Shown here: in pieces, positions 1 to 64,000 of the stretch
How the letters are laid out: each line of letters starts with the position of its first letter
Numbering within the stretch: the stretch's first letter is position 1
NCBI GenBank assembly: GCA_023391185.1
Contig: JAEWBI010000020.1
Span: forward strand, 5,592 to 69,591
Direction of reading: 5' to 3'
Origin: Bacillota bacterium
Lineage (GTDB): Bacteria > Bacillota_I > Bacilli_A > RF39 > UBA660
DNA length: 64,000 nucleotides
The notes under the pieces: model-generated
What the model saw: the letters and a program-made list of their open reading frames with translations, nothing else
Told to the model about the DNA's origin: nothing
Database searches by the model: none
Translations under genes and position numbers: made by a program

Positions 1-485
1 TGCCCCTGACTGTCCTGTAAATACAGTAACTTTATCATTTAATAATTCTTTAATACGATCAAGTTCTGTATTAATAACTACTTCATAACCTATTTTTTGA
101 TAATACTCAATAGTAGGTTTTAACTCTTCAAATTTTTCTTCAGTTAATAAGTCTATTTTTGTTAAACATATAATGGGCTCTATTTGATTAAATTCAGAAA
201 TAACTAAAAGTTTATCAAGTAAATTAGAATCAAATTCTGGCTTTGTTGTAGCAGCTACAATAAATACTCTATCAATATTACATATAGCTGGTCTAACAAG
301 CGAATTCTTTCTTGGAAGTACTTCCATTATACAATTATTATCAGTATCTACTATAACATGGTCTCCTACTAGAGGAATAATTTTCATATTTCGAAATTTT
401 CCTCTAGCTTTGCATGTACGCTCCAGACCATCATTACATAGTACTGTAAAATCATTACTTATTATCTTTATTATTTGTCCCTGCA
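1..485 (-). CDS. rsgA: Ribosome small-subunit-dependent GTPase RsgA, N-terminal part. The C-terminus lies beyond the window start.
   Basis: Hand translation of the reverse strand gives VQGQIIKIISNDFTVLCNDGLERTCKARGKFRNMKIIPLVGDHVIVD...NIDRVFIV...TGQSG. This is typical of the RsgA OB-fold plus the start of the GTPase domain. The start codon (GTG) overlaps the prkC stop. Synteny rlmN-stp-prkC-rsgA is the conserved Firmicutes arrangement. Confidence 0.75.
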
Positions 486-2222
486 CTATTTATCCTCAGT
501 AGTACTACTATCATCAGTAGTTGAAGCTTTAGAAATACCTATCTTTAAAGTAGCATTAGCTACTACTGTATCTCCAGCTGTTCTTGACTGATAAAAAATA
601 GTTCCAGCAGGGTAAGTAGCAATTTCCTCATATTCAACAGTTAAAATAACATTATTTTGATCACACCAAGCTTTTATTTGTTCAAGTGTGTATGTTGTAA
701 AATCAGGATATTTAACAAGAACATTTGGTATATAAAGAATGATTTCAGTATCTTTTTCTACTTTTTCACCTTTTTTAATTGATTGTTCGATAATTATACT
801 AGAATCGTATTCTTTTCCTTCTGTATTTTCTACATCTTTCTTTTCAATTGTAACTTTTAATCCTAATGTTTCAAGAGCACCTTTTACTTCTAAATAGTTT
901 TTATTTACATAATCTCCTATTTCAATTGTTACAGAACCAAGTGAAACAGTAAGTTTTATTTTTTGTCCTTCTTTAACTGTACGATTAGCTCTAGGACTAG
1001 TACCAATAACTAAACCTTCATCTACTTCATCAGATTCTTCTTCTGTTACTTCAACATCTACTTCAAGTCCAGCTTTTATTAAAGCTGCTTCAGCTTTCTC
1101 AATAGTCATACCAGAAACATCTGGAATCTTAACATCTTTAGCTTTTGTAAGTGCTGGTACTATAAATACTACCGCTACTAAAGTAAAAGCTATAAGCGCT
1201 ACTAATGTTCCAGTTACCCACAAAGCAATATTAAGTTTCTTACCTATTTTCTTTTCTTCTAGTTCATCTAGTTCAATATCTCTAGCTGTTCTTTTATTTT
1301 TTTCACTACGAGATATCTCTTTTAAATCATCTAAATTTTTTGTTTCTTCTAAATCATCCTCTGGATATTTATAAACTACTCTATTTTGAATAGGCGCTTC
1401 ATCATCTAAGCATTCTTTTAAATCGCCATACATCTCTCTTACTGAGTCGTATCTATTCTTAGGATTTTTAGCACATGCTTTAAGGATGATATTTTCCATA
1501 CTTTGAGGTACACCATCAACTAATTTACATACATTAGGAAGTGGTTCCTTCATTTGTTTAATTGCTATCTCAACAGCATTATCACCTTTAAATGGTACAT
1601 GACCCGTAATAAGTTCAAACATTAAAATACCTAGTGAGTAAATATCGCTTTTTATAGTTGCTCCCTGGCCATTAGCTTGCTCAGGAGGTAAATAATGTAC
1701 CGATCCCATAACAGAGTTAGTTTGAGTAAGCTCTGTTGCATTACTTGCGATAGCAATACCAAAATCTGTTATTTTAACTCTACCATCATCTAGTATCATA
1801 ACATTTTGAGGCTTAATATCTCTATGAATTATATAACTATCATGAGCACAAGCAATAGCTGAAGTAAGCTGTAACATGATATCAATTACTTCAGGAAGGG
1901 TAAGAGCCCCACGTCTTTTAATAAGACTCTTTAAAGTTTTACCATCAATATATTCCATTACAATAAAGTAATTACCATCATCTTCACCAACATCATACAT
2001 TTCAACAATATTAGGATGACTTAAAGAACTTGCGGATATTGCTTCCCTTTGGAAACGTCTTACGAATTTTTCATCCGTTGCAAGATCACCTCTTAATATT
2101 TTGACAGCCACATTACGATCTAAGATAGTATCATAAGCTAAATAAACATTAGCCATTCCACCTTCACCTATTGATCTTATAATTTGATATCTATTATTAA
2201 TCTTTTGACCTTTTATTATCAT
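486..2222 (-). CDS. prkC: Hanks-type Ser/Thr protein kinase with a transmembrane segment and three C-terminal PASTA repeats (PrkC/PknB-like).
   Basis: Kinase motifs are present: ANVYLAYD, VAVK, HRDIKPQN, DFGIA, GSVHYLPPE. There is one TM segment, followed by three ~65-aa repeats typical of PASTA domains. A 4-nt overlap with the upstream PP2C gene is typical of stp-prkC operons. Confidence 0.9.
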   Translation of the reverse strand: MIIKGQKINNRYQIIRSIGEGGMANVYLAYDTILDRNVAVKILRGDLATDEKFVRRFQREAISASSLSHPNIVEMYDVGEDDGNYFIVMEYIDGKTLKSLIKRRGALTLPEVIDIMLQLTSAIACAHDSYIIHRDIKPQNVMILDDGRVKITDFGIAIASNATELTQTNSVMGSVHYLPPEQANGQGATIKSDIYSLGILMFELITGHVPFKGDNAVEIAIKQMKEPLPNVCKLVDGVPQSMENIILKACAKNPKNRYDSVREMYGDLKECLDDEAPIQNRVVYKYPEDDLEETKNLDDLKEISRSEKNKRTARDIELDELEEKKIGKKLNIALWVTGTLVALIAFTLVAVVFIVPALTKAKDVKIPDVSGMTIEKAEAALIKAGLEVDVEVTEEESDEVDEGLVIGTSPRANRTVKEGQKIKLTVSLGSVTIEIGDYVNKNYLEVKGALETLGLKVTIEKKDVENTEGKEYDSSIIIEQSIKKGEKVEKDTEIILYIPNVLVKYPDFTTYTLEQIKAWCDQNNVILTVEYEEIATYPAGTIFYQSRTAGDTVVANATLKIGISKASTTDDSSTTEDK

Positions 2223-2959
2223 AATACTTTCCCACCTTTATTCAAATACGCGATTGATATATTATCAGTTCCCCCACGATTGTTACTTTTAATAACTAAC
2301 TTTTCAAGTTTTTGTTCACCTGCATGTTCCTCGTTAAGTACTTTTGCTATTTGATCATCAGAAAGCATATTTGTTAAACCATCACTACATAAAAGAATAC
2401 CTTCTACATCATCAGTTATATCAAATACATCCATTTCTACATCTTGAATAGCACCAAGTGCCCTAATAAGAACATTTTTCCTTGGGTGATCTTTTGCTTC
2501 TTGAAGAGTAAGTTCTCCTGATTTAACAAGTAAATTTACTAATGTATGATCAGTTGTGATTTTATGTAATTTCTTATTTTTTATTACATAACCAGAACTA
2601 TCTCCTATATTACCAAATAATAAAAACTCTTTAGTAAGTATAGCAAGTACAACTGTTGTACCCATTCCTTCACTTTCGGGATGCTCTTTAGTATATTTAT
2701 ATATTTCTTTGTTGGCTTCACCAACTATATTTTGTATCCAACAAATAGCTTCTTCTTTTGTTCCAATTGATGTTGTCTCTGAAAACCTTCTAGCTATAAT
2801 ATTAATAGCTATTGATGACGCTATTTCACCACCACGATGTCCTCCCATACCATCAGCAACAGACATAAGTATCTCTTCGTTTATATTCTTTACGATTGTT
2901 ACACTATCTTCATTATGATCTCTTACTTTGCCGGGATCAGTTAAATAACAGTATTCCAT
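2219..2959 (-). CDS. stp: PP2C-family Ser/Thr phosphatase (Stp/PrpC).
   Basis: PP2C metal-binding motifs are present: ADGMGGH, GDSSGY, LLCSDGLTN, GGTDNIS. Size is 246 aa. It sits immediately upstream of prkC. Confidence 0.9.
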   Translation of the reverse strand: MEYCYLTDPGKVRDHNEDSVTIVKNINEEILMSVADGMGGHRGGEIASSIAINIIARRFSETTSIGTKEEAICWIQNIVGEANKEIYKYTKEHPESEGMGTTVVLAILTKEFLLFGNIGDSSGYVIKNKKLHKITTDHTLVNLLVKSGELTLQEAKDHPRKNVLIRALGAIQDVEMDVFDITDDVEGILLCSDGLTNMLSDDQIAKVLNEEHAGEQKLEKLVIKSNNRGGTDNISIAYLNKGGKVL

Positions 2960-3984
2960 TATTTCCCCTCCTCATATTTTGATCTAAGCTGTCCACATGC
3001 TGCATCAACATTAGAACCAAATTCTTTTCTTATCGTTACATTAATTTTATTTTTTTTAAGTACATCATAGAACGATAATATTTGTTCTTTGCTACTTTTT
3101 TTGAATTCTATTTGACTAGTCTCATTATATGGTATTAAATTAACATAACAATTCATACCTCTTAATAATTTAGCAAGTTCACTAGCTAGCTCATCTGTAT
3201 CATTAACATCCTTTATCATTATGTACTCAAATGTTACTCTTCTATTAGTTTTATTTATATACTCTTTAACACTTTTAATAAGTTCTTCAATCGGATATGC
3301 CTTATTTATAGACATTATTTTATTTCTTATCTCATTGTTTGGAGCATGAAGTGAAATAGCTAAATTAACTTGTTTATCTTGATTAGTAAACTCTTTTATT
3401 TTAGGTACTATACCACTTGTTGATATTGTTATATGTCTTGCCCCTAGTTCTATACCTTTTTGATCATTTACTATATCTATAAAATTCATTACATTATTAT
3501 AGTTATCAAATGGCTCACCTATTCCCATTAGAACTAAGTGTGTTATTCTAAAACCTAAGTCTTCTTCTATAGCTAAGATTTGTTCAACCATCTCGCCACT
3601 TTCTAAGTTTCTTACTTTTTTAAGTCTACCACTTTCACAGAAAGCACAAGACATATTACATCCAACTTGCGTTGATATACATAGACTATGACCATAGTCA
3701 TGACGCATGTATACTGCTTCTATTTTTTGACCATCAGCAAGTTTAAATAAGTATTTAGAAACATCTTTATCATGTTGCTTACTTATTATTTCTATATTAC
3801 CAATGATAAAATTATCTTTAAGGTAACTAGTTAATTCTTTTTTTATGTTAGTCATTTCATCAAAACTTTTAACTCTTTTCTTATAAAGCCAATCAAATAA
3901 TTGATTAGCAGCAAACTTTTTATAACCAAGTTCTATAAGAATTGAAGTAAGTTCTTCATGACTATAATTATATATATTTTTCAT
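2959..3984 (-). CDS. rlmN: 23S rRNA/tRNA (adenine-C2) methyltransferase RlmN (radical SAM).
   Basis: The radical-SAM CxxxCxxC motif is present as CNMSCAFCESG. The conserved RlmN C-terminus motif AACGQL is present. Size is 341 aa, and the position upstream of stp-prkC fits. Confidence 0.9.
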   Translation of the reverse strand: MKNIYNYSHEELTSILIELGYKKFAANQLFDWLYKKRVKSFDEMTNIKKELTSYLKDNFIIGNIEIISKQHDKDVSKYLFKLADGQKIEAVYMRHDYGHSLCISTQVGCNMSCAFCESGRLKKVRNLESGEMVEQILAIEEDLGFRITHLVLMGIGEPFDNYNNVMNFIDIVNDQKGIELGARHITISTSGIVPKIKEFTNQDKQVNLAISLHAPNNEIRNKIMSINKAYPIEELIKSVKEYINKTNRRVTFEYIMIKDVNDTDELASELAKLLRGMNCYVNLIPYNETSQIEFKKSSKEQILSFYDVLKKNKINVTIRKEFGSNVDAACGQLRSKYEEGK

Positions 3985-4068
3985 TATTTCACCTATACTT
4001 CACTATATTACATTATATCAAAAAGACAAAAAAAATAATAGACATATCTATTATTTTAATATATTAAA

Positions 4069-4281
4069 TTAAAATCCCATTACTAAACATAAAATGAAGA
4101 ATAATGCACCTAAGACAACAGTAGCACGAGTTATCACTAGCTCGCCACCTCTTTCTTTACGGTTAGCAAATAGATTATCATTACCACCACTTACAATATT
4201 CGCAGCAGATTCAGCTTTACCACTTTGTAAAAGGACTATAGCTATTAATAAAATTGAAACTATAATTAAAGCAATTTCCAC
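4069..4281 (-). CDS. secG: Preprotein translocase subunit SecG.
   Basis: A 70-aa protein with two TM segments and the characteristic LLQSGKAES...GGN... signature of SecG. Confidence 0.7.
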   Translation of the reverse strand: MEIALIIVSILLIAIVLLQSGKAESAANIVSGGNDNLFANRKERGGELVITRATVVLGALFFILCLVMGF

Positions 4282-4407
4282 TATGTTCCCTCCTTTTTTA
4301 TAACTGTTACTAATTTACCATAAACTAAAGATTTAATCAAGTAATATATGATAAAAACAAGTTATAATTGAGAAAAATATTTATTATACTTTTATCTGTG
4401 TAATTTT

Positions 4408-5700
4408 TTAATTGTTTTTTTCCTCCATCGGTCTTATTGTAAAAACGGTATAATTATCTAATGATATTCTAGAAAGAATACTTCTTACTTCTTTAATATT
4501 AGTCTTTTTTATTGTATCAACTGGTTCATAATCAATACTTCCTAATGTTATTAAGTCAGCCATTAACTTATTATTAGTTCTAAATATACTATCACTTGTG
4601 AATACTAGATCACTAATTCCGGTTCTTTTTCTTCGTTCCAGTTCATCTTCACTAATTTTAAAATCTTTTAATTCTTCTTTTATAAGTTCTATAACTTTTT
4701 CTGGATATTTAGTTTCAGCATCTATTATTGCTACTATATGATCATCAACTTTTAATCCTGTTATGTCTATAGAACCTGATAATAAACCATCATTTCTTAG
4801 TCTTTCATTAAATAATGATGTGGTACTTAATTTTAGATCCAAAGCATTCATTATATCAGAATAAACCTGATTATAATCAATATCTTTTATATGTGATACT
4901 CTAATTTTATAAGTAATTGAAGTTTTTGGAATAGTAACATCCATAAATATAGTTTCTTCTTTTTTTGCTACCGTATCTGGTTCATTATACTTTGGTAATT
5001 TAACTTTCTTGCGAGGATTTAAATTTCTTTTTTCCTCGTGATCAGTTATAACTTTTAATACTTCATCAGGGTCAACATTACCTGTTACTATAACAAACAT
5101 ATTTGAAGGATGATAAAAAGTATTGTAACAGTCATATAGATTTTCTTTAGTAATACTATTAACACTTTGAACTGTTCCTATCACAGGATATTTCATTGGA
5201 TGATTAATAAGTGTATTAAATAATATTCCATTATACATTCTTGAAAAAGGTTTATCCTCATACATCATTATTTCTTGAGTTATTATACCTTTTTCTTTTT
5301 CTACATTTTCATCCGTAAAATATGGTTTTTCAACATAATCAAGTAAAAATTCTAGGTTTTCATAGAAACTATTTGGTCCTGAAAATAAATAAGTTGTCTT
5401 TCTAACATTGGTATTAGCATTAGCATCACTACCTCTTTCAGAAAAGAAACCAAAGACATCACTACCATCTTCTTGTTCAAACATTTTATGTTCTAAGAAG
5501 TGCGCAATACCTTTAGGAACACTAATAGATTTACTTTCACCGCTTGGTACAAAATCATTGTGCATACCACCATATCTAGTGCTATAAGTGGCATATGTAT
5601 TATTAACATTTTTAAATGGTACTATATATATTTCTAAGCCATTATCTAATTTTTCAGAGTAGACATTTAAATCCAGTCCTTTAATTATTTTCTTCTTCAT
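4408..5700 (-). CDS. M16-family zinc peptidase (inverted zincin HxxEH).
   Basis: The GIAHFLEHKMFE inverted zinc-binding motif is present. Size is 430 aa. Confidence 0.8.
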   Translation of the reverse strand: MKKKIIKGLDLNVYSEKLDNGLEIYIVPFKNVNNTYATYSTRYGGMHNDFVPSGESKSISVPKGIAHFLEHKMFEQEDGSDVFGFFSERGSDANANTNVRKTTYLFSGPNSFYENLEFLLDYVEKPYFTDENVEKEKGIITQEIMMYEDKPFSRMYNGILFNTLINHPMKYPVIGTVQSVNSITKENLYDCYNTFYHPSNMFVIVTGNVDPDEVLKVITDHEEKRNLNPRKKVKLPKYNEPDTVAKKEETIFMDVTIPKTSITYKIRVSHIKDIDYNQVYSDIMNALDLKLSTTSLFNERLRNDGLLSGSIDITGLKVDDHIVAIIDAETKYPEKVIELIKEELKDFKISEDELERRKRTGISDLVFTSDSIFRTNNKLMADLITLGSIDYEPVDTIKKTNIKEVRSILSRISLDNYTVFTIRPMEEKNN

Positions 5701-6958
5701 GTCGTTCTCCTTTTAGTATATATATAGTATCTAAATGTATTTTTTTACTTACATTAAGGATATCTTCTTTAGTAACTTTCACTATTTCAGTATTTCTATC
5801 TTCAAGTAGTCCATAATTTAAATATTCATGAGCTTCATAAATATTTATTATACCCGTTGTTGAATCTTGTATCTCTTTTAACGAAGCTAAATAAGTTGTT
5901 TTAGCCTGAACAATTTCATCCTCAGTAAATTCCCCAGCAGCCATTTTTTTAACTTCTTTTTTAATTAGTTTAACTGCCTTGTCAAAACTTTTTTCATCTA
6001 TACCAGCACTTATATATTCTAAATTAGCAATACCAGAGTGTGATGAAGAAACAGAATAACACAAACTATTTTTTTCTCTAACCTCTTTAAATAATTTTGA
6101 GTCTGGTCCGCCACCTAAAATTGAATTATATAGAGCTAAAACATACTCTCTTTCAAAAGGAGTAATATCTTTTAACTTATAAGCAAGAATAAGAATACTT
6201 TGATTAATTTCCTTAGAATCAGTTACTACCTGTGGTATTTTCTTTATTTTTTCTTGCTTAATAAAGTGTTCTGATTTAACTTGCTTTAAAGTATTAATTG
6301 AAAAGTTTTCTTTAATTATTTTTTCCATACTATTGAAGTCAATATCACCTATTATAAATATATCGATTAAGTTAGTTCTAAGAAGTTCTTTATAATATGA
6401 GTATAGATTTTCAGGTGTTATTTTTTCTAAATCTTCCATATAACCAGTATTATGATATCTTAATACAGAATCTGGACACATTGCTTCATATAACCTAGAA
6501 AAAGCATATCTTCCAGGATTGTCATTAAAAGATTCAATATCTTCTTTTAATATGTTTTTTGCATTATTAAAAGTTTGGATATCGAATTTCCCATTTTCAA
6601 CATTAGGATTAAATATAAAATCTAAAAAGAACTGAAGAGATTTTTCTATCATTCCTTCTTCAGTATACTTTTCATTTAAGAACATTGTATCAAATCTTAA
6701 TAATTGATAGTTACCCGACTGACTAGTACTCGCACCTACATTTATATTATATAAGTTTTCGCACTCAATATCTAATAATCGTCTTGTTTGATATGTCTTT
6801 GTTGCTTCAAGTAATATTAGGGATAGCATATTTCTATACGCTATTTTTTCTTTTTCAATTATTTCTTTGAAATTTATTCTAATCTTTATTCTCTTGAATT
6901 TATCGGTTTTTACAAAATGAATGTTATAAGCCTGCTCATTTACCTTTCTGTATTCCAT
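5681..6958 (-). CDS. M16-family (pitrilysin/insulinase-like) peptidase, probable non-catalytic partner subunit.
   Basis: A 425-aa protein that lacks an HxxEH motif but has M16-like length and composition. It overlaps by 20 nt with the downstream M16 gene that does carry HFLEH. Paired M16 subunits are a common arrangement. Confidence 0.6.
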   Translation of the reverse strand: MEYRKVNEQAYNIHFVKTDKFKRIKIRINFKEIIEKEKIAYRNMLSLILLEATKTYQTRRLLDIECENLYNINVGASTSQSGNYQLLRFDTMFLNEKYTEEGMIEKSLQFFLDFIFNPNVENGKFDIQTFNNAKNILKEDIESFNDNPGRYAFSRLYEAMCPDSVLRYHNTGYMEDLEKITPENLYSYYKELLRTNLIDIFIIGDIDFNSMEKIIKENFSINTLKQVKSEHFIKQEKIKKIPQVVTDSKEINQSILILAYKLKDITPFEREYVLALYNSILGGGPDSKLFKEVREKNSLCYSVSSSHSGIANLEYISAGIDEKSFDKAVKLIKKEVKKMAAGEFTEDEIVQAKTTYLASLKEIQDSTTGIINIYEAHEYLNYGLLEDRNTEIVKVTKEDILNVSKKIHLDTIYILKGERHEEENN

Positions 6959-6971
6959 TTTTTCACCCCAT

Positions 6972-7940
6972 CTATAATAAGCTATTAAATTTATTTAACA
7001 ATTCCTTCTTTTCATTCTCACTAATAAAAGCATGGTTAATAGCTTGTTTATTAGTTTTTATAAAATCATTAGTACTAAACTGTAAATTAACTTCTAAGTT
7101 TTTATATTCTCTTTTTAAAGTAGTATTTGATACAGTTCTATTATCTGTATTTATAGATAATGGTACTCCTAAGTCATATAGTTTCCTAATAGGATGACTT
7201 TTATAATTATCTACTACTCTTGTTTGAATATTACTTGTAGGACATACTTCAAGAAGGATATCTTTATCTATAACTTCTTTTATTAAATCATCCTCAGTAA
7301 CTACATTAACACCATGTCCAATTCTAGTTGTTCCAAAACTGATTGCTGATTTTATACTCTCTCTACCATCAGCTTCTCCCGCATGTATTGTGAATGGCAC
7401 ATTTTTTTCAGTAGCGTAATCAAATAAATCTTTAAAATCTTCTGTTTTATAAATTGCTTCAGCTCCCGCCAAATCAACTGCGCATACACCTTCATTTAAA
7501 TAATGCCTTGCGACATCAATAACCATCATGTTAGTTTTTATATCATCATTACGCATCATACAAAGAATTACGTTAGATTTCATATCAACTCTACTAAGTC
7601 CCATGATTACACTTTCAGTAACATCATATAAAGATAATCCTTCTAAAGTGTGCTTGATTGGTGCGAATCTTATTTCTGCATATATAACGCCATCATTCTT
7701 TAAATCAACCGCTAGTTCATACGCAATACGCTCTAAATTTCTTTTTGTCTGCATAATCTTTACAGGTAATTCAAACTTAGTTAAATAATCATTTAAATCT
7801 AAACACTTTTCTTTAGCAAGCATATCATATTTAACTTCATTTATACTCAAATCAAGTAGTTCAGCTGCTGTATCTAATCTAACAGAACCATCTAAATGAA
7901 CATGTAGTTCTATTTTAGGTAGTTTACTATAATCCATCAT
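6972..7940 (-). CDS. add: Adenosine deaminase.
   Basis: The N-terminal ELHVHLDGS signature is present, together with HAGE and the NTDN/SLNTD motifs of the amidohydrolase adenosine deaminase family. Size is 322 aa. Confidence 0.85.
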   Translation of the reverse strand: MMDYSKLPKIELHVHLDGSVRLDTAAELLDLSINEVKYDMLAKEKCLDLNDYLTKFELPVKIMQTKRNLERIAYELAVDLKNDGVIYAEIRFAPIKHTLEGLSLYDVTESVIMGLSRVDMKSNVILCMMRNDDIKTNMMVIDVARHYLNEGVCAVDLAGAEAIYKTEDFKDLFDYATEKNVPFTIHAGEADGRESIKSAISFGTTRIGHGVNVVTEDDLIKEVIDKDILLEVCPTSNIQTRVVDNYKSHPIRKLYDLGVPLSINTDNRTVSNTTLKREYKNLEVNLQFSTNDFIKTNKQAINHAFISENEKKELLNKFNSLL

Positions 7941-8644
7941 AATTTTAATGAGCTTTCTAAAGCTACTTCAATCATTTTTGTAAAACTATTTTGTCTTTCT
8001 TGAGAAGTAGTTTTTTCATTTGTTACTATATTATCAGAAACTGTAAGTAAACACGCTGCTTTTTTTCCTAAAACATTAGCATTATGAAATAACGCGAAAG
8101 ATTCCATTTCAACAGCTAAGCAACCATATTCATTATATAATTGTTTATAATTCTCATTTTCTTTATAAAATACATCCGAGCTATGAATATTTGCAATTGT
8201 CAAATGTGCATTTAACTCTTCAGCAGTTTCTTTTAAATAAAAATTTAAATAGTCAGAAGCATACATCATGTTATCTTCACATCCATTTTGTGTCTTTGCA
8301 TATGAAGAATTAGAAAAACAAGCGTTTACTAAAACTAAATCATATAAATTTAAATCAGCTGTATATGCTCCACAACTACCTACCCTAATGATTTTATCAA
8401 CATTATAAAATTTAAATAATTCATATGAATATATGCCAATACTAGGCATACCCATACCTGAGGCCATTACTGTTATTTCCTTACCTTTGTATGTACCTGT
8501 AAAGGCTAACATCCCTCTTACATTGTTAACTAATTTGTAATCTTTTAAATAAGTTTCTGCAATAAATTTAGCACGAAGAGGATCTCCTGGCATAATTACT
8601 ATTTTTGCTATTTCATTTTCTTTTGCTTCAATATGTGGTGTCAT
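7937..8644 (-). CDS. deoD: Purine nucleoside phosphorylase, DeoD-type.
   Basis: A 235-aa protein with N-terminus MTPHIEAKENEIAKIVIMPGDPLRAKFIAE and the internal motif GSCGA. These are typical of the hexameric PNP DeoD. There is a 4-nt overlap with add. Confidence 0.85.
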   Translation of the reverse strand: MTPHIEAKENEIAKIVIMPGDPLRAKFIAETYLKDYKLVNNVRGMLAFTGTYKGKEITVMASGMGMPSIGIYSYELFKFYNVDKIIRVGSCGAYTADLNLYDLVLVNACFSNSSYAKTQNGCEDNMMYASDYLNFYLKETAEELNAHLTIANIHSSDVFYKENENYKQLYNEYGCLAVEMESFALFHNANVLGKKAACLLTVSDNIVTNEKTTSQERQNSFTKMIEVALESSLKL

Positions 8645-8664
8645 AACTATTTCTCCTTTTTATT

Positions 8665-9174
8665 CTATGCATTTTTTGACTTTTTATTTTGTTTTTTAAT
8701 ATTATTTTCAAAAAACTGTACTACTTTATCATAATCTTCTTGATTTTCAAACAATCCTTTATTAAATACTATTATCATTTTTTTTGTTATTACTTCATAA
8801 GTGTTTTTTAACCTAATTGTTTTTACTATATCTTTTAGTTCAATAGATATTTCAGTATCACCTGTTTTTTCGGTAAATTTGTCTTTAGTTAAGGTACAAT
8901 CATAAGTACCATATTTTACTCCTAAACCTTTTTCATTTATTTTTACAAGCAATTTAGAAGTTAAGATCGTTACTAATTCAACGGCACCATAAATTATTAA
9001 ACACGCCAATAAATATAAAATCAGTGTTATTAAAAAATTATCTAATACTAAATTTCTAATAAAAAACAAAAATACTAAAGAACCTGCTATTACATAATAA
9101 AGGTTATTTTTTGAATTTGTCCTTCTGACAATTCTTTCGTAATTTTTTTTACTTAAGTTATATTTGAATTTCAT
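8665..9174 (-). CDS. Hypothetical membrane protein (two TM segments near the N-terminus).
   Basis: The ORF runs continuously between flanking genes. Hydrophobic segments: VIAGSLVFLFFI and LITLILYLLACLIIYGAV. No motifs recognised. Confidence 0.4.
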   Translation of the reverse strand: MKFKYNLSKKNYERIVRRTNSKNNLYYVIAGSLVFLFFIRNLVLDNFLITLILYLLACLIIYGAVELVTILTSKLLVKINEKGLGVKYGTYDCTLTKDKFTEKTGDTEISIELKDIVKTIRLKNTYEVITKKMIIVFNKGLFENQEDYDKVVQFFENNIKKQNKKSKNA

Positions 9175-9323
9175 TTTACCATCTTCCTAACATAATCATT
9201 ATAACAAATTTATTATCAATCATAAACCCTTTATTTAAACTTAGTAAACAAAAACCAATCTACTAATAGATTGGTTTACTAATTAATCAAAGTTGTTTTA
9301 TTTTAAGTACTAACTATTTAATC

Positions 9324-9704
9324 TTATAAATCTGTTATTGTTAATTCGACAGCTGTTGAAGTTTTAGTAGCATTAAATCTGTTATTTGAGATAGAAACAG
9401 TTGAATTACATGAACTATCTAATGTTATTGTTCCACTTAGTGGTAACTCACCTTGTACATTAACAGAAGGTGTAGCAACATGATCACTAAATGTATAAGT
9501 AGTTGTTAAAGTTTCTCCTCTAAGAAGTTGTAAATGACATGCATCTTCTACTGCACTAATTACATTATTAGCACTTGATTCAAAAGCACCTCTTCTACTT
9601 TCTTTAATGATAGTATTTACTACTGGAATAGCTATTAATGCTATAATTCCTAGTATTAATATTACTGCTAGTAACTCAATTAACGTAAAGCCTCTTTTTC
9701 TCAT
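9324..9704 (-). CDS. Prepilin-type N-terminal cleavage/methylation-domain protein (type IV pilin or pseudopilin, ComGC-like).
   Basis: The N-terminus MRKRGFTLIELLAVILILGIIALIAIPVV is a class III (G/FTLIE) prepilin signal. Size is 126 aa. Confidence 0.7.
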   Translation of the reverse strand: MRKRGFTLIELLAVILILGIIALIAIPVVNTIIKESRRGAFESSANNVISAVEDACHLQLLRGETLTTTYTFSDHVATPSVNVQGELPLSGTITLDSSCNSTVSISNNRFNATKTSTAVELTITDL

Positions 9705-9808
9705 CCTTCATACTCCTCCTATAATACTACAAATATTTTAGCATGAAAGATATGTTGTTTCAAGATTTTTTGATGATTTGTATTTGTATTTACATACTCA
9801 TATAAAAA

Positions 9809-10684
9809 TTATTCACCTTCGTTTGCAATAACAGAAATAATACCACAGATTAATCCGCCTACAACGAAAGCAATCCAGCCTGGATGCCAAGCATTCCATA
9901 AAAAACCAACAATTAAGAAAACCATAGTTGCAATTATCATTACAACCGCATGGGCTTTATCAGCCACATTTCTATCTACAGGTTTTTTAATACTATATAT
10001 ATCATATTGCATTCCATAATATATAAACATATAAACAGCAATTGAAATAGGTAGAAAGAACGCTGTAGCTATTATGCTATCTAAAGATGTAAATTCACTT
10101 ATTACTCCTGCTAAAACAATTCCTAAAATACAAAGTGCAACTGCAACTGATATAACTACTGAGAATTTTTTAGAGAATTCTATAGGAACTTCTCTATTCT
10201 TATACTTTTCTCTATATAATTTATCAACATTTTCATATCTTGAATACATAGTACCATAATAAATAAAGATTATCACACCTATTGTAATAAATGTAAAAAA
10301 TAGAATAATCTGCATTATCTCACTATGAAATATATCATAGACAAGTGTTGCAGCAATTAACGATATAATACATGATACTACACCTAGTCCAATCATTATA
10401 GAAAACTTTTTATAGAATTTTATAAATTCATTTTCTAATTCACTATTTAATGTAGTATTTGTCATTTTAGTTTCACTAATTTCATTTTTTAATAATTCAT
10501 CTAATGAAACATGAAATAATTTACTTATTTCTATTAATTTGTCTGTTTCAGGATAACTAGTACCAGATTCCCATTTAGAAACAGCTTGTCTTGATACTCC
10601 TAAAATATCTGCAAGCTGTTCTTGAGAATAGCCTTTTTCCTTTCGTAACGTTTGTAGTTTTTCTCTAAAATCCATTTTCTTCAC
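9809..10684 (-). CDS. XRE-family HTH transcriptional regulator fused to a multi-pass membrane domain.
   Basis: The N-terminus LRKEKGYSQEQLADILGVSRQAVSKWESG is a canonical Cro/C1-type HTH. It is followed by about 6 predicted TM helices. Confidence 0.75.
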   Translation of the reverse strand: MKKMDFREKLQTLRKEKGYSQEQLADILGVSRQAVSKWESGTSYPETDKLIEISKLFHVSLDELLKNEISETKMTNTTLNSELENEFIKFYKKFSIMIGLGVVSCIISLIAATLVYDIFHSEIMQIILFFTFITIGVIIFIYYGTMYSRYENVDKLYREKYKNREVPIEFSKKFSVVISVAVALCILGIVLAGVISEFTSLDSIIATAFFLPISIAVYMFIYYGMQYDIYSIKKPVDRNVADKAHAVVMIIATMVFLIVGFLWNAWHPGWIAFVVGGLICGIISVIANEGE

Positions 10685-10775
10685 CTCTAGATAAATATAC
10701 TAAAAACTATGTAAATTATCTACCAACTACAAGTTGTTTTTATGCTACTTACGGTTGCGCATACATAATTCTCTA

Positions 10776-13586
10776 TTAAATTACTTCTTTTAAGAACTTT
10801 CCAGTATAACTTGCTTCTACTTTAATTATGTCTTCTGGTGTACCAAAAGCAACAATAGTTCCACCACCATCGCCACCTTCTGGACCTAAGTCAATTATAT
10901 AATCAGCTACTTTAATAACATCTAAATTATGTTCAATAACAATAACTGTATCACCGTTATCAACAATTCTCTCTAAAATCACTAATAATTTTTTAATATC
11001 ATCCGTATGAAGTCCAGTTGTTGGTTCATCTAATATAAACAAACTCTTTCCAGTAGGCTTCTTTTGTAATTCTTTAGCAAGCTTAACTCTGGCAGCTTCT
11101 CCACCAGAAAGTGTTGGAGCACTTTGCCCTAATTTTACATAAGAAAGTCCAACATCCATAAGCATTTGTAATTTTGTTTTTACTTTAGGTACATTCTCAA
11201 AGAATTCTAGTGCTTCATCAACACGCATCTCTAAAACGTCATATATGCTTTTTCCTTTATATTTAATTTGTAATGTTTCATTATTATATCTTGTTCCACC
11301 GCAGACATCACAAGGTACATATACATCTGGTAAAAAGTGCATTTCTATTCTTTTTACACCATCACCCCAACATGCTTCACAGCGTCCACCTTTAACATTA
11401 AATGAAAATCTACCTTTATCATAACCACGCATTTTTGCTTCTTTTGTTTGTGTGAAAACATCTCTAATGTCATCAAAAACACCTACATATGTAGCAGGAT
11501 TACTTCGTGGAGTTCTACCTATTGGAGACTGCGATATATCAACAACTTTATCAATATTATCTAGTCCTTTAATTGATTTAAACTTACCTGGCCTTTCTTT
11601 AGTTCTATATAAATTAGCAGATACTGCTTTATATAAAATCTCGTTTATTAAACTACTTTTCCCTGAACCAGAAACTCCAGTTATACAAGTAAATGTTCCA
11701 AGAGGAAACTTAACATCGATATTTTTTAAATTATTTTCGACAGCCCCTTTTATCTCAATATATTTCTTGTTGCCTTTTCTTCTATTTTCAGGTATTTCGA
11801 TTTTTAATTCCCCTGTTAAATATTTTCCAGTCAAACTATTTGGATTATGCATTACTTGTTCTGGTGTTCCCTCAGCAACTACTTGTCCACCGTGAATACC
11901 AGCACCAGGTCCTATATCAACTAAATAGTCTGCAGCTAGCATTGTATCAGTATCATGCTCAACTACAACTAATGTATTTCCTAAATCACGCATTTCAAGT
12001 AGTGAATTTATTAGTCTTTGGTTATCTCTTTGATGAAGACCAATACTAGGCTCATCAAGGACGTATAAAACCCCTGTTAATCTTGAACCAATTTGTGTAG
12101 CAAGTCTAATTCTTTGAGCTTCTCCACCACTTAATGTACCAGCAGTTCTAGCTAGTGTTAAATATTCTAGACCTACATTAATTAAAAAGTTTAACCTAGA
12201 GCCAATTTCTTTTACTATTAATTTAGATATTTCAACTTGTTCTTTTGTTAACTCTAAAGCATTTATAAATTTATATAAGTCTCTGATACTTAATAATGTA
12301 ATCTCATATATGTTCTTATCGTTTATTTTTACTGAAAGAACTGATGAGTCTAGTCTAGAGCCATTACAAGTTGGACATGGAAGTTCAGTCATATACTGCT
12401 CTATCCACTCTCTTATCCAACCACTTTTTGTTTCAATATAACGTCTTTCTAGATTTGTTATTATTCCTTCATAAAAATCTCTTGAAGTTCTAGTGTTACC
12501 ATTTTTAGCAACATAGTTGAACTCTAAAATATCTGGTGTTCCATATAATAAAATTTCTAACTTCTCTTTACTTAATTTTTTTAATGGAGCATCCATATCA
12601 ATGTCATAATATCTACATACAGTATCTATTTGAGTATATATTATGTTTGTTGTATCATTTAGATTAATGGCTACAATGGCACCATCATTAATACTTTTAT
12701 CTCTATCTGGTATTACTAAATCCTCATCTATTTTCATCTTAATTCCTAAACCCTTACAGTCTTGACATGCTCCATATGGCGCATTAAATGAAAACATTCT
12801 TGGTTCTAATTCTGGTAAACTAAAATCACAATCTGGACAAGCATATTTTTCACTCATTATAATTAGTTCTCCACCAATTACATCTATAACTACTTTTCCA
12901 TTTGAAAGTTTAACTGCTAGTTCAATTGCTTCATAAAGTCTACTTCTTACATCATCCTTAATAATTAATCTATCAATAATAGCTTCTACATTATGTTTTT
13001 TATTTTTTTCGAGATTTATTTCTTCACTTAAATCATAATCTTCGCCATCTATTCTTACCCTTGCATAACCTTCTTTTCTAAGATCATCTAGTACCTCTTT
13101 TTGTGTACCTTTTTCCCCATACACAACAGGACTAAGAACTCTTATCTTTGTGCCTTCTTCTAGAGCTAGTATTTGATTTGTCATTTCTTCAATACTTTGA
13201 CTAGATATTGGCTTATTATGAGTAGGACAATAAGGAATACCTACTCTAGCATATAATAATCTTAAATAATCATATATTTCTGTTACTGTTCCAACTGTAC
13301 TTCTTGGATTTTTATTAGTTGTCTTTTGATCGATACTAATTGCTGGAGATAAACCCTCAATTGAATCAACATCTGGTTTTTCTGATCCACCTAAAAACTG
13401 CCTAGCATAGGCACTTAAACTTTCTACATATCTTCTTTGACCTTCTGCGTATATAGTGTCAAAAGCAAGTGAAGACTTACCAGATCCTGAAACACCTGTC
13501 ATTACAATTAATTTATCCTTAGGTAAAGTTATATTAATATTTTTTAAGTTATTTTCGCGTGCACCTTTTATTACAATATTTTCCAT
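10776..13586 (-). CDS. uvrA: Excinuclease ABC subunit A.
   Basis: A 936-aa protein with two ABC ATPase modules (GVSGSGKSSL twice, LSGGE signature twice) and zinc-finger cysteines (CPTC, CEAC). Confidence 0.95.
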   Translation of the reverse strand: MENIVIKGARENNLKNINITLPKDKLIVMTGVSGSGKSSLAFDTIYAEGQRRYVESLSAYARQFLGGSEKPDVDSIEGLSPAISIDQKTTNKNPRSTVGTVTEIYDYLRLLYARVGIPYCPTHNKPISSQSIEEMTNQILALEEGTKIRVLSPVVYGEKGTQKEVLDDLRKEGYARVRIDGEDYDLSEEINLEKNKKHNVEAIIDRLIIKDDVRSRLYEAIELAVKLSNGKVVIDVIGGELIIMSEKYACPDCDFSLPELEPRMFSFNAPYGACQDCKGLGIKMKIDEDLVIPDRDKSINDGAIVAINLNDTTNIIYTQIDTVCRYYDIDMDAPLKKLSKEKLEILLYGTPDILEFNYVAKNGNTRTSRDFYEGIITNLERRYIETKSGWIREWIEQYMTELPCPTCNGSRLDSSVLSVKINDKNIYEITLLSIRDLYKFINALELTKEQVEISKLIVKEIGSRLNFLINVGLEYLTLARTAGTLSGGEAQRIRLATQIGSRLTGVLYVLDEPSIGLHQRDNQRLINSLLEMRDLGNTLVVVEHDTDTMLAADYLVDIGPGAGIHGGQVVAEGTPEQVMHNPNSLTGKYLTGELKIEIPENRRKGNKKYIEIKGAVENNLKNIDVKFPLGTFTCITGVSGSGKSSLINEILYKAVSANLYRTKERPGKFKSIKGLDNIDKVVDISQSPIGRTPRSNPATYVGVFDDIRDVFTQTKEAKMRGYDKGRFSFNVKGGRCEACWGDGVKRIEMHFLPDVYVPCDVCGGTRYNNETLQIKYKGKSIYDVLEMRVDEALEFFENVPKVKTKLQMLMDVGLSYVKLGQSAPTLSGGEAARVKLAKELQKKPTGKSLFILDEPTTGLHTDDIKKLLVILERIVDNGDTVIVIEHNLDVIKVADYIIDLGPEGGDGGGTIVAFGTPEDIIKVEASYTGKFLKEVI

Positions 13587-13751
13587 GAAACACCTCTTGA
13601 TTCATATTTTTGTTATTAAAAACATCAGTAGTTATTATACCACAATTTGCTTTTTTTACTACTAAACATTTTCATTATACCAGGCGAACAAGTGTTTGTA
13701 CAGTAATTTTCAGAAAAATAAACTTTTTTTAATAATAAACAAAAAAACAGG

Positions 13752-15809
13752 TTAATATTGTCCTGTTTGTTTTGATATTATATTCATAATATTAGTATAT
13801 ATTTCTTGCATTTGTTCTTCTGTTAATTCATCGTATTTTACTGAATCTGTAATAGTTTCTTCTATTGAAGCAGATGTTTTTAATTTACTATCCATATTAA
13901 TACTTAAGCTATATTCTTTATTTTTACCATCATATGCTTCATATGAAAAGATTCTATTTAAGTCATACTCAGCACCGGCAGTTACTTCTTTTATATTAGT
14001 ACTAAGTTTTACTTTGTATTCTTGATTATCAATGGTAAAATCGGCTGTTATTTCATACAAAGTTTTTGTTGAGTTTATTTTAATATAACCTAGTTTTTCA
14101 TCTTCACTTTTATATACATTAACTGTTAAAGTTTGATCAACTTTTTCTAGTTCAACAAATCCTTGTAACTCATCATCCTCATTAAAATAAATACGTGGTT
14201 TAGTATCATTTCTATACTCAATACTTATAGTTTTTTCTTCATATGAAGCCTCTGCACAATTTGAATAATCATTTGTTGTTGTATAATCCTCTGCTGTATC
14301 ATCAAATTGTGTGTTATCATCAGTTGTATAATAGTAATCATCATCTGTACTGTTATCTATACTATCATCACTTGAATAGTCATATATTGTGTAATCTTCT
14401 GGTGTTTGATCATCTATTTGTTTAACTTCAAATTGCTCATTTGTTGATGACATATTTTCTAAATCAGTATCATCTGTATTATCATAATTTTCAAAGTTAA
14501 AGCAATTTGAATAATCATATGTAGGTTCATAATATTTGTAATCAAAATCTATACCTTCTACTACATTTGTTAAATTATTAGTATATACAGTATATATATA
14601 TGTACTCATATGTTCTTCATCAATTGAATCAATAACATCATCCATATTATAACTTTCAAAATCCTTATAGAAATTTGTTACAATTTTATTAGCTTTATCA
14701 TCAGATTTTATATCATTTATTACTAAATTTACTATTTTAGAAATTTGCTTATCATTATACTCTAATTTTAATGAATTAACTTTTTTTGTAGTTCCATCAA
14801 TTTTTATTTCAGTTTTATCTCTAACAAAATCATCTTTATTTACATTATTTACAAAGCTTTTAACAATAAAGTTGTATAAATAATCATAATCGTTTAAATC
14901 ATTATAATTAGTTGAAGATAAAGCATCTTTTAACTCTTCTATTTCAATATATTTATCAAAAATTTTATTTAAAAATATATATCCTGTTTTCGAATTTGTT
15001 AATAATTTTACTCCACCTAATTCTTCAGTTTTGTTACTTAAATTTAACTCAAATAAAGTTTTATCTACTGTTTTACTAAAATTATAATTAAATGTCATTT
15101 TATTAACTAAACTTATTAATTGATTTAAATCAGTGTTTTCAGTATTATCCATTTGAATAGTGAAATTTCCTTTTTCAGAATATTGTTCTGATTCATTAAG
15201 TACAATTGGCGATTCAAAATAATTTTTAAAGTTCTCTAATTGTTTAATACTATTATTAATAATAACTTTTTCATTAGTACTATAAACATAATATACTAAA
15301 GCAATTATAAAACCGATAACTAATAATATTAGAGCAAATATTAATATTTTTAATCCTTTTTTGCTACTTTTATTATTTTTTTCCTCATTATTGTTATTAT
15401 CGACTACTGTATTTTCTAGGGAAGGAAAAACAGGTTCATCAATTGGTGGAATATAAGGTATTACTACAGGTTCTACTACTGGGCTTACTACTGGCATTAT
15501 TACTGGTTCAGTAAATTCTGAAGTTGCAGTTGGTTGCTGAACTGGAATATTATTTTGCGTTACTACAGGTACAACTTCTGGATTTGCAACAGAAATTACT
15601 GTTGGTTGCTCCTGGATTTCCGGCATTATAATTGGTTGTTCAAATGAAAAATCATTTGAACTTACTGTTTGTTCTACTTCTTGATTTGTATTTGGTTGTA
15701 CTAATTGATTATCATCGGGTATTACTATCGGTTCGTTTGCAGGTAATACATCTGGTATCTTATTTGGAACAGTATTGTTATTTTCACTGTTCTCCAAGTT
15801 ATTGTTCAT
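13752..15809 (-). CDS. Hypothetical single-pass membrane protein. It has a Pro/Val-rich N-terminal region and a D/Y/T-rich acidic low-complexity segment.
   Basis: A 685-aa protein. TM segment is ILIFALILLVIGFIIALVYYVY at about residue 155. P/V-rich stretches are present (PVVTQNNIPVQQP, VIMPVVSPVVEPVVIPYIPPIDEPV), as are acidic runs (DDDYYYTTDDNTQFDD). A hairpin plus T-run terminator overlaps the stop codon. Confidence 0.5.
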   Translation of the reverse strand: MNNNLENSENNNTVPNKIPDVLPANEPIVIPDDNQLVQPNTNQEVEQTVSSNDFSFEQPIIMPEIQEQPTVISVANPEVVPVVTQNNIPVQQPTATSEFTEPVIMPVVSPVVEPVVIPYIPPIDEPVFPSLENTVVDNNNNEEKNNKSSKKGLKILIFALILLVIGFIIALVYYVYSTNEKVIINNSIKQLENFKNYFESPIVLNESEQYSEKGNFTIQMDNTENTDLNQLISLVNKMTFNYNFSKTVDKTLFELNLSNKTEELGGVKLLTNSKTGYIFLNKIFDKYIEIEELKDALSSTNYNDLNDYDYLYNFIVKSFVNNVNKDDFVRDKTEIKIDGTTKKVNSLKLEYNDKQISKIVNLVINDIKSDDKANKIVTNFYKDFESYNMDDVIDSIDEEHMSTYIYTVYTNNLTNVVEGIDFDYKYYEPTYDYSNCFNFENYDNTDDTDLENMSSTNEQFEVKQIDDQTPEDYTIYDYSSDDSIDNSTDDDYYYTTDDNTQFDDTAEDYTTTNDYSNCAEASYEEKTISIEYRNDTKPRIYFNEDDELQGFVELEKVDQTLTVNVYKSEDEKLGYIKINSTKTLYEITADFTIDNQEYKVKLSTNIKEVTAGAEYDLNRIFSYEAYDGKNKEYSLSINMDSKLKTSASIEETITDSVKYDELTEEQMQEIYTNIMNIISKQTGQY

Positions 15810-15907
15810 TTATTTCACTCCATCCTATTATAAATTATAGCAAAATAATACAAAAAAAGAAACAAAAAATGTTTCTTTATTTTATTGCATATATTAACCT
15901 TCATCTA

Positions 15908-16420
<513 letters not shown>

Positions 16421-16471
16421 CTATCCTATGAATACATTATAGCAAATAAAATGGAAAAATACAAAATTTTT

Positions 16472-16822
16472 TTAATCTTTTGGTTTAAATATCAACGAAA
16501 GATAGAATGAAAAGATAATTGCAGAGCATATTCCAGATGCAGTAAGGTTAAACATTCCCATGATTAAACCCATTATTCCATATGTACCTGCTGATTCTAA
16601 CGCCCCATGAATTAATAAATGTCCAAAACTAGTTATAGGAACAAGTGCTCCTCCACCACAGAAGATGATTATCTTATCATAGAAATTAAATATATCTAAA
16701 AAAGAGCCAAGTACAACAAATATAGTAGTTATATGTCCTGGAGTAAGCTTGGTATTATCAAGTATTAATTCACCTATTAAACAAACAACTCCTGCAAATA
16801 AAAAGGAATATATATATATCAT
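16472..16822 (-). CDS. spoVAE: Stage V sporulation protein AEb (SpoVAC/SpoVAEb family).
   Basis: A 116-aa polytopic membrane protein at the third position of the spoVA tricistron, with a 4-nt overlap into spoVAD. Confidence 0.7.
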   Translation of the reverse strand: MIYIYSFLFAGVVCLIGELILDNTKLTPGHITTIFVVLGSFLDIFNFYDKIIIFCGGGALVPITSFGHLLIHGALESAGTYGIMGLIMGMFNLTASGICSAIIFSFYLSLIFKPKD

Positions 16823-17808
16823 TCTATTACCTCCAAACTTATAGCATGCGCAATTGAAGGAATTGGTAGTTTTTGATTTACAGTAGTTGTATTCATAAGC
16901 GCTCCTGTTGCAACTAATAAAACTTTATTAATCTTTTTTGCTTTCATCATACTAAAAACATATCCATATGAAACAAGTGGTAAACATGCTGGCCCACTTC
17001 CTCCTGCATAAACGTCTTGTTTTTTGATATCAAATATCATACAAGCTGAATCATCACAGTTATCTAAGTTTATTTTATAATTTTTTTTCATATATTCTTT
17101 TAACATAGGTTTTCCATATCTACCTAAATCACCTGTTAATATTAAATCATAATAATCTGGTTTTCTATTTGTTTGCTCTAAATGATCATGAATTGTTTGT
17201 GCAGCAGCAATTGCCATTACACCACCCATATTAAATACCTCTTTAATACCTGAATCTACTGCCTTACCTACTGTTGCACTTTCTACTTTAAAACCTGATT
17301 TTTTATTTGATAGAAATGCTGATGCAGCCCCTGTTACTGTAAAGGTTGTAGTTTTAGGTTTTGGTCCACCATATTCTACTGGATATCTAAACTGTTTTTC
17401 AGCAGTATTATTATGTGAAGATGTGCCTACAATAATATTATTAGACTGATTAGCTTCTATCATATTAGAAGCTATAATCAATCCTTCTACACTTGTTGCA
17501 CATGCACTATATATTCCTAGATAAGGTATATCATACTTACTTGCTGTATAATTTGAAGAAACTAATTGATTTAATAAATCACCAGATATAAATAATCCTA
17601 CATCTTTAATTTGTTTCTTTTCTTTTTTTAATAGTAAATTAATTGATTCATCCAATAATTTCATTTCTGCCTGTTCCCATGTGTCTTGTCCAAAATAGTA
17701 TTCATCATATTTTTTATCATAGTATTTTGATAATGGTCCGTCTTTTTCAAATGGTCCTGCGATTGTTTCTGTATTATTTATATATACATTATTATATTTA
17801 AAAGTCAT
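16819..17808 (-). CDS. spoVAD: Stage V sporulation protein AD (thiolase-fold, dipicolinic acid-binding).
   Basis: A 329-aa protein with N-terminus MTFKYNNVYINNTETIAGPFEKDGPL. It has a beta-ketoacyl-synthase-like fold with the Cys motif YSACATS. It is flanked by spoVAC and spoVAEb. Confidence 0.85.
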   Translation of the reverse strand: MTFKYNNVYINNTETIAGPFEKDGPLSKYYDKKYDEYYFGQDTWEQAEMKLLDESINLLLKKEKKQIKDVGLFISGDLLNQLVSSNYTASKYDIPYLGIYSACATSVEGLIIASNMIEANQSNNIIVGTSSHNNTAEKQFRYPVEYGGPKPKTTTFTVTGAASAFLSNKKSGFKVESATVGKAVDSGIKEVFNMGGVMAIAAAQTIHDHLEQTNRKPDYYDLILTGDLGRYGKPMLKEYMKKNYKINLDNCDDSACMIFDIKKQDVYAGGSGPACLPLVSYGYVFSMMKAKKINKVLLVATGALMNTTTVNQKLPIPSIAHAISLEVIE

Positions 17809-18248
17809 TAGCCACCAAATATAAGATATCTTATAATACCAAAAGTATAAGCACTAACTACACCAAAAACAATTACAGAACCAGCTAATTTAAACATATT
17901 TGCACCAATACCAGTTACCATACCTTCTTTGCGGTACTCTAAAGTTGCACTCATCATAGCATGAGCAAATCCAGTAATTGGAACAATTAAACCACATCTA
18001 GCTTTATGAACCCATTTATCAAAAAAACCAAAGCATGTTAATAAACATCCTAAAAAGACAAGAGTAACAATCATGAATACAGAGGCCTGAGCAGTTGGAA
18101 TATTAAAGAAATATGAATATGCCTCAACTAAAACTTGACCTATTAAACCCATAAATCCACCAACAAAAAATGCCACTACTGCATTCTTAAATCTATCTTC
18201 TGTTGGAGTATGTTTCTCAACAATTTCTTTATACATATTTTTATTCAT
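17808..18248 (-). CDS. spoVAC: Stage V sporulation protein AC.
   Basis: A 146-aa membrane protein at the first position of a spoVAC-spoVAD-spoVAEb tricistron, with a 1-nt overlap into spoVAD. Confidence 0.75.
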   Translation of the reverse strand: MNKNMYKEIVEKHTPTEDRFKNAVVAFFVGGFMGLIGQVLVEAYSYFFNIPTAQASVFMIVTLVFLGCLLTCFGFFDKWVHKARCGLIVPITGFAHAMMSATLEYRKEGMVTGIGANMFKLAGSVIVFGVVSAYTFGIIRYLIFGG

Positions 18249-18318
18249 AATAACCTCCTAAAATTATTATGAATAGTTTCTTTTTTTATATACGAACTAT
18301 TGTATATAAAAAAAGAAA

Positions 18319-18798
18319 TTAATTTAGTAATGAATTAATTTCTTTTTCAATCTTTAAAATAAAATTTTCATTATTATTATAATATTTTGAAAACTTATGT
18401 TTTTCAATAATATTAATGTTATTAATAAGTTCTTCTTTTGTAAGAGCCATTAAAACATAATTATTATCTACTAAATATTTAGTAATCTCTAACTGATGAT
18501 CATTTATATGTTCTTTATATTCTTTAAGTCTTGGTACAACTATTACCTTTTTGCCTTTTTCTAAGGCTTTAAAAATTGTTCCGCCACCACCATGAGTAAT
18601 TATTATTCTAGCTTCATCTATTTTTTGATTCATTTCATCATAATTAAAGAAATCATAATATTCAATATTTGGATTTTTAAAAGAAAATCTTCCTTTTCCG
18701 CCTTGAATAATAATCTGTTCTTTTATATTAAGACTATCTATATAATTAAATAATCTTTTAAAAGACTGTTTTTGTGTTCCAATAGTAAATAATATCAT
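18319..18798 (-). CDS. Alg13-like / glycosyltransferase family 28 C-terminal-domain protein (PssE/Cps14G/EpsF-type catalytic subunit).
   Basis: A 159-aa protein. The motif ITHGGGGTIFKALEKGKKVIVVPR matches the Alg13/MurG C-terminal UDP-sugar-binding half-domain. Its stop/start overlaps the upstream Alg14-like gene. Confidence 0.7.
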   Translation of the reverse strand: MILFTIGTQKQSFKRLFNYIDSLNIKEQIIIQGGKGRFSFKNPNIEYYDFFNYDEMNQKIDEARIIITHGGGGTIFKALEKGKKVIVVPRLKEYKEHINDHQLEITKYLVDNNYVLMALTKEELINNINIIEKHKFSKYYNNNENFILKIEKEINSLLN

Positions 18799-21128
18799 TA
18801 GTATACCCCCTTAATATATTTAGCTTTGGGGTATATTTCTTGATAATTATTGTGCTGAACAATAAAAGTTGTCGCGATAGGATAAACTAGTTTTCCTGAA
18901 AGAGTTGGTGTATGAGTCCTGTCAAAAACCTCTACAAATATAATCTTTCGATCAAAAAAGTAACCTAAGTAACACATTAATACTGATGTGTGGGCCCCTG
19001 TTGTATAAATGATATCAGGGTTATATCTAATGAAATAGTATATACTTTTTAAAACATTAAGAATACTTATAAAAACATATTTTAACATATAGTACCTTGA
19101 ACCATAAAATAAATATTTAATTTTATATTTTTCTTTAAGTTTCAAAGAAATTTTATTCTTTTCAGTTATTAAAATGTAATCATACTTATCATAAATACTA
19201 TCTATAGCTAGTAGTTCTGTAAGATGACCACCAACACTTGAAATAAATATAACTTTATTTTTATTTTTTAAATCTCTATAATTATAATCTAAAACTATTA
19301 AATTTAAAAGTAATAAAAAATGAATAAACTCATAACTCATATTTATATCAAGTAATGAAGAACCAATTAGTAATAAAAATAAAGCAATTATATATAAGGA
19401 TCTATCATCTCTTAATAATCTTATAGAATAAACAATACCATACGCAATTAAAGTAAAATAATAAATTACTCCTATTATGCCTAATTCTACTAACATTCTT
19501 GCTATAAAACTATGTTCATCAGAAGGTTCAAAACGAAAGTGATTATTTACTGAATAATACTTAAATGCTCTAAATCCTTGGCCAACTAACATATTTCCTT
19601 TAGTTATTTCTAAAACATGATTATATATATCCATTCTGCCATCTAAACTACCTTTATCGTACTTTGTTTGTTCTTTAGAATGAATATATATATATGGAGT
19701 TAAAATATTATCAACTTCATATACTTGTGTCTTATTAGTATCAAGATTAATTACATATACACTACTTATTTCAGCAGAATTATATATATCCATATTTTCT
19801 AATTCCAGATAATAATACTCGAACTCTTTAAGCGTATTTAATCTGAAATAGTAAGTATTTTGATCTTCATTTATAAACTTTGAATCAACTGTTTTCTTTA
19901 TTATATGAGAGTTTTTAACATATAAAACTTTCAATTTTAAAATAGGATTATTTAATTCATTTTTATTTTTTATATCTAACTTTATTAAATAACTCTTACT
20001 ACATTCTAAATTCATAAAGTCTGCAAAAATAATATTATCTTTTAAATTATTTTCTGTAATATTACTTATTTTTAAAGATTGAGATCTTGGAAAAGCAAAT
20101 AATATACAAACGATAAATAAAATTATAATAAAGGATATAGTATAGATAACTTTACTTTTTTTACTAATTAATAATAATATTAAATAGCTTATGTAATAAA
20201 TTATAAACATTAAGATAATAATAGATAAGAATATTATTAAATTATTGTTATATATAAATATACGAGTTTTATTAATAGCATATAGTACTGGTAAAATTAT
20301 ACAGAAATATATAGTTATTAAATTAATAATTTCTTTATACTTTTTTCGGATAAAGTAGTTAATTATTAGTAATATATTAATAATTAAAAATATCATGGTG
20401 GTTATTTTAGACATTGTTAATAAAAAAGCTAATAACAATATGAATAAACAAAAATGGAAAATAATATTCTTATTATCTGTAGTTAAATAATAACAAGTTA
20501 TAAAATACCCTGTTAGTATAAATGTAGCATAGGTATTAGGATAAAGAAGCGTACCATATAACCTATCTACACTACTTTTATAGAAATCTCCAAACCAAGA
20601 TTTTATTTGCAATAAATTTCCTATATCAGAATTACTTTGAATAATAAATGAAATAATTACTGATATAGTACTAGATAATATAATGGTTTTTAAGATATAG
20701 TTTAGTCTTTCTTTATTAATTATTCTTCTTAAAACAATTACATGAATAGCAATTAATAAACTAACTAATATATATTCTAAATTCAGTCTTATATTTGATA
20801 TATCTTTGCCACATAACATTGGAATAAAATATAACATAGGAAAAGTTAATATTATTAGATCTAATCTATTAAATTTAACTCTTCTTTCCTTATAAATAAA
20901 TATATATCCTAATGCTATAAATAATGTTGAAACAATCCATCCTATTTTTATATATTTAACAATAGATTGTGTGTCTTCAAATATATTAGAATAATTAAAA
21001 TATAGTGGACTTACCATTATATACACTAGAGTTAATAGTATAGTAATTTCTTCATACTTCTTTTTCATAATACACCTAGTTAAGTTACTTTCTAAGTAAA
21101 TTATACTATATGTATTTTTTTGATGCAA
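18798..21128 (-). CDS. Large polytopic membrane protein (O-antigen polymerase/ligase-like N-terminal domain) fused to a C-terminal Alg14-like (PssD/Cps14F) domain.
   Basis: A 776-aa protein with more than 10 TM helices in the first ~350 residues. The C-terminal ~150 aa (VIFISSVGGHLTELLAI...TTGAHTSVLMCYLGYFFDRKIIFVE) matches the Alg14 membrane-anchor subunit that partners with Alg13. Confidence 0.55.
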   Translation of the reverse strand: MHQKNTYSIIYLESNLTRCIMKKKYEEITILLTLVYIMVSPLYFNYSNIFEDTQSIVKYIKIGWIVSTLFIALGYIFIYKERRVKFNRLDLIILTFPMLYFIPMLCGKDISNIRLNLEYILVSLLIAIHVIVLRRIINKERLNYILKTIILSSTISVIISFIIQSNSDIGNLLQIKSWFGDFYKSSVDRLYGTLLYPNTYATFILTGYFITCYYLTTDNKNIIFHFCLFILLLAFLLTMSKITTMIFLIINILLIINYFIRKKYKEIINLITIYFCIILPVLYAINKTRIFIYNNNLIIFLSIIILMFIIYYISYLILLLISKKSKVIYTISFIIILFIVCILFAFPRSQSLKISNITENNLKDNIIFADFMNLECSKSYLIKLDIKNKNELNNPILKLKVLYVKNSHIIKKTVDSKFINEDQNTYYFRLNTLKEFEYYYLELENMDIYNSAEISSVYVINLDTNKTQVYEVDNILTPYIYIHSKEQTKYDKGSLDGRMDIYNHVLEITKGNMLVGQGFRAFKYYSVNNHFRFEPSDEHSFIARMLVELGIIGVIYYFTLIAYGIVYSIRLLRDDRSLYIIALFLLLIGSSLLDINMSYEFIHFLLLLNLIVLDYNYRDLKNKNKVIFISSVGGHLTELLAIDSIYDKYDYILITEKNKISLKLKEKYKIKYLFYGSRYYMLKYVFISILNVLKSIYYFIRYNPDIIYTTGAHTSVLMCYLGYFFDRKIIFVEVFDRTHTPTLSGKLVYPIATTFIVQHNNYQEIYPKAKYIKGVY

Positions 21129-21134
21129 CAGTAC

Positions 21135-21791
21135 CTAGTTCAAATTATTTCTTAGTTTTGTTAAGACTTTTTGTTCTTTTCTTGATACTTGGACTTGTGT
21201 CATACCCAAATTGCTAGCTGTTTGCATTTGAGTCTTATCATCAAAATATCTATTTCTTATAATTTCAAGTTCAGCTGAATCAAGTTTTGTAAGTTCTTGC
21301 TTTAAAGCAATTAAAGTGTTAATATCTAGACTTTTAGCTGGTATAGTTTCATGAAGAGTTACCTCTTTTGAATCACAAGCAATTGGTTCGTCAATACTTT
21401 TCACTTCCCTTTTGCTATTTAAAGCTTCGTTAACTAGTTCCTCAGGTATACCAAGAAAACTAGATAATTCACTTGTTGTTGGTAATCTATATAATCTTTG
21501 TGCCAACATATTTGACGCTTGCTCTATTTTAGAATTTAATGAACTAATATTTCTACTTATCTTTATAGATTTGTCTTCTCTTATAAACTTTTTCATTTCT
21601 CCTAAAATATATGTATAGGCATATGTCGTAAATTTTATATCAAAACTTTCATTATAATTTTGATATGCTTTTATCATTCCTATTACTCCTACTTGAAACA
21701 AATCTTCCTTATTACCATAATTACTAAAATAATTAGTAATTGAATAAATTAAATTTTGATTATTTAGTATTACTTGTTCAATAGGTTCCAT
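21135..21791 (-). CDS. sigF: Sporulation-type sigma-70-family sigma factor (SigF/SigG-like).
   Basis: Strong motif identity to B. subtilis SigF. Region 2: EDLFQVGVIGMIKAYQNYNESFDIKFTTYAYTYILGEMKKFIREDKSIKISR. Region 4: TQVQVSRKEQKVLTKLR. It lies directly downstream of a SpoIIAA-like STAS gene and upstream (after two glycosyltransferase genes) of spoVA, mirroring the B. subtilis spoIIA-spoVA arrangement. Confidence 0.75.
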   Translation of the reverse strand: MEPIEQVILNNQNLIYSITNYFSNYGNKEDLFQVGVIGMIKAYQNYNESFDIKFTTYAYTYILGEMKKFIREDKSIKISRNISSLNSKIEQASNMLAQRLYRLPTTSELSSFLGIPEELVNEALNSKREVKSIDEPIACDSKEVTLHETIPAKSLDINTLIALKQELTKLDSAELEIIRNRYFDDKTQMQTASNLGMTQVQVSRKEQKVLTKLRNNLN

Positions 21792-21802
21792 TTTTTATCT
21801 CC

Positions 21803-22144
21803 TTAAATATTAAATATATTTAATGCTGTTAATTCATTACTAGTTATGGGAATAAAACCTTTCATACCTTTTGTAAAGGCGCTTTCTACTGTACTATTTA
21901 TATTACATATTATTGAATCACCATGATTTTTTTTGCATAATTCATAATTATATATTAAAGAATTTATGCCATTAACATCTATTTCACTTATGTTTTCTAG
22001 ATTAAAAACAATGTTCCGTATACCATTGTCAAAAATCATTTCAGAGACATCTTCGTATAATTTATTACTTGTCTCACCATTTAATTTACCATCTAATCTA
22101 ATAAATAGAATCCCTTTTATAAACTCCATTTCTATTTCGAGCAT
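21803..22144 (-). CDS. spoIIAA: STAS-domain anti-sigma-factor antagonist (SpoIIAA-like).
   Basis: A 113-aa protein that aligns by eye to SpoIIAA (FIRLDGKLNGETSNKL...IRNIVFNLENISEIDVNGINSLI). The conserved phosphorylatable Ser in the DSSG motif is replaced by DVNG. Confidence 0.7.
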   Translation of the reverse strand: MLEIEMEFIKGILFIRLDGKLNGETSNKLYEDVSEMIFDNGIRNIVFNLENISEIDVNGINSLIYNYELCKKNHGDSIICNINSTVESAFTKGMKGFIPITSNELTALNIFNI

Positions 22145-22210
22145 TTAATCACCTTCCTATATAATTTAGCACAACTTTTCTGGCAATTATTCAATTTCGA
22201 CAAAACTAGA

Positions 22211-23596
22211 CTATTTTTTCAAAAGTCTTTTTTCGACAAATTTATCCATAACAAATATTATCGTTAGGCAAACAAGAATTATAGGAAAATTAATTGATTG
22301 TTTTCTTAATGTTTTCTCTTCATCAAAAGATTTTCTCTCCTCTAATTCTTTTATTTTTAACTTGTAATTATTTATTTCTTCCTTTAATAAATTTATCTCC
22401 TTAGTACTTGAAATTATATTTTCTTTAATTTCTAAATTCTTTTCATCAACACTATATGTTGCTGATTTAGCTGCATCTAATAAGTAATCTATGTACTGTT
22501 CTTGCTGTTTTAAAGCATATAAATAGTTATCCTTTATATCAACTTTTACAGTAGTTGATACAGTCTTAAACGGTAATATAAAATTAATATTATAAGTTCC
22601 GTTAATATTAGGATTTAAATTACTTGTTATATCAATATTATCTACTGTGCTTTCTAATATAAAATCTTTTAAATTAATGTTTTTATCATCAATAATTAAA
22701 TCATCTTTAATAACAACTTTATCACGCACCCGATATCTATAATATGTTTTATAATCTTCATAATCAATTTTGAATTCTTCAGTTTCCTCTGATAAGTATA
22801 AATCCTCATATATTTTTGTAGTAAATTCTTGTCTTTTTAGTAGATAATTATTACGATATGCAAGATAGTTATCAATAATTTTTCCATTTATTTCACTATC
22901 ACAGTAGACAGTATTCGTTGTATTTAAATATAATTCTTCAACATCATAAAAATTATGTACAAAGAATGTTGTGTTTGTTTCAGAAGAATCATCAATCAAA
23001 GAATTAACAAATATTTTTTTACTAAATGGATCACTATCATTATTCATATATAAAGCTAAATTTGCTTTAGCATTCTCTTGTTTTTTTATAGATATGTTTA
23101 TTTCTAAATCACCTAAGTTATAATCTTTATCAATATAAAAAATAAACATATCATTTGTATACATATCAAAATTAGCATTATCTATTAAAACTTCATCTGT
23201 TTTAGTATTAAAAGCAAAGATGTGATTAACATGTAGGTTCCTATCTAAGTTTTTTAAATAAAAATACTTAAGTTTCTTGAATGGTTGATATGTATATGCA
23301 TTACACTGTTCTATTTGATAATTAATATCTAGTAAATCTTTATCTTTTACCCAATTAGAATAAATATTAGGATAATCACCTGTTTCTTTATGTAATTGAT
23401 CTTCTACATATTGGTAATCTATTTTTTCTTTGTACGCATGATATAATTTTTTGGTTTCTACTAAAGTAACATCATTAGATTTTTGTTCAAGTTCGGAATA
23501 ACTTGTAAAATCTCCATAGTCCCCATAGTAAGTTTTAGCAGACACAGGCTTAATAAAACTACATATTAACCCTATAAAAATTAATGTTTTTTTCAT
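22211..23596 (-). CDS. Hypothetical secreted protein with a Sec signal peptide, a C-terminal coiled coil and a C-terminal TM anchor.
   Basis: A 461-aa protein. Signal: MKKTLIFIGLICSFIKPVSA. C-terminal TM: FPIILVCLTIIFVM. No recognisable catalytic motifs. Confidence 0.45.
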   Translation of the reverse strand: MKKTLIFIGLICSFIKPVSAKTYYGDYGDFTSYSELEQKSNDVTLVETKKLYHAYKEKIDYQYVEDQLHKETGDYPNIYSNWVKDKDLLDINYQIEQCNAYTYQPFKKLKYFYLKNLDRNLHVNHIFAFNTKTDEVLIDNANFDMYTNDMFIFYIDKDYNLGDLEINISIKKQENAKANLALYMNNDSDPFSKKIFVNSLIDDSSETNTTFFVHNFYDVEELYLNTTNTVYCDSEINGKIIDNYLAYRNNYLLKRQEFTTKIYEDLYLSEETEEFKIDYEDYKTYYRYRVRDKVVIKDDLIIDDKNINLKDFILESTVDNIDITSNLNPNINGTYNINFILPFKTVSTTVKVDIKDNYLYALKQQEQYIDYLLDAAKSATYSVDEKNLEIKENIISSTKEINLLKEEINNYKLKIKELEERKSFDEEKTLRKQSINFPIILVCLTIIFVMDKFVEKRLLKK

Positions 23597-23703
23597 TTTT
23601 CACCTCCCTATTTATATGTTATAAGAGAAAATTTATATTTCCTTTTTATAATTCAAATAAAAGAATGTGCAAAAGCACATTCTTTTAAGTATATTATTTA
23701 AAA

Positions 23704-26079
23704 CTATACACATGTATAATTTTCTATTGAATTAATATTAATTTTGTTATTACCATTTATTACTTCGCTTATTACAATATTCTCATAAACATCACGAATT
23801 ATTTTATCTATCTTACGGGCACCAAAATCTTTAAAATTAGATTTATCTATTATTTCATCAATAATTTTCTTGTTATATTCAACAACTATTTGTTTTTTTG
23901 CATATTTTAGTTTAATACTTTGTAACTTATCAGTAACTATTTTTATTAAATCACTTCTATTTAAATAGTTAAACGATATTGTGTCATCTATACGATTAAT
24001 GAAGGCTGTAGAGAACGATTCTTTTTGCTTACTTACTAAATTACTATCTTCTTTTACAAAGCCAATTGGATTATTTTCAAATCCTACATTGGTAGTCATA
24101 ATAATAATCACATTATTAAATAATACTTCTCTACCCATTGCGTCTTTTATTTTACTATCCTCTAATATTTGAAAAAATAAATTTAATACATCATTATGAG
24201 CTTTTTCTATTTCATCTAAAATTAGTACAGTATTAGGTTTATTTCTTATATCCTCAAGTATATTATGATTATCACTATATCCAACATATCCTGGAGGAGC
24301 ACCCACTATCTTACTTATTGAATGAGGTTCTCTAAACTCACTCATATCTAATTTTATAGTATTTCTTTTGCCAACCATGAATTCTCCAAATAGTGAAGCT
24401 AGATAGGTCTTTCCAACGCCAGATGGCCCTGAAAATAAGAATGAATAACATCTATTATCTTCTTTTAATCCAAGTTTTATTCTCTTCCCTATTTTTACAA
24501 TTTGGTCAATTGCGTATTTTTGACCAATAATGTTTTCTTTGAGTTTCGTTTCTAACTTGTTTACATTTTTAATATCAGTAGAAGTTACTTCATAAACAGG
24601 GATTTTACTTCTTGTTGAAATAACTTTAGCTACATCTTCCCTAGATACTTTGTTTAAAACTTTCTTTTTATTTAGTTTTAACTCTAATATATTCACTTTA
24701 TCCTGAATTAAATTCTCTTCATTCTTTAATTCTTTAGCTAAAACATAGTTATCATCAAGAATACTTTTCCTTTTGTTTAATTTAATTGTTTCGACCTTTA
24801 ATAATAAATCATTATATTCCTTTATTAATTTATTTTCTTTTATGCTTGCTTTCGCACAAACTTCATCAAGTATATCTATTGCTTTATCAGGTTGTTTTCG
24901 GTCATAAATATATTTTTCAGATAATTCAATAATTAATTCAATAATATCATCATTTAATTTAACCATATGATAGTTTTCATATATAGGTTTTAATTTTAAT
25001 AGTATCTTTTTTGTTTCTTCTCTGTTTGGTGGCTCAATAAAGACTTTTTGAAATCTTCTTTCTAGAGCAGCATCATTTTCAATATACTTTTTATATTCTT
25101 CTGTTGTTGTAGCTCCAATACATTTAAGTTTATTTCGAGCGAGAGATGGTTTAAATATGTTTGAGGCATCAATTGCACCTTCAGCACCACCAGCGCCAAC
25201 TAGAGTATGAATCTCATCTATAAATAGAATTATTTCCTCATTATCTTCAACTTCCTTTAATATCTTTTTAAGACGCTCCTCAAATTCTCCACGATACTTA
25301 GTTCCTGCCACAGTACTTGCCATATCAACACTAATTATTCTTTTATTTTTCAAACTATTTGGTACTTGTTTTTTCGCTATACGACTACTTAATTCTTCAA
25401 CTATAGCAGTCTTTCCAACCCCTGCATCTCCAATTAATAGTGGGTTATTTTTAGTTCTACGCATTAATATTTCAATAATCCTATTTAATTCTTCTTCTCT
25501 ACCTATGACAGGATCTAATTCATTATTTTCAGCTTTTTTATTTAAATCAATTCCTATTTCTTCTAATAATAATTTCTTCGTCTTTTTCTTTTTGTCTGCC
25601 TTATTTATATAGAATTCTTTATATAAACTATCTATATCTACTTCCATAGAAAGAAGTATTCTTATTGCAATACCTTCTCCTTCATCAAGTAAGTTTAGAA
25701 ACAGGTGTTCTATCATTACCTCGCTGTTTGAATCTTTACTATCAACAATAGAATTTTCTATAATTCTTCTAAGCATAGGAGTATATAAAAACCATTCGCT
25801 TTGCTTACTACCCATGCCAATTATGTTTATTATTTCCTTTTTGACATTTTCATAATTTATATTATATTCCATTAATTTTTTGCTTACATTATTTTTTCCC
25901 TTTAATATAGCAAGTAAAAGGTGTTCACTTCCTATATAAGGGTGTTTTAAATTACTCATTTCCTCTTTTGCTGCAACTATAACTACTCTTGCTTCTTCTG
26001 AAAAATTCCCAAACATAATAATCATCTCCTCTAGTATTATTCTATGACTATTATGATAAATATTTTGTCTTTTAAACAC
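23704..26079 (-). CDS. clpC: ClpC-type AAA+ ATPase (two Clp_N repeats, two AAA modules, IGF ClpP-docking loop).
   Basis: Walker A motifs are [14 protein letters not shown] and [13 protein letters not shown]. The IGF tripeptide (NPIGFVKED) is present. The Clp_N region reads [15 protein letters not shown]...[10 protein letters not shown]. The true start is probably the internal Met at about 26016 ([10 protein letters not shown]). Confidence 0.85.
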
Positions 26080-26101
26080 AGGAAATAAAAAAAAGAAGTA
26101 A

Positions 26102-28372
26102 TTATTTTTTACTTCCTTTATTTATTTCTTTATAAGTTACTACTCCAATCAAAGCTAATCCTATAAATAATAAGTATAGCCATGATGGAATAACCTGCCA
26201 TATATTTCTTAATTGATATAAGATATTTATTATTGTAAAACAAATACCAGTTACAAATAGATTACGATAATCATCATCTATTAAACCTATCAATATTAAT
26301 ATTAGTGATACTAGACCAGCATATAATCCTGTCAAAACACTATTACTAAATATTATTATTAGTAATGATATTACTGATATTATTGTAGATAGTAAGCTTG
26401 CTTTATTTTTATCTTTGATAACATTTTTACATGTTAAATATGTCATATAAAATACTACAGTGAAAGTTAAAATAAGTGTAAACTCTTTATCCATAACATA
26501 TTTATCAATTATATTAGTAATTGGAAAAATAAGTGCATATCCTGTTATAACATAAGATATTTTATCTTTTCTAGTAAATATCATTATACTAATAAATGAT
26601 AGTAATGAAATTAGTGAAAGATATGCTTCACTGTATGAGAAGAAACTTCTACTAAATGTTAGATAAATAACTGAAAGCATAAATAATAATAACGGAGTTT
26701 TAACTTGTTTTAAAATTGATGCCTTTGATATTGAAGCATATATATAAGTAGCTACTGACATAAGTACTATAATCATTTCAGAAATAAGTTCTTTATCAGT
26801 ATAGTTTGTAAAAGCGGCTAAGAAAAGAGCAATTAAAGTAATTATTATGTTTACTTCATTTATAGCTGTTTTTTTAGAAAAATATGCCATTAATCCATAT
26901 ATAAAAGTTGCTAGAACAAGTATTTGAACCGAAGTAAAATTTAATATACATAGACCTAAAGCTAAAATAATTGGTCCCACTTTAATAGGAGTTAAATAGT
27001 ATTCATATTTTAATTTATCTTCACTTTTCATAAGCATTAAATATATCATTGATGTCATAAATATCATTATAGCACATCCAATTATGGTATATGTATCTCC
27101 ATATGTTATGTATGAAAATGAAAGACTAGGCATATAAGATATTTCAATATTTGTTAAAAAAGCTATAAGCATTAATATATTCGCTAATATTATATATGTT
27201 TTTGCAAATTCTTTATATTTTAGTAGGAACTTTGTATACATAAGAATGCTATATAATACAGAAATTGCAGCAATTATAGTTATAACTATAAAATAACATG
27301 AATAGTTAAGAGAATAACTTCCTAAGAAGATTATCATGTTTACTGCTAAACCATTTAAGAATGATAGTTTACTATCCTTTTCTTTAGTAGTTATAAATAA
27401 TATTGATGAAATTAATACTACACTATTTAGTATAATAGCAAGATTACTTATTTGTGCAAAACTACCTATCGTAAATAATCCTAACATATATGATGCAAAT
27501 AAAGTGAAATTCTTAATACCAATAATTCTCTTTATTTTATCTTTTGGAACTATATTTAAAATTAGTAAGATTAAATTGATTATTAACAAATTAAATCCTA
27601 ATTCAAGTTTAAAATAATTAAATAAGTAGATTATTGCTACTATTAGTGTTAAATATGTTGGTGTAATTAAATTAACATTATTATATTTCTTATATGATAT
27701 ATATAATAAGAAAGATATTAATAAAGCATTTGAAGAGCAATATAAACTTGATCCTAAGCCTTGAGTAGAAAGATACTGTCCAAATATACCAAAATAGCCT
27801 ATTGAATAATAAGAACACCAAACAAAACAGATACCAAGTAAATAATAAACAATAGAAGATCTTTTTAGATCAAAAGTTTTTTCACATAAATAAGATAGCC
27901 CAAAAAATAATCCAGCTCCAACAACAAGTGAAAGTGTCTTTATTATATCTGGGATACCATTCCAAGAAGTGCTAGCAAAAATAAAACCAGCTAATACTAC
28001 CATAAATACACCAAGTTTTAATAAAATATCTAATTTCCTTTTCTCTGGATCTAGTTTTTCTCTATTTATCGCATTCATAGGTGAACCACGACGATAATCA
28101 TTACCACTTAATAAGTTAATTTTATCAACTGCAAGAAGTAATACTACTGCAGAAATTGGATTAGCAAATAGTAATAGTATACCTATAATTAATATTATAG
28201 ATTTGTCTCTTTTGATTTCAAAATCTGACTTATTAGCTAGATTATATAAATACATCCCTGTAATTAATAATATTATACTTCTAATAATTCCAAAACTTCT
28301 AAAGTTATATAAGACACTTAAAGCTATAAAAATAAAATTTAATACTCCACAAAACCTGAATTTTTCACGCAT
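26102..28372 (-). CDS. Hypothetical large polytopic membrane protein (more than 20 predicted TM helices).
   Basis: A 756-aa protein that is almost entirely hydrophobic helices. No motif recognised. Confidence 0.45.
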   Translation of the reverse strand: MREKFRFCGVLNFIFIALSVLYNFRSFGIIRSIILLITGMYLYNLANKSDFEIKRDKSIILIIGILLLFANPISAVVLLLAVDKINLLSGNDYRRGSPMNAINREKLDPEKRKLDILLKLGVFMVVLAGFIFASTSWNGIPDIIKTLSLVVGAGLFFGLSYLCEKTFDLKRSSIVYYLLGICFVWCSYYSIGYFGIFGQYLSTQGLGSSLYCSSNALLISFLLYISYKKYNNVNLITPTYLTLIVAIIYLFNYFKLELGFNLLIINLILLILNIVPKDKIKRIIGIKNFTLFASYMLGLFTIGSFAQISNLAIILNSVVLISSILFITTKEKDSKLSFLNGLAVNMIIFLGSYSLNYSCYFIVITIIAAISVLYSILMYTKFLLKYKEFAKTYIILANILMLIAFLTNIEISYMPSLSFSYITYGDTYTIIGCAIMIFMTSMIYLMLMKSEDKLKYEYYLTPIKVGPIILALGLCILNFTSVQILVLATFIYGLMAYFSKKTAINEVNIIITLIALFLAAFTNYTDKELISEMIIVLMSVATYIYASISKASILKQVKTPLLLFMLSVIYLTFSRSFFSYSEAYLSLISLLSFISIMIFTRKDKISYVITGYALIFPITNIIDKYVMDKEFTLILTFTVVFYMTYLTCKNVIKDKNKASLLSTIISVISLLIIIFSNSVLTGLYAGLVSLILILIGLIDDDYRNLFVTGICFTIINILYQLRNIWQVIPSWLYLLFIGLALIGVVTYKEINKGSKK

Positions 28373-28435
28373 ACAAAAACCTACCTTCTTTATAATAATT
28401 ATATCACTATATAAAAAAAAATATAAGATATTATC

Positions 28436-30307
28436 TTATATTTCTGTTTCTTCAAATTGAGAGTTATATAAATTTGCGTAAAATCCACCTTTTTCAAGTA
28501 AATCATTATGTGTTCCAGTTTCTACTATATCACCTTTATCCATTACTAATATTAAATCAGCATTTTTTATTGTTGATAAACGATGAGCTATAACGAAACT
28601 AGTTCTACCTTCCATAAGTTTATCCATAGCTTTTTGAATTAGGATTTCAGTTCTAGTATCTACGCTACTTGTTGCTTCATCTAAAATAAGTATTTTAGGA
28701 TCGGCTAGTATAACTCTTGCTATTGTAAGAAGTTGTTTTTGTCCTTGTGATATATTATCACTTTCTTCATTTAAAACCATGTCATATGTATCAGGAAGAG
28801 TTTTAATAAAGTGATGAACACTAGCAGCACGGCAAGCATCTTTTACTTCTTCGATACTAGCATCAAGTTTACCATATCTAATATTATCAGCTATAGTACC
28901 ACTATAAAGCCATGTATCTTGTAATACCATACCAAACTGGCTTCTTAGTTCTCCACGCTTATAGTCTCTTATATCATGTCCATCTACTATAATTTTACCA
29001 CTATTTATATCGTAAAATCTCATAAGTAATTTTACCATAGTCGTTTTTCCTGCCCCAGTAGGACCTACTATTGCAATCTTTTGACCAGATTTTATTTTAG
29101 CACTAAAATTATTAATAATTGGTTGGTTTTCATTATAACCAAAACCAACATGTTCAAATTCTATATTACCTTTAACATTTTCAGTAGATACAGCATCTTT
29201 AATATCTTTTACTTCTTCAGGTTCATTTAAGAACTCAAATACTCTTTCAGCAGCTGCTACAGTAGACTGTATCATACTTGATATTTGAGCAAGTTGTGCA
29301 ATTGGTTGATTAAAGTTTCTAACATACTGTGTAAAAGAAACAATATTACCTACAGTAATCTTATTTTTTACTGCTAAGTAACCACCTAATATAGAAACCA
29401 TTACATAACTAATATTACCTACAAAACTCATAAGCGGCCACATAATACCTGATAAGAATTGACTTTTCCATGCTGAACTAAATAACTTAGTATTACATTC
29501 ATCAAATTTATCTAAAGCTTTTTCTTCACCATTAAAAGCTTTTACAACATCATGTCCTCCGTATACTTCTTCAACAATACCGTTTACTTCACCTAAGAAT
29601 TCTTGTTGTTCTTTAAAGTATTTTTGAGATTTTGATACAATAAATATTACACCACCTAGAGAAATTGGTAAGATAAGTAAAGTAGCTATTGTCATAGAAC
29701 CACTTATCTTTATCATCATTACAAGTACACCTATAATAGTTGCTACACTTGTAATAATTTGACTCAAACTTTGGGATAAATTTTGTGATAATGTATCTAC
29801 ATCGTTAGTTATTCTTGATAAGATTTCACCATGTGTTTTCTTATCAAAATACTTCATTGGTAATTTATTTATTTTTTCACTTAAATCTTTTCTTAATTCA
29901 TATGATACTTTACAAGAAATTGAATTCATTATATATCCTTGAATATAAGAAAAGAATGCACTTAGAACATATAATCCAAATAATAACAATAAAGTTTTAT
30001 TAATTACATTAAAATTCATTTCTCCTGTACCACTTATTTTAGCAACTAAACCAGTGTATATTTCAGTTACTACATCACCTAAAATATCTGGTCCAACTAT
30101 TGAAAAAATAGTACTTAATATAGAGAATACTATTACTATAAATATACTTGCTTTATACTTCTTCATATATTTAACAAGTTTACTAAAGGATTCTTTAAAG
30201 TTTTTTGGTTTTTCAACAACACCATGCATACCACCCATTGGGCCTCCACCCATTGGACCGCCTTTTGATCTATTTTTTTCATTAGACATTAGATAATTCC
30301 TCCTCAC
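28436..30307 (-). CDS. ABC exporter, fused permease/ATPase subunit (heterodimer partner).
   Basis: Walker A GPTGAGKTT, signature ISQGQKQL, Walker B ILILDEATSSVD. The N-terminus carries a GGPMGGGPMGGMHG low-complexity repeat. Confidence 0.85.
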   Translation of the reverse strand: MRRNYLMSNEKNRSKGGPMGGGPMGGMHGVVEKPKNFKESFSKLVKYMKKYKASIFIVIVFSILSTIFSIVGPDILGDVVTEIYTGLVAKISGTGEMNFNVINKTLLLLFGLYVLSAFFSYIQGYIMNSISCKVSYELRKDLSEKINKLPMKYFDKKTHGEILSRITNDVDTLSQNLSQSLSQIITSVATIIGVLVMMIKISGSMTIATLLILPISLGGVIFIVSKSQKYFKEQQEFLGEVNGIVEEVYGGHDVVKAFNGEEKALDKFDECNTKLFSSAWKSQFLSGIMWPLMSFVGNISYVMVSILGGYLAVKNKITVGNIVSFTQYVRNFNQPIAQLAQISSMIQSTVAAAERVFEFLNEPEEVKDIKDAVSTENVKGNIEFEHVGFGYNENQPIINNFSAKIKSGQKIAIVGPTGAGKTTMVKLLMRFYDINSGKIIVDGHDIRDYKRGELRSQFGMVLQDTWLYSGTIADNIRYGKLDASIEEVKDACRAASVHHFIKTLPDTYDMVLNEESDNISQGQKQLLTIARVILADPKILILDEATSSVDTRTEILIQKAMDKLMEGRTSFVIAHRLSTIKNADLILVMDKGDIVETGTHNDLLEKGGFYANLYNSQFEETEI

Positions 30308-32486
30308 TAAGTTGTGATAGAGCTATCTCTCTATATACATCACAAGTTTCCATTAATTTTTTATGATTTCCAATACCAACTACTTTACCTTCATCAAGGA
30401 CAACTATTTGATCAGCATTTAAAATAGTACTAATTCTTTGAGCTACTATAAATACTGTTTTATCCTTAGTAACTTTTGCCAACTCACTACGTACTTTTGC
30501 ATCTGTCTTTAAGTCAAGAGCAGAAAAACTATCATCAAATATATATATATCTGGATTAATTGCAATAGCTCTTGCTATAGATAATCTTTGTCTTTGACCA
30601 CCTGATACATTTGTACCACCTTGTGAAATAGATGCTTCATAGCCACCATCTAGATTTTCAATAAAGCTATTTGCTTGAGCTATTGTAGCTGCTTCTTTCA
30701 TTTTTTTGTCAGTAATTTTAGAATCTCCATATTTTATATTACTTTCAACATCACCACTAAATAGCATACCCTTTTGTGGTACATAGCCTATTTTTGATCT
30801 TAGTGATTTTGTTGAGACATCTTTTATGTTCACACCATCAATTAAAATTGATCCCTCAGTAACATCATAAAATCTAGGTATTAAATTAATTAGTGTTGAT
30901 TTTCCACTACCAGTAGAACCAATAAATGCTGTTGTTGTTCCTGGCTTAGAAATAAAGTCAATATCTGTAATTACATCTTCATTAGCATCTGGATATCTAA
31001 AGCTAACTTTTCTAAATTCAACTAATCCTTTTTTAGAACTATCAAATTTCTTTAAACTTTCATTATCCTTAATTGATGACTCTGAATTAATTATTTCAAC
31101 TATTCTATTAGCTGATACACTTGCTCTTGGAAGCATAATACTCATCATACCAATAAATAAGAATGCCATTATTATTTGCATACTATATTGTATATAAGCC
31201 ATCATATCTCCAACTTGCATTACTCCATCATTTATACCGTATGCGCCTTTCCAAACGATAGCAACACATACTACATTCATAAGAAGTATCATAATTGGCA
31301 TCATAAGTGCCATAGTTCTATTAACAAATAAGTTAACCTTATTTAAAGAAGAATTGGCATCATCAAATCTTTTTTCTTCATGTTTTTCATTATGAAAAGC
31401 ACGTATAACTGGAATACCAGTTAATATTTCTCTAGTTACTAAATTTAACTTATCAATTAGTATTTGTATTTTTTTAAACTTAGGCATTACTATAGTAAAT
31501 AATCCAGTAATTATAATTAATAAAGCAGCTACAGCAGCAGCGATAATCCATCCCATTGAGCCCGAAGTATTAGTAGTTTTAATAATACCACCTACTGCAA
31601 TAATTGGTGCATAGAATACTACTCTCATAAGCATAACTATTATTTGTTGTACTTGCTGTATATCATTAGTAGTTCTAGTTATAAGTGAAGCAGTGCCATA
31701 GTTCTTCATTTCTGTCTTAGAAAAACCTACTACCTTAGAGAATACTTTATTTCTTAAAGTCATAGCAAGTCTTGCTGCTAAGCGTGAACCTAATAAACCA
31801 ATTATTATAGCAATAAGCATAATTAGTAATGCTATGCCTAACATTTTAGCACCACTAATTAATATATAATTAGTTTGTAATTTACCTGTATCAATACCAA
31901 TATGTTTATACTCATCTTTTATAGACATAATGGCTGTACTAGTAATAATTGTCTCTGGCATTTTCTCTAAAGACTTATTTACATTTTCAAGCATTGAATC
32001 AATTTGCTCAGCAGTCATGTATTTCAAAGCTGTATAGAAATCTCCATTTGCTGGAATATCAAATCCATATTCAGCTGCTTTTCCAGAAGAAATCATATAA
32101 TCAATCATCAGTGGTAATGATAAAATATCACTTATCTTTGTTTTGACATCTTCATCTTTAGTATTTAATTTATATAAATTTTCTGTTTCTAATAAAGGAT
32201 ATTTATCCTCATAATCATCATAATCTTCAGTAGTTAATTTATCATAATAACTATTTATATATTCTTTTTCATCATCTGACAAAAACAATGATATATTATC
32301 ATATTTACTTGCAGAAAGTACTGTAGCTGCAGCATTTTCAATACCATTTTGCTGAATACCAACATTAACTATTTTAGAAGTATAATCTGGTAATGCAAGA
32401 TCACAAAATGCTTGTGTTACTAGTAAAAGAATTATAAAAATAATTGAAATTATTGAAGACTTTAAATATTTAAATAATTTTAACAT
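30282..32486 (-). CDS. ABC exporter, fused permease/ATPase subunit, with a ~180-aa extracytoplasmic insertion between TM1 and TM2.
   Basis: Walker A GSTGSGKST, signature LSGGQRQR, Walker B IYIFDDSFSALD. The first TM is at residues 10-30 and the next at about residue 210. There is a 26-nt overlap with the partner ABC gene. Confidence 0.85.
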   Translation of the reverse strand: MLKLFKYLKSSIISIIFIILLLVTQAFCDLALPDYTSKIVNVGIQQNGIENAAATVLSASKYDNISLFLSDDEKEYINSYYDKLTTEDYDDYEDKYPLLETENLYKLNTKDEDVKTKISDILSLPLMIDYMISSGKAAEYGFDIPANGDFYTALKYMTAEQIDSMLENVNKSLEKMPETIITSTAIMSIKDEYKHIGIDTGKLQTNYILISGAKMLGIALLIMLIAIIIGLLGSRLAARLAMTLRNKVFSKVVGFSKTEMKNYGTASLITRTTNDIQQVQQIIVMLMRVVFYAPIIAVGGIIKTTNTSGSMGWIIAAAVAALLIIITGLFTIVMPKFKKIQILIDKLNLVTREILTGIPVIRAFHNEKHEEKRFDDANSSLNKVNLFVNRTMALMMPIMILLMNVVCVAIVWKGAYGINDGVMQVGDMMAYIQYSMQIIMAFLFIGMMSIMLPRASVSANRIVEIINSESSIKDNESLKKFDSSKKGLVEFRKVSFRYPDANEDVITDIDFISKPGTTTAFIGSTGSGKSTLINLIPRFYDVTEGSILIDGVNIKDVSTKSLRSKIGYVPQKGMLFSGDVESNIKYGDSKITDKKMKEAATIAQANSFIENLDGGYEASISQGGTNVSGGQRQRLSIARAIAINPDIYIFDDSFSALDLKTDAKVRSELAKVTKDKTVFIVAQRISTILNADQIVVLDEGKVVGIGNHKKLMETCDVYREIALSQLSEEELSNV

Positions 32487-33091
32487 ATTTTCTCACTTTC
32501 TATACCTTTTCTTATTATATTAATTTGTCTAATATAATGTTCTTTTATTCTATTTTTTTGCTCAGGATGTCTGAATGTATGCGCGACATTATGGAAAAAT
32601 AATGGCATTAGTATACTAATTAGTACATATATATCATCTTCATTTATATTTAGTGTGTCTTTATTAATATTTTCAATAATTAGCTCATCATTTTTTTTCT
32701 TACAATCTTTTCTTGGTAAAGAATGCTCTAACCTTTTAGAATTCATGTTTAAAAAGAAATTATTCATTAAGAGGCTAATTTCAGAATCACTTATATCTGT
32801 AACAATATCATAAATTTTTATATATGAATCAAAAATATTTCCATTACTTTCTTTTAAAATATCAACAAATTTTTTAATTAAATTATCTTTATAAAAGGCA
32901 AATATATAATTATATATATCTTCCTTATTTTCAAAATATAGATAGAAACTACCTCGTGGCATATTTATATCTTTGATGATCTGGTTAATTGAAGCATCTT
33001 CAAAAAGATTCTTTGAAAACTCTTTTTTCGCAGCTTCTATTAATTTTATTTTTTTATCTTCTGATAATTTAAAAAATGCATTTGTTGGCAT
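32480..33091 (-). CDS. TetR/AcrR-family transcriptional regulator.
   Basis: A 203-aa protein with an N-terminal HTH (LFEDASINQIIKDINMPRGSFYLYF). Its stop overlaps the start of the ABC operon. Confidence 0.7.
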   Translation of the reverse strand: MPTNAFFKLSEDKKIKLIEAAKKEFSKNLFEDASINQIIKDINMPRGSFYLYFENKEDIYNYIFAFYKDNLIKKFVDILKESNGNIFDSYIKIYDIVTDISDSEISLLMNNFFLNMNSKRLEHSLPRKDCKKKNDELIIENINKDTLNINEDDIYVLISILMPLFFHNVAHTFRHPEQKNRIKEHYIRQINIIRKGIESEKIC

Positions 33092-33412
33092 AGCACCATC
33101 TCCTCAATAGCAACCATTTCATTATAACATTGACAACATGTCAGGTCAATATAAAAATTTATAAATAATACATTATCAAAATGAATAGCAATTAATTAAG
33201 TAAGCTTTGATTAAATATTTCTTTTTTATAAAACTTTATCAGTGAAACATGTATTTATATTATATCTCAAATAAATATAATATTTCGGGTTAATTTTTAA
33301 GTGTACAGTCAAAACATATTATATTTAAAAAATATGTCTAAAACGTACTAAAACGCACAATTTATGTAAATTTTTTTCCTTATTTTACACAAAATTTTAC
33401 GCTGTATTTACA

Positions 33413-33439
33413 CATTTACAAGAAAAAATAATTGTAAAT
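33413..33439. promoter_or_regulatory. Perfect 8-bp inverted repeat ATTTACAA-N10-TTGTAAAT, about 50 bp upstream of the plus-strand gene at 33490. Candidate operator.
   Basis: Seen directly in the 400-bp divergent intergenic region between the TetR/ABC operon and the first gene of the SipW/TasA-like locus. Confidence 0.3.
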
Positions 33440-33489
33440 ACCAAGAAGAAAAGATATAATTATATTATAAAAGAAAGGGGCCTGCAATT

Positions 33490-34122
33490 ATGAACATAGT
33501 TAAAAAATTAAGATTTGTTATTGTTTTAATTTCATTTTCTATATGTCTTTGTTTCATGAGTACTACTTATTCAAAGTATGTAGCAGGTACAACAAGTGAT
33601 ATAGAAGTACTATTTGCTAAGTGGCAGATACTTGTTAACGATGTAGATATAACTAGTAACACTAGCTCAACTGTTTCTTTTATTCCAACTATTGAGGCAA
33701 ACGAGTATGTAGCTTCAAATAAGCTTGCTCCAACTTCAAAAGGTTACTTTGATATTAATATTGATCCAACAAATGTTGATGTATCATTTAAATATACAAT
33801 AAATTTAAATGTTCTAAATGAAAATATTCCAGATTTAATGATTACAAAATATGCTATACTACCTGAAAATTTTATTGAAGGTGATCCTCTTGATTTAATC
33901 ACCCTTAATGGTTCAACAATAACAAATACTTTTAACTATGATAAAGGAATTGAAAATTTTAGTTTTAAAGCATTTACTATTAGAGTTTTCTTTGAATGGT
34001 ATGAAGGTACTGAAGAAAGTATGAATAATGAACAAGATACTAATATCGGTGAAACTGCTGTTACTGAGGACACAAAGTTCCAAATGAGTGCAAACATTGC
34101 ATTTGAGCAAATATTTAACTAA
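33490..34122 (+). CDS. Small secreted protein with a SipW-cognate-like signal, TasA-family-like.
   Basis: A 210-aa protein. The N-terminal TM is followed by TTYSKYVAGTTSD, to be compared with the TasA/CalY motif GGGT-x-A-x-F-x-D. The downstream segment LAPTSKGYFDINIDPTNVDVSFKYTINL resembles the TasA stretch LKPGD...F.F.N.G. Confidence 0.5.
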   Translation: MNIVKKLRFVIVLISFSICLCFMSTTYSKYVAGTTSDIEVLFAKWQILVNDVDITSNTSSTVSFIPTIEANEYVASNKLAPTSKGYFDINIDPTNVDVSFKYTINLNVLNENIPDLMITKYAILPENFIEGDPLDLITLNGSTITNTFNYDKGIENFSFKAFTIRVFFEWYEGTEESMNNEQDTNIGETAVTEDTKFQMSANIAFEQIFN

Positions 34123-34152
34123 GAATAACATGTACATGATACATTTCCTAAA

Positions 34153-34205
34153 AAGAGAACTTAAGTTCTCTTTTTATGTGCATGAAAAAAGACATTAATT
34201 AATGT
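34153..34205. terminator. Two adjacent hairpins between convergent genes: aaaagagaacTTAAgttctctttt and aagacattaATTAAtgtctt.
   Basis: Perfect inverted repeats with flanking A/T runs, sitting between the stops of gene 33490-34122 (+) and gene 34213-35445 (-). Confidence 0.6.
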
Positions 34206-34212
34206 CTTTAGT

Positions 34213-35445
34213 TTATTCTAAATTAACTTTTGAAGCAATAATAACTGGAACTACATTACATACAGTTTCTTTTGCTTCTCCATAAACTTTAGATATAATA
34301 TCATCAATTTTTTTTGCTGCATAACCTGAAGAAACATTATACTCAGAATTTGTCCAATAACAATTAGCAGTTGATAAGTAACTAAATTTATCATTATGAT
34401 AACCATAGTATCCATTATAAGTTGCTGTCTTAGTAAGTTCTGATGTCATTCGATTAGCATATTTCAAATTACCTGCTACGACATTGGAGATGCCGCTTCT
34501 TACTAAATTGGTATCCATAATATCTGTCGATATAACTCCCATAATATCACCTGCAGTTAATTCCCTTGTTGGTACCGTCCAACCATTAGTAACACTTGCT
34601 AATAACGAAGAATAGTCATTAAATGATCCTGTAGCATATGTATTTTTAGGATTAGGTAATAGAGTTACTGTATCGTCACCTAATGTATTATTTTTATCTA
34701 ATACATAAGTTGCTATACAATTATCACCTATTTCTGAACATTTTTTATTATTAACTACATCATATAAAACTGTATCTCCTAAATTATAACGCGTATCACT
34801 TGAACTGTATCCACCAGCGTATTGTTCTGCCATGATTTTTATTACAATTTGAATTGATGACTTAATTTGATAGTTAGGGTCATTTTGCTTAAGTTCTAAC
34901 TCACTTTTGTCAAACTGATATGCTTTAGTTCCCCATAAACTATCAAAAGCATCATCACCTGAATCAAGTGGCCAAGATATTGAAACTTCAAAATAACTCT
35001 CTCCACCTTTAGATAATATATAGTTCTTACTTAAATTCATATTAATGTGAAATGGATAATTATGCGATAAAACATCACCAATATAATCTGAATCAATAGT
35101 GCCTTCATTTACCACAAAATTATTTTCTGCATCACCAAGTAATCTTGCTGACTCGATTGAGTAATTAAGTTCAGCATCAGAATCGCCCAAATTCTTGATA
35201 TTAATCATTTCGTGAGATGTTTCCATACCTGGATATATATCTGAAAGTGATATAACAACCTCATTTGAAACAGGTTGACCATCTTTATTTAATTCAATAT
35301 ACCATGCTTTAACACCTATTTCTGCAGACACATCAGCTAAACCACTATATGCAAACCAGGCAAGTGTTACAGATATAAATGAAACTACAATAAAAACTAA
35401 AGACATTAAGTTTAGTTTTAAATAAAGTTTGTGCTTTTCTTCCAT
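34213..35445 (-). CDS. TasA/camelysin (CalY, peptidase M73)-like secreted protein with a SipW-cognate-like signal.
   Basis: A 410-aa protein. Signal-anchor, then TLAWFAYSGLADVSAEIGVKAW...VISLSDIYPGMETSHEMINIKNLGDSDAEL. This parallels the TasA stretch AFNDIKS...ASVNLSNLKPGDKLTKDFQFENNGS. Confidence 0.55.
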   Translation of the reverse strand: MEEKHKLYLKLNLMSLVFIVVSFISVTLAWFAYSGLADVSAEIGVKAWYIELNKDGQPVSNEVVISLSDIYPGMETSHEMINIKNLGDSDAELNYSIESARLLGDAENNFVVNEGTIDSDYIGDVLSHNYPFHINMNLSKNYILSKGGESYFEVSISWPLDSGDDAFDSLWGTKAYQFDKSELELKQNDPNYQIKSSIQIVIKIMAEQYAGGYSSSDTRYNLGDTVLYDVVNNKKCSEIGDNCIATYVLDKNNTLGDDTVTLLPNPKNTYATGSFNDYSSLLASVTNGWTVPTRELTAGDIMGVISTDIMDTNLVRSGISNVVAGNLKYANRMTSELTKTATYNGYYGYHNDKFSYLSTANCYWTNSEYNVSSGYAAKKIDDIISKVYGEAKETVCNVVPVIIASKVNLE

Positions 35446-35472
35446 TTATATCACCTCAACTAATTTAATATT

Positions 35473-36054
35473 TTAACTTTTTGAATTTGATCTTCTTTTT
35501 TCTTCTTTTGCTAGTAAAACAGAGATAAATTCATTACCAATAACAAATATTAACGGTAGGATTATAAATAAATAAAATCCTATCTTTGTACCAACAATTT
35601 TATATATTAATGAAAGCGTTACAACTCTGTATTTTACAACTCCATATAACTGGCTTTCATAAACTATAGGATCTTCAACTATATTAGTTAATCCTTTAGA
35701 ATGGAAAATATAATCTCCATTTTCATCCTTATTAATCTCTACAACTTCATGTGTAATAATCTTGTCTTTAAAACTTCCACTCTTGCCTAAATAACTAATA
35801 GTATCCCCAACTTTAATCTCAGATGGTTCAACTTCCTTTGAAACTAGAACGTCTCCTATTTTGTATCTAGGTTCCATACTTCCTGAAATTACTGTAAACA
35901 TTCTATAATTGAAGAATGATAACTTATTATCACTAAAACGTTGTAAAAATACAACAAGTATAAATGCGATTACTAAAAATATTACAATTGCATTTAATAT
36001 TTTACTAATAATATTTATTATCTTATTTTCTTTTAATTGCTTAATTAAATTCAT
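35473..36054 (-). CDS. sipW: SipW-type (ER/archaeal-type) signal peptidase I.
   Basis: A 193-aa protein with an N-terminal TM, catalytic box VISGSMEPRY, HEVV, and a C-terminal TM (IGFYLFIILPLIFVIG). This is the architecture of SipW rather than the P-type SipS/T. Confidence 0.8.
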   Translation of the reverse strand: MNLIKQLKENKIINIISKILNAIVIFLVIAFILVVFLQRFSDNKLSFFNYRMFTVISGSMEPRYKIGDVLVSKEVEPSEIKVGDTISYLGKSGSFKDKIITHEVVEINKDENGDYIFHSKGLTNIVEDPIVYESQLYGVVKYRVVTLSLIYKIVGTKIGFYLFIILPLIFVIGNEFISVLLAKEEKRRSNSKS

Positions 36055-36063
36055 TTTTTTTAC

Positions 36064-37200
36064 CTACAAATAATCTTGTGTCCTTTCTAAATATTCATCT
36101 ATCGCGCTTTTAAATTTATCTTTAATATCTGCGCTACCTACTAAGACCTTATTTTTTTCGTCTTTTATTTCAGCTGTAACCATGCTAAGTATTTGTTCCT
36201 CTGTAATTTTAATTCCACTGTTTAACATAAGCATGACTACTCTTTGCAATTGCTGCTTTATCATAATAGCAGCATATTTTTTCAATTGTTCTTTTTCTTT
36301 TCTTTTAGATGCATAAATAGAATCCAGAACAAAATAATCCATCAAAAATGAATCATCCAAAATACCTTTTAATACATCATTACCTGTACTATCTGAACTA
36401 TCGCTAGAATCAGATAAATTCTCATCATAAGTCTGTAAAAATGTCCATAATTTTGTTGCTACTTGAAAATTAGGATTCTTTAAAATTAGGTTTGTCTTTT
36501 TAATTGGTGGAATTACAAATGGGACATGAAGTTTATTTAAAGCTTTTATCATTTCACTTCGTTGCCACCCAGTAAGATAATCCTTAACTCTTTTAAGTCT
36601 TTCCTTAATTTTTTGTATTTCTTTTTTAAACTCTGATATATTTTGACCTTCAGGTAATTCTTCTAGTGAAACTTTAAATTCAATACTTACTTTTTCTCTA
36701 GAAGTTTTTGTTGAACCTGCATATTCTAAAGTTTTGGTGCTTTTTGCTTCAATGTCATCAAGCATAGCCTGTTTTTTTAAAACAAAGCGGTTCATAGTAT
36801 CTATTAATGTATAAAGAAACCTATTCTCATAAGTATTATAGGTTTCTTCAGGAAATGTTATAAATAGTTTAGATGGTTCAACATCTTCAGTCTGTTCATT
36901 AATTTTATCAATAAAATGTGTATGTCTAGTTAAGTGTTTTACACTATCTACACTAGTTTTTTTTGCTTTTTCTATTTTTACTATAGCAGACTCAGTATAT
37001 AGTGCCACTTTAGCTCTAACAACAATATTTTCAAGATATGGACAAGCATATTCAAGTTCTTCTAGCCAATTTAAAGACATTAGTTCACTTTCAAAATCTG
37101 ATTTGAAATACATTTCTGATTTCAGATTTTTTTTAAATTGTTCACTTTTTTTATTTAACTCTGCATCTACTTTAATTCTTGATTGCCTTGCCATATACAT
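36064..37200 (-). CDS. Hypothetical cytoplasmic protein, encoded directly downstream of the McrB-like AAA+ gene (the McrC-position partner).
   Basis: A 378-aa protein with no TM. It is K/E-rich with an SDSSDSSDS run. Only 10 nt separate it from the upstream gene. No convincing PD-(D/E)xK motif was seen by eye. Confidence 0.4.
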   Translation of the reverse strand: MYMARQSRIKVDAELNKKSEQFKKNLKSEMYFKSDFESELMSLNWLEELEYACPYLENIVVRAKVALYTESAIVKIEKAKKTSVDSVKHLTRHTHFIDKINEQTEDVEPSKLFITFPEETYNTYENRFLYTLIDTMNRFVLKKQAMLDDIEAKSTKTLEYAGSTKTSREKVSIEFKVSLEELPEGQNISEFKKEIQKIKERLKRVKDYLTGWQRSEMIKALNKLHVPFVIPPIKKTNLILKNPNFQVATKLWTFLQTYDENLSDSSDSSDSTGNDVLKGILDDSFLMDYFVLDSIYASKRKEKEQLKKYAAIMIKQQLQRVVMLMLNSGIKITEEQILSMVTAEIKDEKNKVLVGSADIKDKFKSAIDEYLERTQDYL

Positions 37201-37210
37201 TCACCACTCT

Positions 37211-38752
37211 CTAAAATGACTTCTTAAGTCTTTCTAAATATTGAATACATTCAGACATTGATTCATCTCCAAATGTCTTATGCAAATACTTTATAAAAGG
37301 ATCAATTTCATCACGTATTAATGAAATATTTAACTGATCAAATTTACGAAATATCTTCTTTGAAATAAAATAATCAATACCATCAACTTCTTTACCACCA
37401 CATGAAACATAAACTGGTACAAAGGCATTTAATTGTTTCATAATACGATTACCGAACGCTACGCGGAAATGATTGATAACATAAAGTTCCATATCTTGTA
37501 TTTTTTCAATTGATTTTGCGCTAACTGGTTTGTCTTCTTGAGCCTTTTTAAATAGTGATTCAAGATAACTTGAATTGATACTCATAGCTTCTTGTTCTCT
37601 ACTCTTAAATGGATCACAACGAGTATTGATATCAATTGGCATTGCACGGTCATAAACTTTATCTGTAACCATAAAAGTTGAATCATCATTATTGATTGTT
37701 CCAATATACCACAAATTGCCAGGTAATTTAAGTTTACCATCTACAATTCTTTCAGGATCATCTGCCCAACCACTTGATACAACAGGAATAATCCACTCTT
37801 CTCTAGAAGGCATTTCAAGAATTGAAAGCATCTCAGCGAAATAATATTCAACACGCGCGATATTCATTTCATCTAGAATAATTGTATGAATATCATCATC
37901 TAGACTAGCAACATAAAGTTCTACCAAAACTTTTGTTTCATTAAACTTTTTAGTGAACTCATTGAAGTACCCTATTAATTCTGTTTTATCTCTCCAAGAA
38001 GGTTCTACTGAAGCAACGCAAGAATCTTTATTTATAAATTTTCCCCATGCATATGCAAGTGAAGTCTTACCTGTTCCAGAAATACCTTGTAAAATTATTA
38101 ACTTACCAGAAGCTAATCCAGCAATAAATGCTCTTAAAAGTCCTGGTTCATAGTATAAGTGCAATTGTGTTGCCGAAAAGCAACGAAAGTTATCAACTAA
38201 TTCTTCCAGAGTAAGATTGTTATTGTAATTTTTAGGTTTAAATCCTTTGAATCTCCTATCAATACTACATAACATAGGGAATCTAGAATTAATACCTGCT
38301 AATTCATCTGCATCTAAATCTTCTTCCTCTGATAAGTTATCGCTCTCTTCTTTTTCTTTATCATCTGGTTTTAATCCTAGTTGCGAAACTTTCATAGCCA
38401 TAATTTCATCTTTTTCTTTCATAAGTTTCGCAACTTGATCATTTAAATCTGATATTTCATTTAATAAATCTTCTTGATTCATTCTCTTTTTACCTAGTTT
38501 AAAGAAACGCATTAATCGTGTAACTATTAAAAAGATTACTAAACCTACAATTATAACAAGGACTGCAACTAATATCCATAACAATATCCATTCGCCCTCT
38601 TGAAAACTTCCCTTATAACTATTTACTATCTTTAAGTATGATTTAATACTAAACATTTGGGCTAATCCTTCACCTATAGCCTTTATAATGAATAATAAAC
38701 CATCGAAAAATATTGAAATAAATTCATAGAAAAATCTTAAAAACGTATTCAT
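37211..38752 (-). CDS. Membrane-anchored McrB-family AAA+ (GTPase-type) protein.
   Basis: A 513-aa protein with an N-terminal ~80 aa carrying two TM helices, then a coiled coil. Walker A is ILQGISGTGKTS and Walker B is IILDEMNIARVEYYFAEMLSILE. The McrB-signature-like segment is YIGTINNDDSTFMVTDKVYDRA (cf. McrB GTMNTADRS...D.A.RRRF). The ATGA overlaps the upstream SipW-fusion gene. Confidence 0.65.
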   Translation of the reverse strand: MNTFLRFFYEFISIFFDGLLFIIKAIGEGLAQMFSIKSYLKIVNSYKGSFQEGEWILLWILVAVLVIIVGLVIFLIVTRLMRFFKLGKKRMNQEDLLNEISDLNDQVAKLMKEKDEIMAMKVSQLGLKPDDKEKEESDNLSEEEDLDADELAGINSRFPMLCSIDRRFKGFKPKNYNNNLTLEELVDNFRCFSATQLHLYYEPGLLRAFIAGLASGKLIILQGISGTGKTSLAYAWGKFINKDSCVASVEPSWRDKTELIGYFNEFTKKFNETKVLVELYVASLDDDIHTIILDEMNIARVEYYFAEMLSILEMPSREEWIIPVVSSGWADDPERIVDGKLKLPGNLWYIGTINNDDSTFMVTDKVYDRAMPIDINTRCDPFKSREQEAMSINSSYLESLFKKAQEDKPVSAKSIEKIQDMELYVINHFRVAFGNRIMKQLNAFVPVYVSCGGKEVDGIDYFISKKIFRKFDQLNISLIRDEIDPFIKYLHKTFGDESMSECIQYLERLKKSF

Positions 38753-41001
38753 ACTTCCTCACTCCCAAAATCCCCAACTTTATTAGATATATCTTCATAA
38801 ATTACTTTTTCTTTAAGATCATCTGGTATTAGTGAAACAATTTCCGCCAAATTCTCTAATTTTTTATTAACAAAGATATAATCTGCTATATATATATTGC
38901 CACGGTCTTTTTCTTTAATATTGCTGTCTTTACTAAAAACTAAAGCAAACTTATATCCACTTTTTTTGATTTTTTTAATAAAAACCTTATGTTTCAATAG
39001 TTCTTGAAATGTTACTAAGATAGCTGTATTCTCTTTAGAATATTTATCTTCAATCATCTTTAGTAGTTTTTCAAATTTCTTTTCTTTATCATACAAAGTC
39101 TCTGGAATATGGAAAACATACTTTTTACCAAAATCAAATGTTGTCATATCATTAATTAGTTGAATTAATAATAAAGTCACTAATACAGATATTTTATCCT
39201 CAGCCACAATTCCTTGTTCATATGTTTTATCTATAACATATGAACTATATACTTTACTAAAAGAAATATTATGTTCTAATTTCAATCCATATATTTTATT
39301 TTTAGTTGCTATTTTTTCAATATTTAGATTAAATAAATTTGTCTCTAATTTTTCAATAAAACTTTTTAATAATTCAGCATATTTTTTTTGTATAATAATT
39401 ATTTGTTTAATTAATGTATCAATCTTGTATTCATCTAATTCCTTTGAATATCTAGTCAATAGTTTTTTATAAAAATCACGTCTTGGACCTATTTCTTCAA
39501 TTGAATCTTTGGCCTTTTCAATATTAGCTATCAACATAAATACTTGTGCGTATTCATTAACTATTGCTTCATACTTGCGATTAGAACCAGTATATTTCTT
39601 AACCAAACCAGTTGATACATTGTTAATTGTCTTTTCCAGTCTTAACATTAGACTTTTCTTACTTGTTTCACTACTATCTTCTTCATAGTAATTATAATAC
39701 TTAGCATCAATATAATTAATTGTGAAAGTATTCTTAATGTTATTTCTAATTCCTGTTTCACTAACTTTTACTTTATCACTATTTATTAAAACCTTTACTA
39801 AACGATTAATCTCTTCTTTTTTTATTAACATAGCAGTATCAATTATATTTTGATTTCCTTTTCTGTCTTTCAAAAAGTTTAGATTTATTTTAGTTAAGCT
39901 TGAATCTTCTAAAATAATTTCATCGTCTTCTTCTACATCTTTATTAATAACAGGAGTATTAGTTGAATCTGATTGTTTACTATTTTTCATATTATTTGCT
40001 ATTTCTAATAGTGCAGAGCTATCTAATTCAGATATATCTACAGAAATATTTCTATATAATAAAGTTTTATCTAAATTATCCTCATCTTCAACTATATTAG
40101 TTTTTTCAATTAATTCCTCTTTTTCAACTTTATATTTTTCATCAACTTCATCATTTACTGAAATTACTCTAAAGAATGAGGTTTTACCAAGTTCATTTTC
40201 TAAATCAGCTTCAGATATTTCATCATTTTTTTGACTCGAAATTTCTTTAACCTTTTCTTCTTTTATTTCAACCGGTATATCTTCTAACCTATTTGAAACA
40301 TTAGGAACTTCAACAATTTTTCTCTCAACTTTTACTTGTTTAGTTTGTTCTTTTGAAGCTTCTATTTTTTTTCTAGGATAAACAGACTTAATAAATTTTA
40401 AAACAACTGGTATTATTCTCTTTTCAAGTACTTCTGAAATTTCATTAACTAGCATTGTTTTAGGTTTGTTACTATTTTTCTTATCGTCTTCTTTATTTTT
40501 CTTAACAACTATACTAAATAAAACTAATGTAATTATTAGAGTTATTAATACTGCTGGGTTAAATATTGTCTTTCTTAAAATTCCAAAACCAGCTAATTTT
40601 GCAACTTTCTTTCCTACTATTTGACTTTGATCTATTGGATCATCTTTTGTATTATTAGCATCACCTTTTGTTACATAAGTTCCATTATAAACCTCTATAA
40701 TACGGTGTGTTACATACTCTCCATCAATTTCATATGTTACAATATCATTTAATTTAACGTCTTGTGTTATTTTGGTAATAATCCAATCACCAGCACTTAT
40801 TTCTTTTTCCATACTGCCTGTTTGAACTTCAAATATTGAATATCCAAAAAAGTCAGTATAATTTTTATTCATTATTTTAGTTTGTATGCCTGTATATATT
40901 GTTACTAATAAAATAATTCCAAATATACCTATTAATATATTCAATAAAAAATTTATTATTTTTTCAATTATATTTATTTTTTTGGAATCGATATTTACCA
41001 C
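38749..41001 (-). CDS. SipW-type signal peptidase I domain fused to a ~550-aa C-terminal (predicted cytoplasmic) K/E-rich domain.
   Basis: A 750-aa protein. It has an N-terminal TM, catalytic boxes FEVQTGSMEKEI, VTHRIIEV and TKGDANNTKDDP (boxes B, D and E of S26 peptidases), a second TM (VLITLIITLVLFSIVV), and then a long hydrophilic extension. Confidence 0.65.
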   Translation of the reverse strand: MVNIDSKKINIIEKIINFLLNILIGIFGIILLVTIYTGIQTKIMNKNYTDFFGYSIFEVQTGSMEKEISAGDWIITKITQDVKLNDIVTYEIDGEYVTHRIIEVYNGTYVTKGDANNTKDDPIDQSQIVGKKVAKLAGFGILRKTIFNPAVLITLIITLVLFSIVVKKNKEDDKKNSNKPKTMLVNEISEVLEKRIIPVVLKFIKSVYPRKKIEASKEQTKQVKVERKIVEVPNVSNRLEDIPVEIKEEKVKEISSQKNDEISEADLENELGKTSFFRVISVNDEVDEKYKVEKEELIEKTNIVEDEDNLDKTLLYRNISVDISELDSSALLEIANNMKNSKQSDSTNTPVINKDVEEDDEIILEDSSLTKINLNFLKDRKGNQNIIDTAMLIKKEEINRLVKVLINSDKVKVSETGIRNNIKNTFTINYIDAKYYNYYEEDSSETSKKSLMLRLEKTINNVSTGLVKKYTGSNRKYEAIVNEYAQVFMLIANIEKAKDSIEEIGPRRDFYKKLLTRYSKELDEYKIDTLIKQIIIIQKKYAELLKSFIEKLETNLFNLNIEKIATKNKIYGLKLEHNISFSKVYSSYVIDKTYEQGIVAEDKISVLVTLLLIQLINDMTTFDFGKKYVFHIPETLYDKEKKFEKLLKMIEDKYSKENTAILVTFQELLKHKVFIKKIKKSGYKFALVFSKDSNIKEKDRGNIYIADYIFVNKKLENLAEIVSLIPDDLKEKVIYEDISNKVGDFGSEEV

Positions 41002-41135
41002 AACTAAACGCCCACTTTCCTATTTTCATTGTCTATATAATTTTACCATAAATCGACATTCTTTACAACAATATCAAAATTATTTTAACAAAAAAATACA
41101 TGATTAAGTTCATGTATTTTTTATATTATATTTTA

Positions 41136-41714
41136 CTATACTGATTGTTCTTCTTTACCATATTTTAGTTCTATAATTAATGCATAGAATTCATATATAA
41201 ATATTAAGAAACTTGGTACAAGAACAATAAATAAAAATCCCCATTTTGATTCAATTATTGATAAAAAACCACCAATTTTTTCATATACTTTGCTAGATTT
41301 ACCTATAACAAAATCCATTGAATAAGCTGCTCCGTTTTCAAAAGAAATCGCGTCATCATCAGGATGTGTCTGACCGACTTTTCCTAAATCAATACTAACT
41401 GAACCATCAGAAGCAATTTTATATGCAAATATTTCATCACCTACTGCAATTTTGTCTATCTTTTTAGCTTCTACAAAAACTAAATCACCTTTTTTATAAT
41501 TTTCAGAAGATAAGTCTCCTTTTATTAAGATTAAAGATGTGTCCCCAAATTGCGTAACACCATATTTATTAAAATTTAATAATAGTAATGTAACTGCTAT
41601 TACAAATGCAAAAAATATGACTCCAAGTATTCCTACTAATATTTTCTTTATAGCTTGTATTACCTTCATTTTATCACCTACTACAATAATAACATAATTC
41701 GACATAGTTATCAA
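41136..41714 (-). CDS. SipW-like pseudo-peptidase (SipW topology but lacking the catalytic SGSM/H motifs).
   Basis: A 192-aa protein with N- and C-terminal TM segments and the spacing KGDLVFV...VGDEIFAY like SipW. The Ser box is replaced by LILIKGDLSS. Confidence 0.45.
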   Translation of the reverse strand: MITMSNYVIIVVGDKMKVIQAIKKILVGILGVIFFAFVIAVTLLLLNFNKYGVTQFGDTSLILIKGDLSSENYKKGDLVFVEAKKIDKIAVGDEIFAYKIASDGSVSIDLGKVGQTHPDDDAISFENGAAYSMDFVIGKSSKVYEKIGGFLSIIESKWGFLFIVLVPSFLIFIYEFYALIIELKYGKEEQSV

Positions 41715-41737
41715 TATTTATGCCTAATTATTTTTAA

Positions 41738-42640
41738 TTAACACCCACTTGTTTCTTCAACAGAAAATTCTTCAACATTATAATTTTGACTAAAAATTTT
41801 CTTGTAAAACATAAGGCTCTTACTGTCCTTTCCATTTATACTAAATTTAATTTCGTTAATATATCCATTCGAATCACTCATATAAGAACTAAAGCTATTA
41901 ATATCTTCATTTATGGATAATTTATTAGAATCCCAAGTAATTTTAATACATTTTTCACTTTGAAAAGAATTAGATACAACTAATCTGTCATAATTAGTGT
42001 AATTCTTATAATTCAAAGATATTTTCTCAGTTGTTATATCACTTTTATGAAGTATAAAATTACCACTTAATGTTTTACGATATGGTGAATTACTTGTAAG
42101 AGTTATATTGACAACTAAATCAGTTAAGGTATACTCAGGATCAGTTGCAACAATGTCAAAATATAACTTATTCTCTACTGTTTCATTTTTCCACTTATAC
42201 CCTTCTAATTCACATGTTTCCTTATTATAACTACTTACATCAATTCCATCAGTACTATTATTTTCACAATTTTGGATACTAGTAAGTACCCCGTCTTGTA
42301 CATTTGAGTCACTACCATTTAAATTGCATTTTGCTTTAGTAGCAGCTTCACCTTCGATAGTACACGTTGCAGTATAATTAATATCATAGCCTGTTGCGAC
42401 ACTACTATTCAGACTATTTTTAATATTAAAAAATACACTATCACCATTCCAAAGATTATTAACATTTTTTAAAGTAGTATCACCTAAGTTTTCACTGCTC
42501 AGATAAAAACCGTTTGATTCTAAATAATAATTCCATATTGAATTTGATACATATTTTCCATAAGTAAAACTAAGTATACCTATAAAGAAGCTTATTATAA
42601 GTATCATTATTTTAAATTTATGTTTTTTTATTAATTCCAT
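41738..42640 (-). CDS. Secreted Cys-containing hypothetical protein with a SipW-cognate-like signal.
   Basis: A 300-aa protein with an N-terminal TM followed by SFTYGKYVSNS. It is Asn/Ser/Thr-rich and has about 10 Cys. Confidence 0.45.
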   Translation of the reverse strand: MELIKKHKFKIMILIISFFIGILSFTYGKYVSNSIWNYYLESNGFYLSSENLGDTTLKNVNNLWNGDSVFFNIKNSLNSSVATGYDINYTATCTIEGEAATKAKCNLNGSDSNVQDGVLTSIQNCENNSTDGIDVSSYNKETCELEGYKWKNETVENKLYFDIVATDPEYTLTDLVVNITLTSNSPYRKTLSGNFILHKSDITTEKISLNYKNYTNYDRLVVSNSFQSEKCIKITWDSNKLSINEDINSFSSYMSDSNGYINEIKFSINGKDSKSLMFYKKIFSQNYNVEEFSVEETSGC

Positions 42641-42651
42641 ATTTCATCATC

Positions 42652-43203
42652 CTAATCTTTTGTTTTTTGCCAGCTATTAATTTCTATATTAATAAAATCA
42701 ACTAAATCTGCATTTATCTGATCATTATACTCTGATGGAAAACTAACTTTAAGTTTATATTGTTTTGCTTGTGCTGTTTCAAATCCTAGTTCCTGTACTG
42801 GAGAATTACAAACTAATTCGTTTTCTGCATTACGTGAATAATTCTCATCACATGTAAGAACCAATTGCTCTTCTTCAGCATTTAAACTATATAAACTAAT
42901 AATAAGAGGAACTAGATGATATGTCTTAATTATTATTTTATATTCAACTGCTACATTACTTATTTTATCTAAATCATTATTAGTTATGGAAAAATCATAT
43001 TCTTTAGTTTCACCTGGCTTTAAATCAATTATTGATAATTCAAGCTCATCTAAACTTTTTGTATTAAATACAAATTTTGCAATTCCTCTATCTATATTTT
43101 CCATTGTAACATTGGAATTGAAAAATGAATATGTTATTCCACAACCAAATAATATCATTGCAAGCAATAAAACAATTGTTAAAAGTTTATATTTTAGCAC
43201 CAT
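42652..43203 (-). CDS. Small TasA-like secreted protein with a SipW-cognate-like signal.
   Basis: A 183-aa protein with GCGITYSFFNSNVTMENIDRG...LSIIDLKPGETKEYDFSITNN. Compare the TasA segments GGGTWAAFNDIKS and NLSNLKPGDKLTKDFQFENNGS. Confidence 0.55.
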   Translation of the reverse strand: MVLKYKLLTIVLLLAMILFGCGITYSFFNSNVTMENIDRGIAKFVFNTKSLDELELSIIDLKPGETKEYDFSITNNDLDKISNVAVEYKIIIKTYHLVPLIISLYSLNAEEEQLVLTCDENYSRNAENELVCNSPVQELGFETAQAKQYKLKVSFPSEYNDQINADLVDFINIEINSWQKTKD

Positions 43204-43210
43204 ATTTCAC

Positions 43211-46200
43211 CTACTTAACAATAAAATATTTATCTATTGTTCCAATCTTCTTATTTCCATCATATAATTCAAATACGTACTTATACCCAGTATTTTCAAA
43301 ATTACTAGTTATAAGCGTTATGATAAATTGATTATATTGATTTGGATCTGTTGATAAATAATAAACATTATCACTTGCGCTTACTAGCGTATTTGTAACA
43401 TAACTAGCTAAATTTACAATTGAATAGTTTTGATTATACGCTGTTAATAGATCCTTTTTATATAATGAAACTCTTATATTAGGATCAGATAATAGACCGT
43501 TTTGTTCAATATTTAATTCTACATCTACAGTAGTATTTGTTTTACTAATAATTCGGTCTTCACTATTCATGTTTACATCAAAACCATATTCAATATTATT
43601 TAAATTAGTATTTGTTACAGTAACAGGAATAATGATTTCATTAGTATTTATTTCATTTGAATAATAGCCATCAAATGCTACATAGTTAGTAATTTTCAAA
43701 TAATATGTGCCGTAAGCTAAATTACTATTATTATCATAAGTAGTAACCTTTAGTTCTTTAGTGTAATCTTGTAATGCACTACCTAAATTAATTCTAATGA
43801 TATTATCTTTACCTGGATAATAAACGTTTTCTCCAATTTTAAATACCATATTTTTAAGGTACTCGCTACCAAGAGAAGTACCATTTGAATCAACTAATTT
43901 AATAGATAATCCTGTTTCCTTATCTTCATACTTAGTATCAATTATTTTATGAGTATCTAAATATTTATAAACTATATTACTGTTTAATGGAATAGTTGTT
44001 ACAGAATCACTATTAAGAACTATTGGGTTTCCCGTGTATGATGTCGATATATTCAAATAAGCACTTGATGATTGATCATCAATAACTGAATATATATTAA
44101 ACTTACTAATGGTATTATTTAAAGTTGGTCTAACAGTATTACCACTTTGATTATTTAACTGTATCTGCATACTAACATCACTATAATTAACATTTATTTC
44201 AGTATTTGATAGGTCTAAAATAATACTAAAGTTTTCATTAACCTCACTATTATTGGTATAAGTACTCTCACCAAAATATTTAATGGTAGAGCCTGTACCT
44301 ACTTCTTTAAATAAAGTGAATGGATAAGTGGCCTTTTTAATACAATTAGTATCTTCTACTGGACAGCTTTCTTCATACCCATAATTATCTTCACTTGTGT
44401 TGACAACATATTCATAAACATTATTTGTTATGTAATCAATTAAGGTTATCTTTGATCCTAATGGTAAAAGAATATTGGAAACTAAATTATGAGTATGATT
44501 ACTATAATCTAATTCAGTCGTACTTGTATAAGTGAAATTCATCATAATTGATGATTTATCTGTTATATTATTACCATCTTCTATATAACTAGAGCTATTT
44601 CGACCTATTGTAAAACTATTTTGTGAATAACCATCAAATATTAAATAATCAGTACTTAAGTAGCTAGCGTAATTAAAATTATCCATTATTTTAATATAAA
44701 TAATATGAATACCGTTTGTATTAATTAATATATTTTCTTCTGCAGAATAACTTGTCCATTTATCATCAGATAAATTATTTAAATCATTAGTACTTAACAA
44801 TGTATCAGTAATATAATATCCTATACTTGAAATACCTGATATAGTATCACTTTCTGTGACTGTAATTTCTTTTGGCCCATCAATATAAATTTTCTCTGGG
44901 TTACTTTGAAGTTCAGTCCACTGTCTTGTTTCCATATTTATAGTTGCACTTGCTCCAGGTAAATCAAGAATTAATAAATCACTATTTATATAAAATATAT
45001 TGTCATTATAATCTATTACTTTAGCATATATAATATAAAATCCCTCGTCAGATATTTGTACAATGTTTGAATATATATTCCATGTACCAATATTTTTTAT
45101 CTCATTTAAAGTAAGTGGAGTTACAGAATTACTTATATAATAATATATTTCTTTTATAGGTCTTAGTTCATCCGTTTCTTCTATACTAAAAGTAATATTA
45201 GAACTTAACTTAACTTCACTAATTTCAGGACTAAAATTATCCCAAGAATATATATTTGCATGCAAATTTGCGATTGGATTATTAATATCATCAATAAATA
45301 AAATTGGTAATGATTCATCATTATAAACCCATACATCTTCATTATTTATTAGTAAATTATTAAAATCAGTAAATTCATCATAAAATAAATTATTAACCAT
45401 ATTTGTTTTTATTTGTAAATCGGAAACTGTTACAGTATTAAATTGTCCTAATACTATGCCATTATCTTCTTCTATAGCAGAAACTAGGCTAACGTAATAA
45501 GAATTATTTATGTTAACACTAGTATTATTAATAGTTCCTATAGTATAAATATCACTTGTATCAAAAGTTTTATCTATCAATATAGGACTTGTATTATTAG
45601 TTATGGTACCTACTAAACCGCCAATTTTTGTTCCTGTAATTATGCCGTTATTATAGTCTTTTGAGAGAGTAGCACTTGTTGTATTTTTTTCAATTGTTCC
45701 TACTAAGCCACCGCCTATAATATTACTACTTACATTTCCTGTGTTATATGACTGATTAATATGAGCTGTGTTAACCATAGTTCCAATTAAACCACCTGCT
45801 ACACTATAGCCATATATATAGCCTTTATTAACAGTATTTTCAAATGTTGTATTATTTGCTATAGCAGTTATTCCACCAGATACACCGTAATTATAGTTTA
45901 CATTATAACTAATATTTGAAAGAGTTAATGAAGCACCATCTAATGACCTAGTAATTACTGACAAATTATTTAACACAGTAGTTCCAAGATTAATTTCAAA
46001 CGAACCATTTGAAAGAGTTACTCCATTAATACTTATAGATGTTTCATTTTCAGTCGCACCACTAATTGTATAGTTACCAGTAATAGATGTATTTAATATT
46101 TCTCCACCTTCATATGGAATATAATTTGACAAATCTAAATTCGTAATCGTTTCTAATGAACTCATATTAATTTCTACATCCTCTAAATTAGATGTTGATA

Positions 46201-46909
46201 ATTTAGATAAATCACTATTTTTACCTATTACATATCCATTAAATAAGGCGTTTTTTATAGTAGCATTTGTTGAAGTACTTGTGATACCTGCGGTAACCTT
46301 GCCACCATATATTAATGAATTTTCTACATATAAATCCGTAATACTTCCCTGCATATTAGTAAACAAAGCAAGTTCCTCACTTGTTTCACTAGTAATATAA
46401 GAGCCATATATTCTATATGAATTGCCATTAAAATATCCTTTAAAATTATTTAATGAAGGAAATACATTTATACTTCCAGCTTCATTTGTTTTTTCTATGT
46501 CAGAATAATACTTGTTTGTATATTCCTCAACATAATAAGTTGTTCCATTTAAAATATATAAAATACCTTGTTCTTGGTCATATTTAAATACTCCATTATT
46601 TAATACAATGTCATCACTTAAAGAAAAATAAAGACCTTCATAAGTATTATTAGCAAGTTCATTAGAAAAATAAGCAAGCTCTGAACCGTTAGATATTATG
46701 TATGGATCACTAGATGTTCCTATTCCTTTTTTATAACTAGTTGCAACTGTTCCATCCCAAACTAAATTAGTTACTATATTACGATGTTTAAACCTCGCAA
46801 ATGTAGGAATACCAATAGACACAAATAAAATAAGTCCTATAATAAAAGATAAAAAGACTATTTTTTGTGATTTATTTAAGCCACTAACAAATCTTTTTAT
46901 TTGCCTCAT
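43211..46909 (-). CDS. Giant (1232 aa) Asn/Thr/Ser/Gly-rich secreted protein with a SipW-cognate-like N-terminal signal. Probable fibre or adhesin.
   Basis: The signal-anchor is followed by GIPTFARFKHRN. The composition is beta-rich and repetitive (GGLVGTI..., NNTT...), with no LPXTG motif. Confidence 0.5.
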   Translation of the reverse strand: MRQIKRFVSGLNKSQKIVFLSFIIGLILFVSIGIPTFARFKHRNIVTNLVWDGTVATSYKKGIGTSSDPYIISNGSELAYFSNELANNTYEGLYFSLSDDIVLNNGVFKYDQEQGILYILNGTTYYVEEYTNKYYSDIEKTNEAGSINVFPSLNNFKGYFNGNSYRIYGSYITSETSEELALFTNMQGSITDLYVENSLIYGGKVTAGITSTSTNATIKNALFNGYVIGKNSDLSKLSTSNLEDVEINMSSLETITNLDLSNYIPYEGGEILNTSITGNYTISGATENETSISINGVTLSNGSFEINLGTTVLNNLSVITRSLDGASLTLSNISYNVNYNYGVSGGITAIANNTTFENTVNKGYIYGYSVAGGLIGTMVNTAHINQSYNTGNVSSNIIGGGLVGTIEKNTTSATLSKDYNNGIITGTKIGGLVGTITNNTSPILIDKTFDTSDIYTIGTINNTSVNINNSYYVSLVSAIEEDNGIVLGQFNTVTVSDLQIKTNMVNNLFYDEFTDFNNLLINNEDVWVYNDESLPILFIDDINNPIANLHANIYSWDNFSPEISEVKLSSNITFSIEETDELRPIKEIYYYISNSVTPLTLNEIKNIGTWNIYSNIVQISDEGFYIIYAKVIDYNDNIFYINSDLLILDLPGASATINMETRQWTELQSNPEKIYIDGPKEITVTESDTISGISSIGYYITDTLLSTNDLNNLSDDKWTSYSAEENILINTNGIHIIYIKIMDNFNYASYLSTDYLIFDGYSQNSFTIGRNSSSYIEDGNNITDKSSIMMNFTYTSTTELDYSNHTHNLVSNILLPLGSKITLIDYITNNVYEYVVNTSEDNYGYEESCPVEDTNCIKKATYPFTLFKEVGTGSTIKYFGESTYTNNSEVNENFSIILDLSNTEINVNYSDVSMQIQLNNQSGNTVRPTLNNTISKFNIYSVIDDQSSSAYLNISTSYTGNPIVLNSDSVTTIPLNSNIVYKYLDTHKIIDTKYEDKETGLSIKLVDSNGTSLGSEYLKNMVFKIGENVYYPGKDNIIRINLGSALQDYTKELKVTTYDNNSNLAYGTYYLKITNYVAFDGYYSNEINTNEIIIPVTVTNTNLNNIEYGFDVNMNSEDRIISKTNTTVDVELNIEQNGLLSDPNIRVSLYKKDLLTAYNQNYSIVNLASYVTNTLVSASDNVYYLSTDPNQYNQFIITLITSNFENTGYKYVFELYDGNKKIGTIDKYFIVK

Positions 46910-46954
46910 AACATCATTCCTTCTTACACGATTATTTACTTTAGTATACTATAA

Positions 46955-46970
46955 TAGATTATACCATAAT
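46955..46970 (-). promoter_or_regulatory. Extended -10 element (TGgTATAAT) upstream of the giant gene.
   Basis: The reverse complement of 46958-46966 is tggtataat, about 45 nt upstream of the start at 46909. Confidence 0.35.
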
Positions 46971-46999
46971 CTCCCTATTTTTGCTATAATACGCCTTTT

Positions 47000-47032
47000 T
47001 TTTACAAAAAAACTTCTATAAATAGAAGTTTA
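47000..47032 (-). terminator. Rho-independent terminator after gene 47040-48707.
   Basis: Hairpin aacttctaTAAAtagaagtt followed by a T-run on the minus strand. Confidence 0.55.
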
Positions 47033-47039
47033 AATATTT

Positions 47040-48707
47040 TTAACCTTTTTTAATAAGTTTATCTACTTGCGTAATAAACCAAATTTTTTCTATTGTTGTT
47101 TCACTATTTTCAATCTCTTTTATTCTTAAAATAAAATCAATTTTATTAGATAATGTACTTAAGTCATTAGGATTCAAATCATCTTCAGTTATATTTATAT
47201 TGTTAAGTCTATACTTATTAACAATAATTCTTGCGATATTATTATCACTAAAAACACTTAAACTATTAGTAATAACATTAGTTGGATCCTTTGCAAACGA
47301 GTCAAAATCATCACTATGTTTAATTATTTCATCATAATTAGATAGATTAAATACTTTTCTAATAGCTATTTTTTTGAAATAATCAAAACTATAGTATATA
47401 TTTAAAAATTCTGATACTGTAAGTGTTTTACTTAAAATAGAAACAATTTTTTTCTTAAAATATAACTCTTCAGACTCTTTATATAATTGATATAGTTCTT
47501 GTGCTAAATTTATAGAATCAATTTTCATTTGTCTTAATGAAGTTGCAGAAGAAACTGCTTTCCCAGGTATTTTAATACCAAATATTGCTTTGGTATCATT
47601 TCCCATAATAGATTTATTAATTTTTTCCAATTTTGCTTCTTTCTCTGCAATATGCTCTTCAATACTTTTACTATTAGTATTTCCAGAACTACTTCCCTTT
47701 GTAGTTGAAGTAACTTCTGGCACTATAGATTTTTCGAATTCTAATTTAAAATTATTTATTAACGGAGTGCAATCTACATAGTTTTTATACTCATTAATAT
47801 TTCTTCGTAATTTTTCTAAATTATCATAGAATTTCTTTGAAGAGTTTTCATCTTCCATATCGAATTTATCAATCATCATATTGTTATAAATAGAAATTCT
47901 AGTTTTGTTATTAGGAAAAAAAGTATTAATATCAACTGCGCCTGACTTAGCAAGATCAACTATATCATTAATTGTTTCTCTATTATCATTTTTGATTTTA
48001 TTGTATGCAACTTTTAGCTTATCAATACAATCTGAGTAACTAGTAACATGATTTTTTTCTTTGATCTTATTTTGAAGATCTGTTATATATGAATTGAAAG
48101 CTTTTTCATTTTTTTTAATTAATTTTCTGAAATTTAATTCAATATGATTAATTATATCAGGATTAACCCAATATATTTTTTCAAAAATATCAGCAATCTT
48201 GTCGTAATTACTACTTCCTTCATTTCTAATTTCTAAAAATGCCGTCATATATTCATTAACATAGCAAGTATAGGTAAAATCTTTCTTGCTAAGTTTTATA
48301 CCAGCTAACTCAAATTTTTCTAAAAATTGACTTATAAATTCATTTACAGAATTGAAATTCAAATCATTATAATTACCTATTTGATATAACAATTCATCTA
48401 ATTTCATCTTTTCTAAAAAAGTATTTGTTGGATTTAATATAAATCTAACTTCCTCTAATACATCTATTTTGTTTTCTAATTCCTCTTTTGAGTTTTCAAC
48501 TTCTTTAATATTAAAACTTCTACTTTTTGCTTCTATATATTTTTTCACACTAGTTTTATAGTCAATATATTTTTCCGAAATAGAATCTATTTTCTCGTTA
48601 AACTTCTTAATATCTCTCTTTGTTTTAGTTGGCAAAGTGGAAATCAATATTTTTTTAGCTTCAATGTCTTCTTCAATAAAATTTAAAAAATTACTCATCT
48701 TTACCAC
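47040..48707 (-). CDS. Hypothetical cytoplasmic coiled-coil-rich protein, last gene of the paralog operon.
   Basis: A 555-aa protein with no TM or signal. There is a 17-nt overlap with the upstream small ORF. Confidence 0.45.
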   Translation of the reverse strand: MVKMSNFLNFIEEDIEAKKILISTLPTKTKRDIKKFNEKIDSISEKYIDYKTSVKKYIEAKSRSFNIKEVENSKEELENKIDVLEEVRFILNPTNTFLEKMKLDELLYQIGNYNDLNFNSVNEFISQFLEKFELAGIKLSKKDFTYTCYVNEYMTAFLEIRNEGSSNYDKIADIFEKIYWVNPDIINHIELNFRKLIKKNEKAFNSYITDLQNKIKEKNHVTSYSDCIDKLKVAYNKIKNDNRETINDIVDLAKSGAVDINTFFPNNKTRISIYNNMMIDKFDMEDENSSKKFYDNLEKLRRNINEYKNYVDCTPLINNFKLEFEKSIVPEVTSTTKGSSSGNTNSKSIEEHIAEKEAKLEKINKSIMGNDTKAIFGIKIPGKAVSSATSLRQMKIDSINLAQELYQLYKESEELYFKKKIVSILSKTLTVSEFLNIYYSFDYFKKIAIRKVFNLSNYDEIIKHSDDFDSFAKDPTNVITNSLSVFSDNNIARIIVNKYRLNNINITEDDLNPNDLSTLSNKIDFILRIKEIENSETTIEKIWFITQVDKLIKKG

Positions 48708-48873
48708 CCACCTTTTCTTCCTCTATTACAATTTTTGCTTCTTCTAAAAATTGCGTGAAGTCTATAATATCTTCATAAACTTTTACTAATTCTTCTAAAG
48801 TAAGAGTTGATAAATCAAAATTAACTGTTTTTTCTTCTTTCTTCATAATATCACCCTTTTTCTTCTTATTCAT
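48691..48873 (-). CDS. Small acidic hypothetical protein (60 aa), translationally coupled on both sides.
   Basis: It overlaps the upstream paralog by 8 nt and the downstream gene by 17 nt. It may not be a real gene. Confidence 0.3.
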   Translation of the reverse strand: MNKKKKGDIMKKEEKTVNFDLSTLTLEELVKVYEDIIDFTQFLEEAKIVIEEEKVGGKDE

Positions 48874-50029
48874 AGCCAGCTAAATCTTTAATAAAGTTGA
48901 TTGAAATTAATATTTCAGCACCCTTTGAATTGACCTCTAGACTATCTAGATCTTGTCCTTCAATCCATACATATACTCTAAGTTTTGTTATTCCATCGGG
49001 TAATGAAAATATTGATTTTTCAAAATCTTTAATAGTATTTTGCAATGAAAAATGTGCAGTATCAAGAGGGATTCCTGACCCCTCTTGTCCATTAATGAAT
49101 TCAAGTTTTTTTCCTTCCGAAATTATTGCGTAAGTTGGAAAAAATGTACCATCATTTAGTTCTAATTTATAATCTTCTTTTATTCTTTCAAAAGAAGTCT
49201 CGGAATGTTTGTCACTATTTGGTTCATAAATTGACATTTGACAATCATTATTACACTCTATATTTTGAATTGTATTAACATCAGCTTTATTTGAAACAGT
49301 TCCAACTTTTACAAATCCAAAACGCATAGAATTCATTATGCCAGATAATTCTTCTGCTACATCTTCAGGGGTATCTTCGTCTAAGTCTACTTTTGTTTCA
49401 TCTAAATATAAATTATCAGGAATTGGAGAACCACTTACATTCTTTAGAAAAACATCAAATGCAATATAAGAATTCGCACTATTTGGTTTATCTTCTTTTA
49501 GTTTTATCGTACTCAGTGTTTTTCTTCCTGTAAGCTTACTTTTTAAACGGCTAACTTGTCCTTGATAGACACTAAATTTATCATCATTATTGCTGGCTAT
49601 TCCATTACTAGATACCGGCCATAAACCAGAACTAGCCCACTGATTAGTATTATTCGGATATACAGCCTCTAAGTCGTTTATTACAGAATCCAATGATATA
49701 ACTATATCTTCTGTGAATTTAACTCCATCTAATGAAATAAATAAACCACTATCACTAGAAACAACAACATTTAGAGACTTAACTTTAACATTAACGTTAA
49801 CAGATAGCCATGCATATGTTGAAACTGTAAAAACTATGCCACTAAAGAATGTAACTAAAACTAAAATTCTCGAACTTATTTTTTTTGATTTTTCTTTATT
49901 TTGTGTGTTTTCTTTAGTTTTTTTATTGCTAACTACTTTTTTTCTATTGGTGCTTGATTTTTTCTTAACGTTGGTTTTAATCTTTTTTTTATCGTTTTTT
50001 TCTTTCACAAGCCACCTCCTAAAACCCAA
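48866..50029 (-). CDS. Secreted paralog E of the STYAW(F/L) SipW-cognate-signal family (divergent, Lys-rich N-terminal tail).
   Basis: A 387-aa protein with ...FTVSTYAWLSVNVNVKVKSL.VVVSSDSGLFISLDG... and C-terminal motif LRVYVWIEGQDLDSLEV. Confidence 0.5.
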   Translation of the reverse strand: MGFRRWLVKEKNDKKKIKTNVKKKSSTNRKKVVSNKKTKENTQNKEKSKKISSRILVLVTFFSGIVFTVSTYAWLSVNVNVKVKSLNVVVSSDSGLFISLDGVKFTEDIVISLDSVINDLEAVYPNNTNQWASSGLWPVSSNGIASNNDDKFSVYQGQVSRLKSKLTGRKTLSTIKLKEDKPNSANSYIAFDVFLKNVSGSPIPDNLYLDETKVDLDEDTPEDVAEELSGIMNSMRFGFVKVGTVSNKADVNTIQNIECNNDCQMSIYEPNSDKHSETSFERIKEDYKLELNDGTFFPTYAIISEGKKLEFINGQEGSGIPLDTAHFSLQNTIKDFEKSIFSLPDGITKLRVYVWIEGQDLDSLEVNSKGAEILISINFIKDLAGYE

Positions 50030-50045
50030 TTACTATTTGTTATAA

Positions 50046-51299
50046 TTATCTTCCCATAGCTTCATCTAAAGATGGTCCATCATAATCAATATCTTCTGGA
50101 TCAAATCTTTCTTTAGTGAATCCAAATTTAACAGCTATTTTTTTACCTACACTAGCAAAATCATAATTATCTATGTCTTGCCCTTCAATATAAACATATA
50201 TTCTTAATTTAGTAATACTATTTGGAGATAGCGTCATAAATGTTGGTCTATCTACACCATCTAATAGTTTCATAGTATCTGTAAAATAATCAACTTTTTT
50301 TACTTTGCTATTTGTAGCCCAAGTATTAAATTCAGCTCCATCATATATATCAACTCTATCAGAAGATAAAATACCATCATTAATTGCATAAGTTGGATAT
50401 GGAACACCATCAGTTAGTGTTTGACAGCTTCCTTCATAAGAATTAGATTTAGTTAAATCAGCATTAATACGTTTTTTACATGAAGCATTATACCATTTAA
50501 TTGCATTACTTACGTGCTTAGTATCGTTTGGTTCCCATATTTTATCAGTTCTACATATACCTGTTACATCTGTAGTAGTGTTGCAAGTTATACCAGTAAT
50601 TGTTGATACTACTTTGGTACTGGAATTAACACGACCAATTTGAGCAAAAGCTACTCTTACTGAATTTTCTATACCGCTGTCTAAAACGCCTTTTTCATAT
50701 CCTTCCGGAAGATTTTCATCAAGTATAGGCGTACCATCAGCATTATAGCCAGCTACTGTTACTTCTGAATCTTCTGTTAAATAAACAGCTTCTTCATCTA
50801 GGGAGTTTTGATCCTTAATATATTGACTACCTGATGAGTTTTTTACAAATAAATCAAATGCAACATAACCATCTGCTTCAGTTGTATCATTACTAACTAG
50901 ATTAGACATTATTCTATACCCACCAGAAGTTGCAGTTAAACTTGTTTTTTCATACATTTTAAGCCTAGAAGTACTAGTGTTTAACTCTCCAGTAGTGGAC
51001 ATAGGTATAAGACCTGCACCACCCCAACTATTAGTATTTCCGGCATAAGTTGTAGCATAATTAGCTTTTGAAATGTTTACTGTCTCACTCCAGTTTTCAC
51101 CATCCAATGATAGTAATAAACTGTCAGTCGAAGCTATTTCAACATCAAAACTAGATACATATACAGTTCTCATTCCAACAAACCATGCATATGTAGAAAT
51201 AGATAATAATACTGCTGATAAAGCCATTATTATAATAAAACTTTTTGAACGCTTAACTCTATTAATAATTAAGCTTTTTTTTGACTTTTTTTTCTTCAT
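50046..51299 (-). CDS. Secreted paralog D of the STYAWF SipW-cognate-signal family.
   Basis: A 417-aa protein. A basic N-terminus, TM and ISTYAWFVGMRTVYVSSFDVEI are present. It carries the conserved motifs ENSVRVAFAQIGRV, ICRTDKIWEPNDTKH, YPTYAI and LRIYVYIEGQDIDNYDFASVGKKIAVKFGFTKERF. Confidence 0.6.
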   Translation of the reverse strand: MKKKKSKKSLIINRVKRSKSFIIIMALSAVLLSISTYAWFVGMRTVYVSSFDVEIASTDSLLLSLDGENWSETVNISKANYATTYAGNTNSWGGAGLIPMSTTGELNTSTSRLKMYEKTSLTATSGGYRIMSNLVSNDTTEADGYVAFDLFVKNSSGSQYIKDQNSLDEEAVYLTEDSEVTVAGYNADGTPILDENLPEGYEKGVLDSGIENSVRVAFAQIGRVNSSTKVVSTITGITCNTTTDVTGICRTDKIWEPNDTKHVSNAIKWYNASCKKRINADLTKSNSYEGSCQTLTDGVPYPTYAINDGILSSDRVDIYDGAEFNTWATNSKVKKVDYFTDTMKLLDGVDRPTFMTLSPNSITKLRIYVYIEGQDIDNYDFASVGKKIAVKFGFTKERFDPEDIDYDGPSLDEAMGR

Positions 51300-51313
51300 A
51301 AAATGTGTTCTCC

Positions 51314-52009
51314 CTACTTATTAGTTATTTGTGAATTAAATTCCATATGCATTGTGATTTCTCCACCCAAGATGTTATCAGTACATTCCATATCATTTCC
51401 CTCTAACCACACTACAATTGTATATTTATTAATATCTCCTGGTTTAAAATTTTCAACATGCTCTTGCATAATTAGTTCATCGCTTTTAAATGCAACAGTT
51501 CCCTTTTCGGGATTAATACCATCATTTGATACTTTAGCATAAGTAGTATAACTACCATTTCTATATAGACGAATTCTAACTACATTATCAAGTCCTTTAA
51601 TAGCATCATCAATAAACATTTCTGACCAATAATCTGTTATATCTACACCTGTATTTTCAATATAAAATGTATATGCCATATAATTATCGCCATTATGCTC
51701 ACCATCATATGCATCTAAATCTGCTGGAAGCCATTTTTCAGCCATATTATCAAAATAAGGTAATGTTTTCATGAATAATTCTGATCTATAAACTTTATAA
51801 TTAGGATCATCATACACTATTAAACTTCTTTGAGTGTATAAGTTTTTATCTAGTGTAATTGTAAAATTACCATTACTATAAATTAAACTAACGACTACAT
51901 AAGAAATAAGCAACATTAAAAACAAAAATAAAATACTTAATTTTAATAATCTTCTTACTTTCTTCTTTGATTTACGTTTTTCAACATTATTCTTTATTTT
52001 CACTTCCAT
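51314..52009 (-). CDS. Divergent, short paralog F (membrane-anchored; lacks the STYAWF motif but retains the C-terminal ...VVWLEGNDMEC... motif).
   Basis: A 231-aa protein. The N-terminal TM is LLKLSILFLFLMLLISYVVV. The segments VRIRLY and YTIVVWLEGNDMECTDN align with LR(V/I)YVYIEGQD(I/V)DNYD of the other paralogs. Confidence 0.45.
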   Translation of the reverse strand: MEVKIKNNVEKRKSKKKVRRLLKLSILFLFLMLLISYVVVSLIYSNGNFTITLDKNLYTQRSLIVYDDPNYKVYRSELFMKTLPYFDNMAEKWLPADLDAYDGEHNGDNYMAYTFYIENTGVDITDYWSEMFIDDAIKGLDNVVRIRLYRNGSYTTYAKVSNDGINPEKGTVAFKSDELIMQEHVENFKPGDINKYTIVVWLEGNDMECTDNILGGEITMHMEFNSQITNK

Positions 52010-52074
52010 ATTACCATACCTTTTTTTCTAGGTGTCTATAGACTAACCAACAAAATACAATCCCGTATTATACA

Positions 52075-52110
52075 ATTATAATTGTACCATAATACGACAA
52101 AATGTCAATA
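52075..52110 (-). promoter_or_regulatory. SigmaA-type promoter (TTGACA-N16-TGgTACAAT) for the F-D-E-60aa-555aa operon.
   Basis: The reverse complement of 52081-52108 is ttgacattttgtcgtattatggtacaat. The same box architecture recurs upstream of paralogs C and A. Confidence 0.5.
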
Positions 52111-52176
52111 CAAACGCCATACTTTGCGCACACTATAATTACTATAATTTAATAAATTAAAAAGTGACTTTTAACT

Positions 52177-52206
52177 AAAAAAAAGAGTTGTTTTACTCTT
52201 TTTTAG
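52177..52206 (-). terminator. Rho-independent terminator after paralog C.
   Basis: Hairpin aaaagagtTGTTTTactctttt followed by T8 on the minus strand. Confidence 0.6.
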
Positions 52207-52210
52207 TTAC

Positions 52211-53470
52211 TTAATCTGCTGGTGTATAATCTGAACTTTCACCTTCAAGTCCAGCTGGACCATCATAATTAATATCTTCATCAGTAAATCTTTCTTTAGT
52301 GAATCCGAAATTAACTGATATTTTTTTACCAATTGAAGCAAAATCATAATTATCTATGTCTTGACCTTCAATATAAACATAAATTCTTACTTTAGTAATA
52401 CTGTTTGGTGCAAGTGTCATAAATGTTTGTCTATTTGTTCCTGTGTCTTTTTTCATTGTATCAGTAAAATAAGGAAATTTCATTAACTTAGTAGTAGCAG
52501 CGTAAGTATTATACTCAATACCATCATAAATATCTACATTGTCAGAAGAAGATATTGGTTCTTTAACTGCGTATGTTGGATAAGCAACAGTACTTAATAA
52601 TGTATTGCAAGGACCACTATATGAACCAGATAAAGTTACATCTGCCCCTGTTCTTGCTCTACAAGAATTTGTGTACCAACTAAGTGCATTATTTTCGTGT
52701 TTAGTATCATTTGGTTCCCAAATTTGTGCATCTCTACAAATTCCTGTTGTAATTAAGTTTTCATCTTCATCAGTTGTATTATTACATGAAATTCCTCCAA
52801 TAATAGAAGTACTTGTTTCTGTACCAATAACACGACCTACTTGAGCAAAAGCTACTCTTACAGAATTTTCAATGCCTGTATTTTCTACACCAGTAGACGC
52901 TACTGAAACAGCTGAATTTCTTGTTAAATAAATTGCTTCTTCATCTGCTGGATTTAAAGTTGGTATATACTGTGTCCCTGAATAGTTTTTAATGAATAAA
53001 TCAAAAGCTACATATCCTTCAACTTCAGGAGCACCAGGTGTGACATTGTTTGCCATCCTGCTTGCCATAATTCTATATCCCCCACTAGTTGTAGTAAAGC
53101 TGGCTTTTTCATATAAAACCATTCTTGAATTAGCCTCATCCATCTCACCTATTGATGATACTGGTATAAGACCTGCCCCACCCCAACTATTAGTATTGTT
53201 AGCGTATGAAGCTGATTTATAATTACTTTGCGTAATAGTAACACTTTCACTCCAAGCTTGTCCATCTAATGATAATGACAAACTATCTGCTGCTTTTATT
53301 TCAACATCAAAATTTGAAACATTAACAGTTCTCATACCTACAAACCACGCATATGTTGACATTAAAAGTGCTATTCCAGATAATGAAAGCATCATCACAA
53401 TAATTCTAACACGTTTAATATGGCTATTTTGTTTGTTAAACATAAAACATTTCCTTCTTTCCTGAGACAT
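52211..53470 (-). CDS. Secreted paralog C of the STYAWF SipW-cognate-signal family.
   Basis: A 419-aa protein with MSTYAWFVGMRTVNVSNFDVEI, ENSVRVAFAQVGRV, ICRDAQIWEPNDTKH and VRIYVYIEGQDIDNYDFASIGKKISVNFGFTKERF. Confidence 0.6.
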   Translation of the reverse strand: MSQERRKCFMFNKQNSHIKRVRIIVMMLSLSGIALLMSTYAWFVGMRTVNVSNFDVEIKAADSLSLSLDGQAWSESVTITQSNYKSASYANNTNSWGGAGLIPVSSIGEMDEANSRMVLYEKASFTTTSGGYRIMASRMANNVTPGAPEVEGYVAFDLFIKNYSGTQYIPTLNPADEEAIYLTRNSAVSVASTGVENTGIENSVRVAFAQVGRVIGTETSTSIIGGISCNNTTDEDENLITTGICRDAQIWEPNDTKHENNALSWYTNSCRARTGADVTLSGSYSGPCNTLLSTVAYPTYAVKEPISSSDNVDIYDGIEYNTYAATTKLMKFPYFTDTMKKDTGTNRQTFMTLAPNSITKVRIYVYIEGQDIDNYDFASIGKKISVNFGFTKERFTDEDINYDGPAGLEGESSDYTPAD

Positions 53471-53524
53471 TAAAAGAATGCAAGACTATAGTAAATTTAC
53501 TTTTACTATGCTACTTTAATATAC

Positions 53525-53560
53525 AATAATATTGTAACATATTGTAGAAATAAGTCAATA
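53525..53560 (-). promoter_or_regulatory. SigmaA-type promoter (TTGACT-N17-TGtTACAAT) for paralog C.
   Basis: The reverse complement of 53531-53559 is ttgacttatttctacaatatgttacaat. This is paralogous to the promoters at 52075-52110 and 56780-56813. Confidence 0.45.
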
Positions 53561-53590
53561 TAATTACATTTTTTAAACCTAAAATATAAT

Positions 53591-53622
53591 AAAAAAAGTA
53601 ATCACTTAAATGATTACTTTTT
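53591..53622 (-). terminator. Rho-independent terminator after paralog B.
   Basis: Hairpin aagtaatcaCTTAAAtgattactt followed by a T-run on the minus strand. Confidence 0.6.
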
Positions 53623-53647
53623 AGTTTTATTTTGTAATTGACAAAAA

Positions 53648-55267
53648 TTATTCTACTATAATTGTTCTAGTCTTTGTTGCAGTATTTCCAGATGCATCTT
53701 TTACTGTATAAACTTTATAATAAGTTCCTGCTTTATTAGTATTTACTGTTCCTGTTACAATAACACTTCCAGTAACATCGTTAGAAGTTTCAGCATCTAT
53801 TTTGTCACTTGCAGAGAAGCCAGGTTCAACATATGCTTCACCTAATGCTAAATTAACTGTTGAAGATCCTGGTGTTGTACCATCTTCTAAAGTTATAACT
53901 GGTGCAGTTATATCACTACCATTTGGCCCTTCACCTTGATTTAAATTTGGTCCTTCATACTTAATATCATCTTCAGTATATCTTTCTTTAGTGAATCCAA
54001 ATTTAACTGAAATCTTTTTACCAATTGAAGCAAAGTCATAGTTATCTACGTCTTGTCCTTCAATATATACATATACTCTTAATTTAGTAACACTATTTGG
54101 AGCTAATGACATAAATTGTGGACGACTAGTTCCTGTCAATAACTTCTTTGTATCAGTAAAGTAATTATATGAATATAATAAATCTTTACCATCTTGTACA
54201 GGATCTACTAATGTTGCTAAAGAACTAGCAACAGTTCCTGTAAATGTATTATATGCAGCTCCGTCATATACATCTACTGCATCAGCAGAAGTAATAGCTT
54301 TTCTAACTGCATATGTTGGATATGCTATACCATCAATAACTTCATTACATGCAATTGCTTTATCGTATGAAGCAGCTGATGCTGTTGCACCAATTCTCTT
54401 ACGACAAGAAGTACTATACCAACTAATTGCATTAACATTATGGTTTGTATCATTTGGTTCCCAAATTTGAGCAGTTCTACATAATCCAGTAACATCAGTA
54501 TCTGTTGTACAAGTTATTCCTTGAATTAATGAAACTGCTGCAGCTTGACCATCTCCTGCAGTACGTGCTGTTTCAGCTGTTGTACCAATTACACGTCCTA
54601 TTTGAGCAAAACCTACTCTAACAGAGTTTTCAATACCAGTACCATCAACACCACCTGCTGTTGAAACTTTAACAGAAGAATCATTAGTTAAATAAATTGC
54701 TTCTTCATCTGCTTGGTTTTCACCAACTATGTATTGAGTTCCAGAAAAGTTTCTAACAAATAAATCGAATACTACATATCCGTCTTGTTCTGAACTACCT
54801 ACTTCATAGTTTTTAACACGGCTTGCTAAAAGTCTATATCCACCATTTGTAGTAGTCAAACTTGCTTTTTCAAATAACATCATTCTTGATGCATTTGTGT
54901 CCATTTGACCAATTGAAGACATAGGTATTAAACCTTCAGTTGTCCAACTATTAGTATTAGTGGCATATTCTGTTTCTATTTGTTGTAAAGTTGCTTCATC
55001 AAATTTAATAGTTGATCCCCAGTTTTTACCATCAAAAGATAACCATAAACTTTCTGTACCAGCTATCTCAACATCAAAACTTTGAACATTAACAGTTCTC
55101 ATACCAATAAACCATGCGTATGTCGATACTGATAATATAATAGCAGACATCGCAACTACAAATATAAGATTTCTAGTACGTTTTCTACTTCTGATATTTT
55201 GTCTAGGCATATTATTTTCCTCCTTATATATTTGTGTGACTTTTATATATTTATTATTATAAACCAA
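53648..55267 (-). CDS. Secreted paralog B of the STYAWF family, with an extra C-terminal Ig-like (DUF5011-like) domain.
   Basis: A 539-aa protein. The core matches paralogs A, C and D (VSTYAWFIGMRTVNVQSFDVEI...LRVYVYIEGQDVDNYDFASIGKKISVKFGFTKERY). The extra C-terminal ~90 aa (PVITLEDGTT...LALGEAYVEPGFSASD...VTGTVNTNKAGTYYKVYTVKDASGNTATKTRTIIV) has the pattern of bacterial Ig-like DUF5011 domains. Confidence 0.6.
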   Translation of the reverse strand: MVYNNKYIKVTQIYKEENNMPRQNIRSRKRTRNLIFVVAMSAIILSVSTYAWFIGMRTVNVQSFDVEIAGTESLWLSFDGKNWGSTIKFDEATLQQIETEYATNTNSWTTEGLIPMSSIGQMDTNASRMMLFEKASLTTTNGGYRLLASRVKNYEVGSSEQDGYVVFDLFVRNFSGTQYIVGENQADEEAIYLTNDSSVKVSTAGGVDGTGIENSVRVGFAQIGRVIGTTAETARTAGDGQAAAVSLIQGITCTTDTDVTGLCRTAQIWEPNDTNHNVNAISWYSTSCRKRIGATASAASYDKAIACNEVIDGIAYPTYAVRKAITSADAVDVYDGAAYNTFTGTVASSLATLVDPVQDGKDLLYSYNYFTDTKKLLTGTSRPQFMSLAPNSVTKLRVYVYIEGQDVDNYDFASIGKKISVKFGFTKERYTEDDIKYEGPNLNQGEGPNGSDITAPVITLEDGTTPGSSTVNLALGEAYVEPGFSASDKIDAETSNDVTGSVIVTGTVNTNKAGTYYKVYTVKDASGNTATKTRTIIVE

Positions 55268-55313
55268 AAGGTTATACCTCTTGGTTTATAATAAAATTAA
55301 TTTAGTATTTTGA

Positions 55314-56618
55314 TTAATTAGATGGTGTACTTTCACCTTCAAGTTGATCTGGTCCATTATAACCAATATCACCTTTAACAAATCTTTCTTTAGATAATCC
55401 AAATGCAACTGATATTTTTTTACCAATTGAAGCAAAATCATAATTATCTACATCTTGACCTTCAATATATACATACACTCTTATTTTTGTAATACTATTT
55501 GGAGCTAATGTCATAAATGTTGGACGTTCCATTCCTGTTTTAGCTTTCATAGTATCAGTAAAGTATGGATAAGCATATAATGGTTTTCCTGTTAAAGTTG
55601 TAAGATCATTAGCTGTAGTTACAATATCAATATTTGTATTAGCATCATCATTAGAATAACTTTCTACAGTTTGTGTATAACCATTATAACCAACGCCATC
55701 ATAAATATCTACTTTTTCAATAGAATCAATTTTTTTAGTTATGGCATATGTTTTATAAGCATTAGGTTCAGCTACAGATCCACAACTTCCATATGAACCG
55801 TAAGTACCATCTGCATCTGCTCTTGCAGCACATGAAGTGTTATACCAGCTAATTGCAGCTGCTACATGCTTAGTATCATTTGGTTCCCAAATTTGAGCAG
55901 TTCTACAGATTCCTGTTACGCCAGCAGTTACTGTTCCTATTGCACCATTACATGAAATTCCTGTAATTTTAGCAGCATCCATTGATGTACCTTCAACACG
56001 CCCTATTTGTGCGAAAGCAACTCTAACTGAGTTTTCGATACCTGTATCTTTAACTCCACTATCTGCTACTTTTACAACAGAATCTTTAGTTAAGTAGATT
56101 GCTTCTTCATCTTCTTGATTTAATTCTTCAAGATATTGTGTTCCTGAATAATTTCTAACAAATAAATCGAATACTACATAACCATTTACCTCATCAGTAG
56201 GATTAAGATTATAAGCTATTTGACTAGACATAATTCTATAACCACCTGGAGTAGTTGTTAAACTTGCCTTCTCAAACATTTTCATTCTTGAATTTGTAAC
56301 ATCCATTTGTCCAATTGATGAAACTGGAATTAAACCTGTTCCGCCCCAACTATTTGTATTGTTAGTATAGGCATCAGCTTTATAGTTTGATTGATTAATT
56401 TCTAAAGTTTCAACCCATTTTGAGCCGTCTATTGAAAGTAATAAACTATCAGCGGCTTTGATTTGAACATCGAATGTTTCAACATTAACTGTTCGCATAC
56501 CAATAAACCATGCATATGTGGATACTGATAATATGACAGCAGACAATGTGAACATAACAATTAGATTTCTGACACGTTTAGCGTGTGCTTGTTTTTGCCT
56601 TTTTTGCATAAAATACAT
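55314..56618 (-). CDS. Secreted paralog A of the STYAWF SipW-cognate-signal family.
   Basis: A 434-aa protein with VSTYAWFIGMRTVNVETFDVQI, ENSVRVAFAQIGRV, ICRTAQIWEPNDTKH and IRVYVYIEGQDVDNYDFASIGKKISVAFGLSKERF. Confidence 0.6.
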   Translation of the reverse strand: MYFMQKRQKQAHAKRVRNLIVMFTLSAVILSVSTYAWFIGMRTVNVETFDVQIKAADSLLLSIDGSKWVETLEINQSNYKADAYTNNTNSWGGTGLIPVSSIGQMDVTNSRMKMFEKASLTTTPGGYRIMSSQIAYNLNPTDEVNGYVVFDLFVRNYSGTQYLEELNQEDEEAIYLTKDSVVKVADSGVKDTGIENSVRVAFAQIGRVEGTSMDAAKITGISCNGAIGTVTAGVTGICRTAQIWEPNDTKHVAAAISWYNTSCAARADADGTYGSYGSCGSVAEPNAYKTYAITKKIDSIEKVDIYDGVGYNGYTQTVESYSNDDANTNIDIVTTANDLTTLTGKPLYAYPYFTDTMKAKTGMERPTFMTLAPNSITKIRVYVYIEGQDVDNYDFASIGKKISVAFGLSKERFVKGDIGYNGPDQLEGESTPSN

Positions 56619-56779
56619 TTCCCTCTTTCCATTTAAACAATATCACAATAACATATGAAAGCAAGTAGTAATAATAACCCGGGCGTATTTTATTATTAAT
56701 TCTTACTTTTAACTTTCATATACAAACTAAAAGTACTCATATGTTTACATAGATACCTTCTATCTTATCGTAATATACA

Positions 56780-56813
56780 ATAAAATTGTACCATATAATA
56801 AAAAGAAGTCAAT
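56780..56813 (-). promoter_or_regulatory. SigmaA-type promoter (TTGACT-N16-TGgTACAAT) for paralog A (and probably B).
   Basis: The reverse complement of 56785-56812 is ttgacttctttttattatatggtacaat. Confidence 0.45.
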
Positions 56814-57060
56814 AATATTTGAAATTTTTGTGTCTTTTTTTTGAATTTTATCGAACTGTGTCGAAAAAAGACTAGATAGTCTAGTCTTTGTTATTCGTTG
56901 AAATTAAAGGGCAAAAGTTTATTTTTATATTTAAATGACTATATTTTGTGTACAAGTTCCACATAAAAATTATAGAACTTTTTAATATGAATTTTTCGAT
57001 TTATAAATTAGCCATATTTTTATATAATTTATAGCAATACAAAATCATTGAAAATTAATA

Positions 57061-57633
57061 TTAAAGTGCCATATTTCCATTTATAATATCACCAAGATAT
57101 CTAAAATATAATTTGAAAATATTAACTTTATCAACATCTTCAGTAGTTGTAATCGGAACTTCTCTTATGACTTCATCATCTTCATAAACTAGTATTTTTC
57201 CTACTTCATCCCCTATTTTAAGTGGGGCTTTTACATTATACATCTTAACTTTATATGTAGCGTTAGTTTTTTGTTCAAGTTTCTTATTTAAAAATGTAAT
57301 ATCTTCTTTTGGTACAACATCTACATATCTCTTAGTACCTTTATCAACTTCTGTTCTTCCTATAACACTTTCAGTAGAAAGAAGAGTTTCCAGTTCATAC
57401 TGAGAGTAACCATAATCAAGCATTGCAGATACTTCAGCGTTTCTCACAGTAGAATCTGCCTCTCCCATTACAACTGCGATTAAACGCATGTTATTCTTTT
57501 TAGCAGTCGCTGTTAAGCAATAACCAGCTCCTTCAGTAAAACCTGTCTTAAGACCATCAACACCACTATAAAAGCGTACTAGTTTGATTGTATGTGAATA
57601 AAGCATTAATCTTCCTCGTCTTGAATAGTATCA
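57061..57633 (-). pseudogene. dacF: C-terminal fragment (~190 aa) of a PBP5/DacF-like D-alanyl-D-alanine carboxypeptidase (peptidase S11). The N-terminal catalytic half is missing.
   Basis: The fragment SRRGRLMLYSHTIKLVRFYSGVDGLKTGFTEGAGYCLTATAKKNNMRLIAVVMGE aligns with E. coli DacA [46 protein letters not shown] (KTG box present). There is an in-frame stop at 57631-57633. No SxxK or SxN region is found in the ~390 nt upstream in any frame. Confidence 0.75.
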
Positions 57634-58024
57634 ATTAGTAATGATAATAACTCTAATTGATAATCAAGTCATTAGTTCATCTAATATTAACAGGGAGATT
57701 AATCATATTAAGTGAAATGATTGAAACATTCATTACTATTATTATTCATAGACAAAATGTTTGCTTATAATACCCTATTTATAGGCTATTCTAGAAACTA
57801 TTGTTCAAAGCGTATCAAATGTATACTGTAGTGATTAAATAGTCTTATATGGCGATTAAACAAGTTGTTTTATATACTGGGGGGTATCAGAAATATTTAC
57901 TAAGTTATATTATGAAAAAATGGCGATAGCACCTTGCTTAATCGTGTTGCAATAATAATCGAATGATAATCTTAATGTTTCTAATCATAATCACATAAAT
58001 TCAATTAGATAAGGTTGTGATATA

Positions 58025-59461
58025 TTGATAAAAACAGATATTGTTAAAACGGGAATATATATGCGTGTATCTACTGAAGACCAAGCAAAAGATGGTTTCT
58101 CTATTCACGCACAAAGAGAAAAATTAAGTAGTTATGCAAACATTTGTGATTGGGAGATAGCCGACTATTATATTGATGAGGGCATCTCTGCCAAAAATAC
58201 AAAAGATAGACCTGATATAAACAGGTTAATCAATGATGTGAAGAGTGGCAAGGTTAACAATGTACTTGTCTATAAACTAGATAGACTTACACGTTCGGTC
58301 AAAGACCTTATTACTTTGATTGAACTATTTGAACAATATAATTGTACATTTAGTTCTGTAACGGAAAAACTTGAAACAGGTACAGCAACAGGTCGTATGT
58401 TTATAAAAATAATTGGAATCTTTGCCGAATTCGAAAGAGAAAATTTAGCTGAAAGAGTTTCCTTCGGATATGAACAAAAGACTCGTGAAGGAAACTATAC
58501 GAACACTAACGGAGTCAATGGCTTCGACTATATAGTTGGTAAAGGAGATTTAATTGTTAATGAGCAAGAAAAAGAAATAGTTAATAGAATATATGATATG
58601 TACTTAGAAGGCACATCAATGTTAAAGATAGCTAGAACGTTTAACTCTGAACAAATACCTAGTAAACGAGGAGGCTATTGGTCACAGAGTACAATAAAGT
58701 CAATACTTACTAACCCACTCTATATTGGAAAGATAAGATATGGAGTAAATAAGAAAATACAAAATAAAGCTTTTCAAGTAAACGGTGAACAAGAATCATT
58801 AATTGATAAAGATACATTTAAAAGTGTTCAAGAAATGATATTAAAAAGAAAGCATTTTAATTCTAAAAAATATCCTAGTGAAAATGCTTACTTCTCTTCT
58901 GTATTGAGATGCCATAAATGCGGAAGCAGATTTCATCCTAAACAGCAAAAACAAAATGGTAAATACTATATTACCTATTATTGTAATAATAAACAGATAA
59001 ATAAATGCGATTCTAGTGGTATATCTCATACTAAGGTATTAAATGCTTTTGAAGAATATATAAGTAATATTACTCTTGATAAATCAATTGAAATAAAACC
59101 AAATACAGATAATAAGAAACAAGAAGAAAAATTAATCAAGGAATTAGATAATATTGATAAAAAAAGAAAAAGATTACAAATGCTATTTATTGATGAACAA
59201 ATAAACAACTCAGATTATCAAGAGATGATTACTCAATTAGAAAAAGATAGAAATAAGATTAATGAGAGTATTAAAGTTCTTTCTTCAGTACAAGAGAATA
59301 TTGATTATAATGATATTAAAAATATAATTACCAATGTTAAAAAGAATTGGGATTATCTAAACGAAGTAGAAAAAAATATATTTATAAATCAATTTATAAA
59401 GCAAATAAATATAGATATAGTTAATAATCAAGTAATAATAAAAGAAGTACAATTTTGTTAG
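58025..59461 (+). CDS. Large serine recombinase (resolvase/invertase catalytic domain, recombinase domain, zinc ribbon and coiled coil).
   Basis: The N-terminus has the catalytic Ser (GIYMRVSTEDQAKDGFSIHAQREKL). The motif VYKLDRLTRS is present, as is a Cys cluster (LRCHKCGSRF...YYCNNKQINKC). Size is 478 aa. Confidence 0.9.
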   Translation: MIKTDIVKTGIYMRVSTEDQAKDGFSIHAQREKLSSYANICDWEIADYYIDEGISAKNTKDRPDINRLINDVKSGKVNNVLVYKLDRLTRSVKDLITLIELFEQYNCTFSSVTEKLETGTATGRMFIKIIGIFAEFERENLAERVSFGYEQKTREGNYTNTNGVNGFDYIVGKGDLIVNEQEKEIVNRIYDMYLEGTSMLKIARTFNSEQIPSKRGGYWSQSTIKSILTNPLYIGKIRYGVNKKIQNKAFQVNGEQESLIDKDTFKSVQEMILKRKHFNSKKYPSENAYFSSVLRCHKCGSRFHPKQQKQNGKYYITYYCNNKQINKCDSSGISHTKVLNAFEEYISNITLDKSIEIKPNTDNKKQEEKLIKELDNIDKKRKRLQMLFIDEQINNSDYQEMITQLEKDRNKINESIKVLSSVQENIDYNDIKNIITNVKKNWDYLNEVEKNIFINQFIKQINIDIVNNQVIIKEVQFC

Positions 59462-59503
59462 TACTTCTTTTTATTGTTTTAATGATATAATATATATGGT
59501 GAT

Positions 59504-60268
59504 ATGATGACAAATACTTACACAAAAGAAACAAAAAGAGAAATAAAACTTTTTTTAACTCAGCTAAAACAATTAGAAAGAACTTTAATTGATATTATGC
59601 AAGAAGAAAATGTGCATATTATGAACAAGTATGTATCTTACAAAGAATATATAAGAATATATAATGACATAGTAACTATTCTAAAAGAAAAGGAATTAAT
59701 TACAGGTGTTTTTTATACTTATAATGACATTGATTCAATACCATATGCCGCAGATATGCTACCTTTTCAACAAAAAATTTTAATGGAAGGATTATTAATA
59801 AACATTAGATTAACTATATCTTCATTAGAAAGTAATATCGACTTTGTTGATGATGAGATAAACGGTCTAGCAAACTTTATCCAGACTAATCTAAGGGCAA
59901 CTTTTGAAAAAGAACCTGTAGATGAAAAAGAAGTTCAACATCATCTAGAAATCTTATTTCTTGGTAATAATTTAAAGAAAGGAATTGACTTTGAAAGAGA
60001 ATCAGGAAAATTTTCTTTTTCTGGAAAAGAATACATACCAGATTTTATTTTTAAAAAATATAAGATGTGTCTAGAAGTTAAAACTACAAAGAAAAATAGC
60101 AAATCAAAAATTATTGAAGAAATAAATGCAGATATAAATGCCTATAAAAAGAAATATGATACTCTAATGTTCATTATTTATGATTTTTCAAAAATAACAA
60201 ATGAAAATGAATTTAAATCAGATTTAGAATCATCAGGTAATGTAAAAGTTATTATTATTAAACATTAA
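59504..60268 (+). CDS. Hypothetical protein with a C-terminal PD-(D/E)xK nuclease-like motif. Possible defence or abortive-infection protein.
   Basis: A 254-aa protein containing ...YIPDFIFKKYKMCLEVKTTKKN... (D...E-V-K spacing typical of restriction-endonuclease-fold nucleases). Confidence 0.4.
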   Translation: MMTNTYTKETKREIKLFLTQLKQLERTLIDIMQEENVHIMNKYVSYKEYIRIYNDIVTILKEKELITGVFYTYNDIDSIPYAADMLPFQQKILMEGLLINIRLTISSLESNIDFVDDEINGLANFIQTNLRATFEKEPVDEKEVQHHLEILFLGNNLKKGIDFERESGKFSFSGKEYIPDFIFKKYKMCLEVKTTKKNSKSKIIEEINADINAYKKKYDTLMFIIYDFSKITNENEFKSDLESSGNVKVIIIKH

Positions 60269-60295
60269 AAGAGATTATATTTTTAATCTCTTTTA
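60267..60295. terminator. Bidirectional hairpin terminator between convergent genes.
   Basis: aaaagagattaTATTTTtaatctctttt lies between the stop of gene 59504-60268 (+) and the stop of the UvrD-like gene (-). Confidence 0.55.
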
Positions 60296-62239
60296 TAATT
60301 CTATTATCTCCCAAGCATCTGCATTCAAATGTGGAGCATATAAATCATATGTTGTTCTTTTCATAGCTATACATAATAAATATTTTGGTCTACTAATTCC
60401 AACATATACAATTTTTCTGCTTTTTTCGTGAACGTCTCCAATAGGCAGTTTTTCTTCTTTAAATAGAGGCAAAACTCTCTTAATGTCAGTTCCACTTTTA
60501 TAACTAGTCTCTAAATATAATGTAGCAGTATGAGTCTCCCCTTTTACTGCGTGAACAGTCGTGACTTCTAATTCAACCTTTTCTTCGCCATCTACAAATG
60601 TATAAAAATTATTATGTGAATTTAGTATTTCTTCATCCTGTGCTTGATTCTCAAATTCTATAAATGATTTTATCTGCTCATAGTTAATAAAATCTAATTC
60701 AAGGATTTTATTTTTGATTTTTAATTTCAGATTTTCAAGTTGAGATTTTTGTTCAATGTCTTTGAAAACTATGTTGGAAAGTTCTAAAAGAAAATCTTTA
60801 TAATAATAATTATTTAGTCCTTTGAGAAATATACTTAAAGACTTTGGGGTATACTTTCTATTATTGGAATCTTTTTTACCGCATCTATTAAAACATTCAA
60901 GATAGATTGAATCCACTAATTGAATCATTTTGTCCATCCTATTATTATTAATCATTACATATATTTGATTAATGTAATCATCTAAATATAATGTTTTTTT
61001 ATTTTGAATACTATTCTTTTCAAATTCATTCCAATAATCTCCAATTTGTATTCCAGAACCATCTTTTTTTATCATTCCAACTGCTTTAAAGATTGGATTT
61101 TTATTTTGGTTTAATCTTTTTTCTATTATTAAACTGCAAAACCTAGGAAGAACCTCTTTGATTTTATTATCATCATATACAATAATATGTGGCTTTAAAA
61201 CTGGCTCTGTAACAACATCAGAATTTATTACGTTTGGTTCGGATTTTAGTTTGGCTACTTGATTTGCTATTATTTGTGAAAACCTATTTGTATTGGACAG
61301 ATATAATTTGTTTTCAAATAAATTCCATTCGCTTTGTTCGTCATTATAACTATTATATATCGCTTGGTCAGTATCTCCTATTCTTTGAAAAATTGTTTGA
61401 CTATTTTTAAAAATTTTATCTAACAACTGTACTTGAAGTTTGTTACAATCCTGATATTCATCAACTAGTGATATATAGAATCTTTTGCTAATAATTGTTG
61501 TAAAACAAGGATATTCATTCAATGCTCTAATTGCAAAATAATATGCATCATAATAATTAATATTGCCATTTGCCCATAAATAGCTTTTTAATCTTATAAA
61601 TTCATTACAAGATTTGCTAGTACTATTAGAAATTAATCGACCGTTTTGCATTAAATCATTAGTTTCTGAATTTATATATAAATCTAATAAGAACTTTTTT
61701 TCATCTCCATTATATCCCCCTGTCTGAGCCGAGCGATGTACAAAAGGTCTTAAATTATATAATGGAATGCTTTGATTTTGATAAAGTTCATACAAGTCAT
61801 CATTATATTTATTACTATCACAAACAGTTATAGGATGAGAAGTTACGTTAGTTAAATATGGAAATACTATAAATTTGTGAATAAAACTCTGAATTGTACC
61901 AACAAAATTTGGATAACTTAATATTACTGAGGCTTTTGATGATAATTTTGATTTTATTTCATCTATAGCAACATTAGTATGAGATAAAATACACATTCCT
62001 CTATTATTTATAAATGGCATTTTATTAGCTAAAATATCTATTTTAGCTATTAACATAGTTGTTTTGCCAGCACCTGGGCAAGCTAAAATATCACAACTAT
62101 TTAATTCTTTTATAGCACTCTTAGCCTCTTCTGAAAAATGACAATCTTCTGGCAATATGTTTTTTTCTGATGAAGCAATATCATTATCGGTAATATTAAT
62201 CATCATTTTCCACCACATTTGCGGCATATCTAATACCAT
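60293..62239 (-). CDS. gajB: UvrD/PcrA-family helicase, GajB-like.
   Basis: Walker A CPGAGKTTMLIAK and helicase motif II VDEYQDCN are present. Size is 648 aa. It overlaps the upstream OLD-family gene by 44 nt. Confidence 0.65.
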   Translation of the reverse strand: MVLDMPQMWWKMMINITDNDIASSEKNILPEDCHFSEEAKSAIKELNSCDILACPGAGKTTMLIAKIDILANKMPFINNRGMCILSHTNVAIDEIKSKLSSKASVILSYPNFVGTIQSFIHKFIVFPYLTNVTSHPITVCDSNKYNDDLYELYQNQSIPLYNLRPFVHRSAQTGGYNGDEKKFLLDLYINSETNDLMQNGRLISNSTSKSCNEFIRLKSYLWANGNINYYDAYYFAIRALNEYPCFTTIISKRFYISLVDEYQDCNKLQVQLLDKIFKNSQTIFQRIGDTDQAIYNSYNDEQSEWNLFENKLYLSNTNRFSQIIANQVAKLKSEPNVINSDVVTEPVLKPHIIVYDDNKIKEVLPRFCSLIIEKRLNQNKNPIFKAVGMIKKDGSGIQIGDYWNEFEKNSIQNKKTLYLDDYINQIYVMINNNRMDKMIQLVDSIYLECFNRCGKKDSNNRKYTPKSLSIFLKGLNNYYYKDFLLELSNIVFKDIEQKSQLENLKLKIKNKILELDFINYEQIKSFIEFENQAQDEEILNSHNNFYTFVDGEEKVELEVTTVHAVKGETHTATLYLETSYKSGTDIKRVLPLFKEEKLPIGDVHEKSRKIVYVGISRPKYLLCIAMKRTTYDLYAPHLNADAWEIIEL

Positions 62240-64000
62240 TTATTAAATACGCCAAAAATCTATCAGATAGAATTTTGCTTTTTAGTTGTGCTTTCATTTC
62301 GTCATTAACCTTTTTTCTGAATAAATTAACATCGAAAATATCAACCAAACTTTTTGGTTCATCCAATATTTCATACAAAAGCAAATTTGATAAACACTGA
62401 GAAACTATAGCTTTTGATACCTTGTCACTTTCCTTTAACATTATTTCTTTATAAATTAAATATGATATTCTTTCATTAGAATAATTTCGCTCAGCCCATA
62501 ATTTATAGTCAGCATCAACTTGAGTATTTACTTCTACTATTTTATCTTCTGTAATAGGATTTTTTTCACTATTTTGCACTTTTTTTGCCAACAAAATAGC
62601 TTTATAAAAATATTTTTGTAAAGAACTTAATCCTAAACAATATTCAAATGTCCATCTAGGAGATACAAAAGCATTGATGTTTTTTTCACTAAAATAATTG
62701 TATTTTCTTGTAATTTCAGCTTCTAATTCTTCCATATTTTCTTGTATTTGTCCTGTTTCCAGAGATGGTTTGACATCACAATCGGTAATTATTGATATAG
62801 GAATATTTATATTGCCATCTTCTTCTGAAGCCCTTAAAAATATTTTTGAATATCTTAAAAATGCAGTATTTTCGACATTTACAATTGTTATACCATAAGT
62901 ATGTAGAGGAATATCTATTATTTGCGTAATAGTAGGTAATAAAATAAATTCTGAAATCCCCTCCACAAAAATTAGACCTTGTGAAAAGAACATATTAGAT
63001 TTCGTTACATCCAAAAATCTTTGTAAGAACAAATAATCACTTGGAGTCAATTTAGTTTTCTCAGGTTTTAAAGAAAATCCTTTATTATCTTTACATATCA
63101 AAATATTTTTTAGATTAATTTTTGAAGTGACATTTGGACTATGTGTGGTAAGAATAAATTGAACTCCGCCATTATCATATTCTTTTTGAATATATTCAAT
63201 TAATCTGAGTTGAGCCTGTGGATGTAAATGAGATTCAATTTCTTCTATTAAAACTAATTTTAATCCTCCATTGCGGCAATTATCTAGCAGTAATAATTCT
63301 GTAGCAATAAAAAGTAAATTCAGTGAACCTAAACCTGGTTTTATATCAGATAGCGATAATGACATTCCTTCTAATATTTGTTTTAACTTAGTACCAGAAG
63401 TCGAAAAATGAATTTCTTTAGATGAATTAGGATTACAAAATTCATTTAAATGTTTTACAATATTATCACTTACTTTTTTTCCACCATTATCAGAATCATC
63501 TGTTTCAAAATATTCTTCTATTTTAAAATTTGCATCATTTAATATTTGAACTAGTTGATGCTCTTCCCCACTTAAAAATGAAGTATGTCCTAACAAAATT
63601 TGAGATAATCGTGAATTTCTAGTTGCTCTTAAATCATATTCAGCATCTCTTAATGGCTTCAAGTATACTGCTTTCAACAACTCTCTAGCTTTAGAATCCA
63701 TAGTTGTACCATCATCAGTAAAACCAGCTCTAAATTCATTATAGATTTTATTATTCTCTTTAGAACAAATGCAAAAAACTCGCAACTTATATTTTATTGT
63801 TTCTATTCCATCTGAATTGGTATCCTTATATGCTTGTATCCATTCTAAAAAATTCTTTGCCTCTTCATCAGAAAGTTCATCAAATATGCATTCTATTTTA
63901 AAAACATTGCTTTCAAAGTCATCACTATAATAAAAATCATCGTCAGTTATTTTTATATATTCACTGCTTTGTGTTTGTAAAAGTATTTTAATTGCATCAA
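62196..64000 (-). CDS. gajA: OLD-family ABC-type ATPase plus Toprim nuclease, GajA-like. The N-terminus with Walker A lies beyond the window end.
   Basis: The OLD/AAA_15 signature LVLIEEIESHLHPQAQ is present, as is TTHSP. The Toprim motifs are LIFVEGISEFILLP (Glu) and ITDCDVKP (DxD). Hand translation shows the reading frame continues open from 63786 to 64000 (…EWIQAYKDTNSDGIETIKYKLRVF…), so the ORF-table start at 63785 is not the true start. Confidence 0.65.
   Translation of the reverse strand, partial: DAIKILLQTQSSEYIKITDDDFYYSDDFESNVFKIECIFDELSDEEAKNFLEWIQAYKDTNSDGIETIKYKLRVFCICSKENNKIYNEFRAGFTDDGTTMDSKARELLKAVYLKPLRDAEYDLRATRNSRLSQILLGHTSFLSGEEHQLVQILNDANFKIEEYFETDDSDNGGKKVSDNIVKHLNEFCNPNSSKEIHFSTSGTKLKQILEGMSLSLSDIKPGLGSLNLLFIATELLLLDNCRNGGLKLVLIEEIESHLHPQAQLRLIEYIQKEYDNGGVQFILTTHSPNVTSKINLKNILICKDNKGFSLKPEKTKLTPSDYLFLQRFLDVTKSNMFFSQGLIFVEGISEFILLPTITQIIDIPLHTYGITIVNVENTAFLRYSKIFLRASEEDGNINIPISIITDCDVKPSLETGQIQENMEELEAEITRKYNYFSEKNINAFVSPRWTFEYCLGLSSLQKYFYKAILLAKKVQNSEKNPITEDKIVEVNTQVDADYKLWAERNYSNERISYLIYKEIMLKESDKVSKAIVSQCLSNLLLYEILDEPKSLVDIFDVNLFRKKVNDEMKAQLKSKILSDRFLAYLINGIRYAANVVENDD

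Follow-up and report, generated by a model that had tools for sequence, protein, structure and literature searches.

A direct spoIIAA-like/sigF-like gene pair lacking spoIIAB and the SpoIIAA phospho-site in a clade of uncultured Bacilli

Results

Layout of the gene pair in the window and in its relatives

The window, namely the whole 64-kb stretch of DNA analysed in this study, contains a STAS gene derived from spoIIAA (21803..22144, minus strand, as are all features of the locus given below; 113 aa), in which the canonical phosphorylation site is non-phosphorylatable. It is followed by a short SigF-type sigma gene (21135..21791; 218 aa) that lacks about 18 N-terminal residues, corresponding to a region-1.2-like helix. 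The open reading frame list and the sequence bear out the earlier note in that the STAS stop codon and the sigma start codon are separated by exactly 11 nt (GGAGATAAAAA, 21792..21802), and that no spoIIAB lies between the two genes, since neither a gene nor a remnant is present in this spacer, which includes the ribosome-binding site of the sigma gene.

The same direct junction was observed in four assemblies with an identical sigma factor (L001-L004), in species whose sigma factors show 95% (L005) and 85% (L006) identity, and in distant clade members whose contigs reach 1.13 Mb. Almost all of the approximately 70 clade loci with both genes complete, which represent 61 distinct STAS–sigma pairs (50 of these at <90% identity), have a STAS–sigma gap of -29 to +15 nt. 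The earlier note had proposed comparing the operon in related genomes, and the direct junction in L001-L006 and in about 70 other complete-pair loci, with no adjacent spoIIAB, agrees with its reading. It had also considered a recent deletion, visible as an adjacent spoIIAB in close strains and as frameshift remnants here; this comparison was negative, as there is no room for remnants and none was found. The layout is moreover identical across independent ENA, Logan, JGI and NCBI assemblies. A recent deletion or an assembly artefact does not account for the missing spoIIAB, and the spoIIAB-less pair characterises the clade as a whole rather than a single organism. The STAS and sigma genes form a translationally coupled two-gene unit, and their dN/dS values (0-0.16 for the former, 0.03-0.10 for the latter) show purifying selection on both.

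Promoter and translation signals

Only two exact copies of TTTGTCGAA occur in the 64-kb window, where chance alone would give 0.31, and both are located a short way upstream of the STAS gene. The distal Spo0A-box-like site with this sequence (22232..22240) lies within the 3' end of an upstream gene, here called gene X, and is kept in the close relatives L005, L006, L014 and L015. The proximal Spo0A-box module TCTAGTTTTGTCGAA (22196..22210), which we take to be a Spo0A site from the B. subtilis 0A-box consensus, has a TGTCGAA core starting 58 nt before the STAS start codon. This module was found in 57 of the 61 distinct clade upstream regions; in 44 of these 57 it lies 58-59 nt from the start codon, and in 55 the distance falls within 55-61 nt. 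Further downstream, the conserved element TGTGCTAAATTA (22162..22173) fits a TRTG-type extended -10 (TGTG-C-TAAATT), and the clade promoter consensus reads TCTAnTTTTGTCGAA-N3-GTATAA-N13-TGTGCTAAATTA. When the promoter was compared by eye with those of sigma-H, sigma-F/G, sigma-E and sigma-K, no assignment was obtained, and only the TRTG extended -10 fitted well. The STAS ribosome-binding site AGGAAGGTGA (22149..22158) is kept as GGAAGGTGA in most clade loci. The conserved putative Spo0A-box promoter probably switches the pair on at the onset of sporulation.

Family, fold, and altered motifs of the STAS protein

The 113-aa protein carries a Pfam STAS domain (9e-16), and its best NCBIfam model is that of SpoIIAA (TIGR02886), with a score of 55.1 bits, under the equivalog cut-off of 114.75. 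Clade STAS proteins reach 35-56 bits with this model, compared with 127.6 in the canonical sister locus L095. Structure prediction by AlphaFold2 gave a model with a pLDDT of 92.3, for which the top five Foldseek matches were all SpoIIAA chains (TM 0.89-0.92; best 1thn_B, TM 0.92), and by this model the SpoIIAA fold is retained. As is typical of spoIIAA, the gene is the first of the operon, before sigF and near spoVA.

In place of the SpoIIAA D-S*-S-G phospho-loop, the window has the codons for D56-V57-N58-G59 (21968..21979), with gap-free alignments across the motif; in a phmmer search against the PDB, the protein aligned without gaps over DSSG to the SpoIIAA structures 1th8, 1tid and 1auz, and the motif read DVNG. 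The residue that receives the phosphate is the one directly following the Asp, as in RsbV D55-S56* (PMC7340262); in SpoIIAA it is S58 (Met1 numbering), where the 1tid chain has Ala, and its equivalent in the window is Val57. The claim of the earlier note that the phosphorylated serine of DSSG is lost in DVNG holds because both serines are gone, and is refined in that the acceptor is the first Ser, replaced by Val57, while the second is replaced by Asn58. The homologue alignment thus has a Val at the phospho-site, neither Ser nor Thr.

Over the clade, the acceptor position is hypervariable, being occupied by I, L, V, M, K, C, Y, N, E, F or G in 58 of the 61 STAS proteins and by T or S in three. 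Because of these three, and because two clade members (L043 and L051) have Ser at the position after the acceptor, residual phosphorylation may occur in some sub-lineages.

The second altered motif is the G-E21-L-D23 loop, which docks on SpoIIAB/RsbW and is replaced in the window by G19-K20-L21-N22 (22079..22090). SpoIIAA Asp23 and Glu21 are known to dock on, or to clash at, the SpoIIAB/RsbW surface (PMC7340262). The equivalent of Asp23 in the clade is N in 38 proteins, T in 11, S in 5 and D in just 5 of 61 (N22 in the window), and that of Glu21 is variable, with Glu in only 10 of 61 (K20 in the window). Gly62 is replaced by Asn in 44 of the 61 proteins, and Asp57 and Gly60 are invariant. The loop-2/loop-4 face is still the best conserved surface of the STAS protein, but with new residues, namely N-K-x-T in loop 2 and D-x-K/Y/N-G-I-N in loop 4. 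A survey of net charge and pI over the clade STAS proteins gave values of -7 to +16, a spread that offers no hint of a new partner.

Identity of the sigma factor and its short N-terminus

The sigma protein contains the Pfam domains Sigma70_r2, r3 and r4, and its best NCBIfam model is that of SigF (TIGR02885), with 192.4 bits, under the cut-off of 321.45; other models gave 135-144 bits for SigG, 115 for SigB and approximately 50 for SigE/SigK. As the SigF of the sister L095 also fails the TIGR02885 cut-off (236.7 bits), the low SigF score is a trait of the wider lineage. The top PDB match was sigma-F 1l0o_C (4e-39), in an alignment that begins at chain residue 30, and the gene has the position of a sigF orthologue, after the spoIIAA/AB site and before spoVA.

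The conserved N-terminal helix of SigF (L-I-x-x-A/S-Q-x-G-D-x-x-A, before region 2.1) is absent from the window sigma, which begins at about residue 19-21 of the L095 protein; its residue 3 aligns with L095 residue 21 (EQVI being common to both). The DLFQ motif is preceded by 24-29 residues in 54 of the 61 clade sigma factors, versus 44-59 in canonical SigF. Natural STAS–sigma fusions were also considered among long sigma matches, and these hold no STAS domain: P0177 is a tandem-duplication artefact, P0259 is a chimera, seemingly with a seryl-tRNA-synthetase N-terminus as read by eye, and P0301, P0317, P0234 and P0249 are sigma factors fused to unrelated N- or C-terminal regions.

Neighbouring genes

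Gene X (22211..23596; 461 aa) encodes a protein with a signal peptide, a large extracytoplasmic part, a coiled coil and a C-terminal membrane anchor, for which no Pfam match was obtained. In at least 14 further clade loci, a homologue of it (E 1e-28 to 8e-5) directly precedes the STAS gene. From this topology, the product of gene X is unlikely to be an anti-sigma factor.

On the other side of the pair, two glycosyltransferase genes (a Wzy_C+PssD/Alg14 fusion and PssE; 18319..21128) between sigF and spoVAC form part of the context, outside the module. They are limited to the close relatives of the window (L001-L006), whereas in L008, L010, L012 and L095, which are without them, the sigma gene is followed directly by spoVAC. 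A forespore-type promoter-like site, GTATA-N17-CATAATA (18265..18293), which matches the sigma-G/sigma-F consensus, lies upstream of spoVAC; this motif was found in the sigma–spoVAC spacer of many clade loci, and L095 has GTATT-N17-CATACTA. The genes spoVAC (17808..18248; Pfam 110 bits, TIGR02838 163 bits), spoVAD (16819..17808; 403 bits) and spoVAEb (16472..16822; PF03862 in the L001 counterpart) then follow, and the order spoVAC-spoVAD-spoVAEb after sigma is common to the clade and the canonical sister. YabP, YqfD, YlbD and YlbE are encoded near the pair in L008. Apart from gene X and the spoVA genes, the neighbours of the pair vary. The only PP2C in the window (2219-2959) belongs to a housekeeping rlmN-prpC-prkC arrangement, and an Rfam search of the window for rRNA and riboswitches gave no matches.

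Search for SpoIIAB

In the whole 64-kb window, no SpoIIAB/RsbW-like open reading frame was found by HMM or by phmmer with three seeds, and permissive tblastn of the window and the clade flanks revealed no SpoIIAB remnant. The flanks, approximately 1 Mb in total drawn from 94 sources (+-10 kb at about 90 loci), likewise contained no SpoIIAB-like open reading frame or remnant, with only the Lachnospiraceae control L007 being detected. Weak GHKL-like matches in L070 (7383-8456), L081 (2474-3409) and L089 (4191-5381) proved to be a GT2-TPR protein, MraW and an ordinary HisKA histidine kinase, respectively. SpoIIAB of the sister lineage shows 55-68% identity to that of Bacillus and Clostridia; as the protein is so highly conserved, a clade copy would hardly escape annotation pipelines. 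The passages on order RF39 in a KO survey describe spoIIAB and spoIIE as reduced or absent, and predict that RF39 still sporulates with altered regulation (PMC10868615). From this survey, for regions beyond +-10 kb of the pair, we infer that SpoIIAB and SpoIIE are probably absent genome-wide in the clade.

The clade, its canonical sister, and the origin of the pair

In a crude NJ tree, 81 short-sigma clusters (50% identity) formed one clade without a member of canonical length, and the immediate sister was a canonical SigF, P0226, of locus L095. This locus has the order S11 dacF, STAS, SpoIIAB, sigF (240 aa) and spoVAC-AD-AEb. Its STAS protein contains the GELDHHT and FMDSSGLG motifs and exceeds the TIGR02886 cut-off, its SpoIIAB (150 aa) scores 183 bits with TIGR01925, above the cut-off of 135, and its spoIIAB overlaps the start of sigF by 20 nt. 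L095 resembles the clade in the synteny of S11 dacF, STAS, sigF and spoVAC-AD-AEb, in having the 0A box arranged alike, some 60 nt ahead of the STAS start, and in a similar STAS N-terminus (LDMEFREGVLFVRLKGEL). It differs in that only L095 has SpoIIAB, the motifs GELDHHT and FMDSSGLG, and a sigma factor of the full 240 aa. The GC content is 34% in L095 and approximately 27% in the clade; in NCBI, the nearest named relative of L095 SpoIIAB is '[Tenericutes bacterium]', and two of the clade sigma factors themselves carry the name '[Bacilli bacterium]'.

The clade probably represents uncultured AT-rich gut Bacilli of the GTDB order RF39, and its gene content is like that reported for RF39, with spoIIAB lost and spoVAD and yqfD kept (yqfD being seen in L008). 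An ancestor with a canonical dacF-spoIIAA-spoIIAB-sigF-spoVA operon would have lost spoIIAB, possibly through a single deletion of about 0.5 kb that also took the first 18 or so sigF codons. One deletion would be the simplest account of the loss because spoIIAB overlaps the sigF start in the sister lineage.

Discussion

This study provided evidence that the pair is probably a reduced sigma-F regulatory module, fixed in a large uncultured low-GC clade of Bacilli and working without the kinase/phosphatase switch. Because the acceptor Ser and the docking residues Asp23 and Glu21 are gone, the STAS protein would no longer be a switch operated by a kinase and a phosphatase, and SpoIIE-type dephosphorylation would be without its canonical target in this protein. 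Our best guess is that sigma-F is controlled in some other way in the clade, one that is phosphorylation-independent and possibly direct. The earlier note had offered two options, an anti-sigma factor encoded elsewhere or a sigF that is regulated differently; we lean toward the latter because of the hypervariable acceptor, the loss of Asp23 and Glu21, the fall in TIGR02886 score and what the RF39 passages of the KO survey describe.

Concerning the mechanism, the STAS protein would still have to act on sigma-F, as it is under purifying selection and always co-expressed with sigma-F. The mechanism that we prefer, and put forward tentatively, is that the STAS protein binds sigma-F directly and stoichiometrically, as a holding or anti-sigma factor. 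The contact could be made through the old kinase-binding face with its new conserved residues, and sigma-F would be released in the forespore by a cue other than dephosphorylation. It is conceivable, with similar reserve, that the relay of SpoIIE, SpoIIAA, SpoIIAB and sigma-F has collapsed into a two-protein, phosphorylation-free STAS–sigma switch. Strict adjacency and translational coupling make sigma-F itself the nearest partner of the STAS protein, which is a pointer and not proof, and we know of no precedent for the direct binding of a STAS protein to a sigma factor. If this mechanism is true, the first sporulation sigma factor would be activated specifically in the forespore with neither SpoIIAB nor SpoIIE taking part.

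Among the other explanations, a SpoIIAB/RsbW-type anti-sigma factor may be encoded elsewhere in the genome, with the STAS protein as its non-phosphorylatable antagonist, acting constitutively or under the control of a ligand, in the manner of mycobacterial RsfA toward UsfX. This arrangement is compatible with a search that covered the window and +-10 kb at about 90 loci, with the invariant Asp57 and Gly60 of the loop, and with the existence of non-phosphorylated STAS antagonists of GHKL anti-sigma factors, of which RsfA is one. We nevertheless judge it unlikely, since the residues that dock on such a kinase are gone together with the Ser, the score with the SpoIIAA model, 127.6 bits where the operon retains spoIIAB, is down to 35-56 bits where it does not, and the conservation of SpoIIAB makes its detection easy. 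The reduction or absence of spoIIAB described for RF39 in the KO survey passages (PMC10868615) speaks against it as well, as does, weakly, the fact that none of the best 120 of 7,998 relatives of L095 SpoIIAB was traced to long clade contigs.

Equally improbable in our view is that an unlinked anti-sigma-F factor outside the GHKL family has replaced SpoIIAB and is antagonised by the STAS protein without phosphorylation, or that no post-translational brake exists and the STAS protein has another role linked to sigma-F. A changed partner would fit the best conserved face with its new residues, and STAS-only proteins whose partners are not anti-sigma kinases are known (SypA and MlaB). Against this, no conserved cytoplasmic candidate gene lies beside the pair, and the strict adjacency and coupling with sigF point to sigma-F as the nearest partner.

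It is very unlikely that the pair is a decaying remnant in a non-sporulating lineage or an assembly or binning artefact. The clade genomes are small and reduced, both proteins score under their NCBIfam equivalog cut-offs, and a sporulation predictor that treats spoIIAB as a universal marker gives RF39 0% (PMC12536801); these points are outweighed by the identical structure in ENA, Logan, JGI and NCBI assemblies, the dN/dS values of 0-0.16, the promoter module that 57 of 61 loci share with nearly constant spacing, the intact spoVA genes with a forespore-type promoter and the lack of frameshift remnants. Finally, the sigma factor could be considered another group-3 factor, SigG- or SigB-like, with its own STAS partner, which would make the spoIIA comparison misplaced, as its 192 bits against a cut-off of 321 and the mere 'sigma-70 family' label of clade members at NCBI might suggest, but this is the least credible explanation, given that SigF is the top model ahead of SigG and SigB, that sigma-F 1l0o is the best PDB match, that the gene lies between STAS and spoVAC-AD-AEb as in the canonical L095 operon, that an S11 dacF-like gene lies upstream in L010 and L012 as in L095, and that L095 shares the low SigF score.

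The circuit of SpoIIE, SpoIIAA, SpoIIAB and sigma-F is the textbook start of cell-specific gene expression after asymmetric division. To our knowledge, the SpoIIAB-type kinase and the phospho-site have been thought universal in spore-formers, and the very streamlined Candidatus Arthromitus is no exception. In the clade, the sporulation programme, as predicted from its genes, looks intact because spoVAC, spoVAD and spoVAEb with their promoter follow the pair and YabP, YqfD, YlbD and YlbE are near it in L008. Predictors that use spoIIAB as a universal marker will call this abundant gut clade non-sporulating, perhaps wrongly. The clade is diverse and gut-associated, comprising no fewer than 81 sigma clusters (50% identity), and represents a natural experiment: either a simpler compartment-specific activation of sigma-F is possible, or STAS domains are capable of a novel mode of sigma-factor regulation.

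The loss of spoIIAB and spoIIE, probably in the same clade, was already reported in the KO survey (PMC10868615), which is a gene-presence table. Its passages on RF39 do not describe the promoter, the STAS-sigF pair that is kept, the loss of the phospho-site or the shortening of the sigma factor.

Several known systems can be compared with the pair. The non-canonical STAS-only proteins SypA, BtrV and MlaB (PMC8256260, PMC7367683) are similar in that a single-domain STAS protein makes protein-protein contacts outside the textbook anti-sigma cycle. They differ in that most keep a phosphorylatable Ser and a cognate kinase (SypE, BtrW), MlaB binds an ABC ATPase, and none is part of a two-gene unit with a sigma factor.

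Mycobacterial RsfA is a STAS antagonist of the anti-sigma-F factor UsfX/RsbW that is not controlled by phosphorylation (review PMC8256260). It shares with the clade protein the control by a STAS protein of a SigF-type sigma factor without a phospho-serine switch, but RsfA acts via a GHKL-type anti-sigma factor, whereas no such factor is linked to the clade pair and the clade probably has none at all; RsfA and the clade protein are not orthologues.

The closest comparison is with the canonical SpoIIAA-SpoIIAB-sigma-F/SpoIIE switch of B. subtilis and Geobacillus (1th8, 1tid and 1l0o), which has the same STAS fold, the same sigma regions 2, 3 and 4, the same operon position upstream of spoVAC-AD-AEb and Spo0A-box-like sites at the promoter. 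Unlike this switch, the clade locus has no gene for a GHKL anti-sigma kinase and its sigma factor is about 18 N-terminal residues shorter, and unlike canonical SpoIIAA, the STAS protein of the window has Val in place of Ser58, Asn in place of Ser59, Asn in place of Asp23 and Lys in place of Glu21.

Results

The window has a GC content of ~27%, and nearly all of its genes lie on the minus strand. It encodes a 113-aa STAS-domain protein (22144..21803, minus strand; Pfam STAS, 9e-16) followed by a 218-aa sigma factor (21791..21135, minus strand; Pfam sigma-70 regions 2, 3 and 4). The earlier note had described this pair as spoIIAA-like and sigF-like genes separated by 11 nt, with spoIIAB missing and the phosphorylated serine of DSSG replaced. 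The ORFs and the sequence confirmed the junction, whose 11-nt spacer, GGAGATAAAAA, contains the ribosome-binding site of the sigma gene. The top NCBIfam model was SpoIIAA (TIGR02886, 55 bits) for the STAS protein and SigF (TIGR02885, 192 bits) for the sigma protein, both scores falling far short of the equivalog cut-offs (114.75 and 321.45, respectively); the sigma protein scored 135–144 bits on SigG and 115 bits on SigB. Two glycosyltransferase genes separate the sigma gene from spoVAC, spoVAD and spoVAEb further downstream; therefore, the pair occupies the spoIIA–spoVA neighbourhood of a spore-former.

The glycosyltransferase insertion (18319-21128, minus strand), comprising a Wzy_C plus PssD/Alg14 fusion protein and a PssE glycosyltransferase, was found only in close relatives of the window (loci L001–L006), and in the rest of the clade spoVAC directly follows the sigma gene. 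If co-transcribed with sigF, the pair would bring a polysaccharide function under early sporulation control. Just upstream of the STAS gene, the protein encoded at 22211-23596 (minus strand; 461 aa) combines a signal peptide and a coiled coil with a C-terminal membrane anchor and has no Pfam match. Homologues are recognisable at the equivalent position of no fewer than 14 further clade loci (E 1e-28 to 8e-5; for example L017 2566-4062, L049 8398-9930 and L019 2251-4107), and the gene may be a lineage-specific one for a sporulation envelope protein, placed between dacF and spoIIAA.

No SpoIIAB/RsbW-like ORF was present anywhere within the 64-kb window, and permissive tblastn revealed no spoIIAB remnant in it. 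An HMM from SpoIIAB and RsbW seeds, applied across the loci (about 1 Mb of sequence), detected a kinase solely in L007, a Lachnospiraceae control with the canonical order spoIIAA-spoIIAB-sigF. The sole PP2C phosphatase of the window (2219-2959) lies inside a housekeeping rlmN-prpC-prkC arrangement (486-3984, minus strand; radical-SAM RlmN, PP2C phosphatase and PASTA Ser/Thr kinase), and neither its length nor its context is SpoIIE-like. SpoIIAB and SpoIIE are probably absent from the clade genomes.

In a phmmer search against the PDB, the STAS protein was aligned gap-free over the DSSG motif to Geobacillus and B. subtilis SpoIIAA, and the motif reads D56-V57-N58-G59 in the window. Because SpoIIAB phosphorylates the first residue after Asp (S58, Met1 numbering), Val57 is the acceptor equivalent and Asn58 replaces the second Ser, which upholds the DVNG reading; the 1tid chain has Ala at the acceptor position. 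The phospho-site of RsbV is D55-S56, Asp23 hydrogen-bonds Arg23 of RsbW, and Glu21 is the negatively charged residue clashing with sigma-F on SpoIIAB (PMC7340262). These two kinase-contact residues are Asn22 and Lys20, respectively, in the window protein. The AlphaFold2 model (pLDDT 92.3) had SpoIIAA chains as its five top PDB structure matches (TM 0.89–0.92), and the STAS fold is predicted to be intact.

The same positions were compared in 61 distinct clade STAS sequences (B. subtilis numbering). The acceptor Ser58 is replaced by I (11), L (10), V (9), M (9), K (5), C (4), Y (3), N (3), E (2), T (2), F (1) or G (1), and S remains in one sequence. Ser59 is represented by K in 33, Y in 13, N in 7 and others in 8; Asp23 by N in 38, T in 11, S in 5, D in 5 and others in 2; and Gly62 by N in 44 and others in 17. 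Glu21 is variable, with Glu in 10, and Asp57 and Gly60 are invariant. In one sub-lineage (L043 2447-2821 and L051 10001-10342), the loop reads D-I/M-S-G and its second position is Ser; here spoIIAB is likewise missing, the conserved 0A-box promoter module is absent and the upstream gene reaches nearly to the STAS start. Its regulatory state may differ from that of the rest of the clade.

The identical sigma protein occurs on contigs of four independent assemblies with the same gene order, and two GTDB species representatives (95% and 85% sigma identity) share the junction. A homology search with the STAS protein gave 39 clusters, down to 41% identity, none of which has Ser/Thr at both old DSSG positions. 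The STAS gene is followed by a sigma gene of 217–221 aa and spoVAC-AD-AEb in three remote members of the clade, among them one on a contig of 1.13 Mb. A metagenome scan added 80 further loci. Across all of these loci, wherever both genes were complete, the gap from STAS to sigma was in nearly all cases between -29 and +15 nt and the sigma length between 214 and 230 aa. The sigma family comprises more than 120 clusters at 90% identity, 55–95% identical to the window protein and nearly all 213–225 aa, and at 50% identity the short sigma yielded at least 81 clusters. Among the relatives of the window, dN/dS was 0–0.16 for the STAS gene and 0.03–0.10 for the sigma gene, and both genes are under purifying selection. 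The direct junction without adjacent spoIIAB is found in close and distant members alike, and the sigma-F module without a linked kinase is an ancient, selected, clade-wide trait rather than a local deletion. One representative, P0234 (698 aa), has a 495-aa K/E-rich region of unknown function ahead of a C-terminal short-type sigma (DLYQVG motif onward) and no STAS domain; a gene-calling fusion and a genuine N-terminal extension are both conceivable.

The clade sigma lacks the canonical SigF N-terminal helix L-I-x-x-A/S-Q-x-G-D-x-x-A: in 54 of the 61 members, DLFQ is preceded by 24–29 residues, whereas canonical SigF has 44–59, and the 1l0o alignment of the window protein starts at residue 30 of Geobacillus sigma-F. 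When 1.84 billion representative proteins were searched with a profile, ~55 short sigmas ranked on top, the first canonical-length match being P0226 (240 aa). In a neighbour-joining tree of the sigma alignment with the N-terminus left out, which gives only a rough phylogeny, the 81 short representatives formed one clade with no canonical-length member and with P0226 as its immediate sister. P0226 is encoded at locus L095 (34% GC) in a full canonical operon: an S11 dacF-like gene, a STAS gene with GELDHHT and FMDSSGLG, spoIIAB (150 aa; TIGR01925 183, over the cut-off of 135), and sigF, followed by spoVAC-AD-AEb. At L095, spoIIAB and the start of sigF share 20 nt, and the window sigma starts at the position of L095 residue ~19–21 (PIEQVI aligned to ALEQVI). 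Both the missing spoIIAB and the shorter sigma would be explained by a single deletion of ~0.5 kb that began just past the end of the STAS gene, after its stop codon, and ended near codon 19 of sigF. The STAS protein scores 127.6 bits on TIGR02886 in L095, above the cut-off, versus 35–56 bits in the clade, which suggests that it diverged fast from the SpoIIAA model after spoIIAB was lost.

Upstream of the STAS gene, 57 of the 61 distinct loci share the arrangement TCTAGTTTTGTCGAA-N3-GTATAA-N13-TGTGCTAAATTA-N5-GGAAGGTGA-N5-ATG, and L095 has the same layout. The distance from the TGTCGAA core to the start codon is 58 or 59 nt in 44 of these 57 and 55–61 nt in 55. TTTGTCGAA matches the Spo0A-box consensus; its only two exact copies in the 64-kb window (0.31 expected by chance) both lie in this upstream region. 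TGTG-C-TAAATT can be read as an extended -10 of the TRTG type. GTATA-N17-CATAATA, the forespore sigma-G/F-type consensus, precedes spoVAC in the window and many clade loci; judged from this motif, the forespore transcription programme appears to be in use.

Elsewhere in the window, an S11 D-Ala-D-Ala carboxypeptidase (dacF/dacB-like) is represented by its C-terminal part alone (57079-57621, minus strand, in the region 57061-59461), which matches residues ~208–379 of full-length homologues; no part of the window encodes the N-terminal half. Beside it is a gene for a large serine recombinase (58025-59461, plus strand), and at L010 950-3404 a recombinase gene lies directly ahead of an S11 gene starting at residue ~117. 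The arrangement resembles a sporulation gene interrupted by a skin-type intervening element. In the window, the putative element would extend beyond the window end and carry an ORF with a DpnII/MboI-like restriction endonuclease domain (59504-60268, plus strand; Pfam 6e-13), with no methylase seen next to it, and a complete Gabija anti-phage pair (60293-63785, minus strand). The latter comprises GajB (UvrD-type helicase, 648 aa; PADLOC 560 bits) and GajA (AAA plus OLD-TOPRIM, 529 aa; 512 bits), whose genes overlap by 44 nt. Another defence island may be represented by the sparsely annotated large ORFs at 34213-41001 (minus strand): a 378-aa DUF2357 protein, a 513-aa match to the candidate defence family PDC-M26A (120 bits), a Peptidase_S24-domain protein of 750 aa, and two ORFs of 193 and 410 aa without matches. 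The successive minus-strand ORFs (192 to 1232 aa) filling about 15 kb at 41136-56618, without Pfam domains except one Bact_surface_Ig-like domain and a weak DUF2935 match, may encode surface or spore-envelope proteins of the lineage.

Discussion

The observation of the earlier note is real, and its interpretation is supported and can be extended to the clade: the STAS and sigma-F genes form a tightly coupled unit with conserved Spo0A-box promoter elements and no linked SpoIIAB, and the STAS protein has kept its fold and lost the acceptor Ser and kinase-docking residues. We infer that sigma-F is no longer controlled via phosphorylation of the STAS protein, which was probably retained because it still acts on sigma-F. 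The former kinase-facing loops are the best-conserved exposed segments of this protein, and their residues are new (G-x-L-N-K-x-T and I-D-x-K/Y/N-G-I-N). In our preferred reading, which is tentative, this old kinase-facing surface would now bind sigma-F directly, the STAS protein serving as a stoichiometric holding factor or anti-sigma factor.

An unlinked SpoIIAB encoded elsewhere, with the STAS protein as a constitutive antagonist, seems rather improbable; the docking residues have been lost along with the acceptor. Similarly doubtful are an unrelated anti-sigma factor and a different function of the STAS protein; the conserved junction points to an action on sigma-F itself. A decaying remnant in a non-sporulating lineage is very unlikely beside purifying selection and the apparent forespore programme. 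Least credible is a sigma factor that is not a sigma-F orthologue: its score is below the equivalog cut-off, but SigF is the top model and the sister lies in a canonical operon.

NCBI names two clade sigma proteins '[Bacilli bacterium]' and the nearest named relative of the L095 SpoIIAB '[Tenericutes bacterium]'. In a published KO survey, the order RF39 shows reduction or absence of spoIIAB and spoIIE. The clade has kept spoVAD and yqfD, which argues against RFN20 CAG-449 and ML615J-28 as that survey describes them; the clade is therefore likely RF39. No account of the retained STAS–sigF pair, of its missing phospho-site or of the shortened sigma was found in the available parts of the literature searched. 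Comparative studies place spoIIAA, spoIIAB, sigF and spoIIE in the gene set common to all spore-formers (PMC3533761), and a machine-learning predictor, which scored RF39 at 0%, found spoIIAB in 63 of 63 predicted spore-formers (PMC12536801). The module described here bears on this long-held assumption of a universal core of endospore formation.

Follow-up and report, generated by a model that had tools for sequence, protein, structure and literature searches.

A gene cluster of about 23 kb (positions 33490-56618, 17 genes named A to Q) in the 64-kb window, i.e., the whole stretch of DNA analysed, looks like an elaborated and previously undescribed variant of the SipW-dependent surface-polymer systems, and we put at about an even chance the reading that it is devoted to exporting and assembling a protein polymer on the cell surface, a fibre or a coat. 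Its genes encode ten or eleven exported proteins, two ER-type signal peptidases with a degenerate third copy, and an McrB-like ATPase module, as listed below (a slash marks the predicted cut in the signal box):

33490-34122, plus strand: A, exported protein of 210 aa, box TYS/KY (ORF, N-terminus, orthologues)
34213-35445, minus strand: B, exported protein of 410 aa, box TLA/WF (ORF, N-terminus, orthologues)
35473-36054, minus strand: C, ER/archaeal-type signal peptidase I, SipW-type (TIGR02228, catalytic residues, TM segments)
36064-37200, minus strand: D, cytoplasmic DUF2357 (McrC N-terminal-type) protein of 378 aa (PF09823)
37211-38752, minus strand: E, membrane-anchored McrB-type AAA+ NTPase of 513 aa (NF008457, PDB, PADLOC, TM segment)
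38749-41001, minus strand: F, signal peptidase fusion of 750 aa (TIGR02228, SEC11 in the PDB, invariant residues, TM segments)
41136-41669, minus strand: G, signal-peptidase-like protein of 177 aa (hhalign to C, lost catalytic residues)
41738-42640, minus strand: H, exported protein of 300 aa, box TYG/KY (ORF, N-terminus, orthologues)
42652-43203, minus strand: I, exported jelly-roll protein of 183 aa, box TYS/FF
43211-46909, minus strand: J, exported giant of 1232 aa, box TFA/RF, with GLUG-type beta-helix repeats (ORF, orthologues, PDB)
47040-48698, minus strand: K, conserved cytoplasmic orphan of 552 aa (ORF, mean column identity)
48866-50029, minus strand: L, diverged O-family paralogue of 387 aa, box TYA/WL (blastp)
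50046-51299, minus strand: M, O-family paralogue of 417 aa, box TYA/WF (blastp)
51314-52009, minus strand: N, protein of 231 aa, basic N-terminus followed by TM segment and conserved YNSGNFSITLD box (ORF, orthologues, blastp, hhalign)
52211-53470, minus strand: O, O-family paralogue of 419 aa, box TYA/WF
53648-55267, minus strand: P, O-family paralogue, box TYA/WF, with a C-terminal Ig-like surface domain (PF16403, blastp)
55314-56618, minus strand: Q, O-family paralogue of 434 aa, box TYA/WF

The cluster is kept in many uncultured Bacilli from guts and digesters, its relatives all coming from uncultured MAGs, and synteny of all 17 genes was found across 72 MAG loci. A lies alone on its strand, opposite the other 16 genes, and the cluster runs from Q as its first gene to A as its terminal one. 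Three modules are permuted between genomes and yet remain next to each other. The order I then H is seen in 37/37 loci, H then G in 25/25, E then D in 8/8, D then C in 7/7, N then an O-family gene in 58/60, J then I in 40/43, L then K in 42/47, B then A in 7/8, and F then E in 7/11, three of the four exceptions to the last being split matches to F itself. Promoter-like sites, which are consensus matches only and whose total count is not above shuffled expectation, lie upstream of three genes:

56785-56812, minus strand: promoter-like site upstream of Q, TTGACT-16-TACAAT with TG
53531-53558: similar site upstream of O
52081-52108: similar site upstream of N

All ten ORFs that an earlier note on this DNA had described as exported (A, B, H, I, J, L, M, O, P and Q) are present at the positions given there, each with a basic n-region, a single hydrophobic segment and then the box. 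When ORFs of at least 150 aa were scanned for [ST][YFWL][ASG]x[FYWL] immediately following a hydrophobic 15-mer in their first 90 residues, the box was present in 10 of the 47 such ORFs of the window, all ten within 33490-56618 and none among the other 37. Read as a cleavage pattern, [ST]-[YFL]-[ASG]/x-[FYW], it matches the TasA site TWA/AF, whose P2' Phe is poorly handled by the P-type LepB and is handled by the ER-type SipW (PMC10269814). Residues 28-38 of TasA, from the cleavage site on, are the donor strand, with F29 as a contact residue (PMC9674648). In other genomes, the orthologous boxes read NTYSRY for A (TYSKY here; n = 12), invariant TLAWFAYSG for B (TLAWF; n = 8), [TS][YFL]AKY for H (TYGKY; n = 37), GITYSxF for I (TYSFF), and IP[ST][LF]AR[FY] for J (TFARF; n = 37); in the O family, where L has TYAWL and M, O, P and Q have TYAWF, S38-T39-Y40-A41-W42-F43 is invariant or nearly so. 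Conservation is also very strong just past the predicted cut, in all the cargo families. Once their signal peptides are trimmed, A, H, B and I lose the apparent similarity of their profiles, which points to the signal, and not the mature fold, as the common element of the cargo proteins; with signal peptides removed, the mature cargo families have no detectable relatedness to each other. The N-termini did not match TIGR04088, the search proposed in that note, even when searched alone at E <= 10. The absence of sortase signals noted earlier is borne out, LPXTG being missing from all cluster proteins and the sortase TLxTC motif from the whole window.

The proposal of a dedicated export locus, with SipW-type peptidases encoded beside these many proteins with a TasA-like box, is also upheld. 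Two of the three SipW-type peptidases originally counted pass TIGR02228 (cut-off 51.85 bits), namely C (E 4.6e-22, 78.6 bits) and F (E 2.2e-16, 60.1 bits). C also scores 69.6 bits against NF046067 (SipW), under the cut-off of 190; it contains two TM segments, and both its Ser box (GSM) and its His box (TH) are intact. F consists of an ER-type peptidase domain (residues ~1-147), with TM segments at ~19-37 and 148-166, and a C-terminal cytoplasmic domain of ~580 aa of unknown type; in the PDB it matches human SEC11C and SEC11A best (~1e-5), and S63, H99, D114 and D120 are invariant. Judged by their sequences, C and F are ER-type signal peptidases with Ser and His intact. The third, G (192 aa if started from the upstream TTG at 41714, the 177-aa gene call being taken from identical contigs), has no HMM match and is related to C by profile-profile comparison only (hhalign 96.9 %), with the same TM-domain-TM topology. 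Across 27 orthologues, a variable Asp is aligned to the catalytic Ser (GSM position) and no His is conserved; G, missing both residues, is thus probably a catalytically dead pseudo-peptidase.

The dominant cargo is formed by five paralogues of one large family, L, M, O, P and Q. By blastp, M shares 52-57 % identity with O, P and Q, and L, which has a very basic cytoplasmic tail of ~50 aa, is 26-30 % identical to M, O, P and Q (E 1e-33 to 1e-39) and is a distinct orthologue in most loci. Each locus holds one to six O-family paralogues, mutually 52-59 % identical. P is 539 aa long from a TTG start, its true start maybe being M20, and its PF16403 domain (E 4e-18, residues 467-538) is carried by most O-family members too. 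The family lacks a Pfam core and has no sequence match in the PDB, nor does any fold match reach significance. For O, which served as query in the homologue searches and as the protein modelled, AF2 draws a TM helix as far as residue 45, a linker of low confidence right where the box lies, and then a long first strand. Conservation over residues 31-60 reaches 3.6 bits, against a protein average of 3.06. Among the weak structural matches to the model of O, the Sulfolobus threads (Saci_0406) rank first, Pyrobaculum AbpA 8th and Pyrodictium CanX 16th. As to the "at least 11 substrates" of the earlier note, ten are firm; in N, the basic region and the helix are there, but the conserved post-TM box is unlike that of the ten. 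Its C-terminal ~85 residues resemble the O-family C-terminus (blastp E 3.7e-4 to L; hhalign 70 % to the O C-terminus, 37 % with signal peptides removed), and N is a candidate membrane anchor or nucleator.

The idea that the cargo is a TasA/camelysin expansion had to be given up, only I showing a detectable, weak and sub-threshold similarity to TasA/camelysin. The window copy of I scores 18.9 bits against Peptidase_M73 (gathering score 22.5), and 15 of 30 orthologues match at E < 0.1, or 4 of 10 with the signal peptide removed; none of the 58 members of the A, B, H and N families does. Likewise, the "LKPGD...F.F.NNG" likeness to TasA, first seen in three proteins, has weak statistical support for I but not for the others. 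The model of I falls in the jelly-roll fold class; generic jelly rolls match it better than TasA does. Its helix is drawn by AF2 as far as residue 29, and the 20 residues at the mature N-terminus are of low confidence, yet hold the invariant A42, F44 and F46; this conserved extension of the N-terminus is a candidate for the donor strand. A has no Pfam or NCBIfam match and H no Pfam match. B has no PDB or Pfam match, its C-terminal half is of unknown type, and without signal peptide it retains a weak 18 % match to I over a "PG...N.G" segment. The giant J matches PDB 3n6z, a putative IgA1 protease (E 4.3e-5, residues 358-461), and is a candidate adhesin or tip component.

Three further proteins are not cargo. 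In E, an invariant N-terminus is followed by a TM segment (60-78), a coiled region and an AAA+ domain (~196-404). It matches McrB in NF008457 (E 3.3e-6) and in the PDB (6hz4, E 3.5e-5 over 196-404), and its AAA+ part also matches PADLOC PDC-M26A (E 3.4e-35). Walker A GTGKT, Walker B ILDEMN and a GTINNDDS segment can be read from its sequence. E has at least 8000 homologues; its orthologues, 65-73 % identical, are all named "hypothetical", and its mean column identity of 76 % is the top value of the six gene families with scored ortholog alignments. D has PF09823 at 27.4 bits (gathering score 23.3), no TM segment, no detected nuclease domain and no PDB or PADLOC match. K has neither TM segment nor signal peptide, a mean column identity of 63 %, no PDB match and no consistent Pfam match (DUF2935 in 2 of 20 members only). 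Four conserved components, namely E, D, K and the tail of 580 aa on F, have no tapA-sipW-tasA equivalent, and the cluster thus goes beyond an "expanded tasA operon".

Known systems that come close include the tapA-sipW-tasA operon of B. subtilis and sipW-tasA-calY of B. cereus, which share with the cluster the box (TWA/AF versus TYA/WF and others), independence from sortase, a small jelly-roll cargo with an LKPGD..F.F.N segment (I) and, in TasA, a mature N-terminus that serves as donor strand. In contrast to the three genes there, 17 are found here, with ten or eleven cargo proteins of at least six unrelated families, a major subunit from a new family of ~400 aa instead of Peptidase_M73, two active peptidases (one of them fused to the large cytoplasmic domain) plus a degenerate one, and the McrB-like AAA+ protein, the DUF2357 protein and K; no TapA homologue was detected at the locus. 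Another multi-cargo SipW operon of a Firmicute is sipW-bsaA-bsaB-bsaC of Clostridium perfringens, whose TasA-remote subunits polymerise by donor-strand exchange and in which export of one cargo needs a separate NTPase-driven apparatus, the type IV pilus genes (PMC11580942). In our cluster, neither type IV pilus genes nor a vWA protein nor BsaA-type subunits were detected, and the NTPase is instead McrB-type, membrane-anchored and encoded inside. The archaeal proteins weakly matched by the O model, from Sulfolobus threads, Pyrobaculum bundling pili and Pyrodictium cannulae, all belong to donor-strand filaments. For G, the model is SipA/LepA of Streptococcus pyogenes, a signal-peptidase homologue without catalytic residues that is encoded in a surface-polymer cluster and needed for polymerisation (PMC4049620), and that also appears among weak matches in the PDB comparison; SipA, however, is P-type and acts with a sortase on LPXTG pilins, whereas G is ER-type-derived and has neither beside it. 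Finally, E and D resemble E. coli McrBC and PDC-M26 in their McrB-type AAA+ domain and in the DUF2357 of McrC-like partners, respectively, but in E a TM anchor and a coiled region stand where the DNA-binding domain would be, D has no detectable PD-(D/E)xK nuclease, and the highly conserved pair is set between signal-peptidase genes.

What is observed is the gene content, the box and how well it is conserved, the type of the peptidases with their catalytic residues, the synteny and the fold class of I; from this we infer a path of cleavage, polymerisation and anchoring in which G, E, D and K may take part. The ten precursors, i.e., the major subunits M, O, P and Q, the diverged L, the small A, H and I, the two-domain B and the beta-helix J, would be inserted by Sec with an N-in signal peptide and cleaved by C and by the peptidase part of F. 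The predicted cut, T-[YFL]-[ASG]/x-[FYW], has Thr at P3, an aromatic residue or Leu at P2, a small residue at P1 and an aromatic one at P2', like TasA. It would bare a highly conserved N-terminal strand of alternating hydrophobic residues, WFxGMRTVNVxxFDVEI in the major subunits, with the conserved, unpacked IAKFVF segment as its counterpart in I. This strand could insert into the next subunit, as in TasA (donor-strand complementation), and major and minor subunits are proposed to co-polymerise thereby. N, with its O-like C-terminal module and different box, would be retained in the membrane as anchor or nucleator, while G may act as chaperone or scaffold, like the inactive SipA. E, D, K and the cytoplasmic domain of F may provide an NTP-dependent step, possibly subunit extraction, ordering or gating, or peptidase control.

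A less probable alternative, though one with a real claim, is that SipW-type cleavage occurs in the same way and yields an S-layer-like two-dimensional coat, or independent secreted or surface proteins, without a donor-strand fibre, the paralogues giving antigenic or functional variety. The variable number and divergence of O-family paralogues per locus, the C-terminal Ig-like surface domain on many of them, the unrelated mature domains and the lack of a significant structural match to any filament subunit fit this. The strong conservation of the post-cleavage segment in every cargo family is, however, easier explained as an interaction strand, the weak fold matches lean to donor-strand subunits, and N, a truncated O-like membrane protein, suits a polymer anchor. 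It is much harder to credit that the N-termini are uncleaved signal anchors of type-II membrane proteins, with the peptidase homologues having other substrates or acting only as chaperones. The small -3/-1 and aromatic +2 residues are conserved and fit signal-peptidase and TasA sites, the box lies in a low-confidence linker of the O model, and two peptidases with strongly conserved Ser and His are always in the cluster; against this can be set the negative TIGR04088 search, the helices that AF2 continues to residue 45 in O and to residue 29 in I, and G, which shows that catalysis can be lost among the peptidase homologues of the cluster.

It also seems unlikely that E and D are an McrBC-derived defence or restriction module embedded in the operon by chance, with no part in export. 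Their similarity to McrB, to the candidate defence protein PDC-M26A and to McrC-like partners is what such a module would display, but E is better conserved (65-73 % identity) than the cargo genes of the same genomes (40-60 %), which is unusual for defence genes, has a TM anchor instead of a DNA-binding N-domain, and is accompanied by a D without nuclease domain or PADLOC match; both genes always lie between those of the two active peptidases, in the order F-E-D-C. The apparent absence of this block beside G in some loci speaks for such a module: in L019, L023, L029 and L069, G is directly followed by A and F-E-D-C-B is absent from the stretch covered, so that the cluster may be able to do without its ATPase module, or the module may be separable from it.

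The cluster at 33490-56618 comprises 17 genes, A to Q, with A alone on the + strand and B to Q all on the - strand. A TasA-type signal with its cleavage box is shared across a set of the encoded proteins; two ER-type signal peptidases, catalytically intact as judged by their residues, are accompanied by one degenerate homologue; and an NTPase of McrB type, anchored in the membrane, and its McrC-N-like partner are co-inherited with both the peptidases and the cargo, i.e., the proteins exported by the cluster. The overall picture would be that of a SipW-type surface-polymer export-and-assembly system, a proposal that we regard as evenly poised between right and wrong. The genes are as follows:

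33490-34122, + strand: A, exported protein with cleavage box
34213-35445, - strand: B, exported protein with cleavage box
35473-36054, - strand: C, signal-peptidase homologue
36064-37200, - strand: D, DUF2357 protein
37211-38752, - strand: E, McrB-type AAA+ protein
38749-41001, - strand: F, signal-peptidase homologue
41136-41669, - strand: G, signal-peptidase homologue
41738-42640, - strand: H, exported protein with cleavage box
42652-43203, - strand: I, exported protein with cleavage box
43211-46909, - strand: J, exported protein with cleavage box
47040-48698, - strand: K, cytoplasmic orphan
48866-50029, - strand: L, exported protein with cleavage box, O family
50046-51299, - strand: M, exported protein with cleavage box, O family
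51314-52009, - strand: N, O-like membrane protein
52211-53470, - strand: O, exported protein with cleavage box, O family
53648-55267, - strand: P, exported protein with cleavage box, O family
55314-56618, - strand: Q, exported protein with cleavage box, O family

As the earlier note had proposed, the ten ORFs that it named all start with a basic region, after which one hydrophobic segment leads into a short box: TYSKY (A), TLAWF (B), TYGKY (H), TYSFF (I), TFARF (J), TYAWL (L), or TYAWF (M, O, P, and Q). When the first 90 residues of every window ORF of at least 150 aa were scanned for [ST][YFWL][ASG]x[FYWL] directly after a hydrophobic 15-mer, 10 of 47 ORFs were positive, all ten of them inside the locus and none outside. 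The box is also the most regular feature of each family in orthologues from 72 related loci, with NTYSRY in A, TLAWFAYSG in B, [TS][YFL]AKY in H, GITYSxF in I, and P[ST][LF]AR[FY] in J, while S38, T39, Y40, A41, W42, and F43 are invariant or nearly so in the O family; it is thus not peculiar to this genome. In TasA, the SipW site TWA|AF has Thr at P3, an aromatic residue at P2, a small residue at P1, and Phe at P2', and is processed poorly by P-type LepB (PMC10269814). The ten cluster proteins display the same succession of n-region, h-region, and Thr-aromatic-small|x-aromatic site, B differing only at P2, where Leu replaces the aromatic residue. This allows an annotation rule to be offered, namely the motif T-[YFL]-[ASG]|x-[FYW] behind a hydrophobic helix, in a protein encoded next to a TIGR02228 peptidase.

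Other export routes were considered. Sortase-dependent Gram-positive pili were rejected, LPXTG being absent from all cluster proteins and the TLxTC sortase motif from all window ORFs, so that the sortase-independence claimed for the locus is upheld. Type IV pili and type II pseudopili were rejected as well, since the box sits after the hydrophobic segment and not before it; none of the 17 proteins matches a prepilin peptidase or GspE/PilB in Pfam or NCBIfam.

Three SipW-type peptidases had been claimed for the locus. Two of them reach the TIGR02228 cut-off of 51.85 bits (C, 78.6 bits; F, 60.1 bits, over its first ~170 residues), but G has no HMM match. Both C (69.6 bits) and F (50.0 bits) fall below the 190-bit cut-off of the SipW equivalog NF046067; by their profile scores, they are predicted to be the same type of enzyme as SipW but not SipW orthologues. 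The two families keep a GSM serine box and a TH(R/E) histidine box, i.e., a Ser/His and not a Ser/Lys dyad. F has invariant S63, H99, D114, and D120, and human SEC11A and SEC11C are its best matches among solved structures in a PDB search. F additionally carries, after its second TM segment, a conserved tail of ~580 aa for which no known relative was found, and its topology would place this tail in the cytoplasm. G is related to C by profile-profile comparison (96.9 %) and has the same TM-domain-TM topology. The catalytic Ser of C is aligned to a non-conserved Asp in G, and no conserved His is present in the extracytoplasmic part of G in 27 orthologues; with both residues missing, G is most likely a pseudo-peptidase. 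A precedent is SipA of S. pyogenes, an inactive signal-peptidase homologue that is essential for pilus polymerisation (PMC4049620).

The relationship of the cargo to TasA is much more limited. A likeness to TasA had been seen in an 'LKPGD..F.F.NN' segment of three proteins; it has statistical support for I only, where the match over this segment is weak (family profile against 5of1 and 8aur, E 0.6-1). The window copy of I scores 18.9 bits against Peptidase_M73 (PF12389), below the gathering score of 22.5, and 15 of 30 orthologues match this family at E < 0.1 (best 3.6e-6). One of these orthologues (P0214) has PF12389 in precomputed data and the NCBI name 'TasA family protein'. Without the signal peptide, 4 of 10 orthologues of I still match Peptidase_M73, with 13-18 bits over ~40 residues. 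Pfam searches found neither Peptidase_M73 (0 of 58 members) nor any other consistent family in the A, B, H, and N families, and the same is true of 10 distant representatives of the O family; Peptidase_M73 is not matched in the rest of the O family either. A common TasA-like origin of all cargo seemed to emerge from hhalign comparisons of H with I (95 %), A with I (85 %), and B with I (74 %), but was rejected when signal peptides were trimmed through the predicted P1 residue, every pair then scoring 18 % or below. This collapse indicates that the common element is the signal peptide with its box, not a mature fold. As far as profiles can tell, the locus does not belong to the TasA/camelysin family, except possibly via I. 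The structure model of I returns generic jelly rolls only in a fold search. This monomer model is of low confidence over the 20 N-terminal residues of the mature protein, although these hold the invariant A42, F44, and F46, a pattern that would be expected of a strand that packs only in a polymer.

The most abundant cargo genes are those of the O family. M, O, P, and Q are mutually 52-59 % identical in blastp, with L more distant at 26-30 %. Database searches retrieve more than 2090 homologues of the family, and at E <= 1e-3 there are 1692 clusters at 50 % identity, 289 of which reach E <= 1e-30. Its core corresponds to no Pfam family and its profile has no PDB match. An Ig-like surface domain (PF16403) is appended at the C-terminus in many members, P among them. 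N resembles the family over its last ~85 residues (blastp to L, E 3.7e-4; hhalign 70 %, or 37 % without signal peptides), whereas its conserved post-TM box, YNSGNFSITLD, is a different one. Among the other cargo, J contains GLUG-type beta-helix repeats like those of the putative IgA1 protease 3n6z (E 4.3e-5), and the B family profile has no PDB match. Residues ~285-370 of B read 'GWTVPTRELT...CYWTNSEY', which by eye is like the DUF1566/Lcl-type lectin-like motif (GW.LPT..EL...YWSS), a motif that Pfam and PDB searches do not report in B.

The remaining genes, E, D, and K, encode proteins that are not exported. E has a TM segment (residues 60-78), a coiled region, and then a McrB-type AAA+ domain, supported by matches to the NCBIfam McrB model (E 3.3e-6, far below the equivalog cut-off) and, over residues 196-404, to the McrB structure PDB 6hz4 (E 3.5e-5). 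The Walker A (GISGTGKTS), Walker B (IILDEMN), and McrB-like GTINNDDS segments can be read in its sequence. E is also the most conserved of six gene families scored, with a mean column identity of 76 %, its orthologues sharing 65-73 % identity, against 40-60 % for cargo genes in the same genomes; searches retrieve at least 8000 homologues, each of which bears the name 'hypothetical'. D contains a DUF2357 domain (27.4 bits against a Pfam threshold of 23.3), which in McrC-like proteins is located N-terminal to the nuclease; D itself has no nuclease-family, PDB, or PADLOC match. K is conserved and cytoplasmic, and its family profile has no PDB match. Use of genetic code 4 was rejected, since the apparent in-frame stop in some K orthologues is due to a TAG that precedes the true ATG.

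With one genome scanned per GTDB species, 238 matches were confirmed, and the 72 distinct loci were retained from among them. Every locus belongs to a MAG from a gut, rumen, or digester metagenome; most are labelled Bacilli, Mollicutes, Tenericutes, or Bacillota, and some Muribaculaceae or Ignavibacteriales. Loci L004, L006, L009, L012, and L002 are among the MAGs that have the Bacilli-type cluster and are labelled 'uncultured Muribaculaceae' or 'Ignavibacteriales'; judging by gene content and relatives, these MAGs have probably been misbinned or given the wrong taxonomy. In tblastn searches of the 72 loci with the 17 window proteins, the same genes were found in the same order. Counting only loci with sufficient flanking DNA, N is followed by an O-family gene in 58 of 60, L by K in 42 of 47, J by I in 40 of 43, I by H in 37 of 37, H by G in 25 of 25, E by D in 8 of 8, D by C in 7 of 7, C by B in 7 of 9, and B by A in 7 of 8. 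The genes fall into three blocks, namely N with one to six O-type genes, L-K-J-I-H-G, and F-E-D-C-B-A. The order of the blocks varies between genomes (L017, L043, L047, L056, L059, L060, and L064 compared with the window), yet they are still adjacent, which argues for functional coupling of all three. In four loci (L019, L023, L029, and L069), A directly follows G, and F-E-D-C-B is absent from the available stretch.

In the mechanism that we propose, C and F would cut Sec-inserted precursors at T-[YFL]-[ASG]|x-[FYW], and the N-terminus thus created could act as a donor strand through which the abundant subunits M, O, P, Q, and L polymerise, with A, B, H, I, and J built into the polymer as minor components. 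In TasA, the donor strand comprises residues 28-38, starting at the cleavage site, with F29 as one of the contact residues (PMC9674648). In the AF2 model of O (pLDDT 84, pTM 0.82), residues 11-45 form a helix, confidence drops exactly at the box (42-46), and a long first strand (49-60) precedes a beta-rich body; conservation over residues 31-60, i.e., the box and first strand, is 3.6 bits, against a protein average of 3.06. N may stay in the membrane as an anchor or nucleator, in a TapA-like role, and G may be a chaperone of precursors, while E, D, K, and the F tail would supply an NTP-driven or regulatory step at the cytoplasmic face. The sipW-bsaA-bsaB-bsaC genes of C. perfringens, where export of a cargo depends on type IV pilus genes (PMC11580942), offer a precedent for an NTPase-driven apparatus that serves SipW cargo. 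We hold it rather unlikely that the AAA+ module is an assembly motor. Equally doubtful is the fuller possibility of an unrecognised Gram-positive surface-filament machine, in which TasA-type signals and dedicated ER-type peptidases would be combined with membrane extraction and polymerisation controlled by a McrBC-derived motor (E6-D), K, and the cytoplasmic domain of F. Such a machine would be similar in logic to type IV pilus assembly, with entirely different parts, and uncultured Bacilli of the gut, the rumen, and digesters would commonly possess it.

The part played by E and D is also where a competing explanation arises, that of a McrBC-like defence module embedded in the cluster and unrelated to export. 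The AAA+ domain of E (residues ~185-321) matches the PADLOC candidate PDC-M26A at 3.4e-35, far better than E. coli McrB, making this candidate defence family and the cluster ATPase close relatives; no mention of PDC-M26 was found in a literature search. A known defence system was rejected, because only this domain matches a PADLOC candidate and D, F, G, K, and N match none. Moreover, although E shares the AAA+ domain of McrB, it has a TM segment and coiled region where McrB has its N-terminal DNA-binding domain, and the PD-(D/E)xK nuclease carried by McrC is not detected in D. We consider an embedded defence module quite unlikely.

Two other explanations concern the cargo itself. The exported proteins might form a surface lattice, or be secreted independently of one another, and this somewhat unlikely alternative is the strongest of those weighed; the Ig-like domains of the O family and the lack of profile similarity between the mature parts of the cargo stand on its side, and the conserved segment after the predicted cleavage site in every cargo family on the other. 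Finally, the N-termini could be uncleaved signal anchors. The TIGR04088 model (SipW-cognate signal), a check put forward in the earlier note, gave no match with full proteins (E <= 0.01) or with nine isolated N-termini (E <= 10), a negative that assumes that the model is present in NCBIfam release 20, and other NCBIfam models did not match the isolated N-termini either. Next to a box retained across orthologues and two peptidases with intact catalytic residues, uncleaved anchors nevertheless appear very unlikely. These readings are partly compatible, not all of them being mutually exclusive.

Under the preferred reading of a SipW-type surface-polymer system, the locus has its peptidase-cargo logic in common with tapA-sipW-tasA and the C. 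perfringens bsa operon. To that extent, its earlier description as an expanded tapA-sipW-tasA-type system holds, but it has no SipW equivalog and, bar possibly I, no member of the TasA/camelysin family. It differs from both known systems by a new major-subunit family, by the number and diversity of its cargo, by the added putative pseudo-peptidase, and by four additional cytoplasmic or membrane components. A full-text literature search (SipW/TasA in Mollicutes, Tenericutes, or Erysipelotrichia, and with AAA+) found no description of such a system, which would be categorically new only if the AAA+ module drives assembly. The Bacilli that carry the cluster are a large uncultured group found in the guts of humans, chickens, and ruminants and in anaerobic digesters, and almost all of the cluster genes are annotated 'hypothetical'. 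If the model is true, the system provides the main surface structure of these organisms, which would then probably influence adhesion, aggregation, and host interaction. The SipW/TasA principle of a dedicated ER-type peptidase and a donor-strand polymer would then reach new subunit families, and E would be the first McrB-type AAA+ protein recruited to a cell-envelope process.

Several observations concern the surrounding DNA. The window is AT-rich (GC 22-34 %) and its DNA is ~90 % identical to the MAG contig JAEWOE010000006.1 'Bacillota bacterium OH_SBlB_51'. Metagenome contigs in ENA and Logan carry copies of E identical to that of the window; the gene order there is unchanged, and a TetR gene and two ABC-transporter genes follow. 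Correspondingly, precomputed Pfam matches on identical contigs identify, beyond gene A in the window (28436-33091, - strand), a gene for a TetR-family regulator (32480-33091) and two for ABC transporters in which membrane and ATPase domains are fused; in other genomes, these genes do not belong to the conserved cluster. No paralogues of cluster proteins were found elsewhere in the window. On the - strand, promoter-like sites are located upstream of Q (56785-56812), O (53531-53558), and N (52081-52108); they are near-identical (TTGAC[AT]-16-TACAAT with an extended -10 TG) and suggest separate strong promoters for the major-subunit genes, although the total of promoter-like sites in the scan is not above the shuffled expectation. 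Just outside the cluster, an ORF of 181 aa (57061-57606) starts abruptly, and its product looks, by eye, like the C-terminal part of a D-Ala-D-Ala carboxypeptidase. In this region (window 56988-57606), the gap between two collinear blocks measures only 83 bp, against ~1.4 kb in the 90 %-identical relative L001 (5050-6471), so that the window apparently carries a deletion truncating this gene. Also just upstream of the cluster, a 478-aa ORF (58025-59461, + strand) that has the motif 'YMRVSTEDQ' near its N-terminus and is rich in Cys in the middle looks, by eye, like a large serine recombinase; it is present in L001 too (collinear block 57071-59454) and is therefore not a recent window-specific insertion.

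Follow-up and report, generated by a model that had tools for sequence, protein, structure and literature searches.

Why should a pair of proteins resembling the restriction GTPase McrB and its partner McrC be encoded in the midst of SipW-type signal peptidases and secreted proteins? The question is posed by a 64,000-nucleotide stretch of DNA (the window) from a bacterium of the Bacillota (GTDB lineage RF39), which carries a minus-strand run of five tightly packed open reading frames. A preliminary description, made from the letters alone, had listed five consecutive minus-strand genes, in which the fusion gene overlaps the McrB-like gene by ATGA and a 10-nt gap parts the latter from the gene for a 378-aa protein. 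The coordinates and the sequence agree with it on all of these points, and a further 9 nt separate the 378-aa gene from the SipW gene (Table 1). The McrB-like and McrC-like genes are adjacent and probably translationally coupled. Base composition is uniform across the region. A promoter scan returned 124 promoter-like sites against 137 expected, which is uninformative in such AT-rich DNA, as is the terminator scan, whose single terminator-like site lies within a gene; Rfam and tRNA scans of the whole window were empty. At about 23 kb, the locus makes up about 1.5% of a 1.5-Mb genome.

Table 1. Features of the locus, in positions of the window.
Feature	Position	Strand	Basis or remark
Secreted protein p210	33490-34122	+	Signal anchor, then TTYSKY; convergent with the operon
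Secreted protein p410	34213-35445	-	Signal anchor, then TLAWF; directly downstream of SipW
SipW-type signal peptidase, 193 aa	35473-36054	-	TIGR02228
McrC-like partner, 378 aa	36064-37200	-	Pfam DUF2357
McrB-like AAA+ GTPase, 513 aa	37211-38752	-	McrB matches in PDB, hhalign
SipW–X fusion, 750 aa	38749-41001	-	TIGR02228 at residues 15-166
Fusion: predicted active SipW domain, residues 1-167	40501-41001	-	Two TM segments
Fusion: cytoplasmic linker, residues 168-379	39865-40500	-	Charged, low complexity
Fusion: X domain, residues 380-750	38752-39864	-	
X: degenerate EAL-like alpha/beta domain (model), about residues 555-750	38752-39339	-	
Pseudo-SipW, 177 aa from probable start Met16	41136-41669	-	ORF as listed: 41136-41714, 192 aa
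Secreted p300	41738-42640	-	N-terminal signal anchor; candidate minor subunit
Secreted p183	42652-43203	-	N-terminal signal anchor; candidate minor subunit
Giant secreted p1232	43211-46909	-	N-terminal signal anchor; candidate adhesin or tip component
p555, conserved cytoplasmic helical protein	47040-48707	-	No TM segment
STYAWF paralogue array (five genes)	48866-56618	-	Candidate major subunits
STYAWF paralogues	48866-50029, 50046-51299, 52211-53470, 53648-55267, 55314-56618	-	
Conserved membrane-anchored 231-aa protein inside the STYAWF array	51314-52009	-	

The GTPase and its partner

Judged by its sequence, the 513-aa protein is a GTPase of the McrB family, as the preliminary description had held. 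McrB proteins were the sole matches in a PDB profile search (1.9e-5) and hhalign against E. coli McrB gave a probability of 96.9%, so that the profile searches point to McrB and not to an unrelated AAA family. The Walker A motif GISGTGKTS, the Walker B motif LDEMN, the signature INND(D/E)S and Arg369 are unchanged throughout 20 diverse homologues; within the signature, Asn354, Asn355 and Asp356 do not vary and residue 357 is D or E. A MAFFT alignment places this in the NxD register of plasmid homologues from Deinococcus (NHDE) and B. cereus (NMDH), with NTAD in E. coli, while the ungapped alignment made by HMMER also permits NNDD to be read as NxxD.

From its N-terminus, the GTPase consists of a hydrophobic segment (residues 5–30), a TM segment (60–78), a conserved coiled coil (about 95–129), an acidic linker, the core (about 190–400) and a C-terminal helical domain. 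The two-TM anchor first ascribed to it stands in part: the segment at 60–78 is strongly predicted, and the weaker but conserved one at 5–30 is a possible second. The heptad-like stretch 97–129 holds 12 residues that are invariant in the 20 homologues. No DNA-binding family was found in residues 1–185 by Pfam or NCBIfam scans. The GTPase is also the best conserved part of the system, with a median identity of 59% as against 27–44% for the others, which is typical of motor subunits.

The 378-aa protein has no predicted TM segment, in line with its earlier description as cytoplasmic, and matches Pfam DUF2357 (PF09823) at 27.4 bits (cut-off 23.3). Among the matches listed, PF09823 is present in 120/120 McrC-like homologues, which are 339–393 aa long, mostly about 377, and carry DUF2357 only. 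The AF2 model is poor (pLDDT 60.6); at this low confidence, long helices at 124–148 and 188–213 flank a beta-hairpin, and residues 188–377 are all helical. The protein is thus predicted to be a DUF2357 domain, of the type found at the N-terminus of McrC, with helical insertions and an all-helical C-terminal half. On whether it would have the fold of McrC or of a PD-(D/E)xK nuclease, the answer is divided: the McrC N-terminal type is there, and no such nuclease is seen by Pfam, NCBIfam or PADLOC or in the C-terminal half, predicted to be all helical. An hhalign comparison of the family with E. coli McrC gave no match, which is uninformative since E. coli McrC belongs to another Pfam family than DUF2357, and a PDB sequence search with the profile gave none either.

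Signal peptidases and the X domain

Two of the SipW-type proteins, the canonical one and the N-terminal domain of the fusion, had been described as peptidases, and their motifs predict that both are active. The 193-aa SipW matches TIGR02228, the archaeal/ER-type signal peptidase I family, at 78.6 bits and residues 15–166 of the fusion do so at 60.1 bits (cut-off 51.85 for each). In the former, Ser59, His102 and Asp128 are invariant in 78/78 orthologues and a hydrophobic residue takes the place of the first Asp of GDxN; in the latter, Ser63, His99, Asp114 and Asp120 are invariant in 59/59, and the domain aligns with human SEC11A/C around the Ser, His and Asp motifs. The 193-aa gene starts a median of 2 nt after the McrC-like gene (73 loci). 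The third member has the topology of SipW and a weak TIGR02228 match (E 0.02), and the lack of a catalytic Ser and His first noticed in this one protein extends to 62 orthologues, none of the two residues being conserved. Its true start is probably Met16 (41669), as the first 14 residues are missing from 54 of the 62 orthologues and the gene is called at 177 aa on identical contigs; it was found in 62/80 loci (the best 80 of at least 522).

In the fusion, TM segments predicted at residues 15–33 and 148–166 would leave residues 167–750 in the cytoplasm, a tail of about 580 aa where about 550 had been estimated. The fusion varies from 633 to 798 aa among loci, and its E/K-rich linker is recognised in the closest locus only. 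The rest of the tail, termed X, yields a good AF2 model (pLDDT 84.2, pTM 0.84), in which a six-helix bundle is followed by a degenerate EAL-like alpha/beta domain. By this model X has an EAL TIM-barrel-like fold, and structure comparison places the receptors LapD and FimX and the protein-binding YdiV/STM1697 among its closest structures. When 28 and 67 X sequences are aligned, none of the motifs for catalysis (EAL, N, E, DDFGTG, K, E) proves to be conserved; Pfam EAL does not match, and the alignments show a poorly conserved domain with no recognisable ligand-binding motif.

The domain is fused to SipW in 28 loci and unfused in 40, where it is a standalone gene of 304–354 aa in 37 and a contig-end fragment in the other three; its end lies −4 to +41 nt from the start of McrB in 70 of 73 loci. 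This is Rosetta-stone evidence that links X to the peptidase on one side and to the GTPase on the other, and it makes X the best candidate for the cytoplasmic domain that was suggested to dock to the GTPase. In a more distant clade X has a gene to itself just upstream of McrB, and the fusion with SipW in the 750-aa protein is therefore specific to this lineage. A search across 1.84 billion proteins returned only 375 representative clusters of X, in two architectures, and, as far as such sequence searches tell, X occurs only in this system. Both its restriction to the system and its existence as a separate gene in the distant clade are new here.

Secreted proteins around the module

About ten secreted proteins surround the five genes, with signal anchors that end in the motif (S/T)-x-(A/S/G)-x-(F/Y). 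In the best 80 of at least 522 loci, p410, with its N-terminal TM segment, keeps its position in 72/80 (it is about 200–250 aa in the distant clade), p210 is found in the convergent position in 66/80, p1232, which has no Pfam family, in 39/80, and p555, with a marginal DUF2935 match and no match in a PDB sequence search, near the cluster in 34/80. The p210 and p183 families are homologous (hhalign 96.6%), and in the distant clade p183-like and then p300-like genes stand directly upstream of X. The STYAWF genes occur in one to three copies beside the cluster in other loci, and the 231-aa membrane-anchored protein within their array has 42% identity to its counterpart in locus L055.

These proteins had been called TasA-like, and the term was dropped as an established label. 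Profile searches of PDB and Pfam/NCBIfam with the STYAWF, p210, p183 and p555 families gave no informative match, and for the first three no Pfam or PDB sequence match to TasA. What points that way is the signal-peptide motif, with TIGR04088 (SipW-type signal peptide) sub-threshold in 3/18 STYAWF-type members, and one sub-threshold match of p183 to Peptidase_M73/camelysin (PF12389; 18.9 bits against 22.5).

Conservation across genomes

A scan of a genome collection found relatives of the GTPase in at least 522 species-level genomes, and the best 80 of these loci, all from one Bacilli lineage, were compared. Among these 80, the McrC-like gene adjoins McrB in 80/80 and is followed by a SipW in 78/80, and a SipW or SipW–X lies upstream in 75/80; the genes almost always keep the order X–McrB–McrC-like–SipW–secreted protein, and order and spacing are the same down to 56% GTPase identity. 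With such recurrence, the five-gene arrangement is far beyond chance. The question of whether SipW and McrB-like genes go together in other genomes is thereby settled for these loci: the pair is wired into a cluster of SipW and secreted proteins, and is not confined to the company of restriction-modification genes. Neither Pfam, NCBIfam, PADLOC nor the neighbourhood comparison showed a nuclease, HEPN or nucleic-acid-binding domain in the conserved genes. No close relatives were found on plasmids or phages, where the system as a whole is absent. The nearest GTPase relatives outside the system, at no more than 37% identity, are in plasmid pairs of the McrBC/CoCoNuT type with DUF2357 or nuclease partners.

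Relation to known systems

The preliminary description took the combination to be new. It had in fact been named by Bell et al. 2024 (eLife, PMC11090510), who, in two sentences, gave the name CoCoPALM to McrB GTPases with an FtsB-like TM/coiled-coil N-terminus and signal peptidases, read them as serving pilus assembly, and placed them next to the CoCoNuTs. Their promised follow-up was not found in the literature searched, and the supplementary files examined have no entry for CoCoPALM, signal peptidase or FtsB. On its sequence features, the present locus matches CoCoPALM and nothing contradicts membership: both have an NxD McrB GTPase, an N-terminal TM/coiled-coil module, a DUF2357 partner, signal peptidases and no nuclease. 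For the partner, PF09823 is above threshold and the coiled coils may be represented by the long helices of the low-confidence model; for the FtsB-like module, TM segment and coiled coil are present, while homology to FtsB is weak and the predicted topology is inverted. The EAL-like X, the SipW–X fusion, the dead SipW, the secreted families and the distribution as a core locus of small-genome gut Bacilli are not part of the published account (PMC11090510).

With the McrBC systems of E. coli and T. gammatolerans, the pair shares the AAA+ GTPase core with its Walker A, DExN-type Walker B, Asn/Asp signature and Arg finger, a partner related to the N-terminal domain of McrC, and the adjacency of the genes. 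It differs in that a TM segment and coiled coil replace the N-terminal DNA-reader domain, the signature is NxD and not NxxD, the partner lacks PD-(D/E)xK, and conservation is like that of housekeeping genes rather than of a mobile defence pair. The CoCoNuTs resemble it in the NxD branch, the coiled coils and about 35% GTPase-domain identity to plasmid pairs with DUF2357 partners. They are soluble, however, and always come with nucleases, HEPN or of another kind, and with RNA-binding domains (Bell et al. 2024, PMC11090510), whereas here the GTPase is membrane-anchored, its neighbours are peptidases and secreted proteins, and no nuclease is linked among the conserved neighbours.

The tapA-sipW-tasA operon of B. 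subtilis, sipW-calY/tasA of B. cereus and bsa of C. perfringens likewise have SipW beside secreted proteins with a T-x-A-x-F-like motif and multiple paralogous subunits, but they possess a single SipW and lack an NTPase, a McrC-like or EAL-like protein and a dead peptidase. Type IV pili unite a peptidase of their own, a platform in the membrane and a hexameric NTPase, and the degenerate EAL-domain protein FimX contacts the motor; LapD, also a degenerate EAL-domain protein, controls the extracytoplasmic protease by which an adhesin is freed. The likeness to type IV pili with FimX and to LapD/LapG is one of functional analogy only: the McrB-clade motor is not homologous to PilB/PilT, nor the Ser/His/Asp peptidase SipW to the aspartyl peptidase PilD, SipW-type signal peptides are cleaved after and not before the hydrophobic segment, and X has neither GGDEF nor HAMP modules, nor a recognisable motif for c-di-GMP binding. 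A report from C. perfringens bears on this: the SipW-operon protein BsaC requires the type IV pilin PilA3 in order to be secreted, and BsaA oligomers require some T4P-associated genes to be secreted efficiently (PMC11580942).

A proposed mechanism and its rivals

The reading preferred here, to which a probability of about 0.5 is given, is that of a CoCoPALM-type locus in which a chromosomal, vertically conserved, restriction-derived GTPase pair without nucleic-acid parts has been rebuilt for SipW-dependent surface proteins. Most likely it would work as a machine, driven or gated by GTP, for the processing and assembly of surface fibres that depend on SipW. From the anatomy described above we infer a working mechanism, including the hexamer, the GTPase activity and all protein–protein contacts, along the following lines. 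The ten or so secreted proteins would be exported with their signal anchors and kept in the membrane, to be released by the two ER-type SipW peptidases predicted to be active, the dead SipW probably serving as a scaffold or holder. By topology prediction the GTPase and X lie on the cytoplasmic side, and the peptidase domains face outwards. The McrB-like protein, tethered at the cytoplasmic face by its TM segment and coiled coil, would, by analogy with McrB, form a hexameric ring into which the McrC-like protein would be inserted to activate the GTPase, and X, with its helical bundle and degenerate EAL-like domain, would join the ring to SipW, covalently in this lineage. Through mechanical coupling or by gating, hydrolysis of GTP could then serve cleavage and release of the subunits, polymerisation of the fibre and its passage through the wall. 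In function the whole would resemble type IV pili with their peptidase, platform and hexameric ATPase.

More tentatively, and at clearly less than even odds, CoCoPALM might be an independent class of NTP-powered surface-filament machine in Gram-positive bacteria, with a McrB-like ring, a McrC-like shaft, a system-specific EAL-like adaptor and SipW as enzyme and platform. Hundreds of uncultured, small-genome, spore-forming Bacilli of gut and rumen would then have it as a core organelle for colonisation. Against the preferred reading, the TasA/CalY and archaeal TasA-like fibres so far characterised form by donor-strand exchange and are not known to use an NTPase, so that a need for energy is not expected a priori, and no McrB-clade AAA+ protein is known to act on proteins or membranes.

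The alternative that survives best, itself unlikely, takes up that expectation. Fibres would polymerise spontaneously, TasA-type fibres not being known to need energy, and the module would be a regulatory switch: X would be a degenerate EAL receptor for c-di-GMP, another nucleotide or a protein signal, the GTPase a timer or checkpoint, and SipW would be controlled from the inside out as in LapD/LapG. The fold of X without catalytic motifs, its closeness to LapD, FimX and YdiV/STM1697, and its covalent fusion to the peptidase across the membrane all suit a switch. A full AAA+ ring with an activator would nevertheless be an expensive timer, and it is the GTPase, not the sensor-like and poorly conserved X with no recognisable ligand-binding motif, that is most conserved; no protein with the motif GG[DE]EF was found in the 1.5 Mb of DNA examined, a sample biased to this locus.

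Quite improbable is a role in defence or abortive infection, by which a CoCoNuT-like sensor would act on a membrane or envelope effector, for example through receptor shedding on infection. The ancestry of the GTPase is consistent with this, in that its nearest relatives are in the plasmid pairs noted above and the PADLOC candidate-defence profile PDC-M26A matches its core (3.4e-35), and Bell et al. (PMC11090510) place CoCoPALM beside the CoCoNuTs. The lack of nuclease, HEPN and nucleic-acid-binding domains argues otherwise, as do the system's absence from plasmids and phages and the structural-looking secreted proteins that make up half of the locus. The strictly kept gene order and the high conservation, across no fewer than 80 species and with hits in at least 522, are also unlike the patchy, island-borne pattern of defence systems, and the captured defence module that had first been offered as an alternative is contradicted by this synteny and the missing nuclease.

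A shade less probable still is an envelope, division or sporulation apparatus, with an FtsB/FtsL-like GTPase acting in septation or in spore-coat or appendage formation and SipW acting on spore-associated proteins. B. subtilis TasA was, after all, first found as a spore component, and the sporulation gene SpoVAD (9.1e-121) and a PASTA kinase lie in the same window. Residues 57–135 of the GTPase give weak FtsL-family matches (E 0.016 and 0.034), which go with the FtsB assignment of Bell et al. (PMC11090510), but these are far below threshold and perhaps reflect just a TM segment and a coiled coil. The coiled coil is, moreover, predicted by the positive-inside rule to be cytoplasmic, opposite to that of FtsB/FtsL, and the conserved neighbourhood holds no division or sporulation gene.

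That a McrBC-like defence pair was recently inserted into a SipW operon by chance is scarcely credible: the family origin of the GTPase, and nothing more, favours it, against the same order and spacing throughout the 80 loci, the uniform composition and genes that overlap or lie at most 10 nt apart. Insertion of a defence island was rejected on the synteny, and origin from a plasmid or phage for want of close relatives there.

Significance

CoCoPALM has been a named class with neither published anatomy nor experiment, and the EAL-like adaptor X offers a testable handle on it, in the form of nucleotide binding and of the surfaces at which it would meet SipW and the GTPase. If the function proposed here holds, a McrBC defence enzyme stripped of its nucleic-acid parts would have become the cytoplasmic engine or gate of a protein-secretion and fibre system, and the SipW/TasA-type pathway, otherwise thought to be self-assembling, would have an energy- or signal-coupled variant. 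The conserved locus would then be likely to shape the attachment of abundant, uncultured Bacilli of the gut and rumen.

The Signal Peptidases and the SipW Fusion

The five minus-strand open reading frames of the module, picked out in a preliminary description, lie exactly where it placed them. Two of the products are active-type SipW peptidases, a 193-aa protein and the first part of a 750-aa fusion, and both pass the curated cut-off (51.85 bits) of TIGR02228, the archaeal/ER-type signal peptidase I model, while their matches to the Bacillus SipW model fall below its cut-off. Human SEC11A/C could be aligned to the fusion peptidase domain around the Ser, His and Asp motifs. Among the related loci, Ser59, His102 and Asp128 are kept by every one of 78 counterparts of the 193-aa enzyme, and Ser63, His99, Asp114 and Asp120 by all 59 of the fusion domain. 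The third SipW-type protein has no conserved Ser or His when compared across the related loci. Its open reading frame as listed begins at a TTG (41670–41714), 15 codons 5' of a conserved Met; the real start is probably Met16, and the resulting 177-aa product is supported by orthologues and gene callers.

Residues 167–750 of the fusion are cytoplasmic by hydropathy. The portion called X (residues 380–750) gave a confident AF2 model (pLDDT 84.2, pTM 0.84), in which a six-helix bundle is predicted to be followed by an alpha/beta domain. In a distant clade X is a gene of its own (~330 aa), directly 5' of the McrB-like gene, with an active SipW encoded separately upstream (~170 aa), so the 750-aa protein is a lineage-specific fusion; SipW and X are fused in 28 loci and unfused in 40. 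Among 1.84 billion representative proteins, searching with a profile returned only 375 relatives of X, and the full-length sequences among the 150 matches listed have just the two architectures, fused and standalone. X is thus specific to the SipW/McrB-like system.

Features of the window and its periphery
Coordinates	Strand	Feature	Remarks
486–2222		PASTA-domain Ser/Thr kinase	
16472–18248		SpoVAD	9.1e-121; small flanking ORFs
28436–33091		TetR-family regulator, two ABC exporter genes	
34213–35445		p410-like secreted protein	3' of SipW
35473–36054	minus	193-aa SipW-type peptidase	TIGR02228, 78.6 bits
38749–41001	minus	750-aa SipW-X fusion	peptidase domain, first ~167 residues; TIGR02228, 60.1 bits
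41136–41714	minus	192-aa dead SipW paralogue	two-TM SipW topology kept
53648–55267		STYAWF paralogue	C-terminal Ig-like domain
57061–57606	minus	181-aa ORF	matches D-Ala-D-Ala carboxypeptidases, C-terminal half only (residues ~229–384)
58025–59461	plus	large serine recombinase	Resolvase + Recombinase + Zn ribbon
60293–63785		UvrD-like helicase (648 aa), 529-aa ORF	overlapping

The GTPase and Its Partner

The 513-aa protein had been taken for a member of the McrB family, and this was confirmed, as a profile of 20 diverse homologues matched McrB alone among all PDB sequences and hhalign aligned the AAA+ core of the family to that of E. coli McrB at 96.9% probability. Invariant in the homologues are Walker A (GISGTGKTS), Walker B (LDEMN), the sensor/signature motif INND(D/E)S and Arg369. 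Alignment with E. coli McrB and two relatives from plasmids gave the GTPase signature as NxD followed by an acidic residue, in the register NND-D (window), NHD-E (Deinococcus), NMD-H (B. cereus) and NTAD (E. coli). The AAA+ domain is cytoplasmic by hydropathy; of the two-TM anchor proposed for it, the segment at 60–78 is strong and the other hydrophobic stretch, 5–30, is weaker though conserved.

In the 378-aa McrC-like partner, hydropathy revealed no TM segment, the C-terminal half is predicted by modelling to be all-helical, and no nuclease family was detected with Pfam, NCBIfam or PADLOC. With no DNA reader on the GTPase and no nuclease on the partner, this is an McrBC-derived pair without both. 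The ATGA overlap reported between the SipW-fusion and McrB-like genes is real, and the next two gaps downstream measure 10 and 9 nt.

Conservation and Distribution

Relatives of the GTPase were confirmed in at least 522 stretches of a one-genome-per-species collection, nearly all from uncultured Bacilli of the gut and rumen whose genomes are labelled Bacilli, Tenericutes, Mollicutes, Erysipelotrichaceae or Clostridium sp. The synteny counts cover the best 80 of these 522 relatives' loci: downstream of the GTPase gene stand the McrC-like gene (80/80), SipW (78/80) and the gene for a p410-like secreted protein (72/80), a convergent p210-like gene is present in 66/80, and upstream are the SipW/X gene (75/80) and the dead SipW (62/80). 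The X-to-McrB gap is −4 to +41 nt in 70 of 73 loci, and the median gaps are 15 nt from McrB to McrC-like and 2 nt from McrC-like to SipW. The GTPase is by far the best-conserved component, with a median identity of 59%, against 44% for SipW, 34% for the McrC-like protein and 27–35% for the secreted proteins. Together, the SipW-X fusion and this constant adjacency argue for a physical chain SipW-X-McrB-McrC.

Several of the MAG records that carry this Bacilli-type locus (L004, L006, L020, L023, L025, L028, L040 and others) bear the titles 'uncultured Muribaculaceae' or 'Oribacterium sp.', which look like taxonomic mislabels or bin contamination.

Secreted Proteins of the Neighbourhood

The conserved neighbourhood (~33.5–56.6 kb of the window) encodes four small secreted proteins (p210, p183, p300 and p410) and a secreted protein of 1232 aa. 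It also encodes five 'STYAWF' paralogues, a helical cytoplasmic protein of 555 aa and a conserved membrane protein of 231 aa. Every secreted protein has a signal anchor followed by an (S/T)-x-(A/S/G)-x-(F/Y) motif, a combination that resembles a SipW-dependent signal peptide; matches to TIGR04088 are sub-threshold only. The p210 family is homologous to the p183 family (hhalign 96.6%), and the STYAWF family has the N-terminal part alone in common with them (84.7%). Since none of these three families matched TasA, or any other PDB or Pfam entry, by sequence, the label 'TasA-like' once attached to the secreted proteins is unproven.

In one STYAWF paralogue a bacterial surface Ig-like domain has been added at the C-terminus (PF16403, 4e-18, residues 467–538), as would suit a variant subunit that is exposed at the surface and possibly adhesive. 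The p410-like protein measures 404–429 aa in the window's clade versus ~200–250 aa in the distant clade (L029, L033, L055 and others); the window's clade has gained a C-terminal extension of ~200 aa. The TetR-family regulator and the two ABC exporter genes are found beside the locus only in L001 and identical contigs, which are the closest relatives of the window, and do not belong to the conserved system.

The Host and the Window Periphery

With genes for peptidoglycan and sporulation (a fragment of Dac, a PASTA kinase, SpoVAD), the organism is a walled spore-former and not a mollicute; many related MAGs are nevertheless labelled 'Tenericutes', 'Mollicutes' or 'Mycoplasma'. The N-terminal half of the enzyme would not fit beside the carboxypeptidase-like open reading frame. 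The recombinase and a 254-aa plus-strand gene follow this frame, in the one stretch of the window where GC skew is reversed (58–60 kb). The region 57061–60268 has the appearance of a mobile or intervening element that has inserted into a dac gene or truncated it. The helicase gene and the 529-aa ORF directly past the recombinase element could represent a small island of defence or mobile genes.

Proposed Mechanism and Alternatives

From the domain identities, topologies, catalytic residues, fusion, adjacency and conservation, we infer a system in which the McrB-like protein would form a hexamer tethered to the membrane, with the McrC-like protein as its activator, and X would couple this hexamer to SipW. 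GTP hydrolysis would then drive or gate the steps by which secreted subunits are cleaved, released and polymerised to make a surface fibre. We put the probability of this motor or assembly reading at about 0.5. A main counter-argument is that, to our knowledge, the known TasA-type fibres need no NTPase. A purely regulatory role, LapD-like, for the EAL-like X and its partners is the leading alternative, though an unlikely one.

A captured McrBC defence module had also been raised. The relatives found on plasmids and phages match the GTPase domain only, at no more than 37% identity, and at the two such loci inspected the partner has a DUF2357 or nuclease domain, an arrangement like that of the CoCoNuT defence systems. 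Because these relatives are so distant, and gene order, tight spacing and conservation hold across the 80 fetched loci, insertion of a defence island was rejected, and a defence function is improbable. As a separate observation, the phage record MT835511.1, an unannotated 45.9-kb 'Bacteriophage sp.' contig from human faeces, encodes at 40037–41155 an McrB-like GTPase domain with 32% identity to residues 181–493 of the 513-aa protein. A role in the envelope, division or sporulation is about as improbable as defence, and chance juxtaposition is scarcely credible.

Relationship to CoCoPALM

Bell et al. (eLife 2024, PMC11090510) described a 'large clade' of McrB GTPases, lying in the NxD branch, with three features: an FtsB-like TM and coiled-coil domain fused to the GTPase, a genomic association with proteins of the signal-peptidase family, and coiled coils in both the McrB and McrC homologues. 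They named it CoCoPALM and deferred its treatment to a later paper, which was not found in the literature searched; the text of Bell et al. mentions neither EAL nor TasA. Every feature that could be tested is present at the window locus, which places it in a class that has been named but not characterised. The SipW/McrB-like association, held to be undescribed, had thus already been reported (PMC11090510), and the accompanying idea of an energy-dependent assembly machine agrees with the comparative data and with what had been predicted in print, so that the first interpretation is supported in part. The anatomy, by contrast, appears to be new: the EAL-like adaptor X, its fusion to SipW, the set of two active peptidases and one dead, the secreted-protein families, and the standing of the locus as a conserved feature across hundreds of gut Bacilli species.
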